Positions 1 to 64,000 of a stretch of 64,000 nucleotides of DNA are shown here, one piece after another. Source of the DNA: a virus; IMG/VR virus record IMGVR_UViG_3300023171_000013, positions 2,704 to 66,703 of that record. One strand, 5' to 3'. The notes under the pieces are model-generated. The model ran no database searches. It saw only the letters and a program-made list of their open reading frames with translations, and was not told the origin of the DNA. The position numbers were made by a program, and so were the translations under genes. How positions within the stretch are numbered: position 1 is the stretch's first letter; each line of letters starts with the position of its first letter.

Positions 1-78
1 CCCTCTATGGCTGTCTGTAAAATAGTTGCTAAAATAATAGAGAAGTCGCAAGTGGCGCGATACCACCATAACCCACCA
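1..78 (+). ncRNA. 3' part of a tRNA-like RNA, truncated by the window start
   Basis: T-arm-like GTGG-CGCGATA-CCAC followed by CATAACCC-A-CCA, ending 1 nt before the next tRNA; the 5' half is not visible. Confidence 0.5.
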
Positions 79-79
79 T

Positions 80-170
80 TCTCCCGTAGTGTAAAGTAGC
101 ACGAACAGCTTATACCTGTTGAGTCCTAGATTTGGGCGCAGTCTCGGTGCGAGTCCGAGCGGGAGAACCA
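80..170 (+). tRNA. tRNA-Ile(UAU) with a long variable arm
   Basis: Acceptor TCTCCCG/CGGGAGA, D stem GTGT/GCAC, anticodon arm AACAG-CT-TAT-AC-CTGTT, 22-nt variable region, T arm CTCGG-TGCGAGT-CCGAG, encoded CCA. Confidence 0.85.
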
Positions 171-174
171 CTTT

Positions 175-249
175 GGTCTGTAAGCGTAGAAAGCGACGTG
201 CCTTATTTGTAATTAGGATAGCGGGGCGCAAATCCCCGACAGACCTCCA
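175..249 (+). tRNA. tRNA-Thr(UGU)
   Basis: Acceptor GGTCTGT/ACAGACC, anticodon loop TT-TGT-AA, T arm CGGGG-CGCAAAT-CCCCG, CCA. Confidence 0.85.
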
Positions 250-252
250 CTT

Positions 253-323
253 GCCGACTGATTAAGAATCCGACTTCACTCGTAATGAAGACGAAGCGGG
301 CGCGATACCCGCAGTTGGCTCCA
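253..323 (+). tRNA. tRNA-Thr(CGU) with a minimal D-arm
   Basis: Acceptor GCCGACT/AGTTGGC, D hairpin GATT-AAG-AATC, anticodon arm CTTCA-CT-CGT-AA-TGAAG, T arm GCGGG/CCCGC, CCA. Confidence 0.75.
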
Positions 324-324
324 C

Positions 325-400
325 GTTGGCTATGGTCTAACAGTAAAGACACGAGGTTGTGATCCTCGGAATACGAGTGCGATTCTCGTTAGCCTCCCCA
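325..400 (+). tRNA. tRNA-His(GUG)
   Basis: Anticodon arm CGAGG-TT-GTG-AT-CCTCG, T arm ACGAG/CTCGT, G-1 opposite C73, CCA; the top two acceptor pairs are mismatched. Confidence 0.8.
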
Positions 401-402
401 AT

Positions 403-477
403 GGGTTTATCGTCCAATGTATAGGATACGAAGCTTCTACCTTTGAGATGCTGGTTAGATTCCAGCTAGACCCACCA
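403..477 (+). tRNA. tRNA-Arg(UCU)
   Basis: Acceptor GGGTTTA/TAGACCC, D stem GTCC/GGAT, anticodon loop CT-TCT-AC, T arm GCTGG-TTAGATT-CCAGC, CCA. Confidence 0.88.
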
Positions 478-483
478 CTTTAT

Positions 484-563
484 GCGAATGTATGCCGCCT
501 GTCTTCGAAACAGGAGAAAGCTAACTGGAATACATGTAGGTTCGACTCCTATCATTCGCGCCA
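484..563 (+). tRNA. Non-canonical tRNA-Arg(UCG): no D-arm, D-loop-like element in the variable region
   Basis: Acceptor GCGAATG/CATTCGC, 7-nt linker, anticodon arm CCTGT-CT-TCG-AA-ACAGG, 21-nt variable region containing GCTAACTGGAA, T arm GTAGG-TTCGACT-CCTAT, CCA. Confidence 0.75.
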
Positions 564-567
564 CTTT

Positions 568-644
568 GCAGGTATAATGGCACTGATTCCTAATCAGGAA
601 GCGCATAACGGATAATGAAGGTTCGACTCCTTTTACCTGCACCA
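568..644 (+). tRNA. Non-canonical tRNA-Arg(CCU): no D-arm, D-loop-like element in the variable region
   Basis: Acceptor GCAGGTA/TACCTGC, 7-nt linker, anticodon arm CTGA-TT-CCT-AA-TCAG, 18-nt variable region containing GCATAACGGATA, T arm GAAGG-TTCGACT-CCTTT, CCA. Confidence 0.75.
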
Positions 645-651
645 ATTTTAC

Positions 652-743
652 GGAAGCTGAAGCACCTGCGCTGGGGCGGGGACTCGTCTTGAAAACGAGA
701 TGTCGTTCAATCGGCTGGGGATCGTGCCCTCCGGCTTCCGCCA
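652..743 (+). tRNA. tRNA-Ser(UGA), 8/4 fold
   Basis: 8-bp acceptor GGAAGCTG/CGGCTTCC, anticodon arm CTCGT-CT-TGA-AA-ACGAG, variable arm, 4-bp T stem GGGG/CCTC, G73, CCA. Confidence 0.85.
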
Positions 744-751
744 ACTTTTAT

Positions 752-841
752 GGAAGGTTAACCAGCAAGGTGCTGGCTCTCATTGCTAATGAGAAGGACG
801 CATTAAAATGCGTTGGTAATCGTGCTATCAGCCTTCCGCCA
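752..841 (+). tRNA. tRNA-Ser(GCU), 8/4 fold
   Basis: 8-bp acceptor GGAAGGTT/AGCCTTCC, D stem CCAGC/GCTGG, anticodon arm TCTCA-TT-GCT-AA-TGAGA, V arm ACGCAT/ATGCGT, 4-bp T stem GGTA/TATC, G73, CCA. Confidence 0.88.
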
Positions 842-943
842 TCTTCCCCGTCGCGCCTCTAGCCGCAAGACAATGCGCAACAGACCATCACGAATCAACG
901 TGTGAACCTATCGGACGCGATAGACTAGGGGTGTTCCTTTTAC

Positions 944-959
944 GCTTACTTCCTTGCTT
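944..959 (+). promoter_or_regulatory. Recurrent promoter box GCTTACTT-CC-TTGCTT
   Basis: Intergenic, upstream of the HNH gene; the identical 14-mer GCTTACTTCCTTGC recurs at 56690, 62262 and, on the minus strand, 20253-20266. Confidence 0.6.
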
Positions 960-988
960 CCACCCATAGCTAATTCACCCATTGGCGA

Positions 989-1597
989 ATGAACAGCTTA
1001 CTAGAACAACCAGTGACTTTGCGCCTCAACTCAGCGTGGCAGGTGATCGGCTTTTCCAATCCGCGCACGGCAATCATTGCCATGACAGGTGGAGAGAAAG
1101 GCCAACGCCCCGCGCTCGCTATGGACATCATCTTCGATGAGAATGGCGAGTTTGCTTCCGCCATCCCTACAGACTGGGAGCATTGGATAAAACTGCCTAT
1201 TCGCGCAACGGATGCTGCCATCATGAGCAATCGCGGCCCTATCCGCCTGCCTACCGTGATTGTAAACCCTCGCTACTCTAGGATGCCAATGAAGCTGCCG
1301 CGCTTGACCAAGCAAGCCATCTTCGCCCGCGAGAAGGGGGTTTGTGGCTACTCAGGCAAGAAGCTGTCTAAAAACGAAGCTACAGTAGATCATATCTTGC
1401 CGCGTTCCCGTGGGGGTAAAGACTCATGGGAGAACCTTGTTCTCTGCGATAAGAGGATCAACTTCGATAAGGGTAGCCGGTTAAACGAAGAGATTGGGCT
1501 AAAGCTATCCAAGAAACCAAAAGCTCCTATGCCTATCCCTGCTTCTTCCACCATCACGCAGATCAACCACCCGCATTGGGCCTACTTCCTCAAGTGA
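989..1597 (+). CDS. HNH endonuclease (McrA-like)
   Basis: LRLNSAWQ N-terminus; IFAREKGVCGYSG...ATVDHILPRSRGGKDSWENLVLCDKRINFDKG motif. Confidence 0.9.
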   Translation: MNSLLEQPVTLRLNSAWQVIGFSNPRTAIIAMTGGEKGQRPALAMDIIFDENGEFASAIPTDWEHWIKLPIRATDAAIMSNRGPIRLPTVIVNPRYSRMPMKLPRLTKQAIFAREKGVCGYSGKKLSKNEATVDHILPRSRGGKDSWENLVLCDKRINFDKGSRLNEEIGLKLSKKPKAPMPIPASSTITQINHPHWAYFLK

Positions 1598-2214
1598 CTC
1601 CCATAAATTTCAAAAAGGTCAAGCCGTGGACAAAGAAGAAAACCAAGGAATATACCGAGGCTGATATTACGCCCATTCCTCGCAGCGATATAATCACCAT
1701 AGACCTTCCTGCTTCCGCCATTGTATTCACCGAAGATGACGGAACCCCTATGCGCGAAACCGTAGCGGTTAAACAAAGCAATATAAAGTATATCGAGTGG
1801 GACTTTAGTTTTGGCGACTTCGCAGCAGTAGACAATTTCCATATCCACAAACTACCAATAGCGGGAGCTAGAGAACTTCTACCAATTAGCATACTGAAAC
1901 CTACCTCCTACACGCTTCCATATCCAAAAACAGAATCAGGCAAACAATATTACTGCATCATGGTAAAAGCCGAGAGCGATAAGCCATCGAAATCAATTCA
2001 GGAAATCATGATTTGCGCTATTGGAAATTATAAAGTCACAGATACACCTACTCAAGCTATCCGAACTGGAAACAACGAAGCTGTATTAGATAAAGGATCA
2101 ATAATATCAGCCGCCATCGGCCACAGCTCTTTAGTATGGGAAGATCATGCACATAAAAAGATTCACTACCTAGTCCAGATTGTCCTAGAACCCAGCAAGC
2201 TCACCTATCTATGA
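1576..2214 (+). CDS. Hypothetical protein
   Basis: 212-aa ORF coupled to its neighbours; the start may be the GTG at 1594. Confidence 0.65.
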   Translation: MGLLPQVTPINFKKVKPWTKKKTKEYTEADITPIPRSDIITIDLPASAIVFTEDDGTPMRETVAVKQSNIKYIEWDFSFGDFAAVDNFHIHKLPIAGARELLPISILKPTSYTLPYPKTESGKQYYCIMVKAESDKPSKSIQEIMICAIGNYKVTDTPTQAIRTGNNEAVLDKGSIISAAIGHSSLVWEDHAHKKIHYLVQIVLEPSKLTYL

Positions 2215-2882
2215 ACGAACCCACCTCGCACATTATTATTGGCGACATCCACGGTTGCTTCCGCTCCTTGCAAGCCCTACTCGCCAAGCTACCCCATGCT
2301 AACGTCAAGTTGGTAGGCGATCTATGCGACCGAGGGCCGCGCTCCGCTCAAGTCTATCAGTGGGCCATCACCAACAATATCGCCTGCGTAATGGGGAACC
2401 ATGAGCACATGCTACTTCTTGCTCACATAGCCCACCTCGACAGCGAGCAATCACCCGAGGACGAACAGAAGAAGCAAGCTGCCAAGGAATACCTTAACCT
2501 CTGGCTTCGTAATGGAGGAACCGAATGCCTCAAGTCCTACGATCCCACTCAGAGTAAGGAATGGCACAGTGCCATCCCCAAGGCGCACATGCAGTGGATC
2601 GGATCACTTCCCACTTACTTGCTTTACCCCTTCGATAACCTGCTCATATCTCATACCGGACACGCTTATGGTGCGGACTGCATGGAGACTGCTCTATGGG
2701 CACACGGCTATCAGTTCCCCAAAGACAAATACTTCCGAATCCTAGGCCACTCAATAACCAAAGAACCTTTCATAACCAACACTTTCGCCAACATCGACAC
2801 CGGCTCTTTCTTAAAGACCGGCAAGATCACCGCCATAGAGTATCCTTCTATGAGAACGTGGAACCAAGCCAACATCGACTGA
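2211..2882 (+). CDS. Calcineurin-like metallophosphoesterase (lambda NinI-like Ser/Thr phosphatase family)
   Basis: GDIHG, GDLCDRG, GNHE, GHS and IDTG motifs. Confidence 0.92.
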   Translation: MNEPTSHIIIGDIHGCFRSLQALLAKLPHANVKLVGDLCDRGPRSAQVYQWAITNNIACVMGNHEHMLLLAHIAHLDSEQSPEDEQKKQAAKEYLNLWLRNGGTECLKSYDPTQSKEWHSAIPKAHMQWIGSLPTYLLYPFDNLLISHTGHAYGADCMETALWAHGYQFPKDKYFRILGHSITKEPFITNTFANIDTGSFLKTGKITAIEYPSMRTWNQANID

Positions 2883-3199
2883 TGAACACGAAACCTAATC
2901 TGCCTGAACTACTCGCAGACTACGAAAAAGCCAAAGCCCTAGCCATATCCCGTTTAACCAGCCTAGAGGAACTAACCAATCTCGACTTCCGCTCAGGCGA
3001 ACTCAAATCAGTGACCCCACTCAAGCCAATGAAGCTACGTTTTATTAGGGAAATGATAGACTCGGAATATCGCAATAAGCCTGCACCCGAGTATATTGAC
3101 CTACTAGTGGACGCATGGAATACCCTCCACCACCTATTTCAAGTCCACTCGGCTTACTTCTCGGCATACAAAGCAGAACAAAGAAATAACCAGCCATGA
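2882..3199 (+). CDS. Hypothetical protein
   Basis: ATG overlaps the upstream stop (TGATG); 3' part of ORF 2696-3199. Confidence 0.6.
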   Translation: MNTKPNLPELLADYEKAKALAISRLTSLEELTNLDFRSGELKSVTPLKPMKLRFIREMIDSEYRNKPAPEYIDLLVDAWNTLHHLFQVHSAYFSAYKAEQRNNQP

Positions 3200-3408
3200 A
3201 CCGATCCGAAGAGGATGCTCACGCGAGAGATGCTCAAAACGCAGTCGATGGTTTAATTGATATTATCAAAGACCTCAAAGCCGAACTAAGGGAATCGGCC
3301 GCACAACTTACAATGAGAAATGACCTTATTACGGAACTAAATGAGCGAATCCACGAGCTTGAAACTCAAGCAGCAGAAACAATCACTGCCACTATTACAA
3401 ATGAATGA
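3196..3408 (+). CDS. Hypothetical coiled-coil protein
   Basis: ATGA overlap with upstream gene; heptad pattern. Confidence 0.6.
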   Translation: MNRSEEDAHARDAQNAVDGLIDIIKDLKAELRESAAQLTMRNDLITELNERIHELETQAAETITATITNE

Positions 3409-3565
3409 AATGCCTTCCCCTATCCTTTGGTCTGTAAACAAACTAACCATAACAAAGCTATGCGATTCATCCTATCGTTTAACCGATGAAGAAGTGATCG
3501 TGGCAGACTTCATCTCATTTGAACTAGCCGTCTCTTACGCCTACGACGAATTTATCTTATAAAAC

Positions 3566-3958
3566 ATGAGCACTCCAAACGAACTCCGACAGACTAAAGC
3601 AGACAGCGCATTAGAAGACCGCGAACGCCGATCATACCAACGCGAATACCTATTCGCTGAATCACAAGACGCCTATGTATCGGCGAAAAAATCAAGAAAC
3701 ATAAATAACACCAAAATGACCACGCCCACACCTGCCGCCCTTCGCGCTGCTGAAAAACTGTTTGAGAAAACATTCGTAGGATCAACCACGTCACTTGCCC
3801 TTGCTATCGACGAGGCTACCGGACTGCCGGAGCTGATCGCTGTTCTTAAAACTCTAAGCGATGAAGTTTGGGAGCACAATGGCCAACAAACCGATCTATG
3901 CGGCGCAATTCTTAGCGTTGCCGATGCCCGAGCTATCCTCGCTAAACACTCCGATTAA
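3566..3958 (+). CDS. Hypothetical protein
   Basis: 130-aa ORF within a tightly packed run; C-terminal ARAILAK pattern common in small phage proteins. Confidence 0.55.
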   Translation: MSTPNELRQTKADSALEDRERRSYQREYLFAESQDAYVSAKKSRNINNTKMTTPTPAALRAAEKLFEKTFVGSTTSLALAIDEATGLPELIAVLKTLSDEVWEHNGQQTDLCGAILSVADARAILAKHSD

Positions 3959-3959
3959 C

Positions 3960-5024
3960 ATGAACACCACACCCACCGTTACCGACGCGCACCGCGCTTT
4001 GGCTTCCCGTATCGCAGGAATGTTTTGCGAAGGGGGAGACACTGATGATGCTGTCGCAAAGAAACTCGCCGAGCACGACGCCGCACTGACCGCGCGAGCC
4101 GAAGCCGCAGAGGCGTTGGTGAAGGAGAAGGATAGGGGGCTTGAGTTAGCCGCCAATGAGTTCGATCTCATGGTCGAAGGACTGTTACTAACCAAGATTT
4201 TTGAAGGCGATGAAAGTCTTCCGCATGGAGGAGACATATCAAAGCATTATCTGACTAAAATCAGGGACTCAATTCGTGCAGCACTTGCCCTCACGCCCAC
4301 CAACACGGCCTCCGTGATCGCGGAGTTGCGGGATGAGCTGGCTAAGGTTAAGGCTGAATACGCAGAGGCAAAACACCTTTACATGGAGGCCGATAAACGC
4401 GCTGAGGAGGCCGCAATCGAAGCATGCGACATAGAGGAAAAGCTCCGCCAAGAACTCGGTCAAGCGGTAGAGGAAAAGGTGAACGTGGTAATGAAGAAGG
4501 ACGCCGAGATTGCGCGGCTGACGGAACAGGTTAAATGTCATGTAGCCCGAGGAATCACAATTCAGCACATCCTAAATAATCAGGAGATCGTCACCAGCAC
4601 ACCCGAAGAAGGCGTTCGTGAGTTAGCGCGCCGTCACCAGCATGGAGTCGGTGTCGTTGAACGCTTCGATGCTCTTCGCAAGAATGCCGAACGCCAGCGT
4701 GACGCCCTGATTCGCGAAGGCACTGAACTTTTGAAATGTGCTAACGCCGCAAAATATGTGGCCAGCAAGATGCCCGACCAAGAATCTACCGATGTTATCG
4801 AACTGCGAATTGAAAATTGGTTAGCCGCAGTCTCCGGCGCGTCCTCGTCGGCTGAAACCCTGCACAAAGATACGCTCCGTTTGGATTTCGTGCGCAGGAA
4901 ATACGCGAACGCTATTCACTATTGCTGCCGTATCGACGGCGATGACTGGAATAACGACTTTTACGGAACGCTTGACCAAGCCATTGAGAGAGACGCAGCC
5001 CGCCAGCCAAAGGAGCAGCCGTGA
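3960..5024 (+). CDS. Coiled-coil phage hypothetical protein
   Basis: Long ORF (3861-5024), probable ATG at 3960; ARAEAAEA coiled coils and a DTLRLDFV motif. Confidence 0.7.
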   Translation: MNTTPTVTDAHRALASRIAGMFCEGGDTDDAVAKKLAEHDAALTARAEAAEALVKEKDRGLELAANEFDLMVEGLLLTKIFEGDESLPHGGDISKHYLTKIRDSIRAALALTPTNTASVIAELRDELAKVKAEYAEAKHLYMEADKRAEEAAIEACDIEEKLRQELGQAVEEKVNVVMKKDAEIARLTEQVKCHVARGITIQHILNNQEIVTSTPEEGVRELARRHQHGVGVVERFDALRKNAERQRDALIREGTELLKCANAAKYVASKMPDQESTDVIELRIENWLAAVSGASSSAETLHKDTLRLDFVRRKYANAIHYCCRIDGDDWNNDFYGTLDQAIERDAARQPKEQP

Positions 5025-5043
5025 GCAGCGGCACAACTAAGCC

Positions 5044-5265
5044 ATGACCCAGCAATTCAACCACCCGGTGTGCCTCCACGTTATCCCAACAGGAAAAGAC
5101 CAGATCATCCACCTAGCCCATAGCTCCTGTCACTGTGAACCTAAACAGGACGGAGATAACCGACTCTTCGCCCACCAAACCCAAGACCGTTTAACCGAAG
5201 TCATAGAACAAGCAGGGATACGTGATCCTGATGTTCACTGGATAACCGTAGCAGAACCCCTATAA
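5044..5265 (+). CDS. Small His/Cys-rich hypothetical protein
   Basis: HVIP...H...CHCEP...FAH pattern. Confidence 0.6.
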   Translation: MTQQFNHPVCLHVIPTGKDQIIHLAHSSCHCEPKQDGDNRLFAHQTQDRLTEVIEQAGIRDPDVHWITVAEPL

Positions 5266-5269
5266 CATA

Positions 5270-5298
5270 AGCCTCCCTTTCGGGAGGCTATTTTTTTT
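5270..5298 (+). terminator. Intrinsic terminator
   Basis: AGCCTCCC-TTTC-GGGAGGCT followed by A and T8, at the junction of convergent genes. Confidence 0.85.
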
Positions 5299-5299
5299 C

Positions 5300-5587
5300 C
5301 TACTCACGGCACCCGGCATTCACATACACTGGCTCATACACCTGCACCAATGGTTTTGGAACAGGCTCATCCCTGTATCGGAAGTAGAACCCATAAGCCC
5401 TCACGTTGTTCCGGCACGCAGTAGCCACGTTTCCTGCCCGTTCTAGGCCACCATTGGCCCTAGCCCATGCCTTCGTGCTCTCCCACTCCTCCCCAGCCCC
5501 ATACATATCCCTAGAAACCACTATGGCTTTCTTCTTCCGATCCCACTCGCGGCTCACCGCATCCTGATTCTTGAATGACCTAGGCAT
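5300..5587 (-). CDS. NUMOD1-like small DNA-binding protein
   Basis: WESTKAWAR...GNVATACRNNVRAYGFYFRY matches the NUMOD1/IENR1 pattern; probable ATG at 5587. Confidence 0.6.
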   Translation of the reverse strand: MPRSFKNQDAVSREWDRKKKAIVVSRDMYGAGEEWESTKAWARANGGLERAGNVATACRNNVRAYGFYFRYRDEPVPKPLVQVYEPVYVNAGCRE

Positions 5588-5833
5588 TGGTATCCTCCTT
5601 CCCTTGCAGAACACCGCGCTTATCCAGACTACCGAGATGAACAGACCACTTGCAGTTGTATGCTCCATACTGTTTTCCGACCCAAAGGCCGCGAGGCAGT
5701 AGAAATCTCACCGCGAGTTTAGCCAGCTTGATACGAACGAGTCTGATTAGTTTCATTTCACCTATACCTCAACTCCATTACTCCGACCGATCAAGCAAGT
5801 AAGGCGACTCCCTTCAGTCGCGTTCCATGAAAT

Positions 5834-5847
5834 GACTTACGTAAGTC
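5834..5847. promoter_or_regulatory. 14-bp perfect palindrome GACTTACGTAAGTC (operator-like)
   Basis: Intergenic perfect palindrome; a second TTACGTAA lies at 5920-5927. Confidence 0.45.
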
Positions 5848-5935
5848 CGAAAAATTTCCAGCCGGTGAGCAATGTTCATTTTTACCTAGCATAGCCTATA
5901 TCGCATATAATTTACTTAATTACGTAAGTGTATGT

Positions 5936-6895
5936 TTAACCGGCATCGGGCAATCGCCATCCACGATAAGACATAACGTTGTGCCCACCAGAACGCTTTC
6001 TTCCTATCATCTTATAGAACATACTCTTATCTCCACCAATCCACCACATTGCCTCATACCGAGACTCAAACTTAACTGTATCTCCATCGGGCGATATAAG
6101 AGTAATAGGAATTTTAGGATTAGGCGTGCCCTTAATCTTCGGAGCCTTTTGCGGTAACGGTGCCTTATTGCACAAACAGTTCTCCTCGGTCTGTGACCAT
6201 CCCTTGCTCTGATGCTTCGCATCCCGCTCCATCCTCGCCAGATCAGCCGGACATCCCATAACGGATCGAAAAATTTTCCTAGACACATACGAGTATCGCT
6301 TACCCTCCGGTGAATAAACCACATGCCTAGGCGTAGATTCCAAAGCCCATCCTCCCGCATGAAGGTCTCGCCCACTGATAACCGCATAAACCTCCTTTAC
6401 CCACAGCCCTTTCTCCTTGGCGAAATTTACGCGGCTCACTACCTCCACAACTTCCAATCCATCAGGAGATACTAAGCGAGCATGTTTAACCCTTGCCGCC
6501 CACCACGACTTAAAAGCCTCCTTATGTTCCGCGTTAGGCCCACCAAACCCTGTCGTGAACACATTGTAGCCCACAGATGGATTACAACTGTCTAGCTCCT
6601 GAATCCAGAACGTCTCCCTATCCCTGACGCTACTCTTAACACATGTCTCCACAATGGCCCACTCCCAGTAGCCAATTTCAAAAACCTTAGCGTCCGACGC
6701 TATCCCCACCGACTTATGGTATCCACCTTTTATACCGTGAAAATGAAACCTAAGCCTACGCTTCAAATCAGTTGTCCCACCAACATACAACTTACCATTT
6801 GCCGAATTACGTAAGCAGTAAACAGCACAAATCCCCTTGGCGGGAAACGACTTACTATTAAAACCAGTAAATAAAAATTTCATATACCCCACCAC
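5936..6895 (-). CDS. GIY-YIG homing endonuclease
   Basis: AVYCLRNSANGKLYVGGTTDLKRRLRFH...RETFWIQ...YN catalytic module plus repeated SPDG/SPEG...GW DNA-binding modules. Confidence 0.88.
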   Translation of the reverse strand: MVGYMKFLFTGFNSKSFPAKGICAVYCLRNSANGKLYVGGTTDLKRRLRFHFHGIKGGYHKSVGIASDAKVFEIGYWEWAIVETCVKSSVRDRETFWIQELDSCNPSVGYNVFTTGFGGPNAEHKEAFKSWWAARVKHARLVSPDGLEVVEVVSRVNFAKEKGLWVKEVYAVISGRDLHAGGWALESTPRHVVYSPEGKRYSYVSRKIFRSVMGCPADLARMERDAKHQSKGWSQTEENCLCNKAPLPQKAPKIKGTPNPKIPITLISPDGDTVKFESRYEAMWWIGGDKSMFYKMIGRKRSGGHNVMSYRGWRLPDAG

Positions 6896-7852
6896 TCAAA
6901 GGCATAGGGGGTCTAAATCAAGATAATTATTTATAGGTAGTGGGCATGTTTGTGAGAGAGGGGATTGGGCAAGGGGGCGTTGTGATAAGACGGGGGGCAA
7001 CTAGCGGCGGTGGTTGATGGGGTGGTGGGGTCTGCATGCCTGATGCTTGCGCCTTCCCTGCGTGCTACACGAGCCTTCGCCCATCCCCATCGGTCGGAGT
7101 AGACCTAATCCCTATTGTGCGATGCACTTACACTAGGCAACGCGAGCGGAGCGCATGTGCATCTATGGGAGGAGAACCGAGTCTTTTTTACAAAGATTAG
7201 GCTAGGCTAACATTGTTAGGAATGGCTAATGGTAGATAGACAGGTCTGTATAGTATCAAAGACCCCTTGCCATAGTTCGTTTCCCGTTACGCCCTATTTC
7301 GTTTAACCGCTCCGCTTGCCTTGCTTTGGATTGCATTGGACTAGCTCGCTCCGCTCGCCGCTTAGTTTGTTTTCTCCTCTATGGTTAGAGGCTATCGGCT
7401 ACCTGATGACTTCGCTTATCTGTCTGTGCTGTCTTCTGTCTCTCGTATTCGTTCTACTGTTCTTTGAGTCCTTGGATAGCCGCGGACCGGTCACGACTTA
7501 ACCCGATCAATCCCCATCAATCCTCCCTCTCTTTGCTCCTTCCAGATCATTTCAAGGCCTATTCCTTCCCATTCTCCCGCATAATCCCCCGTCTCAGCAG
7601 GATACAGCACGCTACAGACGCCTTCCGGCTCCCTATTTCCGGTCATTTCAGGCTTTAGCGCGCCGATAATCAATCCCAAGCCGCCCATCCCTTTCCTTGT
7701 TTTCGCCTTACTTTGTGGTAAAATACTTTATAGTTTAACGCGTTAATATCTCACAATTTAAATACGCATCTAAAAATAATTGGAGTATGAGCTTGACCAT
7801 AATATTCCAATATTACACCTAAGAACTCCGCTAGCTCCCTACTCTCTCACCT

Positions 7853-8032
7853 ATGAACACCACCGAAAACCACACCGTGAAAACTATTCCCGCTTATCTT
7901 AAATATGAATCAGACTGCGCCACTGCCGAGCGTGAAATCGCCTCCCGTGAAGTCATCGAGGATGAATTTACCCCACTCACGGAAGACGCCGAGAAGACCA
8001 TTGTTTTAATCGTCGCTTCCCTTTCCCGCTAA
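7853..8032 (+). CDS. Small hypothetical protein (59 aa, MNTTENHTVK...)
   Basis: ATG-TAA ORF below the track cut-off; first gene after a TTGACC -35-like element at 7793. Confidence 0.55.
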   Translation: MNTTENHTVKTIPAYLKYESDCATAEREIASREVIEDEFTPLTEDAEKTIVLIVASLSR

Positions 8033-8056
8033 CAACAACCACAAATCAGCCACCAC

Positions 8057-9142
8057 ATGAACGAAGAACTCAACAAAGCCATTGCAGACATTGCCTTAAA
8101 CGCAGTCCGAGCCGGATTGACCGACGGAAAAATCAAGATCAACTTCCCCGCTTCCGCTATTCGTGACCTCGTAAAGAACGAAGCCCCCGCCATCGCCAAG
8201 AGCGAAGCCGAGAAGGCCGTTGCCTCCGTCAACAAGGCACTTGAAGCCGTCAAAATTGACCTTCAAGCCCTTCACCTCACCCACGCCGAACGGATTGCCA
8301 ACCTTGAGAAAGCCGCCCCTCAGTCCGCTTGCCAAGAAGTTAAGATTATCACCCAGCAGAAGACCAAGAAACTTGAAGGGCTTTTCCACGCCCAGTTTTC
8401 CGAAGTGGTTAAACGTTTGCAGGTAAATGCCCAGATCAAGCGCGGGGTTTGGCTCCATGGCGCAGCCGGAGGCGGCAAGACCACCCTTGCGATTCAAGCC
8501 GCCGAAGCTCTGGACGTTAAGTTTGTGCCCATCTTTGGTTCCCCCACCCTCACCGATACGAAGCTCCTTGGCTACACGAACGCAGGCAATGGTGAGTTCG
8601 TTAAAGGTTCTATCTATGACGCCTATGCCTGCCCCGAAGCCCACGAACGCGGCGCATTGCTCTTTATTGACGAGGCAGACGCAGGGGAATTCATGCTGGT
8701 TTTGAACGCCCTACTTGCCAACGACTACTACCGATTTAGCAATGGCGAGGTTTTACATCGGCCCAAGCGTTTCTACATCCTCGCAGCCGCCAACACCCTC
8801 GGCACTGGCTCCCAGAATGGCTACCGCCGCGCGACTTTGGACTTTGCCAGCCGCGACCGCTTCACCCCTTACCAGTTGAACTACGACGAAGCCCTTGAAA
8901 CCAAGGTTGCAGGCAATCCAGAGGTAAGTAAATGGGTTTTCAAAGCCCGCAAATGGATTTCCGAGCACATCCAAGGCGGCAGCCTCACCCCACGCACCCA
9001 CTTTGCCGTAGCAGCCTACCACGCCGCAGGCATTGCAGGCGCCGACGCAGAAGCGATTGCCCCCACGCTATCGCCTGACAACTGGAAAGCCCTAAAATCG
9101 GCCTGCCCAGCCTTCCCCGCACTAGCCGCCGCAAGAGCTTAA
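8057..9142 (+). CDS. MoxR/CobS-like AAA+ ATPase
   Basis: Walker A GAAGGGKTT, Walker B LLFIDEAD, AAANTLGTG sensor I, LDFASRDRF arginine finger. Confidence 0.9.
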   Translation: MNEELNKAIADIALNAVRAGLTDGKIKINFPASAIRDLVKNEAPAIAKSEAEKAVASVNKALEAVKIDLQALHLTHAERIANLEKAAPQSACQEVKIITQQKTKKLEGLFHAQFSEVVKRLQVNAQIKRGVWLHGAAGGGKTTLAIQAAEALDVKFVPIFGSPTLTDTKLLGYTNAGNGEFVKGSIYDAYACPEAHERGALLFIDEADAGEFMLVLNALLANDYYRFSNGEVLHRPKRFYILAAANTLGTGSQNGYRRATLDFASRDRFTPYQLNYDEALETKVAGNPEVSKWVFKARKWISEHIQGGSLTPRTHFAVAAYHAAGIAGADAEAIAPTLSPDNWKALKSACPAFPALAAARA

Positions 9143-9146
9143 TCCC

Positions 9147-10172
9147 ATGTCCGCTAAACTACCAGATGGGTGCATTGAGCCGCTAGACTTCCTGCACGAC
9201 GTTGCCGCCCCGTGGCGCACCCACGAAAAGCGCATGGCACTTGCTAAAGCTCAAGGCTCAGGCAACCCAACGCAGGCTTGCGCCAATTGGGAAATATACG
9301 CCGACAATAACCCTCCCCACCCTTGCAACCTCATCCTATTGCCTGACCTTGCCACCGCTTGCTCTGTTTTCATGCAAGGCAATGGCAAAGCATATGGAGG
9401 AGGATTTACCTATAACGCCGAGGAGGTTATTGCCCACGTCACCGGCCAGAAATGCCACATCAATCCCGACTTACTCACCCGCATCACCGCATTATCTGAC
9501 CGTTTAGCCGATGCTGTCCGAGAGATGCAGCCCACCCTTGCAGCAACCCCTAAGCACTACCGCGCAGAGATGGGAGATATTTGGGACGCGGGATTGATTG
9601 CAGAAGGAGACGAACGCCCTTGCTTTGCGCCTCGCTTCGACGGACCAGAGCCAAGCAAGGGACAAGGAAACGGAGCCTACCGAATCCTTATCAACACCGA
9701 TACTAGCTTTGGGCGCTCCGACTCTGAAAATCTCGCAACCACGCTTTGCCTTTGCAATGTCCTCTCTCACTTTGGCCCAGTTGAGATTTGGACGCAGCAA
9801 GGCTGGCTATCGTCAAATAACACAAACCCCACCTCTCGCTCATCTGGTATTGTTTGTTTTCGAGTCGGCGAACTGGGATCAATCAACCCGTCAGCCCTCG
9901 CGTTTTGGCTTGGCTCCCCATTCCGCGACAGTGTTTTTTCCTATGTCATCAGCCGCCAGCTAGGACGCTCAACATCAGGTTGCAGCCAGTCCCCCGCAGT
10001 CCCTTGCGACTGGTTTAGCTCTAACGCCACCGGAGCCAAGCAGCCCAGCGGAGAAGAGGCTTTGAAAGACCCCAACAGCCCCGCAGGAAAGGCAGAACTC
10101 AAAAACCTCGCAGCCTACCTTGTCACCGTCTGCGAGGGGATCATCTACCCCGCCGCCACCGAAAACGTTTAA
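9147..10172 (+). CDS. Putative vWA-like partner of the AAA ATPase
   Basis: Adjacent to the MoxR-type ATPase; strand RILINTDTSFGRS (degenerate MIDAS), then a helix and a GPVEIW strand. Confidence 0.55.
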   Translation: MSAKLPDGCIEPLDFLHDVAAPWRTHEKRMALAKAQGSGNPTQACANWEIYADNNPPHPCNLILLPDLATACSVFMQGNGKAYGGGFTYNAEEVIAHVTGQKCHINPDLLTRITALSDRLADAVREMQPTLAATPKHYRAEMGDIWDAGLIAEGDERPCFAPRFDGPEPSKGQGNGAYRILINTDTSFGRSDSENLATTLCLCNVLSHFGPVEIWTQQGWLSSNNTNPTSRSSGIVCFRVGELGSINPSALAFWLGSPFRDSVFSYVISRQLGRSTSGCSQSPAVPCDWFSSNATGAKQPSGEEALKDPNSPAGKAELKNLAAYLVTVCEGIIYPAATENV

Positions 10173-10190
10173 CCGAATCCATATATCATC

Positions 10191-10763
10191 ATGAACAACA
10201 ATGACACAATAGAATGCAGCGTGACCTTAACCGAGGAAGACGCTCCGCCAGCTATTCAGCAGGTAATCACTAAACCTTACGCTCCGCTCCCCGCCCCCAC
10301 AGGCGGCGACCGTGAACAATGGCTCTCTCAAGCCGCCCAACTCATCCACGGCAAACCCCTCGCCATGCCGATTTCCTACGGGTTCGGAAGAGGCGGCACC
10401 CGCAGCGCAAAAGGCTACTCCATCCACCAAGACGACAGCGGCAGCCCACAACTCTTCATTCACCCGACCACCCGTAACGCCGCAGAGCTTTGCGCACGCA
10501 TCATGCAAGCAAGCGACGCAGAGCGGACATCATGCCTAATTTACCCCGAAACAATGGCCGCAGTATACGCCGCTCAACTGCCCCCATTCCCCACCGAAGG
10601 ATTGCCCCCCACGAGCAACGAGAACAAGGACGGAATTCGGCAGATCAAATGCCTTTGCCCTTCGTGCGGTTTCACCATGCGGACTAGTGCCAAATGGATT
10701 GCCAAGGGACTACCAACGTGCGCTTGCGGCACCCAAATCATTTCAACCCTCACCACTGTTTAA
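10191..10763 (+). CDS. SprT-like phage protein with C-terminal zinc ribbon (HExxH absent)
   Basis: REQWL, ISYGF, LFIHP and KCLCPSCGFTMRTSAKWI...PTCACG motifs. Confidence 0.6.
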   Translation: MNNNDTIECSVTLTEEDAPPAIQQVITKPYAPLPAPTGGDREQWLSQAAQLIHGKPLAMPISYGFGRGGTRSAKGYSIHQDDSGSPQLFIHPTTRNAAELCARIMQASDAERTSCLIYPETMAAVYAAQLPPFPTEGLPPTSNENKDGIRQIKCLCPSCGFTMRTSAKWIAKGLPTCACGTQIISTLTTV

Positions 10764-10921
10764 CCGATGCACCTTGCCAACCTTCCCCCCCGCTATCGCC
10801 CCATCGTAAACCAAACTCCAACCAACAAAGCCCCTTCCATTCCGTTCGTTCTACTTATCGCCTCCCCAGTCTCATTTTTCGCCGCTTGGCTCATCCTTAA
10901 CCTTTTCAACTAATACCACAC

Positions 10922-11428
10922 ATGAAAACTAAACCTCTCGCAGTATGCGCAGACAACGCAATCGGTCTTTCCGCTCCTTCAAATGAAGTCATTGACCTGA
11001 TTAACGCCCTAAACAACTCCGCAGCCGTACACACCTTCGGAGAAAAGGACGATACCAAGATGAACCCGCCGCCGGACTCCATCCCTTGCACGCTTGCCGG
11101 AGAACTGGACAGCGACGAGGAAGCCAGCCAAGGAGCCGCCACCGAAGAAGAAGCGGACACCGACCTTGACGACGAAGCCAACGAGGAGCAAGCCGAAGAT
11201 TCCGACTCCGACGAACAGGACCAGCAAGACAACGAGCCGAGCACGAGCGAAGCCGAGAAGGAACAAGAGAAGAAGGAGCAGGAAGCCAAGGACGCCGCCC
11301 GCTGGCACGACTACGCATGCGCCTTTGCCTCTAATGGCACATTTAAGCCCGAACATGTGGCCGCCGCCGCAGGCGCAAACGCATCGGCTTTGCTTGACGC
11401 TTTCAAGGCCCGTTTTCCCAACGCCTAA
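10922..11428 (+). CDS. Highly acidic low-complexity protein
   Basis: D/E-rich central tract. Confidence 0.7.
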   Translation: MKTKPLAVCADNAIGLSAPSNEVIDLINALNNSAAVHTFGEKDDTKMNPPPDSIPCTLAGELDSDEEASQGAATEEEADTDLDDEANEEQAEDSDSDEQDQQDNEPSTSEAEKEQEKKEQEAKDAARWHDYACAFASNGTFKPEHVAAAAGANASALLDAFKARFPNA

Positions 11429-11623
11429 CCAACCCCACAAAAACAAATACCATGAACACAAGAGCCAACAAACACGCCCGAGCAGCCATCACCGCCCATT
11501 TCATCGGGCCGACCAACACCAAGCCCGCCCGCATTTATATGTCCCGCAAGCCCTGCAAAGATTGGGCAGCCAGCTAACCCAAAACCCCCCATTGGCCGGA
11601 GTCACTAAGGCCTGTTTAACCCA

Positions 11624-11839
11624 ATGAACCACTCACCCGCTACATTCTACGCAGTCCGCGCCGGACAAGCCAACGACCACCGACTAGCCCGAGCGAACGC
11701 CGCCACCTTAGAAGCCGCCAAGGACGCCGCCAGCCATTTCCCCTACGCCGAGGTTTACAAGGTGGAGGAAGCCGATCCCCGCCACATGCTCAGTAATCGC
11801 AAAACCATCCTTGTTTATTCTCACGACCGCACCCAATGA
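11624..11839 (+). CDS. Hypothetical protein
   Basis: ATG ORF in the early gene run. Confidence 0.55.
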   Translation: MNHSPATFYAVRAGQANDHRLARANAATLEAAKDAASHFPYAEVYKVEEADPRHMLSNRKTILVYSHDRTQ

Positions 11840-11864
11840 AACTCGAAACCATCTTTGAACTCAC

Positions 11865-12278
11865 ATGCCTAACCACTCTTTCGGTCTGCGCGTGGGGTTT
11901 AGTAATCGCTCAACTCACCCAATGAAAAACGACCTACACGAAATAAAGAAGCAACCCAGCCAGCCAGAGCCAACCGCTCAGGCTATGCTCGCAGCTATCG
12001 CCATCAACACAAAGACTGATGCGATTCTAAGAGAAATGGGAGTCCCCACCGGAGAAATGGACGCCGAGTGCCACCGTTTAACCGCTCAGATGATCGACGA
12101 ACGCGCAAACATTCCCATGCTCCTTGGCGCACTCGAAAGAAGCAAAGCTGTCCAACAAACCCAACTTGCTTTTTGGGAGAAGTGCCACGCATCCACAAAG
12201 ACAGACTTCGCAAAGAACATGGCAGAGCTTTGCCGCCTATCCATTGCCATCATCGACACATCCACGTCCCTAGAATGA
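11865..12278 (+). CDS. Hypothetical protein
   Basis: ORF in the early run; the start may be downstream (MKNDL). Confidence 0.55.
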   Translation: MPNHSFGLRVGFSNRSTHPMKNDLHEIKKQPSQPEPTAQAMLAAIAINTKTDAILREMGVPTGEMDAECHRLTAQMIDERANIPMLLGALERSKAVQQTQLAFWEKCHASTKTDFAKNMAELCRLSIAIIDTSTSLE

Positions 12279-12460
12279 AACGCGCCCCTCGCCCAGCTAC
12301 CTCCTCATCCATAGTAAACCAAATCCTTTCAATGGCAGCCAGCGGCACCCCGCAGAAGGCCATAGCCCTTGATCTCGGCATCGCACAACCAACCGTAAGC
12401 AAGCTCATGCGTCGTCATGGTCTTGCCCGCTACCAAAAGAAACCAAAACAAACCACATGA
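12275..12460 (+). CDS. Small helix-turn-helix protein
   Basis: SGTPQKAIALDLGIAQPTVSKLMRRHG; ATGA overlaps on both sides. Confidence 0.75.
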   Translation: MKRAPRPATSSSIVNQILSMAASGTPQKAIALDLGIAQPTVSKLMRRHGLARYQKKPKQTT

Positions 12461-12753
12461 ACGCAATAGAACACCAGACCTACGAATCCCCTGCCTCCTC
12501 CACTATTCGCACCCTCGAATACCTGTTCACCAAATACCAGAACCAACTCGACACACCCGCAGAACACACCATCACCCTAAAAACTACCGACCTTCGCCGC
12601 ATGGCAGACGAAGACAAAGCCAACGCCCTACGCCTCTATAACCAAGGCAACGGGCTTTCGCCTCAAGCCATAGCGGACGAGTTAGGCTTTAGTTGTGCCG
12701 CGATCACGGGATTCCTTCACCGCGTAGGAGCACGCAAGCGTTTAACCAAATGA
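12457..12753 (+). CDS. Helix-turn-helix protein
   Basis: GLSPQAIADELGFSCAAITGFLHR. Confidence 0.75.
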   Translation: MNAIEHQTYESPASSTIRTLEYLFTKYQNQLDTPAEHTITLKTTDLRRMADEDKANALRLYNQGNGLSPQAIADELGFSCAAITGFLHRVGARKRLTK

Positions 12754-13046
12754 GCTGCGAACAAGTAAGGAAAAGCAAATGCGCCACCTGTCCCTTCCGT
12801 GAAGGCTCACCTTACGAACACCTGCGCGACTACCTAACCGAAGCCTCGCTTAAACAAGGACGCATCTGCCACTCCACCGGAGTCTCGGCTATCAAACAAA
12901 CAAAGCTCCCCGAAAAGATTTGCAGGGGTAGCCGTGATTTACAGTTAGCCTACATGCACGCAGCAGGCGTGATCGAACAACCCACAGACGCCGCATGGTC
13001 TAAGAAGTGGGAAGAAGTTAAGAAACAAAACAAAGCCAACCAATGA
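12750..13046 (+). CDS. Cys-rich hypothetical protein
   Basis: CATCPFR...ICHS...ICRG; ATG overlaps the upstream stop. Confidence 0.65.
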   Translation: MSCEQVRKSKCATCPFREGSPYEHLRDYLTEASLKQGRICHSTGVSAIKQTKLPEKICRGSRDLQLAYMHAAGVIEQPTDAAWSKKWEEVKKQNKANQ

Positions 13047-13270
13047 ATAATCCAGAAGAACAAGCACAGACTCAGCTAAACAGTAACGAAAACGCGCCAG
13101 CGTTTAACCAACAAAAATACAATAAGATGTGCGCAGACCGCATTGATTTCTGTGTTTACGTCCAAAACGTGGTCAACCCATCGCGCATATCCACCGGACA
13201 GGAGCCTATGAAACATCAAGATGCTTGGGCCTGCTATAACCTTATCACCAGCGGAATCTTTCGCAACTAA
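13043..13270 (+). CDS. Hypothetical protein
   Basis: Coupled ATG ORF. Confidence 0.55.
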   Translation: MNNPEEQAQTQLNSNENAPAFNQQKYNKMCADRIDFCVYVQNVVNPSRISTGQEPMKHQDAWACYNLITSGIFRN

Positions 13271-13279
13271 ACCAACCCA

Positions 13280-13729
13280 ATGAAACTCGACAAACAAAAC
13301 CTATGGCGGGGAACCCACAAGGGCATCTCCTTTAAGATCGTTCAATGGAACATCGACCACAACTTCCCTGAAATCTACAGCCCTACCGGAACGTGGAACT
13401 ACTACGTTTTTATTCACGAAACCACTGTTGCAAAACCAATCTTTGAAAAGCTATGGCTGCCCGCAAAGTTAGAGAAGATCATCCCTAAGTCTCGCGGCTG
13501 GGTTACTCACGACTACTACGTTCCTTTCGGCTCCATCGACATGCACGGAGGCATCACCTTCTACGCAAAGCACGGCGAGATTGAAGGCTTCCGCGCAGTA
13601 GAAATCGGCTGCGATTACAACCACCTCTACGACAATCAAACCGCGTGGACCGTGGAAATGGTTCACGCTGACTGCATCAGAACTATCAACCACCTTATCG
13701 AAACCTTTAACATCGAAGTAAAAGAATGA
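13280..13729 (+). CDS. Phage hypothetical protein
   Basis: HGGITF...IGCDYNHLYD motif typical of a common phage family. Confidence 0.75.
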   Translation: MKLDKQNLWRGTHKGISFKIVQWNIDHNFPEIYSPTGTWNYYVFIHETTVAKPIFEKLWLPAKLEKIIPKSRGWVTHDYYVPFGSIDMHGGITFYAKHGEIEGFRAVEIGCDYNHLYDNQTAWTVEMVHADCIRTINHLIETFNIEVKE

Positions 13730-14046
13730 ATACCGAAACCAACCAAAAGAAATTCACCGTCCCTGTTACTCAATTCATACGTCCTCATCGCGGCATACGT
13801 GAGGAGACTACCGAAATCAGCGAGGCACTACGCCCCAAGTTTGAACTCATGCAGAAACTCAATTGCCGACTAACCGCAGAGGTTCTGCCTACTGGACACG
13901 TATCGCTTTGTATCGAGCAGCCTTCTCTTGGCGATGTGGATTGCCGAATTGCAACCAACGGCCCGCAAGTTCAGGAGAAAATAGAGGCTATGCTAGGCGA
14001 CTTCACAGAAGAATCGTTTAACCAATTCAAGGAGGTAATGAGCTAA
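13726..14046 (+). CDS. Hypothetical protein
   Basis: Coupled 106-aa ORF. Confidence 0.65.
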   Translation: MNTETNQKKFTVPVTQFIRPHRGIREETTEISEALRPKFELMQKLNCRLTAEVLPTGHVSLCIEQPSLGDVDCRIATNGPQVQEKIEAMLGDFTEESFNQFKEVMS

Positions 14047-14378
14047 TGAGCACCAAAAACAAAACCATCCAGCAAATCTGCGACGAAGACACAGGCGATT
14101 CCTCGCTCATCACCAACCTAGTCCGACGCGGGAAGGAACTAGAGGCAGAGAAAAACAAGATGCTGACTGACTGGTTAACCGAGCGAGCTATCTTTACTAA
14201 ACAAATTGAAAACCTACTCCAAGACAAGGCGCGGCTCGATTGGCTGGAACTCACCGAAGGGATAGAGAACGGAGAGAAATACGAAATTGAATGCTCCATC
14301 ACCTACAAAGGAAATACCGGAAGCCAACCGATGTTTCCAGCCACACGCGCAGGTATCGACGACGCTCGCCGTGCCTAA
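14046..14378 (+). CDS. Hypothetical protein
   Basis: DKARLDWLE...TRAGIDDA phage motif, related to the C-terminus of 3960-5024. Confidence 0.65.
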   Translation: MSTKNKTIQQICDEDTGDSSLITNLVRRGKELEAEKNKMLTDWLTERAIFTKQIENLLQDKARLDWLELTEGIENGEKYEIECSITYKGNTGSQPMFPATRAGIDDARRA

Positions 14379-14402
14379 GCCTAAGCACACCCCATCAATC
14401 CT

Positions 14403-14438
14403 ATACCCCCTCGCTGGCATGGAGGGGGTATTTCTTTC
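14403..14438 (+). terminator. Probable intrinsic terminator
   Basis: ATACCCCCTC/GAGGGGGTAT stem followed by TTCTTT. Confidence 0.6.
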
Positions 14439-14784
14439 TCCGCAGGACAACGCCCACCTGCTACGCAAAACCAATGCAATCAAGTCAGTCCGACCCCACA
14501 AAAAAACCCGCCTCCTTTTACGGACAGCGGGAGTGTTTAACCACGAAGAAGGGAGATAAACCAAACATGAACTCATTAAGTATAATAAACTCAATTGATT
14601 CCCCCCGATGCGGAACCTATATCGAGTGCCAATTTGGCAGAACTCGACGCTGTTCTAAAACAGACGATCAATGCGCGTCATGCGCTTTGATTCAGTCCGA
14701 AATGATCATTACTGCACTTAGCGAGGAACTAGATCGCAGAGAATCAAGACAATCTATAGTCGAAGTCGAAATAGATCACGGAGC

Positions 14785-15234
14785 TTAGCTCTCACTAAAA
14801 GGAACCAACCTCTTGCTGTAAACTACCCTCAAATAACCATAGTCCACACCAGTCAGTTCCCCTGCTTTCTTTAGGCACTTGGTAAACGTTCCAAAACCAG
14901 CGCGGTATAGCTTATATGCTCTCTCAATAGCGTATGTAAGCTGCCGCGCTTCATACTTTTTACCCACAAACTCACGTTGCACCGTCATTGCATCCTTACC
15001 CCTACGCTTGATAGCAAGCGCGTGCTTCTTAATCGAGTCCACCTTTACACCCGTCACCTCTTGCGCTGCCTTCATCCCATGAGTCGCCGCATACCGCACC
15101 GCCTCATCCAACTGCATGATGGAATACTTTCGCATACGTAACCCACGCTTTGCATTGGGGTTTAACCGAAGATACTCCTGTGCTGAGGCAGAGCCAAGGT
15201 CTGTAGTTCTCTGGATAGAGGGCAGAGGAGTCAT
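14785..15234 (-). CDS. Hypothetical basic protein, possibly HTH-containing
   Basis: HGMKAAQEVTGVKVDSIKK and KAGELTGVDYGYLR repeats. Confidence 0.6.
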   Translation of the reverse strand: MTPLPSIQRTTDLGSASAQEYLRLNPNAKRGLRMRKYSIMQLDEAVRYAATHGMKAAQEVTGVKVDSIKKHALAIKRRGKDAMTVQREFVGKKYEARQLTYAIERAYKLYRAGFGTFTKCLKKAGELTGVDYGYLRVVYSKRLVPFSES

Positions 15235-15443
15235 TTAATAACCTCCATCACCTTAATATCAGAACCAATGTCCACTGTCTGTGCCTGCTTGAACTCTATA
15301 AGATCATCCTTGGCTTCATTAAAAGTAGAGCGAGCCTTTGGTTTGATATTAAAGAAAGCCAACCCATCAGGAGAATGCTGGGCATAGAAATACACCCATT
15401 CACCACCAATTTGTTTAACCACCACTCTATAACGAGGTTTCAT
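15231..15443 (-). CDS. Hypothetical protein
   Basis: Coupled ORF. Confidence 0.55.
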   Translation of the reverse strand: MKPRYRVVVKQIGGEWVYFYAQHSPDGLAFFNIKPKARSTFNEAKDDLIEFKQAQTVDIGSDIKVMEVIK

Positions 15444-15682
15444 TTAGAATATAAAGCAGAACGTAGAATTTCAAACGAGGCTTCTGCGCGTTCACCCCAT
15501 TCACTTTCTCGTCCATTCGCATTATCAATTGCCTCATTAATCGCTGTGAGCAGCTTTGTATTCTGCCGTTCAAGGCGTCCGGCAAACTCAGCATCAACCA
15601 ATTGAAGCGTGCTCTTTTCTGGCAACTTTCTCCAATCGCTAAGCGGAGATTTTAGTTCGTCTGTTTTAGGTGTATCACTCAT
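15440..15682 (-). CDS. Hypothetical protein
   Basis: MSDTPKTD...AEFAGRLERQ motif common in small phage ORFs. Confidence 0.65.
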   Translation of the reverse strand: MSDTPKTDELKSPLSDWRKLPEKSTLQLVDAEFAGRLERQNTKLLTAINEAIDNANGRESEWGERAEASFEILRSALYSK

Positions 15683-15686
15683 AGGT

Positions 15687-16085
15687 TTATTTATTTTTGG
15701 TTCGCTTGCTTGGCTTCCACGGAGTCAGGCCCGAAGACTGAGATTTCGATTCGTTCTTCTGCATCCGTTTTGACTTTGATTTGCTCTGCGATGTCCAGCC
15801 TGATGTCTTGTTGTCGATCATCAGGGATACAACCGATATAGCGGAGGCAATCCAACTCCCACTTACAGAATTGGTTGTCGAAATCGGTTGGGATTTTTCT
15901 ATACACCTCAATGCGGATAAGAAATCTGCCTGCGCCTGCTTTTTTGCTTTCAACCGCTGCCAATGTCCCATCGACAAGACTGCATTCAGGGATAAGCACC
16001 TGCGCTTGATTACTATTTTGAACGGATATGCTTCCGCCGGAAACGGAATAGCCTTTCCTTCCTGTGATTTCGGCAAGCTGCTCAC
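15687..16085 (-). CDS. Overlapping ORF carrying the RusA-like N-terminal motif
   Basis: FKIVIKRRCLSLNAVLSMGHWQRLKAKK resembles the RusA SxN...HW..R..KK motif; GTG start 3 nt after the upstream stop. Confidence 0.55.
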   Translation of the reverse strand: MSSLPKSQEGKAIPFPAEAYPFKIVIKRRCLSLNAVLSMGHWQRLKAKKQAQADFLSALRCIEKSQPISTTNSVSGSWIASAISVVSLMIDNKTSGWTSQSKSKSKRMQKNESKSQSSGLTPWKPSKRTKNK

Positions 16086-16107
16086 TGGTTAAACGAGGGC
16101 TGGGCAT
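15691..16107 (-). CDS. RusA-like Holliday junction resolvase, catalytic C-terminal half
   Basis: RFLIRIEVYRKIPTDFDN...K..LDCL...GCIPDD...EERIEISV matches the RusA DxDN / K-D / DD pattern. Confidence 0.75.
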   Translation of the reverse strand: MPSPRLTSEQLAEITGRKGYSVSGGSISVQNSNQAQVLIPECSLVDGTLAAVESKKAGAGRFLIRIEVYRKIPTDFDNQFCKWELDCLRYIGCIPDDRQQDIRLDIAEQIKVKTDAEERIEISVFGPDSVEAKQANQK

Positions 16108-16340
16108 GTGACTCCTTCGATCACCGGCTCACTCACCGGAGCTTGCAACGCGGGACCACCCGATTCCTTCCAGTCTAGAAACATACGCACAGTCTTACCA
16201 ATCTGCTCAGGGGTAAGCTCGAAGTGCCAACACAACGCCTCCGCAATCATCTGTGAAGTCAATGCATCGGCCTGTATCTTGGCTACGTCACTGTTCACTT
16301 GGCGCATAAACTTCTTCCGGCTCTGTCGTTTTGGTTTCAT
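16089..16340 (-). CDS. Hypothetical protein
   Basis: 83-aa ATG ORF. Confidence 0.6.
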   Translation of the reverse strand: MKPKRQSRKKFMRQVNSDVAKIQADALTSQMIAEALCWHFELTPEQIGKTVRMFLDWKESGGPALQAPVSEPVIEGVTCPALV

Positions 16341-16706
16341 TAGTTAAATTCCTTTATCGTTCATAGATTAGTTCTCCTTGTTTCTCTATTTTTAATAGCA
16401 TCAAGTCAACCATAACTCGGCGTGGGCGTGTCTTTGGTCGGGTTCATTTCGGGCGTCCTTTCTTGCAGATTATTCCGTCTCTTCCCAAAACTGCACCGCA
16501 ATGCCTGCATACATATCTGCGTCCTTTGTTGTCCCAAAATTCCTCGTATGAATGGCCATCGCCTAAGTCGATATAGGTGCTCATGCGGCTCCTTTCTGCG
16601 CTCGCTTGGCCAAAATTAAAGCAATACATGCGGTTAGGGCGCGGTTTCTAGTAGTCATGAATGCATACAAATCCAGCAGGCTTATGAACCGTCAACTAAG
16701 TAAGCA

Positions 16707-17063
16707 TCAGTAGTTATCCAACAACCCATTCTCCCTAGACCAAGATTTATTTTGCTCAATGCGTTCATGCATCTCCCTACACACCGCCAGCCACTTACTC
16801 GTATCGTTTAACCGCGAGCCGTAGCGTTTGGAAACATGGTGAATATCGGTAGCCAGCGGAACCTCACGCTCCCACCTAAAAGGATGCGCTGTGTATCTGC
16901 CCCCCTTGGCAATCACCTCGGCTTCATCTATTCCGTTTATCTTCATAAACGCCTGACAATATGGATGGGCTAATAGGTAGTCTTTTCGTAGCTTGGAATA
17001 CTCCCTGAGTTCTTTGCTTCGCTTACCACTCACACGTTTAATAGCACACCGTTTCATGCGCAC
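16707..17063 (-). CDS. HNH-type nuclease (NinG-like)
   Basis: YLLAHPYCQ...ATDIHH...WLAVCREMHERIE. Confidence 0.75.
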   Translation of the reverse strand: MRMKRCAIKRVSGKRSKELREYSKLRKDYLLAHPYCQAFMKINGIDEAEVIAKGGRYTAHPFRWEREVPLATDIHHVSKRYGSRLNDTSKWLAVCREMHERIEQNKSWSRENGLLDNY

Positions 17064-17242
17064 TCCCTCGCTCTCACATCCAGCCTAGCTGGCTCAACGT
17101 AGCGACCATATTTAGCCTCTACCCTAAGTGCTCCTTCTGCTGCGAGCTTCGCTAGCTCCTGCCAGTTTACACGTTCATGCCTTTCCCTTACACCACTCTT
17201 GATGCTATATGCCTTAGATTCACTGCCGTTGCGTCTCTTCAT
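17054..17242 (-). CDS. Hypothetical protein
   Basis: Coupled ORF. Confidence 0.5.
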   Translation of the reverse strand: MKRRNGSESKAYSIKSGVRERHERVNWQELAKLAAEGALRVEAKYGRYVEPARLDVRARECA

Positions 17243-17526
17243 TGTTCTTCCTTTTTATTTTTATCGAATTGGTCAAAGCGTTTAACCGCCCACACTGCGA
17301 ACTTTCTACGAGCGTCGATTATGTGTGAGCAAGCACGAGTTGGTATATGGCCGCGTTTCAACACGGGTGTATAACTAGTTTCCGCCCAACGGCAGACACA
17401 AAACCCCCAGCCCTCAAGCCCCGCCAAATCCACCAAGTAACTAGCCCCACCTTCTGACTTACTTGGGATAAGCCAGCGAGTAGGGTAGTCGTATGGCTCC
17501 TCAACTTTTAGTGGAGGTATTGGCAT
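17239..17526 (-). CDS. SWIM zinc-finger protein
   Basis: YLVDL...CVC...CSHI (CxCx(n)CxH). Confidence 0.7.
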   Translation of the reverse strand: MPIPPLKVEEPYDYPTRWLIPSKSEGGASYLVDLAGLEGWGFCVCRWAETSYTPVLKRGHIPTRACSHIIDARRKFAVWAVKRFDQFDKNKKEEQ

Positions 17527-17649
17527 AAACGAAAACTAGATTTGGCATCGTATAGACCTTACTTCCAATTGGTCCACCATACCGAGATAGATCACGGCAC
17601 ACAAATCCCAAAAGCTTTGGATCGAGCTTAATGGTTATATTCATATTGG

Positions 17650-18504
17650 TTAAACAAGGTTCACATCTACGGTTACTGAGTCATCCGATGGAGCCACATG
17701 CACCCCACCGCGTTGCTCCTTCAACTCCCACAAACCAGCAGGCCAATGGTCACGGTCACATGAGTAGAGGTATGCCGCGCACAGGAACTCATTCATCCCC
17801 TGCTCCTGCTCCTCTGCTGTCCACCACTTAGCCACCGGCTCACAGGGTTCACCTGAGTTTATAGCCAGCGATACTACCCGAGGCAAGGAACCACCATGTT
17901 TCTTCTGGTAGCACCGTGCATAGAAAGCCAACTGTCTCACCCATGATTGATAGAAAGAGGGCTTTGCCCACTTTCCAGTCTTGGTCTTCTTAAATCCAGT
18001 AGTCTTGAAATCTACAATACATGGTTCACCAGCATGATTATAAAACACCATGTCCGTCTTGCCCGCAAAGCCAATGTCTTCATCTGCCATCATCAGTTCA
18101 TTGCCGATGACACTTCCCACGTTCGCACACAACCAAGGCACGCACGCATTGTAATGCTCGGCTACGTTGTCATCATTACAGGCCAGAGGATAATGCTCTA
18201 GTGCGTTATGAAGCGCAGTCCCAAAGTCCGCAGCATCCGTGCGTTTAACCTCGGACAGATTAGCAATGCGTTCCTTGTATTGCTCTACGCTTTCAACAGG
18301 ACCACGAGGGTTGTTGATTACAGCATCCAGCATGTTGCCGCGAATCCATATATCAAGACCAACGTTAGCCACCATCTTGAGGGCCATGGTAGCAGAAGCA
18401 TACAGCTTCCCCTCGCGTGCCTCCTTGATAGAAGCACCATAGGCAGACTCAACTACTCCATCAGGGAGTAGTCGGTAGAAATGGCTTACATCATTCTTGC
18501 TCAT
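17650..18504 (-). CDS. PD-(D/E)XK exonuclease (Cas4/RecB-like phage family)
   Basis: GTALHNALE, E...FAGKTD, IVDFKT and QLAFY motifs. Confidence 0.88.
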   Translation of the reverse strand: MSKNDVSHFYRLLPDGVVESAYGASIKEAREGKLYASATMALKMVANVGLDIWIRGNMLDAVINNPRGPVESVEQYKERIANLSEVKRTDAADFGTALHNALEHYPLACNDDNVAEHYNACVPWLCANVGSVIGNELMMADEDIGFAGKTDMVFYNHAGEPCIVDFKTTGFKKTKTGKWAKPSFYQSWVRQLAFYARCYQKKHGGSLPRVVSLAINSGEPCEPVAKWWTAEEQEQGMNEFLCAAYLYSCDRDHWPAGLWELKEQRGGVHVAPSDDSVTVDVNLV

Positions 18505-18724
18505 GGTGTGTGTTCATTCGTTCAGCAACCTCGGTAGATAGAAAAAACATCGAGACGAAGTAGATAACCACAAGATAAACTACGCCCAACAGACCATGTT
18601 TAACCAGATCGCACCAGCCCAATACATACACCATGAATGGGATAACGATGAGTAGCAGACAGAATAGCTTCATCGTATACCCTTGCACCATATAAGCGAT
18701 TATATGAATGATAGTTTTTAACAT
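18491..18724 (-). CDS. Small membrane protein
   Basis: Two hydrophobic segments. Confidence 0.55.
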   Translation of the reverse strand: MLKTIIHIIAYMVQGYTMKLFCLLLIVIPFMVYVLGWCDLVKHGLLGVVYLVVIYFVSMFFLSTEVAERMNTHHEQE

Positions 18725-18883
18725 AAAATTGAACCGTTACTCTGAACGGAAAAGTCACACACACTTTGTCCTAGAGAAAAAGACAGGCAGGTGTCGCCTC
18801 ATACCACATACATCATGCAACAACCCCAGCCGGTAACAAGCCGACTGGGAAATTAATTAAGTAAGTATTTTTGCGTAGCACCC

Positions 18884-19651
18884 TTACTCTGGTGCGCCAT
18901 CAAAAGGAACATCCTCATCCACATTAGTTTCCTGCGGAGGTGGCGTTGGCTTTGTCGGCTCCTTGGGCTTATCCGCTACCGTAAGCGTTGCCGTGATGGG
19001 AAGCTCCTCCTTGAAATGAAGGTTCTCCTTCATCCCTTGAATGAACAACGAAGCAGTCATCGACTGTTTAATGTCATCCGTAAGCCCCAGCTTCTTTTGC
19101 TTGGAATCAGCCAGCAAATAGCAGCACTCCCAAAAGTTAGAAAGCATCTCCAAAGATACGGCAGACTGTGAACCCTGTGTTCGCGCTAACACACTACGGC
19201 TAGGTTCCGACTGACCCGCATTTCCCGTCTGTTTAACCGGAGCGGAAGCAACAGGAGTAGCATTCGTAACCCCACCATTGGCAGCTTGGAATGCCTCAAC
19301 CGTCTGGATCGTGGCACTCTTACTCACCTCAAGCTCACGATCAATCTTGGTTTTGTCTTTGTAGTTAGGCTTGTCCTTAGCCTTCAACCCAAAGATTCCC
19401 TTCGGTCCCTTGTTGCTGTGGAACACAAACGTCCTACCTTTGTGTTCAGACAAGTCGCTATGTCCCCAGAAGGAACAGCGAATCTCGCCAGTGGAATCAC
19501 GGAGCACAACGTTCTGCACAGTAGTAGCCTTGTCGGTGCCAGCGTTTACGTCACGACGTTCATACACCGCTTTGATTTCTGCCTGCACAGCCATGACGGT
19601 TTCGCCGTCTGACTTGTCACTGATAACCTGCCTGATAGTAGTAATATTCAT
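18884..19651 (-). CDS. ssb: OB-fold single-stranded DNA-binding protein
   Basis: VVLRDSTGEIRCSFWG RPA-type OB fold; acidic DEDVPF tail. Confidence 0.75.
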   Translation of the reverse strand: MNITTIRQVISDKSDGETVMAVQAEIKAVYERRDVNAGTDKATTVQNVVLRDSTGEIRCSFWGHSDLSEHKGRTFVFHSNKGPKGIFGLKAKDKPNYKDKTKIDRELEVSKSATIQTVEAFQAANGGVTNATPVASAPVKQTGNAGQSEPSRSVLARTQGSQSAVSLEMLSNFWECCYLLADSKQKKLGLTDDIKQSMTASLFIQGMKENLHFKEELPITATLTVADKPKEPTKPTPPPQETNVDEDVPFDGAPE

Positions 19652-19990
19652 TTAGTGGAAAATGGAGAAGTTTTGTTTGCGAGGCGATTAAGCATAGCCT
19701 CTTTGCCAGCTAGATAACCTAGCGAGAAAAGAAAACGCTCACGGGTAGCTGCATCGCTAGGCATGAGCATAGCATGAATGGTTTCCTCATAGGCTTTCTC
19801 TGCCTCTTGCATTAGATTAATGGAAGACATTGGATTATTGCAGCCATAGCGTGAAGAGACGACCCACGCCAACAAGCACAGCAATGACGATAACGCCTGC
19901 GCCAAGATCATCACCATCATCAACCTTTTTTCCCAACACCATGCCAATACCAAACACTCCGAAGAAACAAAGTAATAGAGTCATGGTAGT

Positions 19991-20179
19991 TTAGTATTTC
20001 CAGAACACGGTGCCGTCATCCGAAATACCCACCTTGTCATTGAGCCAGAGCGCACCAATCGCGTTGGCTCCATCGTCGGGATACTTGGTAACGATGGCAT
20101 CGTGGCTCATCGAAGTCTTAGTTTGAAGCTCCTTGGAAATAAGAGCGTAGGCAGCTTTAAGGGAGTCGGTAAGGTTCAT
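19991..20179 (-). CDS. Hypothetical protein
   Basis: First ORF downstream of the promoter box at 20251-20266. Confidence 0.55.
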   Translation of the reverse strand: MNLTDSLKAAYALISKELQTKTSMSHDAIVTKYPDDGANAIGALWLNDKVGISDDGTVFWKY

Positions 20180-20276
20180 GGTTTTGATGGGTCTAGATTA
20201 GACGACGCATTGTTTGTTTCGCCCTTGAGAAAGAGAGAAACGAAAACACGACGCAAGGAAGTAAGCAGAGAATCTC

Positions 20277-23200
20277 TTACTTCTTATCCTTCACCATCTC
20301 ATTGCCCAGCCGAGCAAGCTCCGCAAGTTGCTGTCGCCCCAGTTGAATATCGTCCTTCAAATCAGGACGCTTATCCACCAGTCCTTCCAGCATACGAATG
20401 TCCGAGTATAGCCCAGTCATCTTTTGATTTATGCCATTGAGAACTTGGTAATTACGAAGCTCATCTTGATTCTCCCGAATGAGTTCCCGCGCTCGCTCCT
20501 CATCCCCCTTGTTCATCGCAGACTTAATCCCTTCGTAGATAGCCGCGCTTCGCTCATACTCGGCATAGAACCTGTTGAGTTGTTCACCCCCACGAGTGGT
20601 AGTGAATGCACGCTTCATGTCTTCCGCGAGAGAGCGTGTCTTCGTAGTCTCCCCAGTGACCGCAGAGATAGCTTGGTCCGCAGCCCACATAGCCGTTGAG
20701 CCAGCAACTCCCGTGTAGTTCTTCGCCAGATAATCAATCTTGATCGGGCTGATATTCAGCGCAGCCCCAATCTCACGAGCCACAAGCGGAGTCGTAGCCT
20801 TGTATTGATCGGCAGGAGGAAGCTTTTGCAAGTAGCGAGGAACCACCTGTTGGCCTGAGAAGAAGTTACGGTTAACCGTATCGGAAGCCTCCAACAGAGG
20901 ACGCACCGCTTGAGGAGTGGCGAAGCTCATCAGCTTGTTTGCATCCGGCTCAAACGGAGTCACGAATCCGAACAGGTCCGACAGCGCAGCAGTGAAGAGT
21001 TGTGGCTTACCTTCTGCCTGCGCAAACCCATACATATCTTCGACAATGCGACGAGGAGACTGAGCCAGTCCACTTACCCCAGTAGGAAGAGGGAGTTTGA
21101 TGGCGAGATAGTTTCCATCCTCATCCTTCAGCCCCATAGGATGAAGGATAATTAGGTTACGATTACGCTCATCTTCCGTCAGGTCCATGTAGGCCTTGGC
21201 GCGTTCAGGCGTAGCAAGATTGTAGGCCGTAGCAGTAGCCAGCGCAGCCCCACCAGCAACCATAGCCTTGAGAGCGTAGGCAGCAGGAGCCTGCTTGAAT
21301 GCCTTCACGTTGGCGCGAGTGCCTTGGATACCAGCATTGAGATAGAGGAATACCCCATTGAGCGCACGTCCCCACTCACCCTTGTTGAGATAGTTGGCCG
21401 AACGTTCCTGCGATTCGTAAGCAGCCTTGAGAAAGATGTTATCCAAGGTAGCTTCATCTCCTTCAAGCACCCCTTGCTTGCTACGTTTAACCAGACCCTG
21501 CTCAATGGCTGGACCAGCCAAGCGATCAATCTCGTTCTTGAACACAGCAAGTCGGCCCATGTCTTCAAAGGCAGAGATGGTATCTTCAATTCTGCGAAGT
21601 GCCTGCATTGGTCGCTCACTCACAGGGATATTACCCATCAGTCGGCTTACTGTAACCTTACTCTCCCCCGGAGAACGGAACTGTTCAGTGAAGTTGAAAC
21701 GCCCAGCGTATTGTTCCCAGCGTTTAACCAATTCACTGTCCACGGGCTGACCTGTGCGCTTGGCATACTCAGGAATGCGGGATGCAAACGCGCTCTTAAT
21801 TCCCGTCCCATAATTCTTGAGCAGATTAGGAATATCTCGGAACTCCTTAGTGTTAACAACCACCTGCGCCATGTCGCGCGGAATCTGACGCAAAGCGAAC
21901 GTAGGGTTGAGCGAGGTAAACCCAGCACGTCCCACACGGACAGGCAGATTCATGATCTTGGCGAACAGCCCCATTGCTGGAACGTTCAATCCCTTGGCGG
22001 CTTCCTCCATTTCCTTTGGCACCTCGGCTTCCAGCTTTTCGCCTTCGTGCATGAAGCTGATCTTGTGCTTTGCTTTGGCGATAGCCTCTTTGTCTTTAAT
22101 CACTTCGCCGTTACCAACCCAATTGCCTTGGTCTGTCTTATCGACATAGGAACGATCAACAATCACCGGCTTACCGAACTCGTCCAATGCAGGCTTTCCT
22201 TGTGCATCCAGCATACGGTAGCCTCCTCCACCACTAATAGGTTCTAAGATGCCCGTAGCGCGAAGCGGCGACCCATCGGGTGCGCTCCTAAACAATTGCT
22301 TGATACCCGTGGACTCTCCGAGCCATTGAGAAGAACCAAGATTCACCCATGAGCGAGCGGTTGCGTTACGCCCACCCTGTTCAAACGTGGCATAAGCCCG
22401 ACCGAAAACTTCCTCCAAAGGAGACTCGATACCACGTTCAGAACCAAGAAACTTCTGAACCAATGTCTGCCCGCTGATAGATGCCGTGGATTTACCACTG
22501 CGAATTGCAGACGTAAGACCCGAAGCAATCTCATCCGAATCAAAGATACGGCTGAAAGGAACGTAGTCAGGATAAACCTTAACCAGCCAGTCAGCCAAGT
22601 CTCGGCTCACCAGACTATCGCTCACGGATTGCTCCAATAGCTGACGGTAGATGCCATTAACAAACTTGGCATGCGTCTCCATGATAGGAGCAAGCGACGC
22701 CACGAAGTCAGCCGCAACTTGCTTGGTAATTCCTCCACCCACCTCTTCCTCACTTGCTCCCATTGCGTAACGAGTAAGTGCCTGCTTGGAGATAAGGTAT
22801 TTGTCCAGTTGGCTGCGGAACGTTTCGTTGTCCATACCAGCAGCCTTGGCCGCAGCAGGTAACGTAGTCGTAACAAAGTCTGCCAGTCCTGATTCCTTAA
22901 TGAAACTCGTAGCCTGAGTCTGATTATTCATGCCGCGAGTTGGCGTGATGATACGAGGATCAACCACTGGGTCTAAGAACTTCCCCGCCTCACGCTCGGC
23001 TAGATCGGCCATGCGATATACCGCTTCGTTTGCCGTCACTAGCTTTCGCTCGAAATAACGAACGGTATCTAATGCGCTTTCCTTTAGTGTTTTCTCTGCA
23101 CCTTTACGCTGACCTTCGTTCATCGCGTCAATCTCGGCAGCCTTCTTGGCCGGATCAAATCCCTTGCTTGGTCCTGCCTGCACAGCAGCAATCACCGGCC

Positions 23201-25955
23201 CACTCATTCCAGCGAATGGAGTTCCCTTGGTTTGCTCCGCGATAATCTCATTCAGCTTAACCACCTGAGCCATGAGTTCAGCACGAGTCTGCTTCTTTGC
23301 CGCAGGCTTCGCGGCTGCCTGTGCCACAGCCCCCAGCTTTTCTAGCTGTCCAGCCGATGCCTCTACGCCCAGCCTTTGAGCAAGACGACGAATACCAGCA
23401 GCACCCAAGCTCATCACGCCCATACCTATCAGAGCATTTTGCAAGCGACGTTCCTGATATGCTTCATCGCTCTCCCCTTCTTCTTGTTGGGTTAGCCCGT
23501 AGCCAGCCACTGCACCAATGAGAGGTTCGCCAACAGACGGAAGCGTAGAGTTTCCGATAATACCAAGAGCGCGAGGAGCCTTGGGAATGGTTGCAGATTC
23601 CAGAGCATCCAACGCCTCCTGCTTATTGAATCCAATCAGCCCGTCATAAGGATACGGTTGGCCTCCGTTAACCTTACGATCAGTCTCATACCACCACCCG
23701 TTTTCAGGGTTACGATACATGCGATACTTCTCATCGCCAATAGTCACATCGTAGTTTCCATCCGTAGCAAAGTCCGATGCGCGTTTAACCACGGGCTTAC
23801 TGCCAACCGCAACGGGATCAGCCGATGCAGCCCTACCCCTGTTCGCAGCAGGCAACTCCATCTCCACGCGCTTAGGCTCTATACGGGTTCCAGTGCCACC
23901 AGAGAACGCATTGTTGATTGCGTTGATCGCATCCACCTCAGTTTCCAAAGGCGGATAACCGTCAGCAGCTAGTGCTTCGTTCAGACTCTCTCGAATACGG
24001 TCAAAGCTCAGTCCATCCTCGGTATTCTTTGCCGCCACGAATCGCTTAGGAAGACCATTACCCAGCAGATCATCTATCTCTCCATCGTAAACCCCGCGAG
24101 CAATCTTCACATTACCGCTGTCCATCGCTTCACGAATCACTTGTGCCGCAGGCTTAACCCCAGCCGCAAGCTCCTCTTCGTAGCGAGCAAGCGCGGCCAT
24201 TGCAGCCTCATCTCCCATAGACGATTGAATGTTTAACCGTTCAAGTTGCAGCGCATCACGAGCCGCATTCCCATCGGCAACCATTTTCTCACGACGTTGA
24301 CGCACACGACGACTCTCGCCAGTTGGAAGCGTTTCATTTGCCAGTGTATCTAGCTCTTTCTCGATAGCACGAAGACGCTTTTCCTGCCTCCCCCTTGCCC
24401 ATCCCTTGCTATTTGGAATCTCTGCCTTCCCCTCTCCTTCAATTCCAATAACCATGCGTTGCGGCCCCGTGCGAATAACCCCAGCAGGTTCTTCGATTGC
24501 AGCAGGCACAACCTCATCCGTTCCAGCAAGCACAGCCTGCCCCATAGCAGGCTCATCAATAACCGGAGCAGGCTCACCGGCCAACGATGCGATATAGGCT
24601 TGAGCGTCTTCTGTAGAATTGAACTCATCCACAACATTACCTTGTCCATCTTGAACAAAGATAGACCCATCTGGATCAGTCACTACGTTTAACCCCGCAG
24701 ACTCGGCTTCCAATAACTGTTCTCCCAATGGTGCCTGCTTGGCAACAGGAGCAACCCCTGAAATTTCATTGGCAGCAGCGTTGACGTTCTCAAGTGATCC
24801 AGCACCCATCGCGGTATCAGCTTGGCTAGCCAGCGAAGGAGAAGTAGAAGCTGGGGGAACATCCACCGTAAGCGTTGCCTCAATGTTATCAGGAGGCAAA
24901 AGAATGGATGCTGATTCAGCAGCACTAATCGGCTGATTAGCCTGTTCAAATACTTGTGCCGACAAAGCAGCAGGGCGTGTGCGACGGGCAATATCCAACG
25001 GCCCTTCCACATTGGCATTGGCCAATTCAATATCGCTCAAAGTGGGAACATCGCGCAAACCAGCAAGTTGTTCATCCTGCGTAAATCCACGCGCAACTTT
25101 CGGGTCTTCTTGCGCTCGAACCATCGCAATGAACGACGCAAGTTCTTCATCATCCATCATGGCCGTATCACGATTGGCAGCCTGTTGCGCCCCTTGCTCC
25201 ACTACTACCTCTCGGTAAGGAATGATTCGCGCAACTTCTTCATTCGTTAATTCATTAAGCCCAATCTGTTCTTCCAATTTACTTAGTTCTTGTGCGCTCA
25301 TCTTCCGACGAGCAGCGCGACTAAGCGGCTTGGCTACCGCCTCAAAACCTGTTCTCAGCGCACCAGCACCCACACCCATTGTGCCAGCATCAATGGCTAC
25401 CTTGAGAGGATCAACCTCACCACGAGTTTCTAGTTGTTCAGCCACACTGCCAGCAGCCCCAGCAGCACCCAAACGGAGCGCATCTTTACCCGCAGCACGC
25501 AGCACCGGCATAACCCCACGACCTACGGTGCCAGCAGCAGGAATAGCATTCATTGCGCCTTCCGCCAGTGTGCGAGAAAGGGAGTAATCAAACTTATCAC
25601 CACGAGCAATCTCGCGCCGTTGAACAATGTCTGCCCCTAATGCGCCACCAGCCACACCACCAATAGCCGCCCCCCCCGGCACAGGGGTAAGGAACCCCAA
25701 CCCTGCCCCGCCAAGACCAGCACCAGCAGAAATAGCCACATCCCCCACGGTTTCCATTACCGTAGCATCTAGGTCTTCGCGTTCACGAATCAAATCAGCC
25801 GCCGTAAGGATGTCTTTCGCTAGAGCTTCATCACCACCCGCCTCTTGCTGGTTCAAGCCATACCAAGATTTGAACAACGCACGCTTCGTATCTAAGTCAC
25901 CATTAACGTAGAGCGGATCAGACTTAACGACCGAGAAAGGGACTAGGTTTGCCAT
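20277..25955 (-). CDS. Large internal virion/ejection protein with LPD38-like C-terminus
   Basis: 1892 aa at the end of the virion operon; LNPTF...PRD, LYLNAGIQG, NRNFFSGQQVVP and NISPIKIDY...YTG motifs. Confidence 0.75.
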   Translation of the reverse strand: MANLVPFSVVKSDPLYVNGDLDTKRALFKSWYGLNQQEAGGDEALAKDILTAADLIREREDLDATVMETVGDVAISAGAGLGGAGLGFLTPVPGGAAIGGVAGGALGADIVQRREIARGDKFDYSLSRTLAEGAMNAIPAAGTVGRGVMPVLRAAGKDALRLGAAGAAGSVAEQLETRGEVDPLKVAIDAGTMGVGAGALRTGFEAVAKPLSRAARRKMSAQELSKLEEQIGLNELTNEEVARIIPYREVVVEQGAQQAANRDTAMMDDEELASFIAMVRAQEDPKVARGFTQDEQLAGLRDVPTLSDIELANANVEGPLDIARRTRPAALSAQVFEQANQPISAAESASILLPPDNIEATLTVDVPPASTSPSLASQADTAMGAGSLENVNAAANEISGVAPVAKQAPLGEQLLEAESAGLNVVTDPDGSIFVQDGQGNVVDEFNSTEDAQAYIASLAGEPAPVIDEPAMGQAVLAGTDEVVPAAIEEPAGVIRTGPQRMVIGIEGEGKAEIPNSKGWARGRQEKRLRAIEKELDTLANETLPTGESRRVRQRREKMVADGNAARDALQLERLNIQSSMGDEAAMAALARYEEELAAGVKPAAQVIREAMDSGNVKIARGVYDGEIDDLLGNGLPKRFVAAKNTEDGLSFDRIRESLNEALAADGYPPLETEVDAINAINNAFSGGTGTRIEPKRVEMELPAANRGRAASADPVAVGSKPVVKRASDFATDGNYDVTIGDEKYRMYRNPENGWWYETDRKVNGGQPYPYDGLIGFNKQEALDALESATIPKAPRALGIIGNSTLPSVGEPLIGAVAGYGLTQQEEGESDEAYQERRLQNALIGMGVMSLGAAGIRRLAQRLGVEASAGQLEKLGAVAQAAAKPAAKKQTRAELMAQVVKLNEIIAEQTKGTPFAGMSGPVIAAVQAGPSKGFDPAKKAAEIDAMNEGQRKGAEKTLKESALDTVRYFERKLVTANEAVYRMADLAEREAGKFLDPVVDPRIITPTRGMNNQTQATSFIKESGLADFVTTTLPAAAKAAGMDNETFRSQLDKYLISKQALTRYAMGASEEEVGGGITKQVAADFVASLAPIMETHAKFVNGIYRQLLEQSVSDSLVSRDLADWLVKVYPDYVPFSRIFDSDEIASGLTSAIRSGKSTASISGQTLVQKFLGSERGIESPLEEVFGRAYATFEQGGRNATARSWVNLGSSQWLGESTGIKQLFRSAPDGSPLRATGILEPISGGGGYRMLDAQGKPALDEFGKPVIVDRSYVDKTDQGNWVGNGEVIKDKEAIAKAKHKISFMHEGEKLEAEVPKEMEEAAKGLNVPAMGLFAKIMNLPVRVGRAGFTSLNPTFALRQIPRDMAQVVVNTKEFRDIPNLLKNYGTGIKSAFASRIPEYAKRTGQPVDSELVKRWEQYAGRFNFTEQFRSPGESKVTVSRLMGNIPVSERPMQALRRIEDTISAFEDMGRLAVFKNEIDRLAGPAIEQGLVKRSKQGVLEGDEATLDNIFLKAAYESQERSANYLNKGEWGRALNGVFLYLNAGIQGTRANVKAFKQAPAAYALKAMVAGGAALATATAYNLATPERAKAYMDLTEDERNRNLIILHPMGLKDEDGNYLAIKLPLPTGVSGLAQSPRRIVEDMYGFAQAEGKPQLFTAALSDLFGFVTPFEPDANKLMSFATPQAVRPLLEASDTVNRNFFSGQQVVPRYLQKLPPADQYKATTPLVAREIGAALNISPIKIDYLAKNYTGVAGSTAMWAADQAISAVTGETTKTRSLAEDMKRAFTTTRGGEQLNRFYAEYERSAAIYEGIKSAMNKGDEERARELIRENQDELRNYQVLNGINQKMTGLYSDIRMLEGLVDKRPDLKDDIQLGRQQLAELARLGNEMVKDKK

Positions 25956-26019
25956 AGATGTATTTCTCCCTAGAGTTAAGGAGGCTCCATGTTACCTAGT
26001 CAATCCAACTCCCCCTCAA

Positions 26020-27273
26020 TTATCGAGTGGATTGCGGACGTGGCGGAATGAAAAGCTCAGGCATCGTAATCGGCGCAGCCACAGTGACCGGCGACGGATT
26101 TCTCAACTCACGAAGATAAGCAGGAATGTTGCTCGGCGCAGGTGGTTCAATACCGGCAGCAGAACGAATCCTCTGTTGAGCCGCAGCCAGAGCATCAACA
26201 TCTACGACAGCAGCCTCAGCAGCAGGCGCAGAAACAGGACCATCAATCAATAAATTGACAGCAGGACGTTGCCCTCCTCCTCCCACAACAAGATCATTAA
26301 GGCCATCCTGAGAAACCCTATCCCCACCACCACCGAACCAGCTAAAGATTCCCCCTCCACCATTTGCGGGAACATCGGTAGCAGACGGAACAAGAACCTC
26401 TGGCATCGTCTGGATATTATAGGACGGCAGCCTTGCTCCCCTTCCGTCTCCACTAACCGGCTTAAACATCTGCGAAAGAGGATCGAACTTTGTAGCAATT
26501 GCACCGGGGATAACCTTGGGATCGGAAGTCCATTCACCCGTGCGCTTGTCGATAACACCAATTGCCACGCCACCATCCGAAGTGGTAAGCTCCTTTAGTT
26601 CTAGATTCTTATTGCCTGCCGCCTCTTGCTTGGCGAGTTGAGTTTCCAGTTTCTCACGCTCAACAGCAACCCTGTCCTGCAATACCTGCAAACGCGCAGA
26701 TTCATTGGCCTGCTTATTAGCACGATCCGCAGCCTTGATAGCCACGTCCTTACCAGAAACAACAGCCGTTGGCTTATTTCGCGTAACCACCTCTCCAGAA
26801 GGAAGCCGCACCTGTTGAACAATCCCCTGCTCTTGATTGGTGAAAGTATTTGAAGGAGAAAGCCAGTCTCCACCCTGCGTGTAAACCCCAGTCTCATCCA
26901 GCACTACAGGCATAGCAGCATTGATAGCCGCCTTTCGCTGTGCATCTTCAAGTGCAAGCGCAGTCATTGCCTTACGGGTATTCGCACCATCAGCCTGTTC
27001 TTGTAGTGAAGCCAATTGAAGCGCAGCCAATGCCCTACGGTCAGGCGCGAGGGCAGCCTGTTCTTGTGCCGCAGCCAACTGCATATCCGCCAACCCACGC
27101 CGAATAGGACGTAGCGCAGCCTGTTCCTTACTGGCATAGTAATCATTCACCAGCCCCATTCCTTGGGATATGCCCGCGCCAATACGAGACAGGTCGGCCC
27201 CTAGCAAACGAGGATCAACCAATCCGGGATCAACCCGCTGAGATACCTGAGCACTTCCTGTGGGAATCGCCAT
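26020..27273 (-). CDS. Putative internal virion (ejection) protein
   Basis: Ala/Gln-rich helical protein between other ejection-type genes. Confidence 0.6.
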   Translation of the reverse strand: MAIPTGSAQVSQRVDPGLVDPRLLGADLSRIGAGISQGMGLVNDYYASKEQAALRPIRRGLADMQLAAAQEQAALAPDRRALAALQLASLQEQADGANTRKAMTALALEDAQRKAAINAAMPVVLDETGVYTQGGDWLSPSNTFTNQEQGIVQQVRLPSGEVVTRNKPTAVVSGKDVAIKAADRANKQANESARLQVLQDRVAVEREKLETQLAKQEAAGNKNLELKELTTSDGGVAIGVIDKRTGEWTSDPKVIPGAIATKFDPLSQMFKPVSGDGRGARLPSYNIQTMPEVLVPSATDVPANGGGGIFSWFGGGGDRVSQDGLNDLVVGGGGQRPAVNLLIDGPVSAPAAEAAVVDVDALAAAQQRIRSAAGIEPPAPSNIPAYLRELRNPSPVTVAAPITMPELFIPPRPQSTR

Positions 27274-27327
27274 TTTAGGGTAGTTTTATTTTTATTAGAT
27301 ATTTGGCAACAGATTTCTATTTACAGG

Positions 27328-28038
27328 ATGGCACTAACTCAATACTTGAGTGCTCAGATTTCTATGAAAAGAAAACACTTCTTTAAGACAAACGACAAAA
27401 TTGGTCGGCTTACATTGATCGACGAAGGCCCACGCGCACGAGATGGACACCGCCAATGGAACACCGTTTGTGATTGCGGAACAAATAAGATCGTGTGCGA
27501 AAAACAGCTAATAGCCGGAACATCAAAATCGTGCGGATGCCTCCAGCGCGAACTAGGAGGAAGAAGATCAACTAGACACGGCCTTTCCGCATGGAATAAA
27601 GAAAAACAAAGCTATCTTTACATCACTTGGAACTCAATAATTCAAAGAACACAAAACCCGAACAACCATGGATACGCACATTACGGAGCCAGAGGAATAG
27701 GGCTACATCCTGAATGGCGATTCGATTTTAAAAAATTCCTTATCGACATAGAATCCGAATTGGGCATTCGTCCCTCTAAGGATTACTCATTGGATAGAAT
27801 AAATAACGATGCAGGCTATATTCCCGGAAACCTTAGATGGGCTACAAGGAAACAACAAAAGCGAAATAGCCGGACAACTAAGATGGTAACTTTTATGGGG
27901 ATTCAAAAACCCCAAATTGAGTGGGCTGAAACATATGGAATTCCAGCAAGCATTCTTTCCGCACGCCTCACAAGCGGATGGGAAATCAGAAAAGCTCTCG
28001 AAACCCCAGTGAGGTATAAAGCCACGTTTGTAGAGTAG
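27328..28038 (+). CDS. HNH homing endonuclease, antisense insertion
   Basis: GRLT...WNTVCDCG...SCGC, YGARGI and SLDRINNDAGYIPGNLRWAT motifs. Confidence 0.9.
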   Translation: MALTQYLSAQISMKRKHFFKTNDKIGRLTLIDEGPRARDGHRQWNTVCDCGTNKIVCEKQLIAGTSKSCGCLQRELGGRRSTRHGLSAWNKEKQSYLYITWNSIIQRTQNPNNHGYAHYGARGIGLHPEWRFDFKKFLIDIESELGIRPSKDYSLDRINNDAGYIPGNLRWATRKQQKRNSRTTKMVTFMGIQKPQIEWAETYGIPASILSARLTSGWEIRKALETPVRYKATFVE

Positions 28039-28041
28039 CCA

Positions 28042-28956
28042 TTAAGCGTAGAGTCCTTGATTGAAGTTATAGGTAGGTGTTGCTACAGGTTTCGCCGCAG
28101 GAGCAACCGTAGCAGGCTGATTCGCCATGTAACCAAGACCAGCACCAGCAAGCTGCCCACCCAGTTGACCGAACGAGTTCCACATTTGGGATTTAACCGC
28201 AGCATTTTGTTGTGCAACCGCATTGGCTCCATTGCTATTGCCAATCGCAATATCAGCGATACTGCCTTGAGAAAGACCAACTTGAGGACGCTCGATAGCC
28301 TGTCCCAAAGTAGCAAGAGCCTGACGCCGACCAAACCCAGTATTACTCAAGTTGCTAATACCCCCCAATGCATTGAACTGATTAGCTAGTTCACCCTGAC
28401 CAGCATTGAAATAAGCCTGTCCCGACGACAACGCATTGGTTAAACGATTGTCTCTTAATTGAAGAGAGGTAAGTCCAAGATCACGAGCCGCAAGATCACG
28501 CCCCAATCCCAACCCACCACCCATTGATCCAGCCGCGTTAGCAGCGGAGATTCTTGCTACTTGATTCCTTACATCCAACGGGATTTCTCCACCCAAAGCT
28601 AGATCGGCAGCAGCTACATCGTTTGCCTGCTTCAAAAGAGCCATATCCCCACCACCGGTGCCATTCAGAATCGCCGCATATCTATCCCTCAAAAGACTAG
28701 TGTATTGATCCTCGCCCGACATATCCCCGAGTAAATCCTTAATGGATTGACTGCGAAGCAAAGCAACCTCCGGCGTAAGTTCATTCTCAAGAGCAATAGA
28801 GGCCCGTGCATTCTTGCCAGCAATACCAGATGCCTGACTATTAAGAGCATCAATATCAATACTCTTCGCGGAAGTCTTCCCTGACTTTGCCGCCTGGCTT
28901 GAGGCTACACCGCCGATGACTGCACTACCGACAATTGCTGTTGCTACTGCGCTCAT
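28042..28956 (-). CDS. Putative internal virion (DNA transfer, P22 gp7-like) protein
   Basis: MSAVATAIVGSAVIGG N-terminus; Gly/Ala/Gln-rich. Confidence 0.6.
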   Translation of the reverse strand: MSAVATAIVGSAVIGGVASSQAAKSGKTSAKSIDIDALNSQASGIAGKNARASIALENELTPEVALLRSQSIKDLLGDMSGEDQYTSLLRDRYAAILNGTGGGDMALLKQANDVAAADLALGGEIPLDVRNQVARISAANAAGSMGGGLGLGRDLAARDLGLTSLQLRDNRLTNALSSGQAYFNAGQGELANQFNALGGISNLSNTGFGRRQALATLGQAIERPQVGLSQGSIADIAIGNSNGANAVAQQNAAVKSQMWNSFGQLGGQLAGAGLGYMANQPATVAPAAKPVATPTYNFNQGLYA

Positions 28957-28957
28957 G

Positions 28958-29803
28958 TTATAAGTTGTGTATTTGGGCTAAAGGTTCTCGGTAATCAATA
29001 ACAATCTCCTCCCCAACGTTTCCCCCGCACTGTCCTTCGATTGGACGGATTGCATGAAGATAGATATTGCCGTCATCAGAAAATACCATGTGCGCATTAG
29101 GCGTATTGCTATGGTTTGTAAATCTCCCAAGCGGAGTCCGTTTATTCCCAATCTTTGCAACCCCAACAAGTTCCCCGTTTGAATAGTCTGCTGTTGCAAA
29201 GACTCCCCTGCCATGGATCAGCGATGGTCCTAGCTGATATTTGTAAGTTCCAGCAGGCATTTGAATCATGTCGTCCTCGTTAAGAACAACTGCATCAACA
29301 TCATACTGCTTGAACCCCTTTTCATCTAAAAGAAACTGATAGTCATTTCTCGCAGCCATTGCCAACAACAACTTACTTTCATTTATTGGCCTTCGGTTAA
29401 ACGATTCAGATTTTGTGAGTAATGTGGATTCTAGTTTTTCAACATCTCTCTCTTCTGTTTTGTATAAGTTATACCACACAACATCCTCATGGATATACCC
29501 TATCTTTCTTCCTGCATCTCCTTGAAAAACCATAGGAGCGGAAAGCTCTTTCGTTGTTCCATCATTCAGAAGAACGGTAACTCTTCCCTTCGCAAAGATG
29601 TTTGTGTGGGGAAAATTCTGATGATGACCAACAACAAAAGCCCCAGCGGGAAGCCTTACCTCACGAAGATAAACCCCATCCTCGGGGAAGTGGTGAAACA
29701 CCTCACACTTTACTTGTTCATTTTCAAGCATCGCTTTTTCTAGATTCTCTACCTCAAATCCGGTGATTTCCCCGATGGCACTAAGTGAATCCCTTGAGTT
29801 CAT
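28958..29803 (-). CDS. Cupin-like plus SET-domain fusion protein
   Basis: HHF..GVYLREVRLPAG..VVGHHQ..H cupin; SLIHGRGVFA, RFTNHSNTPNA and GEEIVIDY SET motifs. Confidence 0.85.
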   Translation of the reverse strand: MNSRDSLSAIGEITGFEVENLEKAMLENEQVKCEVFHHFPEDGVYLREVRLPAGAFVVGHHQNFPHTNIFAKGRVTVLLNDGTTKELSAPMVFQGDAGRKIGYIHEDVVWYNLYKTEERDVEKLESTLLTKSESFNRRPINESKLLLAMAARNDYQFLLDEKGFKQYDVDAVVLNEDDMIQMPAGTYKYQLGPSLIHGRGVFATADYSNGELVGVAKIGNKRTPLGRFTNHSNTPNAHMVFSDDGNIYLHAIRPIEGQCGGNVGEEIVIDYREPLAQIHNL

Positions 29804-30867
29804 TACGTCTTGATAATTACGTTTGTTGCCAAAACAGGCATGGTCTTATTGACTCCAAATGCCGCTGAATCTTGAACATAAACTACAGCATCAATAAATC
29901 TAGTTACATCAAATCCAGCCCCGTAATTCCCAATAACGATAAAATCATTTTCTGTTTTTGTAAAACTATATGCCTGCGTTGGGTTTGCATCTAAAACCGC
30001 TCCACTTACTATAACTGAATAAGCAGCAGAAGGAGCAGCATTAGTAAGTGTTACTTTTGGAGAACCAGAATTGTATTCAACATTTGCCACATTGTAGCTT
30101 GCCTCAATACCGCCGCTTTGTGACCACCTAACCCACGCAAACGGAAGCTGACTCTTAACAATACCACCATCACTCGTAATTGCATTGGCCTCGGAACCAG
30201 CCGCCTGACCAAGAACCCAATTCGTAGCACCCGTAGCCGACCCAGTTCCTACTCCCACCAATGTTCTTCCACGTAAATCTGGAAGATTAAAAGTAGTCAG
30301 CAGATCGCCCGCGCCATAAGTTGTTCCGATTATTGAAAACAATGAAGCATAGGTCACACGACTAATAGCCGCACCATTACATACGAGATACCCCGTTGGC
30401 GAAGCTGACCCAGCAAACGGAAGCATTGTGCCGGTTGGAACAGCAGCGTTCACCTTCGTATCTATCTCCGCTTTTGAATAGAAAACGTCCGCATAAACAT
30501 CTGTCCAAGCCCCACTGTAATACTTGAATATCCCCTGTCCCTTCCCAGCACCATCTAGCTTGATCCAAACATCATACTTTGTCTCGTCAGGCTCCGTCGC
30601 TGACAGCACATATTTGAGTGATTCCTGTTCTAGAACCAATGGACCATATGCACCAATTCCATCCTTCCATACCCTCCACGTAATGCCGTTAAGGAGGAAA
30701 GGCCCAGCGTTATACACCGGCTCGATTGCTCCTGATACAAACAAAGCGAACTCTGCCTGACTCTCAATTTGAAGTGCCGTCGCAAGAGCGTCCAAGAATT
30801 GCTGAGGCGTGTATTTTGCGTTAGGAGGAAGCGATCCGGGACGAATTGTTAGCGGAAGAACATTCAT
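29803..30867 (-). CDS. Tail fibre with phage tail collar domain
   Basis: PTGTMLPFAG..PTGYLVCNG...YASLFSIIGTTYG...FNLPDLRGR. Confidence 0.88.
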   Translation of the reverse strand: MNVLPLTIRPGSLPPNAKYTPQQFLDALATALQIESQAEFALFVSGAIEPVYNAGPFLLNGITWRVWKDGIGAYGPLVLEQESLKYVLSATEPDETKYDVWIKLDGAGKGQGIFKYYSGAWTDVYADVFYSKAEIDTKVNAAVPTGTMLPFAGSASPTGYLVCNGAAISRVTYASLFSIIGTTYGAGDLLTTFNLPDLRGRTLVGVGTGSATGATNWVLGQAAGSEANAITSDGGIVKSQLPFAWVRWSQSGGIEASYNVANVEYNSGSPKVTLTNAAPSAAYSVIVSGAVLDANPTQAYSFTKTENDFIVIGNYGAGFDVTRFIDAVVYVQDSAAFGVNKTMPVLATNVIIKT

Positions 30868-30912
30868 TGCGATATTGGTTAAACGGTGGATTCGTTGGTT
30901 ACAAGTAACATC

Positions 30913-32865
30913 TTAGGCATTATCGTTAGCAATCAACCACGATGCTTTCTGAATAGCCGCGATTGTCGCCAGTCTATCAGCAGCCTCCTCGCTTAGTATC
31001 GTCGTAACTGTAGCCTCTGCACACACCTCGACATCGCTTCCCTCTTTCTGGACACACTCAATCTTCGTTGAACTCACGGGCATGAATGGGCCATTCTGAA
31101 CAAACAAAGATTCGTTTGATCCACAACCATCAAAAGAAAGCGTGCGAGGAGCCTGTTCATCTTCTTCACAAGCACCACCATAATTCTCTGCATCGGGTCT
31201 AGCAAAAAGTCTAATTCCATTCACTCCAAGCGCACCATGCCATACAACCAAAAGCGAAAATGCACGGTCGATATTGTTTGGAATATTTGATTCTACACCG
31301 CACGCATTACAATCGTTTGGAGAATCTAGCTCGCCCGTCTTTATCGTGCGAAACTGAGGACGATTCCCGAAGAAGTTCTGATCGCCTTCCGCATCACCAT
31401 AAAGCTGTCCATAAAACACCTGCCCCTCGGAAGCCACGATACGCTTTTCCATGATCTTCTGAAACCCTCCCTTTTGTCCTGCTACAAACACACCAAACTC
31501 AACAGGACCATAAATCTCGCAGGCATAAATCTCGGCATACTCAAAACGCTTCCTATCCCCATTACCAAATGCGTATTCCTTGGTTTGCAAGAAGCACTCA
31601 ATAGGCGTTCCGTTGTCGGCAGGCTCTTGTATGAACGCCTCCCAAATACGGTTTGATCCATCATAGTCCTTTGAAACAAAGAAGGTTCTTTCCTCTGAGA
31701 ACACTTGTCCATGCGCCCAACATACCGGACGCCAGCCAGTCCAATAAGATGCCCATGAATTTGCATCCGTTCCTTCCTGACCAAACGGGTCTTGGTCTAG
31801 TGCCCAAGTATGAGTGTTATAAGAATCCCCATACGGCACACTCATAAGCATGTAGTTCTCGTGGCTCACGCCAGCGATACGGCTCAGGTCTGAACCTACA
31901 GCATACTTACTCGCCATCATCTCATTATCTTGAATCGACAGCTTCGATGAAAGATTTGCCCGAATGGCAGAGTTAAGCGACATCAACCCCTTTGGGCTAT
32001 ACCACCAGATCAATCCGTATTGAGTCGTGATAGAAAGAGGCGCAACACATCCAATGTTTGGGAGAACCGTCTTCTGGAAGTCCACCGTAGTTAGCCACTG
32101 GTAACGGTTCTGGATAGAAGAACGAATGAAAATTCCTTCGTTCTCAGTAAACACAATGATGCCATCCTGATCCGTTGTTTCCACCATACCCGTGCAAGCA
32201 GAAGGCAGATAGAAAGCCCGCGCTTCATTGATATACTGAGTCTCCGTAAACTTTAGTGGGTTCCCAATATCCGAAGCAAACACCTGATTCTCCCTACTCA
32301 CCCATAGCCGGTTATTGCTCCACACGCTCCACAGTCCAACGGGGGTTTCATCCATTCCCTCTGGTGTAATTTCTTCCCCAGATTGAGTGGGGTTAAGGTG
32401 CCGAGAGGCAGACCCATCCCACATCGCCGCACGAGTAAGCCCATCCTGCATGATAAGGACCGCCCGCGGACTATCTAGGAATGTGATCTCGCCTAGATCG
32501 TTATACGAAGTAGATTGAAGGCAGGTCGTAAAACTAATGAATCGGCTAAATGGTGCAAACTGTAGATTAGAAAGCTGGGTGTAGGTCTTAAATGGCGGCG
32601 CACTAACGTAGATTTTCCCATCTACCGCAGCTACTTGATAAGGGTATCCGCTCGCAGGACTAAACAAAGTCATCCCTTGAAGGTTGCCATCAGGCAAACG
32701 TAACAATGAGCGCGAACCCGGACGAGTCTTTGCCACACCACCACGGCAGGTAATGTTCTGCCCAGCAACATAGGCCGTAGCTTCAAGCTGCAATGGCTGC
32801 GAATAGCTATCCATCCCCGTTACAAACGAAGATGACCCGTCTGTTAATTGGCCGGAGTCTGGCAT
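30913..32865 (-). CDS. Podovirus tail nozzle/stabilisation protein (P22 gp10 / T7 gp12-like)
   Basis: 650-aa beta-rich protein with KTRPG, NRLWV..SDIGNP and NIGCVAPLSI patterns; position in the operon. Confidence 0.7.
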   Translation of the reverse strand: MPDSGQLTDGSSSFVTGMDSYSQPLQLEATAYVAGQNITCRGGVAKTRPGSRSLLRLPDGNLQGMTLFSPASGYPYQVAAVDGKIYVSAPPFKTYTQLSNLQFAPFSRFISFTTCLQSTSYNDLGEITFLDSPRAVLIMQDGLTRAAMWDGSASRHLNPTQSGEEITPEGMDETPVGLWSVWSNNRLWVSRENQVFASDIGNPLKFTETQYINEARAFYLPSACTGMVETTDQDGIIVFTENEGIFIRSSIQNRYQWLTTVDFQKTVLPNIGCVAPLSITTQYGLIWWYSPKGLMSLNSAIRANLSSKLSIQDNEMMASKYAVGSDLSRIAGVSHENYMLMSVPYGDSYNTHTWALDQDPFGQEGTDANSWASYWTGWRPVCWAHGQVFSEERTFFVSKDYDGSNRIWEAFIQEPADNGTPIECFLQTKEYAFGNGDRKRFEYAEIYACEIYGPVEFGVFVAGQKGGFQKIMEKRIVASEGQVFYGQLYGDAEGDQNFFGNRPQFRTIKTGELDSPNDCNACGVESNIPNNIDRAFSLLVVWHGALGVNGIRLFARPDAENYGGACEEDEQAPRTLSFDGCGSNESLFVQNGPFMPVSSTKIECVQKEGSDVEVCAEATVTTILSEEAADRLATIAAIQKASWLIANDNA

Positions 32866-32874
32866 AGTCTGCTA

Positions 32875-33846
32875 CTAGTAAAACATTCCTTCCGCACCGC
32901 AACTCCATTCATCAGTTCGGATAACTTGAGGTGCAGAAAGAGCCGTTGCAGGTTTGCGTGACTCAGCCTCTTCGCTCAACAAACGCGATGCCTCATTTTC
33001 CGCAGCACGAGCCTGCTCAAAGTTATTAGCATCACGGAACTTCACCGCTTTAACCGCAAGCAGCAAAGCCTCTCGATTATCCAAGTTGATCCAGTCCTCA
33101 CGACTAATAATCTCCGTCGTCTTTTTCTTGTAGGCAATGCGCACATGCCGAGTTCCAGCAGGAGCATTAACACGAAGCCTGCGATAAGACGGATCAAGCT
33201 CCCACGGTTGATAATACCCAAGCCGGTAAAGCTCCTCGGTAGTCGCTAGAGGATTCACGGCAACCAACTCAACATATCCATTGGTATCTACTTTCTGCAC
33301 TCGATCAATTCGAGCAATAGCCGGAGCAGTGGAGTTCACCGAAGGAAACCCAAATACCAAAGGAACAAGAAACCCGTCCACTGTTTGATCTACTACATCG
33401 CCATCTGTAGAAAAGATTCTATCACCGTTAGAATCCCATCCAAACACACGGACAACCTTATTGTTATCGGACGCTTTCTCTGGCTTGGCTATCAGTTTAA
33501 CCGGACCTGCAAGGTCACGAATAATAGGAACATTCTGCGAGAGAATATCCGAGTAACCGCAATCAGTCTTTAGTTCAGAACCGACACCATTCAAGTGATA
33601 CTGGAACCACTGATCCCTCAGAAGAGTAGGACGGCAACCAGCATTCACCGCTAGAACCGTCTCTACTTCGTAAGGCAGTGTAACTACCCCTTCGTTCAGA
33701 GTAATGTCTATAAATGCAACCGTTGGGTCAAACACTCCCTTGTTAGAGAGCAGACGAACAGCATCGGATAGACGACGGAATACCGTAGCCTCATCACACT
33801 TGCCCAAAGCCGCAACCACATCGGAATATATGAACGAAACACGCAT
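32875..33846 (-). CDS. Putative head-tail adaptor / tail tubular protein A
   Basis: Position upstream of the nozzle; helical ends with a beta-rich core. Confidence 0.55.
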   Translation of the reverse strand: MRVSFIYSDVVAALGKCDEATVFRRLSDAVRLLSNKGVFDPTVAFIDITLNEGVVTLPYEVETVLAVNAGCRPTLLRDQWFQYHLNGVGSELKTDCGYSDILSQNVPIIRDLAGPVKLIAKPEKASDNNKVVRVFGWDSNGDRIFSTDGDVVDQTVDGFLVPLVFGFPSVNSTAPAIARIDRVQKVDTNGYVELVAVNPLATTEELYRLGYYQPWELDPSYRRLRVNAPAGTRHVRIAYKKKTTEIISREDWINLDNREALLLAVKAVKFRDANNFEQARAAENEASRLLSEEAESRKPATALSAPQVIRTDEWSCGAEGMFY

Positions 33847-33851
33847 AAAGA

Positions 33852-34214
33852 TTACTCGTCTTCTTCATCCTTCGATCCACGGCTGATCTTCTCGAAAGTA
33901 GCATCAAGGTCTTCTGTCGATTCTTTGTCTTCCTCGCGCTTATCTGCGTAATCAACCACCGCACCATCACTACCGATTTCATGGACCTCAAGCTCAAGGG
34001 TCTTTTCCCCTTCGCTGGGTTCACGATAACCAAGGATACGGAACTTGATCGTAGCTACGCCGAAACCATCTTCATCTACCTCCATCTTAGGAATGCTTTT
34101 CCCACGAATGTAAAGACAGGGATATTCTTTTCTCTTCTTTCCTTCTTCTTTGGAATCAGAATTGCAGCAGGGAGAACAGGTTTCCCACTCATACGAAACG
34201 TCATGCATTTTCAT
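33852..34214 (-). CDS. Acidic hypothetical protein
   Basis: 120-aa ORF in the virion operon. Confidence 0.6.
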   Translation of the reverse strand: MKMHDVSYEWETCSPCCNSDSKEEGKKRKEYPCLYIRGKSIPKMEVDEDGFGVATIKFRILGYREPSEGEKTLELEVHEIGSDGAVVDYADKREEDKESTEDLDATFEKISRGSKDEEDE

Positions 34215-34256
34215 CGTGAATTAATTTAGATTAGCTGTTTGGTTAAACGGCAAGAC

Positions 34257-34571
34257 TTATCGTTGCCATTTAGAAATTGGACATTTGCTTGCAGCGAGCT
34301 TCACTTTTATCCCGCTACACCCGCACGCCTCGCACTTACCAAGTCCTTTATATCCCCTAGGATTCCAGTTGAGACAACCAAGGCAAGTAGCCTTCCGCTC
34401 TGCCACCACTTCATCAGTAGCTAGAACGGGTTGATTCTTCGCCATCAGCTTCGCGCTAGAGATAGCCACCCCGCCAAGATTCCTCGCCATTGAAATAATC
34501 GTAGGCTTGTGATTGGCCGGAGTCTCTACCTCCATTCTCTTTGTCAGTGGATTGTAGGTTCGTTTAGCCAT
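34257..34571 (-). CDS. Cys-rich protein (DUF6171-like)
   Basis: ERKATCLGC...CEACGC...KCPISKW. Confidence 0.7.
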   Translation of the reverse strand: MAKRTYNPLTKRMEVETPANHKPTIISMARNLGGVAISSAKLMAKNQPVLATDEVVAERKATCLGCLNWNPRGYKGLGKCEACGCSGIKVKLAASKCPISKWQR

Positions 34572-34598
34572 AAATTATGATTGTTTTCTCGGGCTTCG

Positions 34599-35288
34599 TC
34601 AGAAGCTATAAAAAGAAAGTGAACCAGTAATCCCATATCCGCTACCCATAGCTGTTCCAACAAGCCTCGCCTCCCACTCCAATTCGTAGCCCGCAATGGT
34701 CGCCGTTCCAGTAGCCTCTATACTACCCCCCGTAAAAGCCCCATTGGGGTTCTTTATAACGATAGCCGAAGCCTCTGCGCCACTATGATCCAACGTAAAT
34801 CGGTAATAGAGCCTCCACCTCTGAGATGTAAAATCGAATGCAAGCGCAAATCCCGCAGTTAGCGATTCGTTGGCTTCATCTCCAAGATAAATTGCCGTTC
34901 CCACTCCTATCACTTTATCACTCGTAAAACCAGACACGCGATCATCAGGCTCTGTCGCCGCCGCATCTGGATTTATGCTGGCTCCATTCTGTGCCATAAC
35001 ACCAGAAAAAGTAAAAGCATCAAACTCAGCATCCTGAATTGGAAGTGGCAGTATTAAAGCCCTGCTAAATGAAGTGCTTTCAGGCGGTGGAGTTAGATAG
35101 GTAAGCGTCCCAGTGGGAATAAACTGAATAGACTCAAGTAGCCACCATAGGCGACGCGCCTCAGCCAGCCCCTTATCCCCGCCCGTCTCATCCAAAGCCA
35201 CATAATCGTAATCTCCCGCTGGTAATGGCGCAGATGATGGCGGGAATGGAAGCGGCCTAGGATGCTTAAATGGTGCAGCAATACTCAT
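34599..35288 (-). CDS. Putative virion protein
   Basis: 229-aa beta-rich ORF in the late operon. Confidence 0.55.
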   Translation of the reverse strand: MSIAAPFKHPRPLPFPPSSAPLPAGDYDYVALDETGGDKGLAEARRLWWLLESIQFIPTGTLTYLTPPPESTSFSRALILPLPIQDAEFDAFTFSGVMAQNGASINPDAAATEPDDRVSGFTSDKVIGVGTAIYLGDEANESLTAGFALAFDFTSQRWRLYYRFTLDHSGAEASAIVIKNPNGAFTGGSIEATGTATIAGYELEWEARLVGTAMGSGYGITGSLSFYSF

Positions 35289-35848
35289 AGTGTTTCGTAG
35301 ATAAGCCAGCCGTCAAAGAAAGTATCTGTGTCTGAATTGTATAGTCCGCCGAAGAATTCAACCGTATATCCACTTGGTGCATCCGGCTCCTCTCCGCTTC
35401 CATTTAAATGAACCCACAGCACACCAAGCCCACCACCACCATCCACCGTCACATTAAGATTAAACGATACCCAACCAAAATCCTCCATCTCGTCATCCAA
35501 TCCCGTTGAAAGAAAGTTCCTCTCAACGGGCGTTCCACCATCATCAATAGTATATTCAGCCAAAACAGGAGGGCTAGGCGGCGAACACTCCAATGCTGCT
35601 TCCGCTTGTGCCGTAGCCACAGCCAACGCCTGTGCATCGGCTATCTCTTGGCTCTGATAGGACACATACTCACCCGCTGGAATGGTAACTTCAACAGGAG
35701 TTCCCGTAAGTGGTGGAGTGCAGGTGGCCGTATAGCTCTGTTCAGTATTCTCAAATCGCGTAGCCACATCATCATTGAGCACAGCCCTATACCCAAGATT
35801 TGCTACCCTTGGAGTGATTGGAACTAGGCTTCTGAATGGGCATCCCAT
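35285..35848 (-). CDS. DUF5977-like domain virion protein
   Basis: FENTEQSYTATC...PAGEYVSYQSQEIADAQA...C pattern. Confidence 0.6.
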   Translation of the reverse strand: MGCPFRSLVPITPRVANLGYRAVLNDDVATRFENTEQSYTATCTPPLTGTPVEVTIPAGEYVSYQSQEIADAQALAVATAQAEAALECSPPSPPVLAEYTIDDGGTPVERNFLSTGLDDEMEDFGWVSFNLNVTVDGGGGLGVLWVHLNGSGEEPDAPSGYTVEFFGGLYNSDTDTFFDGWLIYETL

Positions 35849-35852
35849 ACCA

Positions 35853-36035
35853 TTACTCCTTGGTCTTTTCTTTCCTCAGAAGCGAGCGAATTGTCAGAAG
35901 CGAAACAATAAGCGCGGCAAGGCCCGCGCTTATCTGGATAAACCACGTTATCTGCCCCTGCCATGAAGTAACAGCCCCAGTCCATGCTAAGATATTTCCT
36001 CCAAAGAGTTTCACTTTGTCTGTTATTTCGTTCAT
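35853..36035 (-). CDS. Putative holin
   Basis: 60 aa, hydrophobic segments, basic C-terminus. Confidence 0.55.
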   Translation of the reverse strand: MNEITDKVKLFGGNILAWTGAVTSWQGQITWFIQISAGLAALIVSLLTIRSLLRKEKTKE

Positions 36036-36077
36036 AGGTATTTTTTCAATTAAAATATGAGGGATTGCCCTAGTTAT

Positions 36078-36755
36078 TTAAGCCCTCTCTGACTTATCAT
36101 GCAACCGATTTGAATGCATCATTGTTGCAGTAAACCCGCCAGTAACTACAAGCCCTACAATTACCCAAGTTGGATTTTTGTAAGCCCACTCGTAGGCAAA
36201 TCCTATAGCGAATAGCGTTGCGCCGAATGCAAGCACGCCAAAAATCACTTGCTTTCCAATGATCGGGAAAGCCGCAGTTATGCTAGATAAAGCAAAGAAT
36301 CCGAAAACAGAAATCGCCATTACTACAGAGCCACCACCCATAAGAGACGCCCTAAGCCAGAAAAAGAATCTGTCATTTGCCTTAACCACTTCCGCCATAA
36401 GCGCAGCCTTTTCCTTTTCGCCTTCTGCTTCCTTTCGCTTGTAGGCATCTATAATGACATTGAACTGAGAAGCCGGAGCCTTACGCACCGATTCTCGTTG
36501 AGACGCCGTAGCAGCCTTGATTTCACCAGCAATAGGCGATGGAAACAAGGCGAACCAATCATCCACTCTTGAATCAATTCTATCCGCCCAATCTATCACA
36601 CTGCGATCCTTTCCATCCTGTGCCTCAAACAATGGCTTTGCATCAATAGGCTGCCGCACAACAGGGAGCACGCTCTTGCAAGCAGGAAGGAAAATGCTCA
36701 CGGAAAACAAACACCAGATAAGCACCACACGAACACACAGATTTTTATTACTCAT
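36078..36755 (-). CDS. Lipoprotein with C-terminal transmembrane helices (possible spanin)
   Basis: Signal peptide with LPAC lipobox, helical linker, three C-terminal hydrophobic segments; next to the putative holin. Confidence 0.5.
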   Translation of the reverse strand: MSNKNLCVRVVLIWCLFSVSIFLPACKSVLPVVRQPIDAKPLFEAQDGKDRSVIDWADRIDSRVDDWFALFPSPIAGEIKAATASQRESVRKAPASQFNVIIDAYKRKEAEGEKEKAALMAEVVKANDRFFFWLRASLMGGGSVVMAISVFGFFALSSITAAFPIIGKQVIFGVLAFGATLFAIGFAYEWAYKNPTWVIVGLVVTGGFTATMMHSNRLHDKSERA

Positions 36756-36759
36756 AAAA

Positions 36760-37197
36760 TTATATGATAGCCCAAGTATCGGCTGCGATCTTAACAAGCC
36801 TACGACTCAACCCATCCCCTAGATTAAACGGTGCAGAATATCCACGAATCGTGGTGGCCCCATCAATCGTGAGTGCCGTGATCTGAAACAGCGTGGAGAT
36901 AATTACCTCTTGCCCAATAGTGCTATTCGCATCCGACGGCAAAGTTACCGTATGCGTTGCAATGGTTCCGGCTCCTTCAAGATTCAGGAGCTGATTAAAC
37001 TCATCGTCATTAAAAAGAGTAGTTCCTGCATCCACGGGAACCGCGTCTATCACATCCATGCGCAGGCTAACGTGCCGCGAAGTAAAGTCAGAATACTTAA
37101 TCGCCAACCCACCAGTCGTGGTTGCCCCTAACGCAATTGCGCCAGCCCTAACCGGCCATGAGGAAAGAACCGTTTGAAGAAGCGAAAGATTTGCCAT
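36760..37197 (-). CDS. Tail-associated protein paralogous to the tailspike C-terminus
   Basis: AGTIATHTVTLPSDANSTIGQ...QITALT...ADTWA versus tailspike AGTLAALTVNLPSNANSRIGQ...QITALT...ANTWA. Confidence 0.7.
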   Translation of the reverse strand: MANLSLLQTVLSSWPVRAGAIALGATTTGGLAIKYSDFTSRHVSLRMDVIDAVPVDAGTTLFNDDEFNQLLNLEGAGTIATHTVTLPSDANSTIGQEVIISTLFQITALTIDGATTIRGYSAPFNLGDGLSRRLVKIAADTWAII

Positions 37198-37208
37198 ACA
37201 ACAAACGG

Positions 37209-37841
37209 CTAAACTGAATACAGAACTCCATCAACAACTAATTCCCCATCAACTTCGATAGGGAAAGAAAAGGGACTCTGTGTATTCGCAAACACCTCGA
37301 ATCTTCCACCGGCAGGAATAGCTAATGGAACCGCACCAAAATTTGATCCCAACAAACTCATTCCTTTTACAATACCATCGCGGTAAACAAACCCCCATAG
37401 CTCTTGCATCACCGCCGCATTCACTTGCGCCAAACGAGTTCCCAGTCCAACCGATGGATTGCCTGCATCACCATTAGCATTAGCCACGGTTAGCCCAGCC
37501 GAAACACCAAGCGTGCGAACAGCCGAAGTCCCATCACTTCGTTTAACCAATATACCCCCTGCTAGAGCGGACAACGACTCAAGAAACACAGTTCTTTGAA
37601 GGCCTCCAATATTTGCCAATGCCTGCAATGGATCGGCTACATCCGAAAGATTATTCGCCTTCTGCAAAAACTCTTCCCCAGTATTTCCATTCTGCTCCGC
37701 AAACAGATTAAGAATAGCCTTGGTCGCAAGCACAGCAAACGCCTCCTGCCCAATAGGAGGATTTGGAACCTGCTGTGCCGCGAGTAGCTCTAGCAGGTTT
37801 TGCTCCGGCGATGTGACCTGATTATAAACCGGCAGAGCCAT
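37209..37841 (-). CDS. Tail fibre-like protein
   Basis: LQKANNLSDVAD..ALANIG and GLTVANANGDAGNP fibre motifs; N-terminus resembles the tailspike N-terminus. Confidence 0.7.
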   Translation of the reverse strand: MALPVYNQVTSPEQNLLELLAAQQVPNPPIGQEAFAVLATKAILNLFAEQNGNTGEEFLQKANNLSDVADPLQALANIGGLQRTVFLESLSALAGGILVKRSDGTSAVRTLGVSAGLTVANANGDAGNPSVGLGTRLAQVNAAVMQELWGFVYRDGIVKGMSLLGSNFGAVPLAIPAGGRFEVFANTQSPFSFPIEVDGELVVDGVLYSV

Positions 37842-37846
37842 AGAGT

Positions 37847-39178
37847 TTAGTCCAAGATTTCCTGTCCACGAGTGTATGCGATCACCATGTTGGTTGATGA
37901 AGTGCGAATACGAGTAAGCACATTGGCAGGAATCTCTCCTGACAAGTTAAGATCGTCTGCCCCAGTAAAGGTGAGAAGTCCAATAGACTTGGAAACCTGC
38001 GAAACCGTCACCCACGTTGAACCGCCATTGCTGGAATATTCCAAGAACGCAGAGCCCGAACCACTCAGAAGCGCAGCAAGGCTCCACGAAACATTGATTG
38101 AATAATTCAACCTAGCACGGCGAGTAGATGAAACGGTATAGTTGGAATTCAGCGAACGAGCTACATTATCATTTTGAACAATCGCTACTCGATCTACCGT
38201 AAGACTTCCACTTGTCGTAACATTTCCAGAAACAGTGAGAGTTGAAGATGAAATACCTACACTCGTTACGGTTCCGCCAGAATTAGTGTCTGTCGCGTTT
38301 ACTACATATGGGCTTCCACTAGTTCCACTTCCAGTTATTGTTACATTTGTGCCCTGAGAAATTCGACCATTGATTGTTGTAACAGTCCCTGCATTCCCAG
38401 TAATATTCGTTTGATCCCCAGTGTTTGTGCCGGATAGATTAGAACCAGAGATTGATCCCGATGCCGTTACAGACGATGGAGTAATTGTCCCAAGCGTAAT
38501 GGTAATTGCCGGAGTTGTCCCAGCATTAGCCACAGAACCACTCACCCCATTGGCCGAAGTAACGGATACGCTAGTTACCGTTCCCGTGGATGAAGTATAT
38601 CCATTGGGATTGCTCGCCCCATTATATGGGGTGTAGCCAAGGGCCGTAACAACATCACCACTGGCAATAGACTGCAAAGCGGAATCGGCTTTAACCAAAC
38701 TTGCAATAGTAGCCGAATCCAAGGCCAGTGTGCGATTTGCCGAAAGACTTCCACCACCCGTCAATCCAGTTCCTGCCGTAATCGTGGTTGCCTTGTCTGC
38801 CTTACCACTAATATCCACAGCAGCAGCAGCCGTGGTTGCCGCGTTATCAGCATACGTCTGCGTCGCGTAGTTAGTGACAACATCCGTGGGCGTTGGCATG
38901 GTGTCAGGATCGAGTTGAATAATCTCCCCCGTAACAACCATGAAACCGGCGGTTGTATCAAACTGATACGTCTTATATGCAGAACCATTCCAACCAAACA
39001 ATAACGGATTAGTGGGAGTGTCCCAAGCTGGATCAGTAAGTTGATAAATGTCATACGCCGAGTTATCGGCACGCCGCTTATCAAATCTAAAATCATTTGC
39101 AGCGGCAAACATCGAGCCCGTGCCGAAGCAGAGAACCGCGATAATCGAGAATAATAGAAGGGATGATCTTGTCTTCAT
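37847..39178 (-). CDS. Ser/Thr/Gly-rich fibre-like protein with a signal-peptide-like N-terminus
   Basis: AGTGLTGGGSLSANRTL, ALGYTPY, GTVTSV and SGTNTGDQ fibre repeats; probable ATG at 39178. Confidence 0.7.
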   Translation of the reverse strand: MKTRSSLLLFSIIAVLCFGTGSMFAAANDFRFDKRRADNSAYDIYQLTDPAWDTPTNPLLFGWNGSAYKTYQFDTTAGFMVVTGEIIQLDPDTMPTPTDVVTNYATQTYADNAATTAAAAVDISGKADKATTITAGTGLTGGGSLSANRTLALDSATIASLVKADSALQSIASGDVVTALGYTPYNGASNPNGYTSSTGTVTSVSVTSANGVSGSVANAGTTPAITITLGTITPSSVTASGSISGSNLSGTNTGDQTNITGNAGTVTTINGRISQGTNVTITGSGTSGSPYVVNATDTNSGGTVTSVGISSSTLTVSGNVTTSGSLTVDRVAIVQNDNVARSLNSNYTVSSTRRARLNYSINVSWSLAALLSGSGSAFLEYSSNGGSTWVTVSQVSKSIGLLTFTGADDLNLSGEIPANVLTRIRTSSTNMVIAYTRGQEILD

Positions 39179-39188
39179 GGAATAAAAA

Positions 39189-42100
39189 TTAAGGAGAAAC
39201 GACAGCAGCCCAAGTGTTAGCTGCCATCTTTTGGAACGAAACACTCTCGTTTACATTGAGCGTGGTCGGATTACCAAGAATCGTCGTGGCATTGGCCACT
39301 GTTAGGGCCGTGATCTGCTGGGTCGTAAAAATGCGCTCAACTTGCCCTATGCGACTGTTAGCATTACTAGGTAGATTCACCGTAAGCGCAGCAAGCGTTC
39401 CAGCGGGCGTGAGGTAGAGCGTGTTGTCCACCGCATTGTCCGTCATGCTCACTGTTTGCCCAGTGGTAGGAGTAACGGTTTGAACCGTGGCCAAAACAGC
39501 TTTTTCGAGACTCGTAAGCGGTGTTCCAATAAATGGAAGAATAACCCCTTCAACCATTCCAGCAAAATCAGAATAGCCAGCACCGTTTGGATGCAGCGTA
39601 TCGTAATTAAATCCGAGAGATACGGCGTTAGCATACGAAGTATAACGGGCATCCGAATCAACGAAAATCGCACCACGATTGGCCGCGACTGTCTTCATCG
39701 CCGTGATGTAAGAGGCCCATAGCGCGGGACGATTCGCCGTGGTAAACGGAATCGGAGCCGCGATGATTACAGAACCTGATAGCAGAGCCTTCACAACAAT
39801 CGCATCTAGGTTCGTCTGATACGTAGCGGCAGGCACATTCGCCACGACATCATTAATGCCGATATTGATTAGCGTAAGATCGGGAGCCAGTGTGCCTAGC
39901 GTGATGAGCGGCCCCCAAGTGGCTGAACCGTCGTTGAAGTTTCCACTCGTGTATCCACCGATACCTACGTTTATGACCGAAATATTCGGTGCGGTCGAAT
40001 CGTATGCAATCATGCTCACGACAAAGCAAGAGCCGGATACACGCTTCGCATTTAACGTATGCACGCCAAGCGGACAACTGATGGTCTGCTTGGAAATCGT
40101 GGACGCCCCGTTCGCCGTAATCGTTGCCAATGCCGCTCCTCCATCTACGTCAATCGTGAAAACGCCGCCACTACCATTAACATACATCACCTCGATGGTA
40201 TCGAATCGCTCAGTGGCAGTGAATGCTAACGCATTTGTCGTAGTATTGTTGAAGAAGCAAAGATACTGGTAAGTCTCGACCCAGCCCGCACCAATGGAAA
40301 GCCGAGGATCATAACCAGCAAACGCACCTCCTGTGTTTCCACTCAGCCATGAAGAATTGCGTGCGGAGTAACCAGCCGCAGTAAGACTGGCCACTAACTG
40401 GCTGGGATAGGAAAGAGCTTTGCAATTCGCATACGTTGCAGCCCCAGTTGACCCGAAGCCAGCGGTATTAGAATCGCCGAGGGCCACAATCTTAACGTTG
40501 GTCTTGGCTCCTGTGCGCAGCTTGGCAATAGCCGCGCGTGCCTTATCCAGATTCGCCGAGATGATTTGGTCGGAACTCCTAGCTCCATCGGCATCAATCA
40601 ACTTACCAATCGTCGCAGCCTTAATATCGGCTGTTGTGGCAATGTCGGCAGACGACAAATATCCATGACCCCATTTCTGCCACGAAGAACCGTTATAAAT
40701 CTGAACTCCATCACCTGCCGTAGTGCTGAAAATCGTGTCCCACGTTGCAGGAGTAATGGATGCCTTTGTAACAGGCATATCATGGCCAATCCAGCGAATG
40801 GTGCCAGCATCTTTAACCATCGTAGAACCACTGCCCCCAACGCTCAAATTGCCGGAGCTTTTTACGATTACATTTGATGCTGCGTTTGCACATCTAACAA
40901 TCGTAGAAGTTATTCCAGAAAATGAATTTCCTGAAATGGTTAGGCTTGCTGGACATTGGAAATAGAAACAAGTTACGTTTCCATTTACGACATTTCCTGT
41001 GAAAACTACATTGATAGCAGGAGTTACAGACTGTGTATTCACGACTCTATCTAGTCCGTAAATAACTGAGTTTCCAATGATTGCGTTAACTATGGTTCCA
41101 GACGATACGGTAGAAGCTACAGCGAATGCAGTTCCAACAGTTTTGATATTGCAGTCTGAAATATCTAAGTTAGTTAATGTTCCTGATACTTGAACTATGT
41201 GTGAAGTCAGGGCTACGCTAGATAGAAAGTCTAGCCCTCGAATGGAAAGATTCGTGACGGTTCCGACAATATTACCAAGAACAGACGTAGATCCGCCAGC
41301 TTGTTTGATAAGCCAGTCAGTAAACACAACATCAGTCATTGTGGAGCCTGAACTTGAAAGAAGTAGGGAAACTGCTGAAGTAAGCGGGTTCAGAACTACG
41401 CCGGTGGCACGTAAATATTGAGTGCTACAAACATTCCCTTGGGGATTCGTCCCTTGCTGATTGAAGAGATTGCTGGACTGTGATTTAGCAGAAAGTCCAT
41501 CAATGGAAACAGATCGAATGTCGTTCCCAAGAATCACATAAGCGTAAGTCTCTGCCTTTACGCCTGAAATAGAGATGTCTTCAACGATTCCAAGCCCTCC
41601 ATAGGTATGGCCTGGTGTCTCAAGGTCCAAATCTTGAGTCATATTAAAAATGACTGGACCGTCGCTTTTCACATCACGAACTACGATGTGCTGAACATAA
41701 GACGCGTTAGTCGCGCCAGCTAAAAACTTAACCGTCGTGCGATTAGGATTATTGATAGATGTTATTCCCTCAACAAGTCCGAAAGTAATGGGACCAGCCT
41801 TTGGCGTAGAGGTAGTCCAATCCATCGCATTGAGTGCCACCACATCATCACCAAGCGTATCCGCTCGGATGCCCCGGATCACGAAGTTATCCGATTTTGA
41901 GATGTGCATACCGTCCTTGTAGCATCGGTCGAAGAAGATATTCTCTGCACGCCAATATGAACCCATGATCTGGATTCCGAACCCACCAGAGTCATACACA
42001 CGGACATTCTCAACAATTAGGTTTGTTACACCAATGAAACTCATCGTTCCGCGGGCGCCCAGAAGAGGGCTTACCTTGTCAGTTGGAGCGTAAGCGGTGT

Positions 42101-42623
42101 TTCCTCCTCGGTAATTGTAATCCCACGTTCCACCGCGAACCGTAATATTTGTATCCGTATATGGAGCATCCAATAGCATGTTGCGATTCCGCAGCATGCA
42201 TACCTGCGCGGTGCTCGTTGATCGGATTGTAGCAGCACTTTCCATTTCAAGAGTTACGCCGGAATCAATCAAGAGGCGGTTGGAAATCATATATGCCCCC
42301 GTGCTAGCTGGAACAAATACGGTGCCACCACCTGCTGCGAATGTCGCATCTAGTGCGGCTTGAATAGCCAAAGTGTCGTCAGTTGTTCCATCGCCTTTTG
42401 CTCCATAAGGAGAATTTTTGACATTTATGAATCCAAGCGCAGATACACCAATTGATCCAGAAACCTTCTGCTCTGCATTAAACGCAGTTTTGGCAATCAA
42501 TACATCAAATGGCTGCCAGCCATTAGGCATCGCTGCCGTTGCGCCAGTTAGCTTCTGCTCTTGAAGCAAGGCGCGAACATTGTCGTCCGGTGTAATGTTT
42601 TCATTAAAAGTAGGTGTAGCCAT
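39189..42623 (-). CDS. Tailspike: pectate-lyase-like beta-helix plus SGNH esterase
   Basis: YGAKGDGTTDDTLAIQAA...GGGTVFVP; LGDSNTAG, G, IGIND and DTLHPN SGNH blocks. Confidence 0.88.
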   Translation of the reverse strand: MATPTFNENITPDDNVRALLQEQKLTGATAAMPNGWQPFDVLIAKTAFNAEQKVSGSIGVSALGFINVKNSPYGAKGDGTTDDTLAIQAALDATFAAGGGTVFVPASTGAYMISNRLLIDSGVTLEMESAATIRSTSTAQVCMLRNRNMLLDAPYTDTNITVRGGTWDYNYRGGNTAYAPTDKVSPLLGARGTMSFIGVTNLIVENVRVYDSGGFGIQIMGSYWRAENIFFDRCYKDGMHISKSDNFVIRGIRADTLGDDVVALNAMDWTTSTPKAGPITFGLVEGITSINNPNRTTVKFLAGATNASYVQHIVVRDVKSDGPVIFNMTQDLDLETPGHTYGGLGIVEDISISGVKAETYAYVILGNDIRSVSIDGLSAKSQSSNLFNQQGTNPQGNVCSTQYLRATGVVLNPLTSAVSLLLSSSGSTMTDVVFTDWLIKQAGGSTSVLGNIVGTVTNLSIRGLDFLSSVALTSHIVQVSGTLTNLDISDCNIKTVGTAFAVASTVSSGTIVNAIIGNSVIYGLDRVVNTQSVTPAINVVFTGNVVNGNVTCFYFQCPASLTISGNSFSGITSTIVRCANAASNVIVKSSGNLSVGGSGSTMVKDAGTIRWIGHDMPVTKASITPATWDTIFSTTAGDGVQIYNGSSWQKWGHGYLSSADIATTADIKAATIGKLIDADGARSSDQIISANLDKARAAIAKLRTGAKTNVKIVALGDSNTAGFGSTGAATYANCKALSYPSQLVASLTAAGYSARNSSWLSGNTGGAFAGYDPRLSIGAGWVETYQYLCFFNNTTTNALAFTATERFDTIEVMYVNGSGGVFTIDVDGGAALATITANGASTISKQTISCPLGVHTLNAKRVSGSCFVVSMIAYDSTAPNISVINVGIGGYTSGNFNDGSATWGPLITLGTLAPDLTLINIGINDVVANVPAATYQTNLDAIVVKALLSGSVIIAAPIPFTTANRPALWASYITAMKTVAANRGAIFVDSDARYTSYANAVSLGFNYDTLHPNGAGYSDFAGMVEGVILPFIGTPLTSLEKAVLATVQTVTPTTGQTVSMTDNAVDNTLYLTPAGTLAALTVNLPSNANSRIGQVERIFTTQQITALTVANATTILGNPTTLNVNESVSFQKMAANTWAAVVSP

Positions 42624-42668
42624 AGTATGGCCAAAACTCATCCATTAATTGGTTAAACAGTCAACCCA

Positions 42669-42857
42669 TTATTTACGTTTAACCAACCGTGCAGTGAGTA
42701 GAACCGCCTTCATTTGCAAATCTCTATCATTCCCCTTGCAGGCGCACACATCTCCACACTCCACCCCTTGCTGTATGCAAAGTAGCCGCAAGTTTACCAC
42801 GAGCTTGAGCCATAGACTATTCTCGTTATCTTGCTGGCTTGGTAGTGCTGGTTGCAT
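42669..42857 (-). CDS. Small putative virion protein
   Basis: 62-aa ATG ORF between the capsid and tailspike genes. Confidence 0.5.
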   Translation of the reverse strand: MQPALPSQQDNENSLWLKLVVNLRLLCIQQGVECGDVCACKGNDRDLQMKAVLLTARLVKRK

Positions 42858-42907
42858 AGGAGTTACTTGGTTGACATTAGGGGATTTCGGTAAAGTTTTG
42901 GCAAACT

Positions 42908-43630
42908 ATGGCATTCAAAAAACACTTCTTAGCTGGGCAGAAATTCGGCAGGCTTACAATGATAGACATATCCGGTAAGGGAACGGGCGGAAAATATATG
43001 TGGAACGCAGTCTGTGACTGTGGGACCAAAAAAGCCGTAAGCCAAAAAGACGTGCTCAACGGAAAAGTAGCCTCTTGTGGCTGCATTAGAACTGAACAGA
43101 TTGTTAAACGTAGCACAACGCACGGTGGTTGTCCTCGTGATTCCAGTGGACACCATTGGCTCTACGGCACATGGCAAAACATAATTACCCGATGCTTTGA
43201 CCCAACCGCAAAAGCCTATTCCGCCTATGGGGCTGTTGGAAAAGGATGCTATGAACCATGGAGAGAATTTTCAGTATTCCGCGATTACATTGAAACCGAA
43301 CTTGGCCCTAAGCCTACGGACAAACACACCCTTGACCGCATAGATGGAACCAAGGGTTATTTCCCAAATAACATCCGGTGGAATACGCCAAGCGGACAGG
43401 CCCGAAATCGTTCATCCTGTCACTATCTTACCCATGAGGGGATCACCATGACAATGACTGAATGGAGCGAGAAAACGGGCATTCCTTACAGCGCATTACA
43501 GACTAGAATCAAGCATCTTAAATGGACCATAGAACGTGCCTTAACTACCCCAGTAATGAAGAACAAAAGGCGGGATGAAAAGACCTATATAGATTCACAA
43601 TGGGTTAATGGATTACTCTCTATGAGCTAA
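42908..43630 (+). CDS. HNH homing endonuclease, antisense insertion
   Basis: FGRLT...WNAVCDCG...SCGC and TLDRIDGTKGYFPNNIRW motifs; paralogue of 27328-28038. Confidence 0.9.
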   Translation: MAFKKHFLAGQKFGRLTMIDISGKGTGGKYMWNAVCDCGTKKAVSQKDVLNGKVASCGCIRTEQIVKRSTTHGGCPRDSSGHHWLYGTWQNIITRCFDPTAKAYSAYGAVGKGCYEPWREFSVFRDYIETELGPKPTDKHTLDRIDGTKGYFPNNIRWNTPSGQARNRSSCHYLTHEGITMTMTEWSEKTGIPYSALQTRIKHLKWTIERALTTPVMKNKRRDEKTYIDSQWVNGLLSMS

Positions 43631-43634
43631 ATAA

Positions 43635-43662
43635 AAAGACTCCCTCAAACGAGGGAGTCTTT
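43635..43662. terminator. Bidirectional intrinsic terminator
   Basis: AAAGACTCCCTC-AAAC-GAGGGAGTCTTT between the convergent HNH and capsid genes. Confidence 0.85.
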
Positions 43663-43698
43663 GCTTTAACGGCGTCTTCTAATAACTTTATAAGTTAT

Positions 43699-44928
43699 TT
43701 AGATAGAGTCAGTAACAATATCATCGCAGGTGATATTTAGACCCAAATCTTGCGCACAGCGCTTATAGAGAATTGGGATCACTCCGTGTGGTCGGCGTGA
43801 TTGAAAGGCTCTGGCAATTTGATACAAAAAATTTCCGAAGTCTCCAAACTTGTTACACGAATCCTTAGCATAGAACCAGCTTAGTTCGCCCATAACAAAC
43901 TGCGCATCAAACTTCATCAAGCCTTCACCAATGAAACGCTCGGGGACGAGACGCTTGAAAGTGCCCTTGGAAATCAGGAAGCCTACTTCATACTGCGCAT
44001 TCACCCAGTCAGGGTTAGTAGCGTTTTCCACACCGTAGTCAGTAACCGTCTCTACGAGAGGCTCAATGAAGTTAGGGAAACCAGAACCATTGACCGTATT
44101 GAAACGAAGCGGCTGTTGGTCAATGGCCATCTTGATCTGACGGTAAGGGAACTCAACGAAGGCATACTTCATCAGAGCGTCCTTGGTATCCTTGAAGGAA
44201 CCAGCCACGGCAGCGAGCACGTCCTGCTTCACACCAGCCTCATTGCGGAGAGCTTCCACCTGCTCAGAACCGGCAACAAAGATGAAGTGCTGTCCAGCAC
44301 CATCACCGAAGAACTCAGGCGAGAGATTATCGCGCATATAGTTCGAGAGAGCCACGAGGAACTTGTAGGTCACAGGAGCCGAAGGAACACCACCAAGGAA
44401 GTTCACAGCCACCTGATTGTAGCCACCAGTCAGAATCTGACCAAGGGAGGTTGCACCCGTATTCAACACAGCCTTAACACCCGAAAGGGTAAGAAGCTGG
44501 GCGCGAATGTCAGCCGAGTTCAGGGTCTTAACGGCGTCCTTGAGATTCATTTCCGCAACGCGGTAGGAATCCAGAACGGCGTAACGAGCCTGATTCAAAC
44601 AGATCACCGGACCTTCACCACGCAGCGTTTGCAGCTTGGTCGTAAATTCGGTCTGTCCATACTTGGCAACGGGGCCGGAAGTATTACACTGTTCAATGGT
44701 GTCAGCAAAGGAAGGAACCGTGAGGCTCTGTCCAGTCACCATGCGGTTAGTAACAAGAGTGCGGATTTCCGTTCCCGAGTTATTGGGAGTGGTTCCACCT
44801 TCGATGACATTAGCATAAGGATCGTTAAGCGCGATGTAGCGAATAACTTCCTGACGGAGAGAAGAAACCTGATTGGCGATGCCTTGGGAGTATTGCTCCG
44901 GGGTCAGATCGCAGTATGAAGTAGCCAT
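43699..44928 (-). CDS. Major capsid protein
   Basis: 409 aa, downstream of portal and scaffold, biased codon use, followed by a terminator. Confidence 0.75.
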   Translation of the reverse strand: MATSYCDLTPEQYSQGIANQVSSLRQEVIRYIALNDPYANVIEGGTTPNNSGTEIRTLVTNRMVTGQSLTVPSFADTIEQCNTSGPVAKYGQTEFTTKLQTLRGEGPVICLNQARYAVLDSYRVAEMNLKDAVKTLNSADIRAQLLTLSGVKAVLNTGATSLGQILTGGYNQVAVNFLGGVPSAPVTYKFLVALSNYMRDNLSPEFFGDGAGQHFIFVAGSEQVEALRNEAGVKQDVLAAVAGSFKDTKDALMKYAFVEFPYRQIKMAIDQQPLRFNTVNGSGFPNFIEPLVETVTDYGVENATNPDWVNAQYEVGFLISKGTFKRLVPERFIGEGLMKFDAQFVMGELSWFYAKDSCNKFGDFGNFLYQIARAFQSRRPHGVIPILYKRCAQDLGLNITCDDIVTDSI

Positions 44929-45147
44929 AAAATAAAACTATGAAATAAGAATTGAGTTGTTGGTGCGCAAACAGACAGGAACCGAAGCACCGTATTAAAC
45001 CGGCTCCATCTTTCTCCTGCTCCTTGGCGACTGGAACAATCATTCACCCTCCTTATGAGGGGCCATGTTTTATACCCTAGGCGACTTGCGGCGAATTGTG
45101 CCTACAACCGCGAATCTCAATTGGCACTCCTGACTAGAAACACTCGT

Positions 45148-45939
45148 TTAACCAACAGTCAATAACTTTTTACGCACAGCTTCAATTCCTTGCATCGTCT
45201 TGATTCCGTGGAGCCATACGCAAAAAATCTTTTCTCCGTATAGCGGATTGCTGGCCATGCCATATCCCTTGGCCTCCCACAAATACTCTTCGCCTTTCCA
45301 TGGATTATCATCAGTCCCCAACCTATAGTCGGAAAAGATCAGCCTGCTCGCCATCCCATTCCCGCACATATTGCCCGAGTGATAAGCGTCCCAACCTACG
45401 TTAGAAGGAGAATGAAGTATGCTGCGATTCTTCTTCCAGTAGTCGATAGCCATAATGCAATTCCCGTTGATGTGCTTCCCTCCTGCATCTCCTTTCTCTA
45501 ACCAAGGCCCAAGAACATACTTCCCGTTTTCTCGGCACTTCCACCACTCTGCCTTCAACTGGTCAATCCAATCCTTAACTAATGGAACACAATCGCACTC
45601 CATGAACATCACTGCATCTATGTTCAGTCCCTTTCTTTGCAGATTTATAGCCGCCCGCAGACTATCTCCCATCATTGCATTTGGTCCGGCAGGCCAGCCC
45701 TTTGCTACACGATCCGTCTTGTGCGTGATAACGTGCTCAAACTTGGTCATTACCATGTCCCTTAGAGCAGGATCAGGAACCATATCATAACGATGCGTAA
45801 GCATTACCACGACATCAGAACGTTTAACGTCCTCTAGGTCACAGATAAGCCGCAATAGTTCCTTCCCTTGGTGGTAGTCCAAGGGAGACATCTGCATATT
45901 AAGCAGAATCTTACCGCGTGCGGGAGAGGATTTTTTCAT
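45148..45939 (-). CDS. Glycosyltransferase-like protein (GT-A fold)
   Basis: GWPAGPNAM, VMFMECDCVPL (ExD) and HINGNC motifs. Confidence 0.6.
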   Translation of the reverse strand: MKKSSPARGKILLNMQMSPLDYHQGKELLRLICDLEDVKRSDVVVMLTHRYDMVPDPALRDMVMTKFEHVITHKTDRVAKGWPAGPNAMMGDSLRAAINLQRKGLNIDAVMFMECDCVPLVKDWIDQLKAEWWKCRENGKYVLGPWLEKGDAGGKHINGNCIMAIDYWKKNRSILHSPSNVGWDAYHSGNMCGNGMASRLIFSDYRLGTDDNPWKGEEYLWEAKGYGMASNPLYGEKIFCVWLHGIKTMQGIEAVRKKLLTVG

Positions 45940-46663
45940 ATTGTTCTTTTGCTTTGTCTGCTCCACCCCAACTCCAACCTTGAATCAGTTTGTTTGCTGG
46001 TGTTGGTTCTTTGTCTAAGTCGATAATTGCGTATCTCTCTGGACAATAAACTAGGCAGTAACTGCCGATAGTATTGAACTCAGAGAAATGGCAAGCTGGA
46101 TAGTTTCCGGGTTGTTTCAGAACCCACTCCGCAAATGGAATCCCATGCTTGAAGTCCATATGCTCGCGCAGTTCACGATAGGTATTCCGATGATGAACCG
46201 CAGGGTGCCGGGCCATCGTCTCATAGTTACACACCATACCTAGTGCTGCATTGGTAGGCCTCTGCCAGATATACCAAGGCTCACTCGGCTTGTAGGTGCG
46301 TATAAGCAACTGTGGCTTACCTTCCGTGAAGTAATCAGAAGGCGTTACCTCTTCCGTGAAGATACAGTCTGAGTCGATATGCAGGATGTAAGCCGCGTTT
46401 TTGCAGATAATATCGGCATTCATCTTCATCACCTGATGATGGTTAAACTCATAACCTTTCTTCGGGATATAGGTTTTCACCTCGATAGGTAAATCATCGC
46501 GCTCAAATCGGGATGCTAATGAAACAAACATCGCCGCATCATCCACGGGGCACACGATACTTACGCCGCCAAAGCCCTTAGCGAACTTCGCAATGGAGCG
46601 TATGCAGAACACTGCCCAATCGTAATCCTTACGATAGGTTACTAGCAGAATATCAGTTCTCAT
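45911..46663 (-). CDS. Glycosyltransferase-like protein (DUF6492-like)
   Basis: ILLVTYRKD, QVMKMNAD, YILHIDSDCIF (DxD) and FSEFNTIG motifs. Confidence 0.75.
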   Translation of the reverse strand: MRTDILLVTYRKDYDWAVFCIRSIAKFAKGFGGVSIVCPVDDAAMFVSLASRFERDDLPIEVKTYIPKKGYEFNHHQVMKMNADIICKNAAYILHIDSDCIFTEEVTPSDYFTEGKPQLLIRTYKPSEPWYIWQRPTNAALGMVCNYETMARHPAVHHRNTYRELREHMDFKHGIPFAEWVLKQPGNYPACHFSEFNTIGSYCLVYCPERYAIIDLDKEPTPANKLIQGWSWGGADKAKEQYEKILSRTR

Positions 46664-46664
46664 C

Positions 46665-47387
46665 TTAGTGGCGGGTAAATGGCATCACGAGTTTAGCTAG
46701 CTTCGTTCCTTTTTCAGCCAGCACCTTACCCAGCTTGTGCGCCGTTGCGTCAAAGAACCGATGACCTAACACCCTCACCTTGATTTCACCATGGAGCCAT
46801 TCAGCCCACTCGGGATACTCGGACAGGTAGGGAGGATTCTTGCAGGTATCCTTGAGATACTTCGCTACGTTCTTGCTGATCCAGAAAGCCGCGCCGCCGG
46901 TTCCGGCTACTTCCCCCGATTCCTCCTTATGATCCAGCGTAGCCACACAGGCCCATGCTTTGCTCAATTGTGCCGCGAGGCGAACGCGGTTAAGGGTGTC
47001 CGGCCCCTTGGCGTCCAGAATCACCCTGTCTTCAAGCAGAACCCCGTAGCCATTGTCAGGCAGTTCCTTTGCCAGCACAGCAAGCGCGTCGTTTACCGTG
47101 GGATTATCAGCATACTTTTCTTCAAAGACTACTCCCTTGACCTTTAGGTATGGGATTTCCTCGGGTCGATTGAGCAAGATTACTTTGCTTGCCGCGTTTA
47201 ACCACGAGTCAAGGGCGAGTTGCTGGATAGCTTGTGCCTGCTCTTTCTTCTTTCCTTTAGGCGGAAGTATCTTGGCTACGACAGCATTGTAACGAACTAG
47301 ACGATTATTAACGATATGCATTTTACTCTGATTTTTTTTGTTTCTTGAAATCTCCATCAGCATCACAGTGAACAGGCGGATAGCCAT
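46665..47387 (-). CDS. Divergent glycosyltransferase-like protein
   Basis: QQLALDSW...ILLN..EEI...PTVNDA...GVLLEDRVIL, a degenerate GT-A pattern; the start may be MHIVN. Confidence 0.45.
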   Translation of the reverse strand: MAIRLFTVMLMEISRNKKNQSKMHIVNNRLVRYNAVVAKILPPKGKKKEQAQAIQQLALDSWLNAASKVILLNRPEEIPYLKVKGVVFEEKYADNPTVNDALAVLAKELPDNGYGVLLEDRVILDAKGPDTLNRVRLAAQLSKAWACVATLDHKEESGEVAGTGGAAFWISKNVAKYLKDTCKNPPYLSEYPEWAEWLHGEIKVRVLGHRFFDATAHKLGKVLAEKGTKLAKLVMPFTRH

Positions 47388-47538
47388 GCTTACGGATATT
47401 CCAATGGCGCATAATGCGATTGGGTAGAATCACGATGATTCCCCATATCACATTGCCCAACAAACTGCACAATACAGCGACAAGGAAAAAGGTGAGCCAC
47501 GGATGCTCACCCATGAATTTTAAGGCTTCTGTATTCAT
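47323..47538 (-). CDS. Small membrane protein
   Basis: One long hydrophobic segment; GYPPVHCDADGDF tail. Confidence 0.6.
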   Translation of the reverse strand: MNTEALKFMGEHPWLTFFLVAVLCSLLGNVIWGIIVILPNRIMRHWNIRKHGYPPVHCDADGDFKKQKKSE

Positions 47539-47541
47539 AGA

Positions 47542-48456
47542 TTAGAAACTGGTATTCTGCGGGCCAAAATGAGTTTCGCCAGTATGTAAGCAGATAAGTC
47601 CGGTATCCACAAACACCGGCAGGCCGATCTTGCCTGCCCTCAAGCAGAACGCAACATCTTCCCCCTGCCCAACAAGATCAGGAGTGAAGTAACCCACTGG
47701 CTTTCCCTCTGTTTGAGGAATAATATGCGGCCATTCCTTTTCCGCAGCTTCCTTCATCTTCACAAATACCGAACGATGAATCCTCATCATGCCCGTGCCA
47801 GTCCAGCGTTGCTCCCGTAATGAACCGAGTTGGTTGTAATCGTGAAGCTCCGCATTTGCTTTAACCGAAGAGAATCCATCTGAGCATTGCGCCCGGCCCT
47901 TATCATGCCGCCCATAGTAAAGCGCACCAACGATAGGCACGTTCTCTCCATGGGACATGATCCGGTTAAACGCCGATAGCTTCGTGAACTTAGTTGGGAT
48001 ATTGGCTTTGTATCGTTGCGCGAACAGAGCTTCGTTACCGAAGGGTAAGATCATGTCGTCATCGACAAAGATACACCACTCGGCATCCGACTTGAGGAAC
48101 TTATCCACGAGCGTATTCCGGCTCTCATGTATAAGCGTGCGCTTTTCAGTCATAATCCCAATCTTCTCAGGACCATACTTTGCGTAGTTGGCAAACAGAG
48201 TGAAATGGGTTTCGAGGGACACACTGCGATAAACAGGAAGCAGGAGCATTACCTTGCGCCCCTCCCACTGGATAACCTCATGCGGCTTCTCCTTAGCTTC
48301 ATCTTCCAATACCTTTTCGATAGCTTCAATGGATGGCGAGGATTTACCCTTACGCCAGTTGTAGATACTCTGGCAGGTTACGCCAAAGTATCGTGCCGCT
48401 TCCGCTGGACCAAGTTGTTCGCACTTGGCCAGCACCTTTTCGATTAAAATAGGCAT
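47542..48456 (-). CDS. XRE/Cro-type HTH fused to a GT2-like glycosyltransferase
   Basis: PAEAARYFGVTCQSIYNWRKGKSSP; then LLLPVY, IHESRN, CIFVDDDMI, TGTGMMRIHR and GEDVAFC motifs. Confidence 0.85.
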   Translation of the reverse strand: MPILIEKVLAKCEQLGPAEAARYFGVTCQSIYNWRKGKSSPSIEAIEKVLEDEAKEKPHEVIQWEGRKVMLLLPVYRSVSLETHFTLFANYAKYGPEKIGIMTEKRTLIHESRNTLVDKFLKSDAEWCIFVDDDMILPFGNEALFAQRYKANIPTKFTKLSAFNRIMSHGENVPIVGALYYGRHDKGRAQCSDGFSSVKANAELHDYNQLGSLREQRWTGTGMMRIHRSVFVKMKEAAEKEWPHIIPQTEGKPVGYFTPDLVGQGEDVAFCLRAGKIGLPVFVDTGLICLHTGETHFGPQNTSF

Positions 48457-48476
48457 ATTGGTTTAGTTCGTTAATC

Positions 48477-49880
48477 TTAACCTTGCCCACCAGCAATGGC
48501 ATCAAGTTCTTCCTCAAGAGTGCGGGGCTTTGCTGCCTTCTTTTCCTCCTGCTTTCCACCAGCAATAGAAGATTTCTTTGGCGTCGTAGTTGACGCGCCG
48601 CGCACCTTATCCAACTCCGCCTTGAGTTTGGCAATCTCAACATCCTTTTCTTTGTTCGTTGCCTCAGCTTTGGCAAGTGATCGTTTAACTGGATAGAGCA
48701 GCGTGGCATCTTTGACCATCGCTAGATATTCGTCGGGATCGGTTGTGCCAATAGACGCCTTGAGCACATCCCGCAGTTGCTTGCGATAAATGTTCTCTTC
48801 TTTGATTTCTTTGGCCTTTTCAGGCGAGGCATCAGCAGGGGCAACCAAATCCTTAAATGAATCATCTTCGTTCGTCAGCTTGGCCACAAACGCCTCTACC
48901 TTAGCCTTGAGTCCAGTCGAGCGTTCCTGTTGGGCTTTCTCTTGCGCCGTGAAATATTCCTTGGCCTTGCCTTTTTCGGTTTCGATATACCTCACCTTTT
49001 CAGATGCGAGACGAGCCTGCTCCTGAATAGCAGAATCCAAGGCCAAAGCATCAGCAGGATTGTTATCCGTAAGCGTATCACGAATACGGTTAAACAGTTC
49101 CTTTGCCGTTACGCTCTTACCATCGGCCAGCTTGTAGCTCTTGTTCAGCCGCGCAAACTTAGCCAATCCCCCTTCATCATTAATTAGCTTAATAAGCCCT
49201 TCCCCCGCAGCGTTCTGTTTCAGAATATCAGAAATCTCGGCATCTTTGGCTACAATGGCGTCATCAAACTTCGCCTTCACCTCGGGATCAGATTCAAGCT
49301 GGTAACGACGACGATACATAGCCAGTTCGTCAATCTGCTTCTGCACATCAGGATTCGCGCTACCCGATTCCGTTAACTTCTTTTCCAGATCAGCCAGCGC
49401 GGTAGCCTTTTCGGTCAGTTCAGCCTTAGTGGTAGCCACGATCCTGTTTGTCTCTTCAACCTTGTGAAGCAGAGCCTTAATGCGGCGGGCGGTCTTCGGC
49501 TTGTCCAATGGCGAAGGAGCCAAGTCCTCGTCCTTCAAGTCGGAATAGTCATCCTCCTTGGTTTCAGTGGAAGCATCGGGCTTTGCCTCTTCCTTCTTTT
49601 CCTCTTTCTTCGTTGAGGCATTATCGAAGTCAGAACCTACACCAGCATCCTCTTTCTTTTCTTCCTTCTTTTCCTCGACCACCGGCTTTTCCTCAGCAGC
49701 TTTATCCTCTTTAGCGAACGGGTCTTTACCCTCCCCGAAAGCATCGAAAATCCCAGCTAGGGATTCTACTCCGCTTGAAGCAACCAAGGGCTTACCGTTG
49801 TCGATAATTTCCTTTTGTGCATTATTGTCAGCAGCAGGCGGCGTGTCCTGCTTGTTTTCTTCCGTAGTATTTTCAGCCAT
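48477..49880 (-). CDS. Putative capsid scaffolding protein
   Basis: Acidic disordered N-terminus and long coiled coils, between portal and capsid genes. Confidence 0.65.
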   Translation of the reverse strand: MAENTTEENKQDTPPAADNNAQKEIIDNGKPLVASSGVESLAGIFDAFGEGKDPFAKEDKAAEEKPVVEEKKEEKKEDAGVGSDFDNASTKKEEKKEEAKPDASTETKEDDYSDLKDEDLAPSPLDKPKTARRIKALLHKVEETNRIVATTKAELTEKATALADLEKKLTESGSANPDVQKQIDELAMYRRRYQLESDPEVKAKFDDAIVAKDAEISDILKQNAAGEGLIKLINDEGGLAKFARLNKSYKLADGKSVTAKELFNRIRDTLTDNNPADALALDSAIQEQARLASEKVRYIETEKGKAKEYFTAQEKAQQERSTGLKAKVEAFVAKLTNEDDSFKDLVAPADASPEKAKEIKEENIYRKQLRDVLKASIGTTDPDEYLAMVKDATLLYPVKRSLAKAEATNKEKDVEIAKLKAELDKVRGASTTTPKKSSIAGGKQEEKKAAKPRTLEEELDAIAGGQG

Positions 49881-49909
49881 AAATTATTTTTGGTTTGTGT
49901 CAGTCTTTT

Positions 49910-50152
49910 TTACTTTCCGTCTGGTCGCTTAGACAACCCCTTTTCGGCAAGGATAGCCGCGAGGTCGTCGACATGGATACAGTCACACATGCAAGCACCG
50001 GAATGCTGCGTGGGCAACGGGGCAATCTGGCCATTACAATAATCCTTACCCTGCGTCGCATTGTAAAGAACGCCGAGATGCGTCACATTTCCGCCGTTAA
50101 GCTGAACAATCACGTCGCCATTCTTTGCTTCTCTTCCATTTCTATAGTGCAT
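49910..50152 (-). CDS. Hypothetical protein
   Basis: 80-aa ATG ORF. Confidence 0.6.
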   Translation of the reverse strand: MHYRNGREAKNGDVIVQLNGGNVTHLGVLYNATQGKDYCNGQIAPLPTQHSGACMCDCIHVDDLAAILAEKGLSKRPDGK

Positions 50153-50170
50153 ATTTTTAATATTTAATTA

Positions 50171-50422
50171 TTACCTGTCGAGAGTGTCGTCTGCATCACT
50201 AGTCTCCAAATCCCCCTTGAGGGATGAAAGCTTTTCCATTTCCTTTAAGCATTGACCCCAGCCCTGAGTCTGCCCCGAAGTAAAATGCATCACATGCGCT
50301 TGCTCGCTAATGGAAATCGAAGGAGTCAAGTATGCGAGGTATCCCTTGAGTTCTTCCCCCGCCTCTGTGTTCAGGAATTTGGCAATAGCCATCTTCCCCT
50401 TCTTGGTTAGTTCTTGGTTCAT
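50171..50422 (-). CDS. Small post-portal protein (Bbp19-like)
   Basis: FLNTEAGEELKGYL...GQTQG; position after the portal. Confidence 0.55.
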   Translation of the reverse strand: MNQELTKKGKMAIAKFLNTEAGEELKGYLAYLTPSISISEQAHVMHFTSGQTQGWGQCLKEMEKLSSLKGDLETSDADDTLDR

Positions 50423-51090
50423 TGGTTTTCTAAAATTCGTTTATCTATCCATGCCCTAGCCGATACGACATCATCAATTTTATTTGATTTAATCAAGTTA
50501 TCTTTAGCCCAAAGTGGTTGTAAGTTTGTGTAGTGGCAAAGTGCTAGAATTTCTTCGGTGGTTTTCGCAAAGCTTATCGGAATTATATGATCCAACTGCC
50601 ATCCGTTGTTGCCCCAGTTTTCCCAATTCATGCCTTCTGAAAACAAGGATTCTAGGTGGGATTTAATTTCGGGCAATGAAGCGCCAAGATACTTCGGAAT
50701 AGTTTTAGTTGCTGATAGTTTTGATTTCCTGATGATTTTACCTGTTCTCTGAATTGCCGCCCACCTTAATTTGAAAACAGGATCAGTTTCTCTTAGTCGT
50801 TTAATTCGCGCTGAATTATTTTTTATCATCCTATTCTTGTTAATCGGATAAACTCTCTGCGAATATAATCTCCTCATTTCTTTTACGTGAGGCTTTTGAG
50901 AGTAGTTTGTGTTTTTTTGATAATCTGCGGCTTTTTGAATTATTGATTTTTTATTCTTTTCGTAGTGAAATTTTCTGGCAGCAAGACGAACCGTTGAGTA
51001 AGACTTGAATTTTAGTTCGGGGATAAATCCCCTACTAGTGTCCCACCAAACATGCCCAGTAACCGGACAAATATCTCCCCGTTTAGGCAA
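50419..51090 (-). CDS. HNH/endonuclease VII-like homing endonuclease
   Basis: YLGAS..EIKSHLE..F.EGMNWENWG..WQLDHIIP...HYTNLQPLWAKDNLIKS; AT-rich. Confidence 0.85.
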   Translation of the reverse strand: MPKRGDICPVTGHVWWDTSRGFIPELKFKSYSTVRLAARKFHYEKNKKSIIQKAADYQKNTNYSQKPHVKEMRRLYSQRVYPINKNRMIKNNSARIKRLRETDPVFKLRWAAIQRTGKIIRKSKLSATKTIPKYLGASLPEIKSHLESLFSEGMNWENWGNNGWQLDHIIPISFAKTTEEILALCHYTNLQPLWAKDNLIKSNKIDDVVSARAWIDKRILENQ

Positions 51091-53140
51091 TTGGCTGGAC
51101 TCCTTGATTTGATTGCTGCGCCATAGCTTCCGCCGCTTGGTTGAGCGCCTTTTCGTATTCTGAAATCTTGTGCTTCGTAGGGTTCACTTCGTCCTTTGGC
51201 CATGTCTTCTTAGACACACCCTGCGCGTAGTGGGCCGCGAAGTGTTGCAGAGCAAGTTGAGCCACATTCAACTTACCGCCCTGAATTAGATTAGGAATAC
51301 CCGCCTCAACCACCTGACCATGCACCCAGTCATTATCCTGCGGCAGCACCGGCACAGCCATTCCTTGCATCATAGCGGAGTTTTCAAGCGTCTGTTGGCT
51401 CTGCGCCAATAGAACCTGAGATTGGTCGCCTTCTGGCAGCAATACGTTCTCCGCAAAGTGCATCCCGCCCGCAGCCTCAGCTTGCACCAGTTCAAGCGCA
51501 CGTTGGTTATACAGGGGATTACCTACCTTGCTTGCCGCAAATGCAGCCCTCTGTTGTGCTGCGAACGGGGTAAAGTCGGTAATCGTCTGGATCGTCGGCT
51601 GCGTAACCAAAAGCAAAATCTCTTCATCCGTTAGAACCTCGCGCAACTTAGCACGCAGTTTCTTAGCCACGTCATCAGGCGAATCAGGATCGGTTAAACG
51701 AATAGTGATCGTGTTAATCAACTGAGCTACCTGCATCAGCCAATTATCCAACAATGCCTGTTGAAGCTCTTGCTCCTTCTGTATGTTAGCGTTTACTTGC
51801 GCGGCCTTAATGTCGGACGGAGACAAGGGAATCGGCGGCACATACGCACCAATCTTTTCCTGCGCCAATCGAGTCATCTGCACATCCAGAGACATATACG
51901 CCTCAACGTTCTGAGGAAGTGCCGCCGCAGCACCGTTATACATTCCACCCGATACAATCATCATCGTATCGTTGACGGTAAGTTTAACCGCATTGGCGTC
52001 CTTGGCGTCAGCCACCTGAATCTTTAGCTTGTTCTGGTTACGCAGGTTATCAATGGAGTCGTTGCGAATCTTCTCAACCTGCACGGACATATCGTAAAGA
52101 ATCTGTCCACCACCCCAGCTACCCTGAATAGTTCCATCACCGTAATCAAACACGAGTGGAACACATACGCGCTCCATCGTTTCATAAGCGTCTTCCTTTT
52201 CATAAAGGAGTGCCTTTCCCTCACCCTTAGCCTCACGCAAAAGAATGTAGTGACTTACCTTGCCATCATATTCTCGTGCAAAAAGATGATAGGTTTGGAC
52301 CAGCTTAGTTCCCTTCGCATAGGAGTAAGACTGGGTAGATTGACGAATCAGTTCCTCATATGAACGCTGTTCAGAATTACTTGAGTCAGCCGGAGCAGGT
52401 GCAGAATCATTCACTGCCTTAACCACTCCCTCTTCGTTCCAGTTCTTTAATCCTGCATCTTTGTTTTTCTTAAGGAGAGCCAAGAGTTCACCCGGCTTGT
52501 AGTCCCACTTCACACAGAAGAATGCAATGTCCTCATCCATGATTTCCGTGCCTGATGGGACAAACCCCTTATCCATGCGAATCAGAGACGGACGCCATTC
52601 GTATTGATCGAAGTATGCCGCGTATCCCACACCAAAAATACCTACCTCACGAGCCAACCCGCGAATAAAGAAATTCCACTTCTTCCAGCTACGGATAGCT
52701 TCCGTTACTTGCGTTCGGAAATACTGGGTCTTTTCGATTCCGTTAGGCCAGCTAATCGGAAGCTGTGAAGCAGTCAGATACTTCGCCTGCGCCACCGGCA
52801 TATAGAACCTAGGGGGAATCTTACCGCACTCAGTTGAAAGGAAACCCGTAGAGATGTTCGTCTTCCATGCCTTACCTTGATTCTTTAGTGTGCGAGAATT
52901 ATAGGGACGATCCCCATTCAGCTTTGCTGTGATTTGTGCCGAATGCCCTACCCCCTTATCCCAGTCTTGCACCAAGCGTTCACAAATATCAAAGGCTTGG
53001 CTCGCACTTGTTATAACGCGCTCTGCCTCTAGCTTTCCACCTTCCTTCACGTTAGGCGAGTTCCCCATGTAGTTGGGATCGTCAACGTCCTCTTCGTCGC
53101 CAAGAAAATCAGGTTTCATATATAGGGAATTAGCTGCCAA
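51083..53140 (-). CDS. Portal protein
   Basis: ~680 aa, first gene of the head module, Gln-rich helical C-terminus; probable ATG at 53119. Confidence 0.7.
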   Translation of the reverse strand: MAANSLYMKPDFLGDEEDVDDPNYMGNSPNVKEGGKLEAERVITSASQAFDICERLVQDWDKGVGHSAQITAKLNGDRPYNSRTLKNQGKAWKTNISTGFLSTECGKIPPRFYMPVAQAKYLTASQLPISWPNGIEKTQYFRTQVTEAIRSWKKWNFFIRGLAREVGIFGVGYAAYFDQYEWRPSLIRMDKGFVPSGTEIMDEDIAFFCVKWDYKPGELLALLKKNKDAGLKNWNEEGVVKAVNDSAPAPADSSNSEQRSYEELIRQSTQSYSYAKGTKLVQTYHLFAREYDGKVSHYILLREAKGEGKALLYEKEDAYETMERVCVPLVFDYGDGTIQGSWGGGQILYDMSVQVEKIRNDSIDNLRNQNKLKIQVADAKDANAVKLTVNDTMMIVSGGMYNGAAAALPQNVEAYMSLDVQMTRLAQEKIGAYVPPIPLSPSDIKAAQVNANIQKEQELQQALLDNWLMQVAQLINTITIRLTDPDSPDDVAKKLRAKLREVLTDEEILLLVTQPTIQTITDFTPFAAQQRAAFAASKVGNPLYNQRALELVQAEAAGGMHFAENVLLPEGDQSQVLLAQSQQTLENSAMMQGMAVPVLPQDNDWVHGQVVEAGIPNLIQGGKLNVAQLALQHFAAHYAQGVSKKTWPKDEVNPTKHKISEYEKALNQAAEAMAQQSNQGVQPIA

Positions 53141-53260
53141 GTCCTTCGTCTTTCATATCTGTATCCTCCTACCCTGATACCCGATAAACCCTAGTCAAAT
53201 CTTTTTTACTAGATCATAGGCTTATTCCGCGAAGAACACGATTTACTATGTTTCTCCGTA

Positions 53261-54625
53261 TTATTCCTCTACGCCCATGCTAAAGAAGGTAGCAATTGGC
53301 CGTTTAAACAGAAGATCGCAAGTTGCCATACCTTCACCACGTCCTTTTGCCTGAATCAGTTTTGCCTCAACTTCACGCACGTCTTGGTCATTAAAATTCT
53401 GAGGAACCCCTGTAGAGTCCTTGGCGTTCCAATGTATAAATACCACACGGTCACTATCTTGCTCAATATTTCCCGACTCACGCAAGTCTGAACACCTAGG
53501 CTCACGCTCCTCTTTCTCTACACTACGGCCAATCTGACAGAGCAATACGATAGGGATATTCAAATCCACTGCCAGATCATGCAGGGCTTTTGTGATCCTG
53601 CCGATAGCCAAGTCTCGCGTCTCATGCTTCTGTTGCTCCACATCGTAAATTTGTAGGTAGTCGATAAGCACCGCCTTTGGCTTACTCATTTGCACCATAG
53701 CGCGGATACGGGCGAATACCTGAGAGAATGTCTTATCTCTATCGTGAATGCGGAGGTTCTTAACCTTCTTTAGCTCCTTGAGCGCATTAGAGAACTCCAA
53801 GAGTTCTTTGTGGTGGAGTTTTCCGTAACGCGCATCACGCCAGCCATAACCGCAGTTTGATTGAGCAAAGAGAAATGGAAGCTGACCAATAGGCATTTCT
53901 CGGCTGAATAGATCAACAGGCCCGTGCTTGTTTGCCCAATGGTAGGCTAGTTGACGCGCAACGCAGGATTTACCACGAGACGGACGCGCAGCCACAATTA
54001 CTAGCTCCCCCTTCTGAATTGGCCCTAGAAAGCGATTAGCGTCCTTCCAAGGCCATTCCAGTCCCACATCCTCATCCGACTGTTCCCCTTTAGCTATGCG
54101 CTCCACGCGGGCAATAGCTTCGTCGCACGCCTCGCTCATGGTCTTTTGCTTTTCCAGTCCTTCGCGTAGAGCCAAGCAATCCTCTACCACTTGGATGAAC
54201 TTTGCCGCGTCTCCCTCATAGGAGTAGCTTGCCGAAATCAGGTTCTCGCCAGCCTTGATTAGCTCACGCTGCATGTAGAGTTCCTGAATCTTTTCGATGA
54301 ACACCTTTGACTGCATCGGAGTAGGCAAAAGATTTGCCACTTTCCCTAGGTATCCATGCCCACCGATCTTATCCAACTTACCCAGCTTCTTTAGCTCCTC
54401 GGCTACTACCATCATCGAAAGCTCTTTGCCGTTCTTATGCAGCCATAGAGCGGTCTTCCAGAGCAGACCATTGTTTGGGAAGTAGAAACTTTTCTCCTCT
54501 ATCTTGCCGTCGATTGCCTCAAGTAAAATCTCGCTACCCCCTTCCATGAAGATACAGCAAAGTAGCCCCATTTCCATATCATTGCTATTTGGGGCCACTC
54601 GTGAGCCATCGGTAGGTTGTTCCAT
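53261..54625 (-). CDS. dnaB: DnaB-like replicative helicase
   Basis: AARPSRGKS, FSREM, IDYLQ, LCQIGRSVE..EREPRCSDLRESGNIEQDSD and KGRGE motifs; probable ATG at 54625. Confidence 0.95.
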   Translation of the reverse strand: MEQPTDGSRVAPNSNDMEMGLLCCIFMEGGSEILLEAIDGKIEEKSFYFPNNGLLWKTALWLHKNGKELSMMVVAEELKKLGKLDKIGGHGYLGKVANLLPTPMQSKVFIEKIQELYMQRELIKAGENLISASYSYEGDAAKFIQVVEDCLALREGLEKQKTMSEACDEAIARVERIAKGEQSDEDVGLEWPWKDANRFLGPIQKGELVIVAARPSRGKSCVARQLAYHWANKHGPVDLFSREMPIGQLPFLFAQSNCGYGWRDARYGKLHHKELLEFSNALKELKKVKNLRIHDRDKTFSQVFARIRAMVQMSKPKAVLIDYLQIYDVEQQKHETRDLAIGRITKALHDLAVDLNIPIVLLCQIGRSVEKEEREPRCSDLRESGNIEQDSDRVVFIHWNAKDSTGVPQNFNDQDVREVEAKLIQAKGRGEGMATCDLLFKRPIATFFSMGVEE

Positions 54626-54892
54626 TGGTTGAGGCGGAAAGGTAAGTCCTCGCTCACTAGGGAATGCAAGTAAGTAAGCTGGACAAGAGTATCCGCAAAT
54701 CTTTGCTTGTTTCGCCTTCCTTCGGTGGAATAGCAGGATGACCAAGCAAGAACGAATCAAGCTGATGCTTTTCGCAGGAAGGAACTATTTTCACTTACCT
54801 GCTTGACTTGCTACGAACCAATCTCCTTTGTCACTCGAATCCGAACGGCGTGACAACTGTGAGGAAACTTACAGATTACGCCGTTCACCTAA

Positions 54893-54931
54893 GAACCGAT
54901 CTGGCCCGTCACGCCCTAGGTCGGTTTTTTT
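54893..54931 (+). terminator. Terminator/attenuator hairpin
   Basis: AACCGATCTGG...CTAGGTCGGTT followed by a T-run. Confidence 0.65.
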
Positions 54932-55310
54932 GTGCCCGCGATTATCGAACGACGCACAAACGAATAGACCTAGTTATCCTAGTTTGGAGGCGAAGGGTCC
55001 GGCCACGTATCAGCAAAGGCACCGGAACGATATATAACAGTTTTTCAGGCGTGACCCTTTTCCGCTTTCAGTCACGCGAAGTCGCAAGCTAAGTTGCGGC
55101 AAGGACGATTCAGGGGGTGCCAACTAAGGGCGGGCTTGTCCCACCGCTCAAAAGACACCTAGCTAGCCGTGATGAGTTTCACGGATGGGGCTCTAATTTA
55201 ACGAAGGAACTGTGATTTATCGCGTCTATTTTCTGCCCCTTTACCGGAGCGGAGGAAAGCGTGCTGGGGATAATTTAACGAAGTTCTAAAACATTAACCT
55301 CCTGTTAATA

Positions 55311-55547
55311 ATGCAAATACACTCAAGAAAAAGATTTAAGAAAGCGAAGACTAAGAAAGGTAGAGCAAGACAAGCAAACAACTATCAAATAGCTAAGTTA
55401 AGGTCTTCAGGACTTTTTGATTCATCACAACGTGGTAAGCTAAAGATTCACCGTATTTCCGATATGTCGCCCGAAGAACGGGCCGAATTTGGCTTACTTC
55501 CTTTACAGGAATCCGACAACATCCCAGCTAAACCCTATGGCCTCTGA
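55311..55547 (+). CDS. Basic hypothetical protein
   Basis: Lys/Arg-rich ATG ORF. Confidence 0.5.
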   Translation: MQIHSRKRFKKAKTKKGRARQANNYQIAKLRSSGLFDSSQRGKLKIHRISDMSPEERAEFGLLPLQESDNIPAKPYGL

Positions 55548-55827
55548 CCCTATCTACAAAACATTTGAAGACTTAACCAAGTTCATCAACGGCTACGAAG
55601 CCGAACGTCAATCTCGACCAAGTAAAAGATGGCAGAACGACAAAAGGATTCCTCAAGAACTTTGCGCGGCCATGATTAAGGCTAGTGATGCTAAACGAGA
55701 GTTACGCGAAGCTGCCGCTAAAGCCCGCATAGATGCTGCTCGTTACGATAATAAGGCAGATGAATTTTCAATGATTCAACAACGCCTGCGCATTGAACTA
55801 CACGAGTCAGTTGATAACCACGAATAA
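55489..55827 (+). CDS. Hypothetical protein
   Basis: ORF in a packed run; probable start MASDP. Confidence 0.55.
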   Translation: MAYFLYRNPTTSQLNPMASDPIYKTFEDLTKFINGYEAERQSRPSKRWQNDKRIPQELCAAMIKASDAKRELREAAAKARIDAARYDNKADEFSMIQQRLRIELHESVDNHE

Positions 55828-55832
55828 TCCCC

Positions 55833-56147
55833 ATGACCCAACAATTCAATCCCAAAACCCGCCTCGGCAACCGATTCAAAGCCTTCCGCGAAAAGAAAGC
55901 CCTTGGTCGCCCTCCTGAGTTCCAAAAGACGGAAGACCGATTAAAGACCGAGGCTTGCCGAAAATCAGTGAACACAAATGAAATGAAAGATGGCGAGCAT
56001 CCGGTTGAAGTCTCCCATCAGCTTACCGACTACCGCAATGGCAACGAAGTTCTCGCCACGAAGAAGATGGATAGGCTTTACGCCTATGGCCTCAACTACC
56101 GACTCAATGGAACCGGCTTTGCTTGGGCGGTTAAGACCGGATACTAA
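55833..56147 (+). CDS. Hypothetical protein
   Basis: 104-aa ATG ORF. Confidence 0.55.
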   Translation: MTQQFNPKTRLGNRFKAFREKKALGRPPEFQKTEDRLKTEACRKSVNTNEMKDGEHPVEVSHQLTDYRNGNEVLATKKMDRLYAYGLNYRLNGTGFAWAVKTGY

Positions 56148-56152
56148 CCCAC

Positions 56153-56488
56153 ATGAAGCTCATAATCGCAGGTGGCAGAGACTACGAACTCGACGGAGCC
56201 GACTACGACAAGCTAGACGCGATCAAGGGCATTACTGAAATTGTTTCAGGCGGAGCCACGGGCGCAGATGCTTGCGGAGAATTCTATGCCGGTGTAAACA
56301 ATATTCCGGTTAAACGGTTTCCTGCTGATTGGGGTCTTTACGGTAAAGTCGCTGGTCCTATCCGTAATCGTAAGATGGCAGATTATGCGGACGCTGTTGC
56401 CTTGTTCAAAGGAGACAAAGGAACAGCCAATATGCGTGCAGAGGCACAACGCGTAGGCTTAATCATCTACGACTTCACCTCCACATGA
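56153..56488 (+). CDS. SLOG-family protein (DUF2493/YspA-like)
   Basis: IIAGGRDY, IVSGGATGAD, PADW..YGKVAGPIRN and KGTANM motifs. Confidence 0.88.
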   Translation: MKLIIAGGRDYELDGADYDKLDAIKGITEIVSGGATGADACGEFYAGVNNIPVKRFPADWGLYGKVAGPIRNRKMADYADAVALFKGDKGTANMRAEAQRVGLIIYDFTST

Positions 56489-56685
56489 AAATCAGAATCG
56501 ACAAATGCACTTCTCCCTCTGCTTGGTATGCCAACCGAGTAGGCGAAGTCCTGCCTGTTGTTCGCTTTGAAGCCAACCGCCACCCAGCACAAGGAATACC
56601 CGAAGACGTGTATTGGTGCCGCGAGGGTGGAACCTACAACGCACTCAACTACGTTCGCCGCTCTGATGCCACCGAGGTAGATTGA
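56485..56685 (+). CDS. Hypothetical protein
   Basis: WYANRVGE small SH3-like phage pattern. Confidence 0.55.
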   Translation: MKIRIDKCTSPSAWYANRVGEVLPVVRFEANRHPAQGIPEDVYWCREGGTYNALNYVRRSDATEVD

Positions 56686-56743
56686 TTCTGCTTACTTCCT
56701 TGCCCACTCACAATTTCTCCTCCGTATCTCTCAATCAGAACCT

Positions 56744-56989
56744 ATGAAATATCCAAATAATCCAGAAGTAATTGTTACAGTAGAAAAAATCAACAATGAT
56801 GGCGATACGGTTAATCATGGCGATAAAATCGCTGGAATTGAAGTTCGCCAACCAGAAGGAGCACACGATGCCGAAGTAACTATTGATATTCGTAACCACA
56901 CCCGAAGCGGTAATCTCGTGCTTCGATTCCCATTCACTGAATTTATGGCTGCTCTTTCATTAGCTACCGTAAACACGGTGCGTGACTAA
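56744..56989 (+). CDS. Hypothetical protein
   Basis: First ORF after the promoter box at 56690. Confidence 0.55.
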   Translation: MKYPNNPEVIVTVEKINNDGDTVNHGDKIAGIEVRQPEGAHDAEVTIDIRNHTRSGNLVLRFPFTEFMAALSLATVNTVRD

Positions 56990-56999
56990 TTAAAACCAA

Positions 57000-57533
57000 A
57001 TGAGCACGAAAAAGAACAAGATCACGAAACTTCCGAAAGGATTGCCGGATTGTCCTAAACCACCAGTTGGATGCTACTGGAAATATATGGGTAGTGGATG
57101 GCTAAGTAAGTGTGAACTCTATATTTTTATTAATCCAAATGATGATAACAGATGGTTCTATGGACATGGACAATCAGCCGGATTCTATAATGTTCATTAC
57201 TGCATTCCGATCAAGCACCCCGCGCCGTCCCATGCCGACTGTGATGCAGCCAAACTGGATCGTGTCTTGAAGCTGGCCGAAAAACTGCGCCCGAAGATGG
57301 ACGCGCTGGACCGCAAGACCCGCAAGGTTCTCGAAGCCGAGGGGCGTAAGACAATCGCAGCAGGCGCGAAGGTGAACAAAACGAAGTCTGAACGCTGGAC
57401 GTATTCAGCCTACCGCGCGAATCTCAAGCTCGATGGTAAAACTTTCGCCATCGTCACGCCCAACGGGAAGGATGCGTTGTCCGACGAAGACGCTCGGACC
57501 ATGCTGGACGCGCTGAACGGAGGCCGCAAGTGA
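57000..57533 (+). CDS. Hypothetical protein
   Basis: 177 aa; AT-rich 5' half and GC-rich 3' half, possibly mosaic. Confidence 0.6.
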   Translation: MSTKKNKITKLPKGLPDCPKPPVGCYWKYMGSGWLSKCELYIFINPNDDNRWFYGHGQSAGFYNVHYCIPIKHPAPSHADCDAAKLDRVLKLAEKLRPKMDALDRKTRKVLEAEGRKTIAAGAKVNKTKSERWTYSAYRANLKLDGKTFAIVTPNGKDALSDEDARTMLDALNGGRK

Positions 57534-57775
57534 ACACCTACCTACTTATCATCTGCGCCGCGATCCTCGCAGTGTTCATCCTTTGCCTACTCGCCTACCG
57601 AATGGGCCATCGCCACGGCGTAATGGATGCAGACAAGTTTGCCCACCAACAAGGATTCAAACGCGGCTACGACACAGCTTGGGTAGATCGTCAAATCCAT
57701 GACGCCAAACAGAGGGAACTCCGCACAGGCCGTTGCCCACAAGGACGCTTCACGAAGAAGCCCCAAATTGGTTAA
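57530..57775 (+). CDS. Small membrane-anchored protein
   Basis: N-terminal hydrophobic helix; GxxxGY repeats. Confidence 0.6.
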   Translation: MNTYLLIICAAILAVFILCLLAYRMGHRHGVMDADKFAHQQGFKRGYDTAWVDRQIHDAKQRELRTGRCPQGRFTKKPQIG

Positions 57776-57778
57776 ACG

Positions 57779-58072
57779 ATGCCAACGGACGAATACCAGA
57801 GGGAACGCAATCGGCTAAAGATGGCTGTATACCGAGCGCGTAATATTGAGAAGTGCCGCGAACAATCGAGACAAGCCGTAAGGCGTATGCGAGAACGGCT
57901 AAAAGCAGAAGGTAAACCGCGCACCATAGAACCTAAACGTATCCTCGCCAAACAACTTCGTCCGAAACCAGTAGTAAAACTAACGCGTGCACCAAAGAAA
58001 CCAGCTAAACCAATCGACCGCATATCCCTTTTGAGAGAGCGGTTCATGGCCTTTAGAGAAAAGAAACAATGA
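57779..58072 (+). CDS. Basic hypothetical protein
   Basis: Arg/Lys-rich; RERFMAFREKK echoes NRFKAFREKK in 55833-56147. Confidence 0.55.
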   Translation: MPTDEYQRERNRLKMAVYRARNIEKCREQSRQAVRRMRERLKAEGKPRTIEPKRILAKQLRPKPVVKLTRAPKKPAKPIDRISLLRERFMAFREKKQ

Positions 58073-58245
58073 AATACACTAAATCCCTAATCACCATCTA
58101 CACATTGGTAGCTATCATTACCTTTGGTCATGTATGGAATCGACCATGGACCGAGCAACTGAAAAACAGCGAAGGCTTACTATTGGTAAGCGCAACAGCA
58201 AGTGCGGCTTGGCCTTTTTATTGGTCTGTCATAGCATGGGAATAA
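58069..58245 (+). CDS. Small membrane protein (58 aa)
   Basis: ATGA overlap; two hydrophobic segments ending WPFYWS. Confidence 0.55.
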   Translation: MKYTKSLITIYTLVAIITFGHVWNRPWTEQLKNSEGLLLVSATASAAWPFYWSVIAWE

Positions 58246-58415
58246 AAAAGTGGGAGGGCGTTAACGAATGATACGCCCCTAGGGTTGAACTATCGAGGAT
58301 AACCAGAAACCCCGCACTCGCCCTTTTACCCGAGAACAATCCGTAGTGTGCCGCGAAGCCTTAGCAAGAACTGAATCTAAGATTCGATAAACAAAGAATG
58401 ATTAGCTAATAATTT

Positions 58416-58679
58416 ATGGATACAATCTTCAAATACCCTATTGAAATTACAGATAAACAAACTCTGCAAATACCGTCGCAGTCCTCTCCGCTTTACGCTG
58501 GACTAGACCCCAATGGGAAACCCTGCATTTGGTGCTGCGTAGATAGTAACAAGACTAACCACGAGGTTACAGTTTATGTTGTCGGAACAGGCAACCCAAT
58601 GCCCGAGCGCAACCCCACACTTATCTATGTCGGTAGCTTTGTGCAAAGATCGTTTGTATGGCATATCTTCATGCGCTAA
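58416..58679 (+). CDS. Phage hypothetical protein
   Basis: TIFKYP...CIWC.VD...VGTGNP...YVGSF...FVWHIF family pattern. Confidence 0.75.
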   Translation: MDTIFKYPIEITDKQTLQIPSQSSPLYAGLDPNGKPCIWCCVDSNKTNHEVTVYVVGTGNPMPERNPTLIYVGSFVQRSFVWHIFMR

Positions 58680-58683
58680 AACA

Positions 58684-59256
58684 TTACCCTAGTTTCCGAA
58701 CAAAGCACGCCTCTGGTGAACGCTCCTTGTTCGACTCAGAAAACTTAGGCTTGTGCATGTAGGTAGCCACGGATGTAGCCCACTTATGCAACCGGCAGAA
58801 TGAGTCATCCAGTGGTGTAGCCCTCATCCCCTTGAGAAGCGCAGCCCTGCGCTCCATTTCCTCTGTCTCAGGAGAGTAGGCCCAGTCTATCTCCGATGCA
58901 TATTTGCATCCCTCGCACCCCGGCCAACGTTCCTTTGCCTCGGTCTTTGAGCAAAGCGTTACATTCCCTGCCTTATATACTTCGCTTAACCATTCGCGTA
59001 GGGGCTGGATATGCGCAGGGATACCCACGGGTTTCGGCGGCATACCATCATCCAAGATAAGCCAAGGAGCTATTGTTTCGTAATAGCCAAGAACATCCTG
59101 CTTCGGAGTTCCTAACGGCCATGAGTTCGCCAGCCGATAATCCTGCACCGCCTTTACAAGATCAGGAAAACTATCGGCACGAATAATCTGCCCCCTATCG
59201 GTGAAGTGATGACCGCCTATTGGCTTACGCTGTGCGCTAGGATTGATATGTTTCAT
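58684..59256 (-). CDS. Cys-containing hypothetical protein
   Basis: PIGGHHF...EAKERWPGCEGC...FC; downstream of the terminase genes. Confidence 0.65.
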   Translation of the reverse strand: MKHINPSAQRKPIGGHHFTDRGQIIRADSFPDLVKAVQDYRLANSWPLGTPKQDVLGYYETIAPWLILDDGMPPKPVGIPAHIQPLREWLSEVYKAGNVTLCSKTEAKERWPGCEGCKYASEIDWAYSPETEEMERRAALLKGMRATPLDDSFCRLHKWATSVATYMHKPKFSESNKERSPEACFVRKLG

Positions 59257-59498
59257 TCTTCTTTTTCCTCCTCCTTGGCCTCAACAGTATCAAAAACCTG
59301 TTCGCTGCTCAGTTCCATCTCATCACAAACATCCGTCTCCCTATCAGGGAAGCAAACGTCGTAACGAGGAACCAGCCTATCCGACATTAGGAATACGTTA
59401 ATCACTATGCCTCGTTCGCCGCTCAAGGCGTGATACACAATATCTCCTACCCAAAATCGGGTAAGCACTATCCGTTTTGTTAGCTCAGGTTGTTTCAT
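59253..59498 (-). CDS. Small SH3-like hypothetical protein
   Basis: FWVGDIVYH...RGIV...YDV...EMELS. Confidence 0.65.
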   Translation of the reverse strand: MKQPELTKRIVLTRFWVGDIVYHALSGERGIVINVFLMSDRLVPRYDVCFPDRETDVCDEMELSSEQVFDTVEAKEEEKEE

Positions 59499-61405
59499 AG
59501 TTCTAGGTTATCCTTACCATTTCCTTCCCCGCAAATAGAATCCGGCTCATCCACCGTTTCCTGTTTAACCGATTCAGAGTCTTGTGAGGTATGCCGAGAA
59601 TCAATCTGCTCCACCATACCGGGTAAAACATGCCCCCTTGTCCTGACTAACTGGACACACTGAATCACACTGTCTGCTTCGTCACAGCTACGTTGATTTC
59701 TCGCCTTATACTCATCCTTGCTCTCCACCTTCATAGTTGCGTTTTTCGCATACCTGAATCGGCGAGAACTCAACTGGACATTGATCGGAGACGAAGGAAC
59801 TACAGGGTTAATCACAATAGCCCCCACAGTTGGGTTTAACCACTCACGGAAGGCAAACCACATTTCAGAGCTTATCCCTTGGAAACGATTAGACGCAGGC
59901 TCTTGGTCTTCTGAAAGCACCATCAGGTCTGTCGCACCATCACCCCAGTTGATACCCATGATCTTCCCCCAGTATTTGGTAAGGTGAGAGAACGTGCCAA
60001 GTCCATTACCGGACTTATCCACTACCACCCACTCAGGAGCAATCCCCAGCATCTTGCAACGCCCAGTGATTTCCTCGCTCATCTGAATAGAGTCATAGGA
60101 TTTCTCCATCTGGATAATCTGGTGAATCTCCAAGACGTGACGCGGCTTCTTCTTCCCCGCGCTCGTGCGATCCAAGTAGTCCTCATACTTCCCATCCTGT
60201 CTTCGCCAGCCTTTAGCCAGCCCCCATTTGAAGACAGTCATCTGTGCCGTGTCCGCTCCTTGGAACGCTAGGTCCACACTTGCTCCCATCGTCGGCTTAC
60301 CGAGCCACACAGGTTCACCGCGTGCCTCAGTAGTCCACGTTGCAGGAATAATCGTATTCGCACTACCCTTAACAGGTGGCCAACCACGGCAGAAGCAAAA
60401 ATATGAAGGGGAACTATCTGCACCATCACCCTTTAGGTAATTAAGAAATCCCTCGTAAGTCTGAATGCCGGGATAGATTTCCTTCTTCGCCAGAACATTC
60501 TCCGACTGCGCACCATCTAGGCGCGTAACATGCCACCCCTTCTTGCTCTCCCACTCATAGAGTTTATCCAAGTCATCCTCAATCCATCCATGCATAGGCT
60601 CTGCCATTTGCACAACCAGTTTGCTCATATCCTCGGGGTTAAACGCCAACGCAATCTTAACGTGATCCTTCCCCTTGATTGACCCCTTGATGGATTCAAA
60701 GTCCGTGAATGGACCAACCGGCCAATTCTGTGTTTCATCCCCTAGCACGCGAAGCCGTGACATGAACCCGAATCGAGGATGCTCAGTCTTGCGAACAGGC
60801 TTTGGCTTAAACCCCTTCAAGTCACCCGTAGAACTAGACGAGTGTTTAACCGCAACCCCGTGGAATCCAAAGTAAGGTCCGGCATCCGTCATCCCGATAA
60901 ACAGATCATGCTCACGGTAGGTAATATTTTGCTCGTCGTTATCCGTAATTGGAACCGCCGCAGCCTTGAGCAATGACCAGATATGCGCAAAAAGATTTGT
61001 CTTCAAGTGGCCCTCGTCTCGGGAGATAACCTTGATCGTCGTAAAATAAGGGTCACGAATCCAGTCCAAAAGCATCCAAGCTCCTGCGCTATAAGTCTTT
61101 GAGGATGACGCAGCACCTTGCAAGAGAATGAGATTATGGCTACTAAGAGATTCAAATACTCTACGCACAAACATCGGCTCCACGTTGAACATGGTATTGC
61201 CCCACAGGAGGGTAGCCGCTAAAAGGTAATCGTCATTATCCAGCAAACGTTGCAGGAATGCCCTCACGATAATCTTAGCCTCGGCATACTGCGCAACCTG
61301 CCCCTGAACTTGCGAGACGTAAAGAATCGCGTTAGCCGCATCTACCCATTTATCCTTCCCCTCAGCTAGCAGGGAATGGATGAACTTAACTTGGTCGTTT
61401 GTCAT
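59495..61405 (-). CDS. terL: Terminase large subunit
   Basis: Walker A GAASSSKT, Walker B VLGDE, FNP motif, RNase H-like VDLA..GAD, VVDKSGNG and DEADS motifs. Confidence 0.88.
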   Translation of the reverse strand: MTNDQVKFIHSLLAEGKDKWVDAANAILYVSQVQGQVAQYAEAKIIVRAFLQRLLDNDDYLLAATLLWGNTMFNVEPMFVRRVFESLSSHNLILLQGAASSSKTYSAGAWMLLDWIRDPYFTTIKVISRDEGHLKTNLFAHIWSLLKAAAVPITDNDEQNITYREHDLFIGMTDAGPYFGFHGVAVKHSSSSTGDLKGFKPKPVRKTEHPRFGFMSRLRVLGDETQNWPVGPFTDFESIKGSIKGKDHVKIALAFNPEDMSKLVVQMAEPMHGWIEDDLDKLYEWESKKGWHVTRLDGAQSENVLAKKEIYPGIQTYEGFLNYLKGDGADSSPSYFCFCRGWPPVKGSANTIIPATWTTEARGEPVWLGKPTMGASVDLAFQGADTAQMTVFKWGLAKGWRRQDGKYEDYLDRTSAGKKKPRHVLEIHQIIQMEKSYDSIQMSEEITGRCKMLGIAPEWVVVDKSGNGLGTFSHLTKYWGKIMGINWGDGATDLMVLSEDQEPASNRFQGISSEMWFAFREWLNPTVGAIVINPVVPSSPINVQLSSRRFRYAKNATMKVESKDEYKARNQRSCDEADSVIQCVQLVRTRGHVLPGMVEQIDSRHTSQDSESVKQETVDEPDSICGEGNGKDNLEL

Positions 61406-62001
61406 TAGATGTCGGTAACGGGCGATTCCTTGGCGACGGATTCAGTGACTACCACTTTCGCCCCAACACCATTCTTCTTACCCAGTTCGTCTAGGCTCTG
61501 CATGATTGCCGCGAAGCCTTGCGGTTTCTCAGCAAACCCGTTCGCCATGCCCTTACCGATAGCCTCCATCCCTGTAATCAAGCCGGACACCGCTCCAGTC
61601 GGGGCTTTAAGCGAACCATCCTCATTCCTTTCAGTAGCATCCGGCTCATACGCACGATAGCTCAGTTCAGCCGCGAGCTTTGCAGCAGTAGCAAGGTCTG
61701 CCAATTCCTTTGGCTTTAACGCCTCTCCACTTTTTTTGTATAGGTCGATATTGGTCTTAACCAATTCTCGCATCATAGACGCCACAACCATGTTGGCATG
61801 GCGGTTATCTTTCGCCTCAAGAGGAACTAATACCTTATCCCCAGTTTCACGACGAATAACCAAGGCATTTGAGAAATGCTTTTCCCTCATTTGCTTCTTT
61901 ACCCTTGGCTTCGGCGCGGGGCGTAGAGCCAGTGTCGCCTCAATAGGCGTATCTACTTCCTCGCTTATTTCCACTGACTCAATCGTAGGTTCATCGTTCA
62001 T
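61405..62001 (-). CDS. Putative terminase small subunit
   Basis: Helical 198-aa ORF coupled immediately upstream of terL. Confidence 0.55.
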   Translation of the reverse strand: MNDEPTIESVEISEEVDTPIEATLALRPAPKPRVKKQMREKHFSNALVIRRETGDKVLVPLEAKDNRHANMVVASMMRELVKTNIDLYKKSGEALKPKELADLATAAKLAAELSYRAYEPDATERNEDGSLKAPTGAVSGLITGMEAIGKGMANGFAEKPQGFAAIMQSLDELGKKNGVGAKVVVTESVAKESPVTDI

Positions 62002-62308
62002 CAGCTAAGTTTCTGACAGCCTGCCCAAAACCTGTCAACGGCCAGCATCAAAGTATCCATCCCGCGCATCACTGATCTTCGCGGCCCTAACCATCTCTGA
62101 ATCACCAATATGCTTCTTAGCCCTTCGATTGGCCTTACCCAACTGAGAAAGCCGTCCGACTTTACGGGGTGGCTTGTTGAAATAATCGTAGTCCTTTTGG
62201 TTGTATTTGCTCACGGTGAATAGTTGCAACGAATGAATAAGGGCGGTCAAGCTAGTAAACCGCTTACTTCCTTGCCTCATTTACCGAGGCGCAAAGAATC
62301 CAGAGCGA

Positions 62309-62503
62309 ATGAAAAACAACATGCCATTAACTCGTGAGGAAAAGTTAGCTTCGCCTAAGCGGCTATTTATTTTCTTTCGTGAAGATGGATTCTATCCCGT
62401 GATATTGCCATCAGCTACCGTTGCCGACAACGCAGAAATCAACCACGGAACGCTGCGCGTTGAAGACGCCATTACTCACGAGGTTGTCTGGTCAAATCAG
62501 TAA
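62309..62503 (+). CDS. Hypothetical protein
   Basis: First ORF after the promoter box at 62262. Confidence 0.55.
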   Translation: MKNNMPLTREEKLASPKRLFIFFREDGFYPVILPSATVADNAEINHGTLRVEDAITHEVVWSNQ

Positions 62504-62514
62504 ACTTTCCACCA

Positions 62515-63213
62515 ATGAAAATCACTAAAGAAGGAATCGCCGTCATCGAAACCGATACGCGGCACATCAGCAAATGGGTCGAGCAACATAAACGTCTCGA
62601 CATCCAAGAGGGGCAAATTCTCCCTTGGCTCAAGAACGTGCCGGAAGGAGGCGTATGCATCGACGCAGGAGCCTTCATCGGAGATACAGCCCTGACCATG
62701 GCGAAGCACGTTGGCTATGATGGAGTAGTAATCGCTATTGAGCCAAATCCCGAGGCTTACGAATGCCTCAAGTATAACATGGAGCACAATGAAATCATGT
62801 CGGTAAATACCCTTACCGTGAATAAGGCCATTGGCCCAGCCGAGGGAGAACCAGCCACACTGATGAAGGATACCAATGCAGGCGCATCTTGGCTATCTCG
62901 CCACGGATCAGGTGGACTCTACACAATGCCACTGGATAAGATTTCCGAAGGTCTGGTTAAGGGGCGTGTCCACTTTATCAAGATCGACGTAGAGGGATGG
63001 GAGGTTGAAGTGCTGAAATCCGCACAAGAAATCCTCGCCCGCGACAAGCCCGACCTGCTCATTGAGGTAAACCACGGCGCACTTGAACGCCAAGGAGCCA
63101 CTATGAAAGACATCACTGATATTCTTTTAGCTCACGGCTATCAATGGGGAATCACTGATTCTTCAATCAAATACACCGATCCCCAGTTCGATATTTTCTG
63201 CACAACCAAATAA
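62515..63213 (+). CDS. FkbM-family methyltransferase
   Basis: IDAGAFIG, AIEPNP, FIKIDVEGWEVEVL and LLIEVN motifs. Confidence 0.92.
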   Translation: MKITKEGIAVIETDTRHISKWVEQHKRLDIQEGQILPWLKNVPEGGVCIDAGAFIGDTALTMAKHVGYDGVVIAIEPNPEAYECLKYNMEHNEIMSVNTLTVNKAIGPAEGEPATLMKDTNAGASWLSRHGSGGLYTMPLDKISEGLVKGRVHFIKIDVEGWEVEVLKSAQEILARDKPDLLIEVNHGALERQGATMKDITDILLAHGYQWGITDSSIKYTDPQFDIFCTTK

Positions 63214-63217
63214 ATTT

Positions 63218-63673
63218 ATGAACGAACAAGACGAAGCAAAGACATTTCACGCAGCCCAAGCATTCACCAACGTAGTTTTCAACTACTCCATGAGTGCTCA
63301 CGGCTCCACCCGTAACAAGACAGGACGTGAGGCAGCAGACTCCTTCTACACCGCGCTCATTGATGCAATTGAGTCAGCCCGCAAAGTTGGCCGCGATGAT
63401 ACGCTAGCTAGTGAATCACCATTCTCCTTGCTGGAAGCAGAGCTCCTTACCCTGCACGCAGCATTATTTGCGTTTAACCAGTTCAGCCCGATTCCATTAA
63501 ATCAAATGATCGAGCTTTCCAATGGAGCTTTCCAGTGTGTAAACAAGGTTATAGCTGACCGCGAGGCACAGGGAATCCATGGAAAGATTGACCCCGAATT
63601 CGTATTATGCAAAGGAGATAATGGAGAAGTATGTATGGGCGTGCGACTTAGGGATAAGGCAGAGAGCGATTAA
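63218..63673 (+). CDS. Hypothetical protein
   Basis: 151-aa ATG ORF. Confidence 0.6.
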   Translation: MNEQDEAKTFHAAQAFTNVVFNYSMSAHGSTRNKTGREAADSFYTALIDAIESARKVGRDDTLASESPFSLLEAELLTLHAALFAFNQFSPIPLNQMIELSNGAFQCVNKVIADREAQGIHGKIDPEFVLCKGDNGEVCMGVRLRDKAESD

Positions 63674-63847
63674 AAAAGATTTTAATTTCTTCGCTTACGT
63701 TATTGACAGCACTATCAAAACTTCTTTGTTTCCAATTCATAGATTAGTCCGAATGGGTTTCTAAGGCTCTACCCAAACAAAACAGCCACTCCGGTCATTC
63801 ACCGGCATACTCTAGGGTATGGGAAGCAAGGAAGTTCTTTTTAGTTG

Positions 63848-63902
63848 AAGAGGAGTAAGCAAGCGCATCGCATTTAGCATGGTTTGCCTACTCCTCTTTT
63901 TT
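63848..63902 (+). terminator. Long hairpin plus T-run (terminator or small structured RNA)
   Basis: AAGAGGAGTAAGCAAGC...GTTTGCCTACTCCTCTT followed by TTTT. Confidence 0.6.
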
Positions 63903-63904
63903 AT

Positions 63905-63979
63905 GGCCGATTCGTATAGAAGTTAATACACTGTCCTTTCACGACAGGAACAGGGGAGCGTTACCCCTATCGGCTACCA
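63905..63979 (+). tRNA. tRNA-Glu(UUC)
   Basis: Acceptor GGCCGAT/ATCGGCT, D stem GTAT/ATAC, anticodon arm CTGTC-CT-TTC-AC-GACAG, T arm AGGGG-AGCGTTA-CCCCT, CCA. Confidence 0.85.
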
Positions 63980-64000
63980 CTTTCCTGTCGTGAAAGGACA

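Follow-up and report, generated by a model that had tools for sequence, protein, structure and literature searches.

Two tRNA-Arg genes of a phage tRNA array belong to a widespread family with a predicted rewired cloverleaf

Two neighbouring genes of a phage tRNA array, a tRNA-Arg(UCG) and a tRNA-Arg(CCU), lack the D-arm hairpin and carry, on the 3' side of the anticodon arm, a D-loop-like block that in their relatives pairs back to the short linker between the acceptor and anticodon stems. Judging from sequence comparison, both are probably functional elongator tRNA-Arg species of a family that is widespread in phage and other mobile tRNA arrays and that represents a topological variant of the cloverleaf. 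The connectivity of the cloverleaf in cytosolic-type tRNAs is, to our knowledge, among the most invariant features of biology, and tRNAs lacking an arm are usually presented as a speciality of animal mitochondria. The genes lie near the start of a stretch of 64,000 nucleotides of viral DNA (positions 2,704 to 66,703 of IMG/VR record IMGVR_UViG_3300023171_000013), referred to below as the window.

Architecture of the two genes

A first-pass annotation made from the letters alone had described two genes of one shared, abnormal plan, and the sequence reads as it stated (Table 1). Both acceptors are perfect 7-bp helices (484-490 with 553-559 in gene 1), and just 7 nt separate the acceptor stem from the anticodon stem, a D-arm hairpin between positions 9 and 26 being absent. 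The class I features that both genes display are the 7-bp acceptor, a discriminator (G in gene 1, A in gene 2) followed by CCA, an anticodon arm of 5 bp and 7 nt, and a TTCRA T loop; U33 and a purine at position 37 are found in both anticodon loops. The anticodon stem of gene 1 (498-502 with 510-514) covaries in the family, and in gene 2 the top pair of this stem, A582.G598, is a mismatch; 28 of 96 family members, gene 2 included, lack a pair there.

Table 1. Features of the two genes and of their canonical neighbour, in window coordinates
Feature	Position	Strand	Remarks
Canonical tRNA-Arg(UCU), neighbour	403..477	+	ARAGORN call; RF00005 56.2 bits
Gene 1, rewired tRNA-Arg(UCG)	484..563	+	80 nt including encoded CCA; from sequence reading
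Gene 1 linker TATGCCG	491..497	+	7 nt; from family covariation and R2 alignment
Gene 1 anticodon loop CTTCGAA	503..509	+	anticodon TCG at 505-507
Gene 1 post-anticodon segment	515..535	+	21 nt; from family consensus and sequence reading
Gene 1 T arm	536..552	+	5-bp stem, first pair G.U; loop TTCGACT
Gene 2, rewired tRNA-Arg(CCU)	568..644	+	77 nt including encoded CCA
Gene 2 linker TAATGGC	575..581	+	7 nt; from RNAfold and subfamily counts
Gene 2 anticodon loop TTCCTAA	587..593	+	anticodon CCT at 589-591
Gene 2 post-anticodon segment	599..616	+	18 nt; from family consensus and sequence reading
Gene 2 T arm	617..633	+	loop TTCGACT, same as gene 1

In gene 1 the segment after the anticodon arm opens with a spacer (515-519); next come the helix strand GCTA (520-523) and the D-loop-like stretch AACTGGAATA (523-532), in which GG occupies 527-528 and 529 is the A20-like A, and CAT (533-535) closes the segment. 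T491 and A492 of the linker stand opposite A523 and T522, G494 faces C521 and C495 faces G520, while T493 is bulged and C496 and G497 are left without a partner. The order is the same in gene 2: two spacer bases (AA) precede the helix strand GCGCATA (601-607), and the D-loop-like stretch AACGGATA (607-614), whose GG lies at 610-611 and whose A20-like A lies at 612, is followed by a closing AT. Here T575 and A576 lie opposite A607 and T606 and are joined by T578:A605, G579:C604, G580:C602 and C581:G601, with A577 bulged in the linker and G603 in the segment.

Single-sequence folding treats the two genes differently. The minimum-energy structure that RNAfold gives for gene 2 contains AUGGC paired with GC.CAU, whereas that for gene 1 disrupts the acceptor stem and does not recover the family fold (z = -0.75). 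The pairing of UAUGCC with GGAAUA that RNAfold proposes for gene 1 was dropped, since neither gene 2 nor the family conserves it.

Detection by tRNA search tools

Of the four tRNAs that ARAGORN calls in the window, none is gene 1 or gene 2. The Rfam tRNA model RF00005 scores gene 1 at 39.0 bits and gene 2 at 32.3 bits, with a gathering score of 29, and in its default gathering mode lists gene 1 and leaves out gene 2. To fit either gene it reduces 15 model positions of the D-arm to 4 nt and opens insertions in the variable region of 18 nt (gene 1) and 15 nt (gene 2). That standard finders would overlook such genes had been anticipated in the first-pass annotation, and it extends to the relatives described below: ARAGORN calls overlap 9 of 245 family members among the matches listed, which means that more than 95% of the members listed escape it. 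In the GenBank records of carriers the genes are unannotated or mis-called, one of them as tRNA-Phe.

A family of relatives in phages and mobile arrays

Relatives with the same architecture were sought, together with covariation between their linkers and segments, and both were found. Three scans of viral contigs with degenerate patterns returned at least 118, at least 120 and at least 120 stretches, and a parser assigned at least 245 members to the family, whose limits and arginine bias are partly set by the parser itself, as it demanded a TAA..GG motif and a T-loop near TTCGA. Members were further required to carry an allowed anticodon and to reach a stem score of 15 of 17 or more; the set of 245 was restricted in addition to those with the two Watson-Crick linker pairs. 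False positives of the parser were ordinary tRNAs misread as lacking a D-arm, for example a tRNA-Met with TAAC in its anticodon loop; Microcystis phage Mwe-JY26 and Aeromonas phage APT65 gave blast matches that failed to parse as members. Carriers verified among cultured phages are phages of Streptomyces (for instance Mildred21 and Francob), Xanthomonas (XacN1), Pseudomonas (vB_PF_Y1-MI) and Microbacterium (Zooman).

Both window genes are members of this family. They have a 7-nt linker starting with TA, a TAAYNGG loop and a segment ending in AT, and R2, a covariance model derived from 94 relatives and not from the window sequences, scores gene 1 at 86.1 bits (E 2e-22) and gene 2 at 63.1 bits (E 1e-15), the next best score in the 64 kb being the 21.1 bits of the canonical tRNA-Arg(TCT). 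In the R2 alignment all four linker pairs of gene 1 are formed.

CCA is encoded in 158 of the 245 members among the matches listed, genes 1 and 2 included. Of the 237 members with arginine anticodons among these matches, 69 have T and 5 have C as the discriminator; at position 73 the ArgRS of E. coli favours A or G. The arginine character assigned by the first-pass annotation applies to nearly all members, although the family is not strictly arginine-specific, a few having Ile, Met/Ile or Lys anticodons.

The surroundings of the family are rich in tRNAs, with five or more in 134 of 215 loci (among matches listed). Among the bacterial loci examined, 23 of 30 hold at least 10 tRNAs per 8 kb, and the idea that the gene is generally the sole, vertically inherited cellular tRNA-Arg(UCU), as considered for Blastocatellia and Chthonomonadaceae, was rejected on the ground that these 23 loci are dense arrays. 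In one bacterial genome (G001), 21 of 63 tRNA matches fall within 622-632 kb of the contig that carries the rewired gene (C15).

Close variants of gene 1 were found in contigs of four DNA runs, which provides evidence at the level of DNA and is silent on expression; RNA runs searched for window positions 300-900 yielded none containing the region. The variants have lost one base at 525 and one at 529, both within the range of loop sizes in the family, and in relatives of gene 1 changes in the T stem at 537/551 and at 552 preserve the pairs, while one at 538 produces a G.U. Near-identical gene copies (X2-X4) are present in contigs derived from the runs of another study.

These data bear on the simplest objection to the genes, that they are decayed tRNA pseudogenes or artefacts of assembly, as their rejection by ARAGORN and their low Rfam scores might suggest. 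The comparative data refute this reading, which we regard as having virtually no probability: conserved relatives number in the hundreds and show compensatory changes in all stems, the near-identical copies come from contigs of another study, and the genes are present in the genomes of cultured phages.

Covariation between the linker and the displaced segment

The pairing of the linker was examined in 173 unique members with a 7-nt linker, counted before the filter on Watson-Crick linker pairs was applied and found with search patterns that leave the tested positions untouched; the counts refer to sequences and not to independent events. Linker positions are given as L1 to L7, the base just 5' of the conserved TAAYNGG loop as pre[-1] and the next base as pre[-2]. 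L4 and pre[-1] form a Watson-Crick pair in all 173 members, with 81.9 expected if the two were independent, and do so with all four pair types (C:G 114, G:C 22, T:A 21, A:T 16). Likewise, L5 and pre[-2] are Watson-Crick in 172 of 173 (C:G 87, G:C 60, T:A 17, A:T 8), L6 and pre[-3] in 92 of 173, and shifted registers reach 18-68%. Ten of the 11 haplotypes of the two pairs are fully complementary, and each major one occurs with several anticodons. In an alignment of 96 sequences to a model lacking the linker pairs, the column pair 11:42 is CG in 61, GC in 11, UA in 11, AU in 8 and another combination in 4, and 97.6% of the whole structure is paired, a share that falls to 66.4% on shuffling and to 41-46% on sliding.

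By these comparative criteria the family possesses a helix between linker and segment, in keeping with the first-pass proposal that the linker pairs with the displaced block and thereby rebuilds a D-stem and D-loop. The exact pairings proposed there also agree with the family: TA.GC with GCTA in gene 1 is the family register, and ATGGC with GC.CAT and its bulged G in gene 2 recurs in the subfamily with G opposite G, where L6 pairs with pre[-4] in 21 of 21 and L7 with pre[-5] in 18 of 21. Among the 7-nt-linker members as a whole, pairing of L7 was not detected (18 of 173, with 19.7 expected). The obligatory covarying pairs of the helix number only two; the flanking T-A and A-T pairs are invariant, so that tertiary contacts such as U8:A14 are an alternative for them.

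Could the genes then be plain D-armless tRNAs of the kind of mitochondrial tRNA-Ser(AGY), with a floppy long variable region, no defined helix and a chance likeness to a D-loop? The helix is indeed short, with its two obligatory pairs, and RNAfold misses it in gene 1. We nevertheless consider this very unlikely, given that both pairs are Watson-Crick in practically every member through four pair types and that shifted registers fail, and given the conservation of the TAAYNGG loop and of the AT that closes the segment (T in 172 of 173). Relatives with an 8-nt linker moreover have a second covarying helix that encloses the loop. The corresponding outer helix, pairing linker positions 1-3 with the bases after GGA, was rejected for the 7-nt type, because no position after the loop exceeds the expected Watson-Crick pairing with L3 or has notable mutual information with it.

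The acceptor, anticodon and T stems show many compensatory changes, with all 7 acceptor pairs covarying among the 96 members, and the genes are therefore under tRNA-like selection. RNAalifold predicts no stems beyond these three classical ones in the 96-sequence alignment, in which insertion columns divide the partner bases of the new helix.

Arginine identity and anticodon complementarity

The identity set of tRNA-Arg of the E. coli and T. thermophilus type consists of A20, C35 and G or U at position 36. Both genes have C35 with G36 or U36 by virtue of their anticodons TCG and CCT, and in both an A directly follows GG within the displaced loop. Among family members lying outside all search patterns, the loop reads GGA in 15 of 15 with arginine anticodons and GGT in 7 of 7 with other anticodons; in the sequences compared, GGA is thus associated with arginine anticodons. 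This split suggests selection for synthetase identity and is what would be expected if the A after GG were an A20-like element for ArgRS, so that the relocated GG-A element put forward in the first-pass annotation fits the comparative data.

The anticodons of the family complement those of the canonical arginine tRNAs in the same arrays. Among the matches listed, a rewired and a canonical gene share an anticodon in 8 of 102 loci that have both, compared with a mean of 34.5 after shuffling (none of 5000 shuffles was as low); a case of sharing is Microbacterium phage Zooman, where a canonical ACG gene adjoins a rewired ACG gene. The window follows the general pattern, with UCU as the anticodon of the canonical gene and UCG and CCU as those of the rewired ones, without overlap.

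The complementarity is relevant to the possibility that the genes encode structured tRNA-like RNAs acting outside translation, as decoys or sponges that occupy tRNA-targeting nucleases of host defence or modification enzymes, or in another role, with stems kept only for processing and stability. Their location would suit such a role, since the family sits in the tRNA-rich phage and mobile arrays described above and tRNA arrays are linked to counter-defence in the parts of two publications considered here (PMC10264068; PMC11464382). In addition, some irregular array tRNAs are charged yet unused in translation, according to the portion of Mukai et al. drawn on here (PMC5389517). Since decoys should resemble what they mimic, anticodons that are almost exclusively arginine and rarely coincide with those of the canonical set speak against this reading, as do U33, A37, the 7/5 acceptor/T branch and CCA, all of which are canonical, and the GGA/GGT split with its hint of synthetase identity. 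On balance, a role outside translation appears unlikely.

The array and its phage

The array that holds genes 1 and 2 comprises about 31 genes and, on the same contig, extends 2.7 kb beyond the window on its upstream side. Nine tRNA-like genes lie inside the window, and among these the two are the only ones with a TTCGA T-loop; for the array as a whole, of which the first-pass annotation had stated it, this does not hold, as the upstream part contains two more such genes (contig positions 984-1058 and 2293-2369). Among 731 arginine codons in the long open reading frames of the phage, 88 are CGA and 92 AGG. Most of the large open reading frames were left without a name after Pfam and PHROGs searches.

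Close relatives of the phage itself were also sought. Blastn of window positions 1-900 against a phage collection and an exact 30-nt pattern against viral contigs gave no match, a search via the DnaB protein found no relatives, and one via the phosphatase protein led to two distant loci, both without tRNAs.

Proposed fold and function

In the proposed fold, the half formed by the acceptor and T arm as well as the anticodon arm would be canonical, with the D hairpin missing. The 7-nt linker, coming after an invariant U equivalent to U8, would lead directly into the anticodon stem and pair with bases a few nucleotides 3' of that stem, giving a putative pseudo-D stem of 4-5 bp that contains a single bulge and is able to stack on the anticodon stem. 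From this helix the chain would continue with the conserved D-loop-like UAAYNGG(A), its GG positioned for docking on the canonical T-loop; in arginine members the A after GG would take the place of the ArgRS identity element A20, and a conserved A-U would end the segment ahead of the T stem. Expressed in canonical numbering, the block 10-21, that is the 5' strand of the D-stem and the D-loop, would be shifted from between 9 and 22 to between 44/45 and 46-48. On this model the RNAs would adopt an L-shaped three-dimensional fold, be charged by ArgRS and decode CGA/CGG and AGG.

The rewiring of the cloverleaf may be explained by escape from D-arm-reading host factors or by a frozen accident spread through horizontal transfer of arrays. 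A stronger version of the proposal, which we put forward tentatively and consider rather doubtful, is that the family constitutes a third, fully active architecture of elongator tRNAs beside classes I and II, kept and spread by phages and mobile arrays because, once the D hairpin is gone, host defence nucleases or modification enzymes recognising the D-arm or core might overlook the tRNA, with its A20-like element still in place.

Relation to known tRNAs

With canonical class I tRNA-Arg the genes share the acceptor, CCA, the anticodon arm with U33 and A37, the TTCGA T arm and a GG-A resembling G18, G19 and A20. They differ from it in having 7 nt in place of positions 8-26 and in carrying the D-loop-like block and one D-stem strand, 18-21 nt in all, after the anticodon arm, from where it pairs back to the linker.

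The short connector between acceptor and anticodon stems is also found in D-armless mitochondrial tRNAs such as mammalian mt-tRNA-Ser(AGY) and nematode mt-tRNA-Ser(UCU), at least as presented in the part of the source considered (PMC7609411). These mitochondrial tRNAs are described as having a short variable region, degenerate T-loops and no elbow between GG and the T-loop, and as needing adapted partners (PMC7609411 in part). In contrast, the rewired family has a canonical T-loop, a GG loop located elsewhere in the chain and an 18-21-nt segment, and it occurs in a phage and bacterial setting.

Class II tRNAs (Leu, Ser, Tyr, Sec) and allo-tRNAs likewise have a long stretch separating anticodon and T arms, and irregular tRNAs with long variable arms are reported from phage and Acidobacteria tRNA clusters in the portion of the study cited (PMC5389517). 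According to the same portion, the variable arm of class II and allo-tRNAs is paired with itself, a D-arm is present, and the branch of allo-tRNAs is 8/4 or 9/3 (PMC5389517). In the rewired genes, by contrast, the segment has its partner strand in the linker rather than within itself, a D hairpin is missing and the branch is 7/5.

In the red alga Cyanidioschyzon merolae, whole tRNA genes are circularly permuted and processing restores a canonical tRNA. A non-canonical order of blocks is common to both systems, whereas the rewired genes have normal ends and only block 10-21 out of place, and their mature RNA would be expected to keep the new order. One might still suppose that cutting and rejoining, or some other rearrangement, turns the precursors into a canonical cloverleaf, in the manner of intron-containing or permuted tRNA genes, and lengths of 77-80 nt together with a displaced D-loop-like block could be taken as signs of it. 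Both acceptor strands are, however, already terminal and CCA is encoded, no removal of a single block yields a D hairpin plus an anticodon arm on reading the sequence, and the helix between linker and segment is under selection, whereas a junction that is spliced out would need none; rearrangement is, in our view, of even slighter probability than a floppy D-armless tRNA.

The genomic setting, in turn, is that of the long tRNA arrays known from phages, plasmids and chromosomes (PMC8421152; PMC12803027; PMC5966550; PMC6409571; each considered in part). Two of these papers treat arrays and the sequence divergence of array tRNAs, and the parts considered do not contain the fold (PMC8421152; PMC12803027). 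The first-pass annotation had known of no named class with this topology, and a description of the fold was likewise absent from Rfam and from the literature searched, to which it should be added that the supplements of Mukai et al. (PMC5389517), covering phage and Acidobacteria clusters, might hold examples.

Implications for phage tRNA biology

Since ARAGORN overlooks most members of the family and GenBank records lack or mislabel them, phage tRNA repertoires and analyses of codon compensation under-count arginine isoacceptors. If the genes are functional, an L-shape would be possible by another order of strands, with the canonical elbow and the synthetase identity elements kept, and rewired tRNAs would be present in hundreds of phage and mobile clusters, including those of cultured phages open to work at the bench. 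The family may thus serve as a natural test case for how ArgRS reads A20, for how far EF-Tu and the ribosome tolerate rewiring of the core and for the design of orthogonal tRNAs, and it makes testable whether phage tRNAs can escape tRNA-targeting immunity by their structure and not by changes in the anticodon loop.

A tRNA-Arg gene pair without a D hairpin in a phage tRNA array

The virus record totals 66.7 kb, of which the window covers bases 2704–66703. The window opens with the last part of a tRNA gene array, which fills its first 850 bases; the array begins farther upstream on the contig and numbers about 31 tRNA-like genes, every one of them on the + strand with a terminal CCA. Within it, the sequences of gene 1 and gene 2 match exactly the plan described for them in the first-pass annotation, with a short linker in place of the D-arm and a long segment after the anticodon arm. 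ARAGORN calls four tRNAs in the window and misses both genes. The Rfam tRNA model scores gene 1 at 39.0 bits and gene 2 at 32.3 bits, but only in alignments that delete 15 D-arm positions (4 nt left) and carry variable-region insertions of 18 nt in gene 1 and 15 nt in gene 2, and no Rfam family other than tRNA fits either gene.

Features of the window, its contig and related loci
Feature	Position	Strand	Description
Gene 1, tRNA-Arg(UCG)	window 484–563	+	perfect 7-bp acceptor; linker TATGCCG; 5-bp anticodon stem; anticodon loop CTTCGAA (TCG); post-anticodon segment 21 nt; T-loop TTCGACT; discriminator G, then CCA
Gene 2, tRNA-Arg(CCU)	window 568–644	+	7-bp acceptor; linker TAATGGC; A.G on top of anticodon stem; anticodon loop TTCCTAA (CCT); post-anticodon segment 18 nt; T-loop TTCGACT; discriminator A, then CCA
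tRNA, anticodon TAT	window 80–170	+	91 nt; long variable arm; apparently 7/5 branch; ARAGORN: tRNA-Ile(tat)
Two tRNA-Ser-like genes	window 652–743 and 752–841	+	long variable arms; loops with TGA and GCT; T-loops ATCGTGC; both missed by ARAGORN
HNH endonuclease gene	window 989–1597		Pfam HNH_4, E 7.6e-12; directly downstream of array
Second ORF	~contig 1629–2070		interrupts array upstream of window
Repeat at contig end	window 63860–63980		recurrence of ~125 bases of contig start, incl. tRNA-Glu(TTC) gene
Rewired member, Streptomyces phage Mildred21	L133:1501–1579 = MF155946.1 91367–91442		GenBank: tRNA-Phe(gaa)
Non-Arg rewired members (GAT, TAT, CAT, CTT), viral loci	L033:3874–3953; L247; L251; L254:5506–5585		
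Further non-Arg rewired members, viral loci	L230:3146–3225; L346:2786–2865; L232:11000–11080; L325:7511–7594		
tRNA-Pro(TGG)-like gene, viral locus	L016:4229–4313		normal D-arm; 15-nt variable region with GTAATGG

The claim that the two genes have the only TTCGA T-loops of the array fails once the whole array is considered, in which they are two of four. Most array genes (window 80–477 and 652–841; contig G000:C1:47–3544) have unusual T-loops of the types AGCGTTA/AGCGTAA/AGCATTA/AGCATAA, TGCAACT/TGCGAGT/TGCGATT, CGCAAAT/CGCGATA and GGCAGAA; these non-canonical genes have G instead of U at position 55 and D-loops without GG (e.g., AATAGTA, AGTAGTA), which together resemble an alternative elbow that co-varies. 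Of the approximately 31 array genes, ARAGORN recognises only 11. Its tRNA-Ile(tat) calls of 90–93 nt, such as the one at the head of the window, occur in many bacterial arrays carrying rewired Arg genes, and UAU is reported as a predominant allo-tRNA anticodon (Mukai et al., PMC5389517). The first of the tRNA-Ser-like genes reaches 28.8 bits against the Rfam tRNA-Sec model, under its threshold of 47. The repeated contig ends suggest that the genome either has a terminal repeat or is circularly permuted, and that the tRNA array bridges the junction.

A large family found by its architecture

No close relatives of the window phage were found in phage and viral-contig collections by blastn, exact-pattern or protein routes, and the search was therefore made by the architecture itself, with a degenerate pattern built from features common to both genes (TAAC, GGA and the T-loop). 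A first scan of viral contigs returned at least 118 stretches, the majority ordinary tRNA-Met; about two dozen among the matches listed followed the plan of gene 1 and gene 2, each with an Arg anticodon. Two more specific patterns returned at least 120 stretches each. A parser requiring three classical stems, a 6–9-nt linker, TAA followed by GG in the segment and a T-loop near TTCGA accepted at least 238 unique candidates from 351 loci, counts that refer to sequences rather than independent events. At least 173 unique sequences share the 7-nt linker of both window genes, and at least about 39 have an 8-nt linker. The anticodons among the 173 listed are TCT (65), ACG (52), TCG (29), CCT (18), CCG (1) and GCG (1), besides the non-Arg GAT (3), TAT (2), CAT (1) and CTT (1), a non-Arg share that may be misjudged since the patterns favour GGA and TTCGA.

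Under a covariance model of 23 members, built without linker pairs, 7-nt-linker members reach at least 61 bits and 8-nt-linker members 44–57 bits, and no ordinary tRNA exceeds 44 bits. In a second model of 94 members, which includes linker pairs and leaves out the window sequences, gene 1 scores 86.1 bits (E 2e-22) and gene 2 63.1 bits (E 1e-15), with four linker pairs forming in each, while the next match in the window, a canonical tRNA-Arg, scores 21.1 bits. By these model scores, gene 1 and gene 2 are members of a large rewired family.

Linker–segment pairing and the proposed fold

Pairing was assessed with segments anchored on the TAA motif alone, ignoring pairing, and neither linker positions 4–6 (L4–L6) nor their partners were constrained by the search patterns. 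Among the 173 listed 7-nt-linker members, L4 and the base immediately preceding TAA form a Watson–Crick pair in all 173 (C:G 114, G:C 22, T:A 21, A:T 16; 81.9 expected if independent), L5 with the next base in 172 (C:G 87, G:C 60, T:A 17, A:T 8; 67.0 expected) and L6 with the third base in 92 (56.3 expected); in the same set shifted registers give far fewer pairs, L3 has no partner and no pairing of L7 is detectable. Ten of the 11 two-pair haplotypes are complementary, and the common ones occur across several anticodons. The formal covariation count used a 96-sequence alignment made with a model lacking linker pairs. In its fixed columns one linker pair reads CG in 61, GC in 11, UA in 11, AU in 8 and other in 4 sequences, and for the whole structure 97.6% of cells are paired, compared with 66.4% when shuffled and 41–46% when slid. 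L1–L2 (TA) lie opposite the first two bases of the TAA motif (91 and 95 of the 96 sequences); because they are invariant, covariation does not distinguish Watson–Crick pairing from a tertiary contact of the U8:A14 type. The top anticodon-stem pair is mismatched in 28 of the 96 members. The earlier pairing of ATGGC with GC.CAT in gene 2 agrees with its subfamily, in which one bulged G is followed by two extra pairs (21/21 and 18/21 sequences). Folding gene 1 as a single sequence does not recover the rewired fold.

The proposed fold is read against the canonical tertiary pairs of yeast tRNA-Phe, namely U8:A14:A21, G15:C48, 10:25:45, 26:44, 13:22:46, G18:psi55 and G19:C56. In this fold, the linker would be continuous with the anticodon stem's 5' strand like positions 22–26 of a normal tRNA, and its partner strand would leave the 3' strand toward the elbow like positions 10–13. 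The conserved A-A-Y-N-G-G(-A) would then correspond to A14, A15, 16, 17, G18, G19 and (A)20, and the segment's last U, found in 172 of the 173 listed members, to U48 facing A15. Block 10–21 would thus be shifted from between 9 and 22 to between 44/45 and 46–48, with the new chain joins linking nucleotides adjacent in the canonical L-shape. This makes more precise the displaced D-stem and D-loop of the first-pass annotation, whose linker–segment helix covaries.

The 8-nt linkers (L030, L050, L070, L152 and other viral loci) consist of T, three bases, C and three more. In these relatives, linker positions 2–4 form an extra helix with the three bases directly after GGA, which covaries (AGC:GCT, AAC:GTT, AGT:ACT, AAT:ATT, AAA:TTT, AGA:TCT), so that the D-loop-like element becomes an enclosed 7–8-nt bulge; the bulge sits on a long helix that extends the anticodon stem without a break.

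Comparative evidence for a probable function as arginine tRNAs

That the rewired genes work as Arg tRNAs is supported by comparative evidence. Compensatory changes are abundant in the acceptor, anticodon and T stems. Among 22 members found outside the GGA-containing patterns, GGA occurs in all 15 with Arg anticodons and GGT in all seven others (three GAT, two TAT, one CAT and one CTT), the split predicted by selection for an A20-like ArgRS determinant. The listed non-Arg members have GGT, not GGA, after the loop GG in all but one case. The GTAATGG of the tRNA-Pro(TGG)-like gene resembles the displaced loop of the family. Rewired and canonical Arg genes share an anticodon at only 8 of 102 listed loci with at least one of each (shuffled mean 34.5; none of 5000 shuffles as low), and in the window canonical UCU and rewired UCG and CCU do not overlap. 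The long ORFs of the phage contain 731 Arg codons, 88 of them CGA and 92 AGG. A search of RNA runs for the region of the two genes gave no match. Of the 237 Arg members listed, 74 have T or C as the discriminator. As to why the rewiring was kept, one may speculate that it lets the tRNA escape D-arm-reading host factors, or that it is a frozen accident spread by array transfer.

Carriers and annotation

Five cultured phages were verified as carriers. The Mildred21 member has 5-bp stems flanking a 7-nt loop CTTCGAA, hence anticodon TCG (Arg) and not the annotated gaa, and in Streptomyces phage Francob, Xanthomonas phage XacN1, Pseudomonas phage vB_PF_Y1-MI and Microbacterium phage Zooman the rewired gene is unannotated. 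Two further phage blast matches were not accepted by the parser as members. The rewired tRNA of Mildred21 also has an HNH gene next to it. ARAGORN overlaps 9 of the 245 members listed, with the right isotype for five.

At least five ARAGORN tRNAs lie at 134 of the 215 listed loci with members. In one genome per prokaryotic species, the same pattern matched 97 stretches, of which 33 parse as members; dense arrays (at least 10 tRNAs per 8 kb) surround 23 of 30 bacterial loci examined, and in the single genome searched in full, a stretch of about 10 kb on the contig of the rewired gene contains 21 of the 63 tRNA matches. The idea that a rewired gene is the sole cellular tRNA-Arg(UCU) in some Acidobacteria was rejected, the bacterial loci examined being mostly dense tRNA arrays. 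Judged by these settings, phage and other mobile tRNA arrays carry the family as cargo.

The linker of gene 1 is identical to that of a relative on another contig (L026) and the segments are almost identical; sequence comparison suggests that the wider family was the source of both window genes. Near-identical copies of gene 1 are present on contigs from runs X2–X4, which belong to another study; in these copies T-stem changes preserve pairing and 1-nt loop deletions fall inside the family's range.

Relation to known tRNA variants

Gene 1 and gene 2 have every tRNA-defining feature tested except the D hairpin. In contrast to mitochondrial D-armless tRNAs, they would combine an intact elbow with a long, structured segment, and they differ from class II tRNAs and allo-tRNAs, which have a self-paired variable arm together with a D-arm, with an 8/4 or 9/3 branch in allo-tRNAs. 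Permuted tRNA genes are different again: there the circular permutation affects the entire gene, and a canonical tRNA is regained on processing. Full-text literature searches, covering main texts, yielded no description of the rewired fold. The rewired family is real and widespread, goes largely unannotated, and is best regarded as a structural variant of the known tRNA.

Follow-up and report, generated by a model that had tools for sequence, protein, structure and literature searches.

A short asymmetric word, YGTTTAACCR, repeated as a selected DNA-level signal in an uncultured leaf-litter phage and in a second phage lineage

Introduction

The closest published precedent for the repeated word described here is the family of phage motifs associated with localized nicks, which was missing from the mechanisms listed in the original prediction for this DNA. 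In the published accounts we draw on, localized single-strand interruptions go with a 9-bp asymmetric word that is about 13-fold enriched, holds its positions between relatives and is concentrated in one half of the genome; phage tf carries 14 TACT/RTGMC sites, of which the left half accounts for 11, on the same strand across two convergent gene sets and at positions similar to those in related phages; WACTRTGAC, in a cluster of 61 phages, reaches a mean of 9.0 sites per genome against 0.7 expected, both within and beyond coding sequence; and every published nicked phage covered by these accounts has its motif on a single strand (PMC3517423, PMC11780129). Here we analyse a window of 64 kb, by which we mean the whole stretch of DNA under study, from an uncultured leaf-litter phage in which GTTTAACC is present in 53 exact copies (36 on the plus strand and 17 on the minus strand).

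Chi, the asymmetric word of 5 to 8 nt that RecBCD and AddAB read as they translocate, is over-represented in the host chromosome, with a leading-strand skew. The uptake sequences (DUS/USS) of Neisseriaceae and Pasteurellaceae are exact words of 9 to 12 nt, found about once per kb on both strands and also in phages; they require a competent host with a word-saturated genome, where inverted terminator pairs are common. The stoperators of Cluster A mycobacteriophages are tens of asymmetric sites of about 13 bp, spread genome-wide and also inside genes, in a single orientation relative to transcription and accompanied by a repressor gene. Finally, HIP1 of cyanobacteria is a palindromic octamer iterated far above chance in the host chromosome.

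Results

The positions and strands predicted for the 53 copies all match the sequence. Copies of GTTTAACC in the window, and the block that lacks them, are:

1479-1486, minus, exact match
1767-1774, minus, exact match
2952-2959, plus, opens the 26 plus to 3 minus run
3477-3484, plus, exact match
5189-5196, plus, exact match
5934-5941, plus, complement is the stop of minus-strand gene 5936-6895
6484-6491, plus, exact match
7301-7308, plus, outside called ORFs
8407-8414, minus, exact match
10167-10174, plus, stop of gene 9147-10172
10758-10765, plus, stop of gene 10191-10763
11614-11621, plus, exact match
12076-12083, plus, exact match
12740-12747, plus, exact match
13102-13109, plus, exact match
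14016-14023, plus, exact match
14535-14542, plus, exact match
15160-15167, plus, exact match
15413-15420, plus, exact match
16087-16094, minus, stop of minus-strand gene 16089-16340
16806-16813, plus, exact in relative G001
17280-17287, plus, exact match
17648-17655, minus, stop of minus-strand gene 17650-18504
18243-18250, plus, exact in relative G001
18598-18605, plus, exact match
19231-19238, plus, exact match
21485-21492, plus, within giant LPD38 gene
21722-21729, plus, within giant LPD38 gene
23783-23790, plus, within giant LPD38 gene
24231-24238, plus, within giant LPD38 gene
24687-24694, plus, closes the 26 plus to 3 minus run
28438-28445, minus, exact in relative G001
29395-29402, minus, exact in relative G001
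30877-30884, minus, intergenic, not kept in G001 (insertion at site)
33495-33502, plus, exact in relative G001
34241-34248, minus, intergenic
37541-37548, plus, exact match
37845-42645, no strand, tail-spike block of 4.8 kb with 0 copies and near-zero GC skew
42651-42658, minus, intergenic, left arm of an inverted pair, the only close one, with starts 26 bp apart
42677-42684, plus, right arm of the inverted pair
45146-45153, plus, complement is the stop of minus-strand gene 45148-45966
46441-46448, minus, exact match
47196-47203, plus, exact in relative G001
47964-47971, minus, exact match
49088-49095, minus, exact in relative G001
51692-51699, minus, exact in relative G001
51982-51989, plus, exact match
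56308-56315, minus, exact match
57770-57777, minus, complement is the stop of plus-strand gene 57530-57775
59563-59570, plus, exact match
59834-59841, plus, exact in relative G001
60637-60644, minus, exact match
60844-60851, plus, exact match
63472-63479, plus, exact match

The full contig of 66,703 bp (G000) holds 54 copies, 37 plus and 17 minus, and just 3+1 copies of the reversed control word. An order-3 Markov model predicts 2.56 copies, and dinucleotide shuffles (n=100) gave 1.58 +/- 1.19, with a maximum of 5. Shuffling synonymous codons gave 8.6 +/- 1.9 copies (maximum 16) and shuffling codon order 5.4 +/- 1.1 (maximum 10; n=300 each), expectations that are too high because both procedures reuse the codons of the motif and keep intergenic copies in place. 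Codon-preserving shuffles had been proposed as the check that could refute the signal; with 5 to 9 copies expected against 53 seen the enrichment persists, and it therefore stands.

The motif is sharp and indifferent to genes. Its 24 one-mismatch variants are present 0 to 4 times each, and the predicted flanks are borne out in 49 of 54 copies on either side (C33/T16/A3/G2, hence Y, at position -1; A25/G24/C4/T1, hence R, at position +1). It is present in every reading frame, in intergenic DNA and in both orientations with respect to transcription, and supplies the stop codon of 7 of the 109 called genes, at the same seven gene ends as predicted, all of which excludes a protein or RNA signal. 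Its orientation is independent of the direction of transcription in G000, in the relative G001 and in G430, a member of a second lineage (same/anti/boundary counts of 18/26/10, 15/14/7 and 4/9/4, respectively).

The copies also repel each other at short range, as under coverage-type selection: gaps below 200 bp number 1 in G000 against 7.9 expected (P=0.002; region-aware P=0.0003) and 3 over four genomes against 13.4 expected (P=0.00015). Such repulsion fits a processive reader, to which a nearby second site adds little. It is a point for the main rival to a nick-site reading, namely that the word, like Chi, marks DNA as self or as not to be degraded and is read by a host enzyme, a translocating helicase-nuclease (RecBCD/AddAB or one that serves in defence). 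Phages of that host group would gain by spreading the word along both strands, and its presence on both is consistent with permuted or two-ended entry. We regard this reading as possible but doubtful. From 2.9 to 24.7 kb the copies split 26 plus to 3 minus, even though gene direction reverses at 14.8 kb, and this plus run and the minus copies from 28.4 to 34.2 kb converge on a point near 25-28 kb, as a Chi-like signal might. Against a Chi-like or KOPS-like signal, this regional polarity has p=0.057 when a scan statistic is permuted over all windows, shows no significance by a runs test, and is absent in G001 and G430. We conclude that the predicted polarity exists in this genome but is of borderline significance.

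Copy density is 1.26 and 1.25 per kb across the left 23 kb and 0.5 to 0.8 elsewhere. The tail-spike block (37,845-42,645), correctly described beforehand as copy-free (P=0.02 at mean density), lacks the GC skew of the genome and was probably imported recently. The same had been said of late-operon HNH genes: the two plus-strand inserts scanned (27328-28038 and 42908-43630) are copy-free, which is not significant because they span only about 1.4 kb together, and their HNH identity was not confirmed by Pfam, which found 0 families in each.

As the original prediction had advised, we looked for the word in related phages. G001, of about 72% nucleotide identity, has 36 copies (strands 16/20), and 9 of the 17 alignable G000 sites are exactly conserved in it, compared with a rate of 9.3% for 8-mers in general within those blocks (P=6e-6); conversely, 9 of 15 G001 sites are exact in G000, against 9.5%. 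This excess indicates that site positions are under purifying selection. G002 has 4 copies in 5.5 kb, and five more distant relatives, G009 to G013, are unenriched (4, 7, 2, 0 and 2 copies). The enrichment is thus restricted to one clade, and it reappears in a second, structurally unrelated phage lineage that has no structural genes in common with the first and whose word is identical down to the Y at position -1. There, G430 has 17 sites (strands 9/8), of which the first 27.2 kb contains 15 and the 15-kb structural block 2.

Both the sharing of the word between such lineages and its absence from closer relatives of G000, if these infect other hosts, would be expected of a Chi-like signal. The extreme restriction pressure on these phages also speaks for such a signal, as it creates the double-strand ends that the signal would protect. 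Yet the structural block of G430 is nearly site-free although its divergence from G431 is similar to that of the remaining genome, and the profiles of restriction-site avoidance differ (GTAC nearly absent in G000 and G001, AGCT absent in G430 and G431), which argues against a single shared host; the two motif-rich lineages probably have different hosts. To our knowledge, Chi enrichment in any phage is also far weaker than the 20-fold seen here.

No bacterial genome sampled was enriched in GTTTAACC. Single-word counts peaked at 152 per 5.5 Mb among 401 Pseudomonadota and at 120 per 7.6 Mb, about equal to the control word, among 201 Acidobacteriota, and were at control level in 5 Planctomycetota and 5 Cyanobacteriota; a weaker paired-word test was applied to 401 Bacteroidota and to 120 rows of the genome collection. 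None of these genomes comes near the phage density, which counts against the Chi-like reading, and the suggestion of a host HIP1- or uptake-like motif found no support in the genomes searched. That the phage passively mirrors such a genome-wide host motif through recombination or repair bias is the least probable of the explanations weighed here. Its density of about 0.8 per kb does resemble that of uptake sequences in competent hosts, and the word is common to unrelated phages, but short-range repulsion is unlike an independent mutational drive, there is no depletion of one-mismatch neighbours, the word lacks the symmetry of HIP1, and no integrase or other lysogeny gene was found among the proteins scanned.

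Candidate readers were sought among the phage proteins. By phmmer, the two motif-rich lineages have in common only a giant LPD38 protein, an FkbM-type methyltransferase and an AAA_5 ATPase (G000 only). We also observed many small early proteins of this phage that have no assigned function. It is unlikely that the phage itself encodes a sequence-specific protein that binds the copies and acts as a roadblock, genome organiser or stoperator-like repressor. A monomeric reader, which the small early proteins could include, would suit an asymmetric word that is exact over about 10 bp, and the sites, besides being conserved, are limited to a single clade. However, the stoperator-like sites of the original prediction do not fit an orientation untied to transcription or sites dispersed without clustering at promoters; the sole small protein common to all motif-rich genomes of both lineages is the FkbM-type methyltransferase, which leaves no shared candidate binder; and the densest region, below 14.8 kb in the window, has no homologues in G001, which nonetheless keeps the motif.

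We consider it very unlikely that the word is a base-modification target, with copies serving as epigenetic marks, of the FkbM-type methyltransferase or of a domain of the giant virion protein. In favour of this proposal, each of the five motif-rich genomes tested carries a homologue of the FkbM-type gene at 62515-63213 (58% identity in G001; about 26%, E ~1e-10, in G419, G430 and G431), G009-G013 and G432 carry none, and homologues of the LPD38 region lie in giant proteins of cultured phages annotated as DarB-like or N6-adenine methylase. Several arguments oppose it. First, the FkbM-type enzyme is the sole methyltransferase among about 50 proteins scanned, with no DNA methyltransferase, and it looks glycan-related: a profile search of solved structures returned FkbM and a weak Trm5 but no DNA methyltransferase, and its adjacency to a DUF6492 homologue in L372 suggests glycan chemistry. 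Second, of 80 viral loci that carry FkbM-type homologues, 0 show enrichment of the word and just 1 has another strong octamer. Third, G432 has an LPD38 homologue and no motif. Fourth, modification targets need not be enriched, and these phages escape restriction via site avoidance, not modification.

Discussion

Its sharpness, its indifference to frame and strand, its conserved positions and the spacing of its copies make YGTTTAACCR well supported as a DNA-level signal under selection. This core of the original prediction held, and the mechanisms that it proposed fared unevenly. Our best explanation, offered tentatively and at well under even confidence, is that the word is the recognition site of a site-specific DNA-processing activity akin to those behind the localized-nick motifs of T5, phiKMV and LUZ24-type phages. 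A sequence-specific factor would read the exact asymmetric word of about 10 bp, selection would keep copies unclustered at roughly one per 0.8 to 2 kb, and the sites would be targets of an activity travelling with these phages, a variant of the T5, phiKMV-like and LUZ24-like nickase sites with far more copies and on both strands. Three parallels point this way: 1) the concentration of sites in the left 23 kb of G000 and the first 27.2 kb of G430; 2) a left-arm strand split that ignores gene convergence; and 3) weak matches of a second-lineage structural protein to Pseudomonas phages, including Bruynoghevirus. Against a nick-site reading count the use of both strands in G000, G001 and G430 alike, a copy number 4 to 6 times that of tf, and the failure to identify a nickase; the second motif-rich lineage has no counterpart of the HNH and GIY-YIG genes present in this phage. 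The identical word in lineages with probably different hosts would also be easier to explain by a conserved host reader.

Among the known systems, HIP1 is likewise an octamer repeated far above chance, but GTTTAACC is asymmetric, the five cyanobacterial genomes are unenriched in it and HIP1 has 0 occurrences in G000, G001, G430 and G431. DUS/USS would call for a saturated host, which the search did not reveal, and for more than the single inverted pair seen here; the word also differs from the Neisseriaceae and Pasteurellaceae uptake sequences known to us. Unlike stoperators, the copies ignore transcription and no repressor is evident. Chi offers a similar coverage-type benefit and could be common to unrelated phages of one host group, with the differences that no host searched is enriched and that polarity here is weak. 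As for the nick motifs, the same word here extends to a lineage with different structural genes. The motifs in the published accounts we draw on are associated with nicks and lie on one strand, 4 to 14 per genome (PMC3517423, PMC11780129), while the 54 copies here use both strands (37/17). In other respects the word resembles the motifs of LUZ24-like phages (TACT/RTGMC of tf; WACTRTGAC of the Rembedalsseter cluster), T5 and phiKMV-like phages as those accounts describe them: it is short, asymmetric, exact and more than 10-fold enriched, has few near-variants, obeys no frame rule within or outside coding sequence, recurs at similar positions among relatives, concentrates in one part of the genome, and, in the left arm, keeps its strand where gene direction flips (PMC3517423, PMC11780129).

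A selected signal at the level of DNA

The octamer, the 8-nt core of YGTTTAACCR, occurs 54 times in the whole contig (G000; 37 copies on the plus strand and 17 on the minus strand), against 4 occurrences of the same word reversed, our control, and every position and strand listed in the original prediction for the window was right (36 plus, 17 minus). The expected number varies with the null model, from 1.6 to 8.6: dinucleotide shuffles (n=100) gave 1.58 +/- 1.19 copies, an order-3 Markov model 2.56, codon-order shuffles (n=300) 5.4 +/- 1.1 and synonymous-codon shuffles (n=300) 8.6 +/- 1.9, the last two being overestimates because both recycle the motif's own codons. The enrichment persists even under these codon-preserving shuffles (54 copies against 5.4 and 8.6), and the dinucleotide, codon and order-3 Markov nulls rule out an artefact of composition or codon usage. 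GTTTAAC is followed by C in 54 of its 58 occurrences, TTTAACC is preceded by G in 54 of 60, and the 24 single-mismatch variants have 0 to 4 copies apiece. Y at -1 and R at +1 each accompany 49 of the 54 copies, with weak preferences beyond. Nearly palindromic (GnTTAAnC), the word still differs from its reverse complement, and the two neighbouring words that are true palindromes have 1 and 3 copies. The pattern is strongly non-random and under selection.

Copies stand in all allowed reading frames and on either strand of genes, and four in G000 are intergenic. By our own greedy ORF calls the octamer supplies the stop codon of 7 of 109 genes, the same seven that had been named before. Relative to the gene around it, it lies in the same orientation, in the opposite one or at a boundary in 18/26/10 cases in G000, 15/14/7 in its close motif-rich relative G001, and 4/9/4 and 2/6/1 in G430 and G431, two contigs of a second, structurally unrelated lineage. 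Occurrence in all frames, with an orientation indifferent to genes, rules out that the word is a protein motif or an RNA signal, acts as promoter or terminator, or follows a stoperator rule. A protein- or RNA-level motif was thus rejected, and so was the promoter reading: no conserved partner element lies within 20 nt on either side, and most copies are intragenic. The stoperator-like sites originally envisaged fail in the same way, since their transcription-oriented rule is contradicted by the counts in both G000 and G001.

The phage and the placement of sites along its genome

The contig is an IMG/VR virus of 66,703 bp with an estimated completeness of 97%. The window had no nucleotide match among 50,697 cultured-phage records, and the portal-like 650-aa protein no protein match among the same records; the DnaB helicase is <30% identical to that of every cultured phage and retrieved viral clusters only from the ESM Atlas. 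Pfam and PHROGs name few genes: HNH, GIY-YIG, a metallophosphatase, an AAA_5 ATPase, a PD-(D/E)XK nuclease, a 1,892-aa polyvalent protein with an LPD38 domain, a SET domain, a tail collar, a pectate-lyase/GDSL tail spike, DnaB, DUF6492 and an FkbM-type methyltransferase. The sequencing runs containing phage DNA are labelled leaf litter metagenome, and a second study contains a relative; among the assembled contigs of these runs, one of 59 kb in X1, which may be the source of the DNA, spans the window, and X2 has fragments of a relative at 90 to 99% likeness. Runs X3 to X5, with small shares, give no evidence of habitat. The features of the window referred to below are:

80-477 and 63905-63979: four tRNA genes, Ile(TAT), His(GTG), Arg(TCT) and Glu(TTC), the first unusually long (91 nt)
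989-1597: HNH protein
5936-6895, minus strand: GIY-YIG protein
17650-18504, minus strand: PD-(D/E)XK nuclease
20277-25955, minus strand: giant gene of the 1,892-aa polyvalent protein, LPD38 domain C-terminal
27328-28038 and 42908-43630, plus strand: two genes that are alike, each breaking into minus-strand operons
28958-29803, minus strand: SET-domain protein, inside the structural gene block
42651-42684: inverted octamer pair
62515-63213: FkbM-type gene

The two plus-strand genes look like mobile inserts because both match (tblastn) identical loci in G010 and G011, two more distant, motif-poor relatives; the HNH identity first given to them was not confirmed (Pfam, 0 families). The SET-domain protein is kept in G001 and G011 and has weak tblastx matches in other viral contigs.

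Octamer density and strand along the window
2.9-14.8 kb (early, plus-strand genes): 1.26 copies/kb, 14+/1-
14.8-26.0 kb (minus-strand genes including the giant gene): 1.25 copies/kb, 12+/2-
26.0-37.8 kb: 0.50 copies/kb, 2+/4-
37.8-42.6 kb (tail-spike block): 0 copies/kb, none
beyond 42.6 kb: 0.72 to 0.79 copies/kb, 8+/8-

The densest region, before 14.8 kb, has zero homologues in G001 or more distant relatives, so that high density is not tied to conserved genes. The tail-spike block lacks both the octamer and the otherwise uniform negative GC skew of the genome, as expected for a recent import. Strand polarity was upheld in part: the 26:3 split stands and is the best scan-statistic window, and its significance is borderline (permutation p=0.057). 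Comparable polarity is absent in G001 and G430, and G000 itself is mixed elsewhere.

Several other observations concern the same maps. The GC skew of the G000 plus strand is negative in every 2-kb bin regardless of gene direction and weakest at 38-44 kb; that of G001 is as strong, and the other relatives and the second lineage have none. The sole close pair of octamers is inverted (GGTTAAAC, 18 nt, GTTTAACC) and lies in a 27-bp gap upstream of the tail-spike gene; the pair may form a weak hairpin or serve as a special site, e.g., a terminus. Counted by eye, 1 of 16 contig ends (in G420, of the second lineage) lies <=10 nt from an octamer, which is not significant.

Conservation and spacing of sites

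The relative G001 (64,108 bp, 54% GC), with a portal-like protein 82% identical and a nucleotide identity of ~72% across 19 kb, carries 36 octamers (16/20) against 1 control word, and a 5.5-kb fragment of a closer relative (portal-like protein 92%) carries 4. Within BLASTN-aligned blocks, 9 of 17 G000 sites are exact in G001, against 9.3% of all 8-mers there (P=6e-6), and the reverse comparison gives 9/15 against a background of 9.5%. Lost sites differ by one to five bases, mostly one or two, and turnover therefore proceeds by point mutation. Gaps shorter than 200 bp number 1 in G000 against 7.9 expected (P=0.002, or P=0.0003 with regional density kept) and 3 against 13.4 in four motif-rich genomes pooled (P=0.00015). 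A second octamer close by seems to add nothing. This spacing points to a function by coverage along the DNA; neither an independent mutational drive nor cooperative binding in clusters fits it well. The core of the original prediction, a selected DNA signal, is thus borne out by the use of all frames and both strands, by the sites kept in G001 and by the spacing. Binding sites for a phage DNA-binding protein would also be signals in DNA; given a spacing adverse to cooperative clusters and the failure of the stoperator rule, we hold this reading to be unlikely.

Recurrence in an unrelated phage lineage

The more distant relatives G009-G013, whose portal-like proteins are ~50% identical, include three genomes of 68 to 69 kb assembled as circles and have 4, 7, 2, 0 and 2 octamers. 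Scanning IMG/VR for two flanked octamers 450 to 480 bp apart (79 loci) revealed a second motif-rich group.

Octamers in the main contigs of the second lineage
G419: 20.4 kb, 10 copies
G420: 16.2 kb, 12 copies
G429: 24.6 kb, 9 copies
G430: 42.1 kb, 17 copies (9+/8-)
G431: 25.8 kb, 9 copies

Three smaller contigs belong to the group as well, and the control word occurs 0 to 1 times per contig. The group has a primase-helicase, a Sak annealing protein and structural genes unlike those of G000; the nearest cultured relatives are podophages labelled Planktothrix or Synechococcus (~34% identity), with weak matches to Pelagibacter, Roseobacter and many Pseudomonas phages, including Bruynoghevirus. 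The flanks agree (Y at -1 in 15/17 copies of G430 and 9/9 of G431), R at +1 being weaker. Fifteen of the 17 copies of G430 lie in the first 27.2 kb, where the early genes, the replication genes and the giant gene are, and 2 in the 15-kb structural block.

A scan with a gap of N250-280 gave site clusters local to one gene, with no genome-wide enrichment. The idea that each relative has an octamer of its own was also rejected: what looks like such a word in L144 and in L138 is a collagen-like triplet repeat, and under the order-3 model GGCGCCGG in L139 is unremarkable. These Gly-X-Y repeats (L144:200-1900 and 6990-7230; L138:4600-6100), in presumed tail-fibre genes of relatives, mimic enriched octamers when k-mers are counted raw. 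A fuzzy, weaker word, AAWCGCGGC, has 26, 21 and 10 copies in G009, G010 and G011, against ~2 expected (L160-L167, L172-L174); throughout the family, C hardly ever precedes CGCGGC, which is equivalent to avoidance of CCGCGG. A viral contig of 39% GC (L372:1-19668) carries the palindrome TGATATATCA dispersed over 19.7 kb in 31 copies; with 14 of these outside called ORFs, the pattern looks regulatory. In the record entitled Planktothrix phage Pag-Yong1 (OL906435.1, 1-50000; 68% GC), hairpin-like words based on GGTTCAG / CTGAACC number ~16 to 21; as in G000, there are also a large polyvalent protein and a pair of AAA ATPase and VWA genes. Among the matches listed in full-text literature, the octamer stands only in primers and oligos and not as a dispersed phage motif (supplementary tables could hold motifs); in one article it is part of an unrelated operator oligo (PMC13373217).

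Candidate readers encoded by the phages

The recurrence narrows the search for a reader, the factor recognising the octamer, to a handful of shared genes or a conserved host enzyme. By tblastn and phmmer, only three things are common to the second lineage and G000/G001:

C-terminal LPD38 region of the giant protein, ~27% identity
FkbM-type methyltransferase, 26% identity
AAA_5 ATPase, G000 only, not G001

All five motif-rich genomes tested carry the FkbM-type gene, and six motif-poor ones (G009-G013 and G432) lack it. As a reader it was rejected: none of 80 other viral loci with homologues (24 to 52% identity) is octamer-enriched, the maximum being 3 copies per 20.7 kb, and one locus has another strong octamer. 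A profile search of solved structures with this protein returned FkbM and weak Trm5-type enzymes and no DNA methyltransferase, and its adjacency to a DUF6492 homologue in L372 suggests glycan chemistry. The earlier proposal that the octamer is a modification target found no backing in the ~50 proteins scanned, which include no DNA methyltransferase family, the sole methyltransferase being the FkbM-type one; that the word is a modification mark is, in our judgement, very improbable.

An LPD38 homologue is present in G432, where the octamer has 1 copy. LPD38 was also rejected as a link to nicked phages, its 52 cultured-phage matches being DarB-like giant proteins, none of T5, phiKMV or LUZ24 type. 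Cultured-phage homologues of the region are annotated as DarB-like (virion) or N6-methylase. In the second lineage, the corresponding protein (2,853 aa, L259:6188-14749) contains an ART-PolyVal ADP-ribosyltransferase domain in addition. The evidence on FkbM and LPD38 therefore leaves no convincing phage-encoded reader.

Host-side searches and restriction avoidance

A host with the octamer density of the phage would hold thousands of copies per genome. No enriched bacterial genome was found among 612 counted with the octamer, a small sample of known species. The flanked octamer reached at most 152 per 5.5 Mb in 401 Pseudomonadota; the maximum in 201 Acidobacteriota, 120 per 7.6 Mb, equalled the control word; and 5 Cyanobacteriota had 189 to 482 plain octamers per 5.9 to 7.9 Mb, against 244 to 582 control words. 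No genome was enriched among 401 Bacteroidota, scanned by the paired-word pattern only, and the frequent AAGGAG ribosome-binding sites of the phage argue against this phylum as host. Scanning a genome collection for two close flanked copies gave at least 120 loci from all major phyla, with no dominant taxon. Both paired-word scans are weak tests because the phage sites avoid close spacing. Nine of the 120 matches listed are Planctomycetota, where the octamer sits inside a longer local repeat, YGTTTAACCGCGTGGGCAT; Pirellulaceae were rejected as hosts, whole Planctomycetota genomes (5 counted) being at control level. This element of ~18 nt, repeated in several Pirellulaceae genomes (L021, L055, L046), contains the octamer by coincidence only; it often comes in pairs, 36-40 bp apart or, when inverted, 70-110 bp apart, and its terminal CAT may be a start codon on the opposite strand.

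A Chi-like signal read by the host would account for the sharing across lineages, the use of both strands and the spacing; no such host was found among the genomes searched, and a Chi-like signal this strong would, to our knowledge, be unusual. It is possible, at a tentative level. For an uptake-sequence or HIP-like reading, the host genome would have to be saturated with the word, and no genome searched was; the HIP1-like motif of the original prediction is also at odds with a non-palindromic word with rare palindromic neighbours. Passive mirroring of a host motif is the least probable reading of those weighed.

Restriction-site avoidance differs between the two motif-rich lineages, which for this reason probably meet different hosts or strains.

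Observed/expected restriction words
GTAC: G000 1/~260, G001 5/~247, G430 104/162, G431 85/100
AGCT: G000 253/260, G001 247/247, G430 0/162, G431 0/100

Palindrome avoidance is extreme in G000, G001, G430, G431, G009, G010, G013 and G432: CTCGAG is absent from all eight and ACGT from G431, dozens of 6-bp palindromes are missing, and G000 lacks all four NGATCN palindromes despite 190 GATC.

Possible function and comparison with known systems

Short dispersed motifs are rare in phage genomes, those at nick sites being best known. We tentatively favour the reading, drawn by analogy with these, that the octamer would be recognised by a site-specific DNA-processing activity of the localized-nick type. 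A bolder reading, which we rate as rather doubtful, is that it would be a portable anti-nuclease or 'self' code for the helicase-nuclease of an uncultured host clade, or else the site of a both-strand nicking system at ~1-kb intervals. Such a code would mark both strands at spaced positions for a translocating helicase-nuclease to read; unrelated phages under very heavy restriction pressure would have accumulated it convergently, and it would be the first strong phage-borne Chi-like system outside model bacteria. Should the reader be a host nuclease, the octamer would amount to a new Chi-like signal, by whose sequence uncultured soil phages could be assigned to hosts; a nickase would extend the range of phage genomes known to be nicked. 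The case is unusual in that purifying selection and spacing can be measured and that the word recurs in a lineage sharing almost no genes.

Among known systems, Chi would call for a host chromosome enriched in the octamer and strand-skewed; no enrichment was seen in 612 genomes, nor in 401 by the weaker paired-word pattern. It would also call for an orientation that is polar towards DNA ends or replication; the octamer is split 26:3 in the left arm of G000, at borderline significance, and mixed elsewhere in G000 and in G001 and G430. DNA uptake sequences need a host density of ~1/kb, likewise found in none of this small sample of known species. The stoperators of Cluster A mycobacteriophages follow the direction of transcription, whereas the octamer of G000 does not.

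The closest published phenomenon, by analogy, is the nick-associated motif of phages. According to two articles (PMC3517423, PMC11780129), phage tf has 14 nicks at TACT/RTGMC; all lie on the top strand, whichever of two convergent gene sets they fall in, and the left half contains 11; near-variants are few, and placement is similar in PaP3, LUZ24 and phiMR299-2. The same articles give WACTRTGAC a mean of 9.0 per genome, against 0.7 expected, in coding and noncoding DNA of a 61-phage cluster, and describe nick sites as without an assigned function for ~50 years. Like the nick motifs of T5, phiKMV-like and LUZ24-like phages, the octamer is a short, asymmetric, enriched consensus (54 copies against 1.6 to 8.6), sharp, kept in position among relatives (9/17 against 9.3%) and unevenly spread (1.25/kb in the left arm of G000 against 0.5-0.8; 15/17 sites within the first 27.2 kb of G430), and in that left arm its strand is likewise indifferent to gene direction. 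Nick motifs mark ligase-repairable single-strand breaks in virion DNA and occupy one strand, whereas the octamer uses both (37+/17- in G000, 16/20 in G001, 9/8 in G430), and a comparable one-sidedness is confined to the left arm of G000 (26:3; scan p=0.057). With ~0.8 copies per kb on both strands, the octamer is more extreme than published nick motifs: its copy number is 4- to 6-fold higher, and it is found in a lineage of different architecture as well.

Follow-up and report, generated by a model that had tools for sequence, protein, structure and literature searches.

Two reading frames of the minus strand at positions 15687–16107 of the window (the whole 64,000-nucleotide stretch of viral DNA analyzed here) are both conserved among related phages, with a fixed offset and a dual-coded junction, and alignment together with structure prediction identifies one of the two products, ORF B, as RusA-like. 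The best explanation of these data is that two separately translated overlapping genes specify a two-chain RusA-like Holliday junction resolvase, a reading to which we give a probability of roughly 55%. It would entail translation of both ORFs, binding of the two chains to each other and nuclease activity of their complex. The explanation by two genes is drawn from the finding that two products are under selection, from the distribution of a potential slip site, which is not a feature of the family, from the presence of own start signals, and from an open leader in the second frame. Two possibilities had been named in the original prediction, a programmed frameshift that yields the full resolvase and two overlapping genes that make a two-chain enzyme, and it is the latter that fits all comparative data. 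At close to even odds, the locus represents a single small domain permanently split into two overprinted chains with a dual-coded seam, an arrangement that would be ancient, widespread in uncultured phages (at least 238 clusters at 50% identity) and annotated only as unrelated "hypothetical proteins".

The overlap of ORF A and ORF B is full (~400 nt), and frame A is +1 relative to frame B (Table 1). When the sequence was read again, the ORF coordinates, starts and overlap, the spacing of the GTG, and the position and frame of the heptamer all proved to have been described correctly. The last codons of the upstream ORF overlap the start of ORF B. The short distance between the stop codon of this upstream ORF and the GTG of ORF A suggests, as a property of the sequence, termination-reinitiation coupling; the same layout of upstream-ORF C-terminus, stop and GTG was also found in the related loci L001, L058 and L059. 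The frame A codons GCA AAA AAG contain the heptamer A_AAA_AAG, and a -1 slip at this site would lead from residue 49 of ORF A to residue 57 of ORF B, four residues before the first core strand. The virus record is a 66.7-kb contig that is roughly 97% complete. An exonuclease-like gene and an HNH-like gene are located near the locus, the exonuclease-like gene being beside it. A Pfam search for RusA across the whole 66.7-kb record gave no match.

Table 1. Features of the locus, with positions in the window; codons are numbered with RK..DxDN as 0
Feature	Residues or codons	Positions	Strand	Basis or remark
ORF A (frame A), 132 aa, GTG start		15687..16085	minus	sequence; candidate N-terminal half, then Ser/Lys/Arg-rich tail
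ORF B (frame B), 138 aa, ATG start		15691..16107	minus	sequence; N-peptide, unconstrained leader, RusA-like C-terminal catalytic half
Upstream ORF, 83 aa, frame A		16089..16340	minus	TAA at 16091-16089, 3 nt before ORF A GTG
Shine-Dalgarno-like GAAGGAG		16112..16118	minus	sequence; 4 nt upstream of ORF B ATG
A_AAA_AAG heptamer	frame A codons K48-K49	15939..15945	minus	candidate, non-conserved -1 slip site
Conserved frame A segment	ORF A 19-60	15906..16031	minus	comparative alignment, AlphaFold2
ORF B N-peptide	ORF B 1-25	16033..16107	minus	frame B is the conserved frame; predicted helix 8-15
ORF B leader/linker	ORF B 26-59	15931..16032	minus	poorly conserved, predicted disordered; same bases encode the frame A half
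Dual-coded junction	codons -11/-9 to -4	15909..15932	minus	both readings conserved
RusA-like catalytic half	ORF B 61-125	15733..15927	minus	alignment and structure prediction; order: strand 62-70, R70-K71..D75-x-D77-N78..K82, helix 82-90, D96-D97, strands 102-111 and 119-125
Short helix, ORF B	8-15			AlphaFold2
Disordered segments, ORF B	26-46, 50-59			AlphaFold2, pLDDT below 50
Strand, ORF B	62-70			AlphaFold2
Helix, ORF B	82-90			AlphaFold2
Strand, ORF B	102-111			AlphaFold2
Strand, ORF B	119-125			AlphaFold2
Frame A P	codon -32			27/30 lineages
Frame A S	codon -31			30/30 lineages
Frame A N	codon -29			29/30 lineages
Frame A H	codon -22			29/30 lineages
Frame A W	codon -21			30/30 lineages
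Frame A R	codon -19			29/30 lineages
Frame A K	codon -15			30/30 lineages
Frame A Q	codon -11			25/30 lineages
Frame A F	codon -8			25/30 lineages
Frame A S	codon -6			25/30 lineages
Frame A A	codon -5			26/30 lineages
Frame A L	codon -4			30/30 lineages

The references for RusA were the E. coli protein (PDB 1Q8R, 2H8C and 2H8E), Pfam PF05866 and PHROG 34 and 1682. Twelve full-length homologues of ORF B were found, at 48–91% identity. All 28 members of the ORF B family matched phrog_34, annotated as "RusA-like Holliday junction resolvase" (best E 6e-9; E 2.2e-4 for the ORF B of the window itself), and 12 of the 28 relatives matched phrog_1682. With Pfam PF05866, a single relative out of 28 gave a match, at E 0.038 and below the cut-off, and the ORF B of the window gave none. 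When the ORF B profile was compared with PDB sequences, no RusA was found at E <= 10; the matches to S15 and C3a (E >= 0.4) were dismissed as chance. Neither ORF B (tblastn) nor the DNA of the locus (blastn) had a match in a collection of 50,697 records of cultured phages, and no relative of the ORF B alignment was revealed in bacterial and archaeal genome contigs.

In the 28-sequence alignment of ORF B, residues R70, D75, D77, N78, K82, D86, R89, D97 and K111 are invariant, and R61 and K71 are nearly so. Using this alignment, AlphaFold2 produced a model of ORF B with a mean pLDDT of 64.9, the elements of which are listed in Table 1. A Foldseek search with the model returned nothing at E <= 0.001, and RusA entries were ranked 28 and 38 (E about 2). 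In a second look with VIA-align the top three chains were all E. coli RusA; for 1q8r_B, residues 59–128 of the model were placed onto RusA 52–118 (64 residues, rmsd 2.9 A) with a Z of 4.9, which is a modest value on a scale where rows within 1 unit are tied. The catalytic residues of the RusA type (acidic residues and a lysine, with R69 and N73 of RusA also in the comparison) are present in ORF B and lie inside the stretch aligned to RusA 52–118, an alignment reported by range and not as residue-by-residue equivalence. According to an excerpt of a published account of RusA, its fold is a four-stranded mixed sheet flanked by two helices, the residues D70, D72, K76 and D90/D91 are critical, and R69 serves in DNA binding (PMC1636454). 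The core of ORF B has three predicted strands and one helix against the four strands and two helices of single-chain RusA, so that the first strand and the first helix would be missing from it. As judged by alignment and modelling, ORF B is RusA-like in its C-terminal half only. With the catalytic residues present and the single-chain fold incomplete, the product of the locus can thus be considered a putative RusA-like enzyme whose split architecture is new and sets it apart from the ordinary members of this group.

A segment that fits the missing N-terminal half of RusA in the predicted structure is found in frame A, its sequence homology being drawn from three weak matches. The segment consists, in this order, of an extended strand (FKIVI), PS[LW]N, six further residues, HW.R, K.KK and Q..F.SAL, with a long helix, and it was present in nearly all of 67 related loci (viral and metagenome contigs translated in the +1 frame). 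A word search with the whole ORF A protein found no homologue, and Pfam and PHROG gave no match to it. The profile built from the frame A segment (42 residues) likewise found nothing relevant in Pfam and in PDB sequences. The same profile was searched against 1.84 billion representatives of clusters formed at 50% identity and matched 238 proteins at E <= 1e-3, 77 of them at E <= 1e-10; the 32 matches that were inspected are frame A ORF calls with Ser/Thr/Lys-rich tails. A second frame A search gave 37 matches, all without a Pfam domain. AlphaFold2 predicted residues 21–60 of ORF A with a pLDDT of 90–97 and placed an extended segment, a helix at 33–38 and a continuous 25-residue helix at 41–65 in this protein.

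Three of 17 frame A segments aligned weakly (E 0.15–0.52) with positions 28–65 of phrog_1682, and positions 71–154 of the same profile were aligned by all four ORF B proteins compared. Each of the frame A matches is non-significant when taken alone, and what counts in these alignments is that frame A and ORF B are co-linear on one profile. The core idea of the original prediction, that frame A contains the N-terminal half of a RusA-like resolvase and frame B its catalytic half, holds; among the profile searches, PHROG matched frame B throughout (phrog_34, 28/28) and frame A weakly (phrog_1682, 3/17), and Pfam and the PDB gave no significant match for either frame. It should be mentioned that a wide VIA-align search with the ORF A model returned generic long-helix matches only (the best, with Z 4.9, was a mitoribosomal protein) and was uninformative on RusA.

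The split was found to recur in the relatives. All 74 distinct related DNA sequences from phages and metagenomes have the catalytic core shifted into the -1 frame with respect to the frame A half. These sequences, which carry the frame A motif, came from the 67 loci together with 80 further loci; eight of them missed the strict core pattern, and R.R..D.DN was visible in these by inspection. The spacing is fixed as well: the core motif begins 62 nt after the W codon. DxDN was found in the same frame as the frame A motif in none of the best 150 of the 238 profile matches, and no relative with both halves in one frame was seen among these 150 proteins and the 74 DNA sequences. Two proteins, P0015 and P0023, were considered as in-frame fusions and rejected. 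Frames A and B are joined in them, but they do not contain DxDN and look like deletion or indel variants.

Judged from the window alone, the two-frame layout and the heptamer are no more than chance. Frame A remained open to the end in 31% or 37% (two tests) of synonymous-codon randomizations that keep the ORF B protein, and the 10 copies of AAAAAAG in the window compare with 17 +/- 4 in shuffles. The non-random signal is comparative, and consists of the two-frame layout and the strong amino acid conservation of frame A in every relative found.

To locate selection along the locus, ungapped nucleotide blocks were compared, at first from 18 lineages and later from 30 lineages sharing <85% identity. 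In both blocks the most variable position at codons from about -42 to -4 is the third base of frame A, and from codon -3 onward it is the third base of frame B. The bases of the junction specify the end of helix 1 (Q52..F55.S57-A58-L59) in frame A and, in frame B, G60-R61 together with the beginning of strand 2 (FLIRI). The wobble of the frame A Ala-Leu at -5/-4 is free. In frame B, Arg at -9 is present in 28 of the 30 lineages with a varying wobble base, and frame A therefore alternates between A, E and D there. At -6 frame A has S, Y or F, always with T as the first base, so that frame B stays hydrophobic, and at two hydrophobic codons within the seam the third base of frame B never varies. 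In total, about 6–8 codons (18–24 bases) are constrained in both frames, and at codons -11 to -4 the same bases were found to be under purifying selection in both frames, which is the mark of overprinting. Since one -1 shift cannot join the Ala-Leu of frame A (-5/-4) with the Arg of frame B (-9), at least two products are under selection. The earlier observation that one and the same stretch of nucleotides encodes the helix in frame A and the strand in frame B was correct and turned out to be decisive, both readings being conserved. An apparent frame B motif in the frame A zone, E..LAK, is by this comparison a by-product of frame A, and its Leu is invariant because the Trp codon of frame A forces it.

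In the clade of the window, conservation of the first 25 codons of ORF B is confined to frame B, which gives a B-A-B pattern along the gene. Residues M1, R5, T7, Q10, L11 and G19 of this N-peptide are invariant in 13 sequences, and frame A is without conservation over the same bases. Fifteen differences in contigs of near relatives from other runs (DNA contigs compared at the locus) fit the same pattern; for example, the SNPs at positions 16048 and 16060 are silent in frame B and change the amino acid in frame A. No RNA run was found among those listed for the locus.

Both frames usually have start signals of their own in the sequence. An ATG of ORF A precedes strand 1 in 25 of the 30 lineages, in 11 cases with a Shine-Dalgarno-like motif, and an ATG of ORF B is present in 29 of 30. 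For ORF A of the window and of L001, there is neither an ATG nor a Shine-Dalgarno motif, only the GTG next to the stop of the upstream ORF. L064 has a single Shine-Dalgarno motif followed by both ATGs, which are 7 nt apart, and in L071, L085 and L101 the start of ORF A comes before that of ORF B. None of the 18 lineages of the first block has a frame B stop in the leader; the chance of this is 0.15–0.68 per lineage, with a product of 10^-8.6 if the lineages are treated as independent, and a stricter permutation gave 0 stops against 2.8 expected (P 0.03). Stops are also somewhat depleted in the ORF A tail (23 observed, 31.3 expected, P 0.005), with 87 stops against 85.5 expected in the other frame. 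It should be mentioned that a 70-residue unconstrained tail on one functional subunit and a 35-residue disordered leader on the other are unusual features.

A programmed -1 frameshift at 15939–15945 would, in the lineage of the window, join ORF A 1–49 to ORF B 57–138 in a working resolvase of 131 aa, which we consider unlikely; as a mechanism of the family, the frameshift put forward in the original prediction is unsupported. The site itself is attractive: the heptamer is canonical, in the correct frame and four residues before strand 2, A_AAA_AAG is the slip site of dnaX and IS elements, and AAAAAAG is otherwise scarce in the window, as the shuffles indicate. It recurs at the same position in eight of the 30 non-redundant lineages, from about three clades, and in 37 of the 55 rows of the first set, many of which are near-identical. 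However, 20 of the 30 lineages contain no canonical heptamer between W and the core (two lineages have a different one nearby), and eight of the 12 closest protein homologues carry K-E or Q-E in frame B at this site, which makes AAAAAAG impossible there. The heptamer is thus not conserved in the homologues, contrary to what a family-wide slip site would predict. In the window, no stable structure was found in the 69 nt downstream (MFE -7.9 kcal/mol against a shuffle mean of -10.1, z +0.9), and no Shine-Dalgarno-like run was seen 6–17 nt upstream. Compared with what defines a frameshift gene, an in-frame X_XXY_YYZ heptamer is present at the junction, and slip-site conservation and a stimulatory element are not. 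Moreover, frame A is under selection for 10 codons past the heptamer; the conserved frame A codons -11 to -4 (Q..F.SAL), which come after the slip site, would be lost in the fusion, and the predicted 25-residue helix 1 crosses the site, so that the fusion would retain nine of its residues. Across the 30 lineages the heptamer is commoner than naive codon expectation, and together with its presence in eight of them this makes some use of the site possible. A slip at A_AAA_AAG may let a minority of ORF A ribosomes enter frame B, and the fusion would be at most an optional extra in the lineage of the window, not the mechanism of the family. A single polypeptide made by two shifts, from frame B by +1 into frame A and by -1 back to frame B, would agree with the B-A-B course of selection along the gene of the window, and is nevertheless very improbable. 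A general double shift of this kind is ruled out by L071, L085 and L101, where ORF B begins after ORF A and no N-peptide in frame B precedes frame A; in addition, no conserved +1 site was seen, and one ribosome cannot read the dual-coded junction twice.

It is also conceivable, if doubtful, that ORF B alone is a minimal RusA-like nuclease and that ORF A is an overprinted gene with another role (for instance in regulating or inhibiting ORF B, or in binding DNA), the likeness of frame A to the N-terminal half of RusA being coincidental or only ancestral. All catalytic residues are indeed in ORF B, frame A has no significant match in Pfam or the PDB, and the ORF A model finds only generic helical matches. 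Against this, ORF B would be one strand and one helix short of the RusA fold as given in the excerpt cited above (PMC1636454), on one RusA-like profile the match of ORF B follows closely on that of the frame A segments, and the two halves were never found apart and never in one frame. Finally, the whole arrangement could be ascribed to a sequencing indel, or to a pseudogene with a chance alternative ORF, which is scarcely credible. An open second frame in the window alone is not unusual (P 0.31–0.37), but the same offset in 74 of 74 distinct sequences, the 238 clusters of frame A proteins and the purifying selection in both frames already refute this explanation at the level of compared sequences. 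The argument made at the outset against a sequencing indel holds as well. A homopolymer error is unsupported: contig X2, from an independent run, covers 15836–15986 and thus the A run at 15939–15945, with two substitutions and no indels. A contig from run X1 is identical to the window over the locus, and X1 may be its source.

According to the preferred two-chain reading, ORF A would supply strand 1, the PS[LW]N loop, HW and the full helix 1, followed by an unconstrained basic tail. ORF B would be translated from its own ATG and Shine-Dalgarno motif, and its disordered leader would be the alternate-frame read of the ORF A half; it would then supply strand 2, the RK..DxDN..K region of helix 2, the DD and strands 3 and 4. 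The two chains would associate non-covalently into a RusA-like protomer, which presumably dimerizes like RusA and cuts four-way DNA junctions in phage recombination or packaging. In the window, a minority slip at the heptamer might additionally give the 131-aa fusion with a truncated helix 1 as an optional by-product.

Joint modelling of the two chains, which had been suggested in the original prediction, lends weak support to the ORF A–ORF B pairing. Complex prediction with ORF A 17–63 and ORF B 55–130 gave an ipSAE of 0.45 (median of three runs) against 0.02 for the best control, with at least 91% contact agreement among the three runs and a partner pLDDT of at least 75. The mark used was passed by 58 of 80 solved complexes and by two of 110 mismatched pairs; at scores <=0.60, where our value lies, seven of the 80 solved complexes passed, and both passing mismatches were in that range. 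Likeness to solved structures may also be enough for halves of a known fold to pass.

If both ORFs are translated and assembled, the locus would represent a naturally occurring fold whose coding sequence is distributed over two overlapping frames, and as an instance of overprinting it bears on the origin and persistence of overlapping genes. A large group of environmental phages would, if the model is true, possess a junction resolvase that is undetected by standard Pfam annotation, and a compact natural split-enzyme system would be available for the study of fragment complementation. Gene callers give either ORF as a lone hypothetical protein, and the RusA-like identity is missed. For frameshift prediction, the locus offers a textbook heptamer that is probably not the mechanism.

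To our knowledge, the division of one small fold between overlapping frames is without precedent, and no report of a frameshifted or split RusA was found in a full-text search of the literature (supplementary files outside its scope). An excerpt of the PRFect paper lists "RusA/RuvC" among genes "known to contain a frameshift", and the only Holliday junction reference in that excerpt (ref. 40) is a 1991 ruvC paper (PMC10885494).

Like E. coli RusA, ORF B contains, in order, a strand, R-K..D-x-D-N..K on a helix, DD and two strands. RusA is a dimer that cleaves four-way junctions with Mg2+. It is a single chain of 120 aa, whereas here the first strand and helix would be located in another reading frame and another ORF. 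Besides, the Lys of ORF B follows the Asn by four residues (three in RusA), and the loop corresponding to RusA residues 15–28 is much shorter.

In dnaX, which encodes tau and gamma, and in OrfA-OrfB of IS1 and IS3, a -1 frameshift occurs at A_AAA_AAG. The window has the identical heptamer in its upstream frame and the downstream part in the -1 frame. Unlike in these systems, the heptamer is non-conserved here and no stimulatory structure is predicted in the window, the upstream frame is conserved well past the site, and the downstream frame, already open from well before the site, possesses a start of its own. The spanin genes Rz/Rz1 of lambda and other overprinted phage pairs encode, in overlapping frames, two unrelated proteins that act together. 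The locus described here resembles Rz/Rz1 in that the same DNA specifies two proteins in overlapping frames, which would likewise act jointly, and differs from it in that the two frames appear to encode consecutive halves of one small enzyme domain, with a dual-coded seam between them.

The split resolvase, that is ORF A and ORF B read as a two-chain RusA-like enzyme, is located in a predicted module of DNA metabolism or recombination, since its neighbours include HNH-endonuclease-like and exonuclease-like ORFs and an ORF of 1892 aa. In the window, only 3 nt separate the stop codon of the ORF lying upstream from the GTG start codon of ORF A, and the last codons of this upstream ORF contain the ATG of ORF B. 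The same arrangement of upstream-ORF end, GTG and ORF B ATG was revealed in three related loci (L001, L058 and L059). This shared stop-GTG layout suggests that, in this clade, translation of ORF A begins through termination-reinitiation coupling.

Features at and around the proposed split resolvase (window positions)
Feature	Position	Strand	Remarks
ORF A tail, past the conserved half	15687-15905	-	Ser-, Lys- and Arg-rich; similar in relatives
Upstream ORF	16089-16340	-	83 aa; frame A; C-terminus ..C-P-x-L-V-stop
HNH-endonuclease-like ORF	16707-17063	-	phrog_2323, E 2.6e-4
Exonuclease-like ORF	17650-18504	-	phrog_298, E 3.5e-19; also matches a Cas4-like family
1892-aa ORF	20277-25955	-	Neighbour of the split resolvase

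Both in the window and in its relatives, the ORF A tail corresponds to the Glu-rich end of ORF B read in the +1 frame. Of 18 lineages, 15 keep this tail open over approximately 50-70 codons, and stop codons are modestly depleted in these tails (23 observed vs. 31.3 expected, P 0.005); no stop depletion was seen in the third frame.

Two database proteins matching the frame A profile, P0015 (91 aa) and P0023 (121 aa), are encoded by single ORFs running from the frame A N-terminal half into frame B sequence. Each lacks the catalytic DxDN core or strand 2. They have the appearance of variants with a deletion or indel, or of assembly errors, and do not represent intact single-chain resolvases.

3' of the resolvase locus, some relatives carry a conserved domain approximately 45 aa long (M-T-R-x-E-L-I-x-A-Y-W ... 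L-R-Q-Y-I-Q-M-G-T-T), which shares its reading frame with ORF B in L021 and L061-L063, and with the ORF A tail in proteins P0020, P0174 and P0183. Alternatively, it may be a small downstream gene of its own without a preceding stop codon.

As for AAAAAAG, the possible -1 slip site in frame A, this heptamer is rarer than expected, with 10 occurrences on both strands of the window vs. 17 ± 4 in dinucleotide-preserving shuffles, 98 of 100 of which contained at least 10. This phage may generally avoid the slippery sequence.
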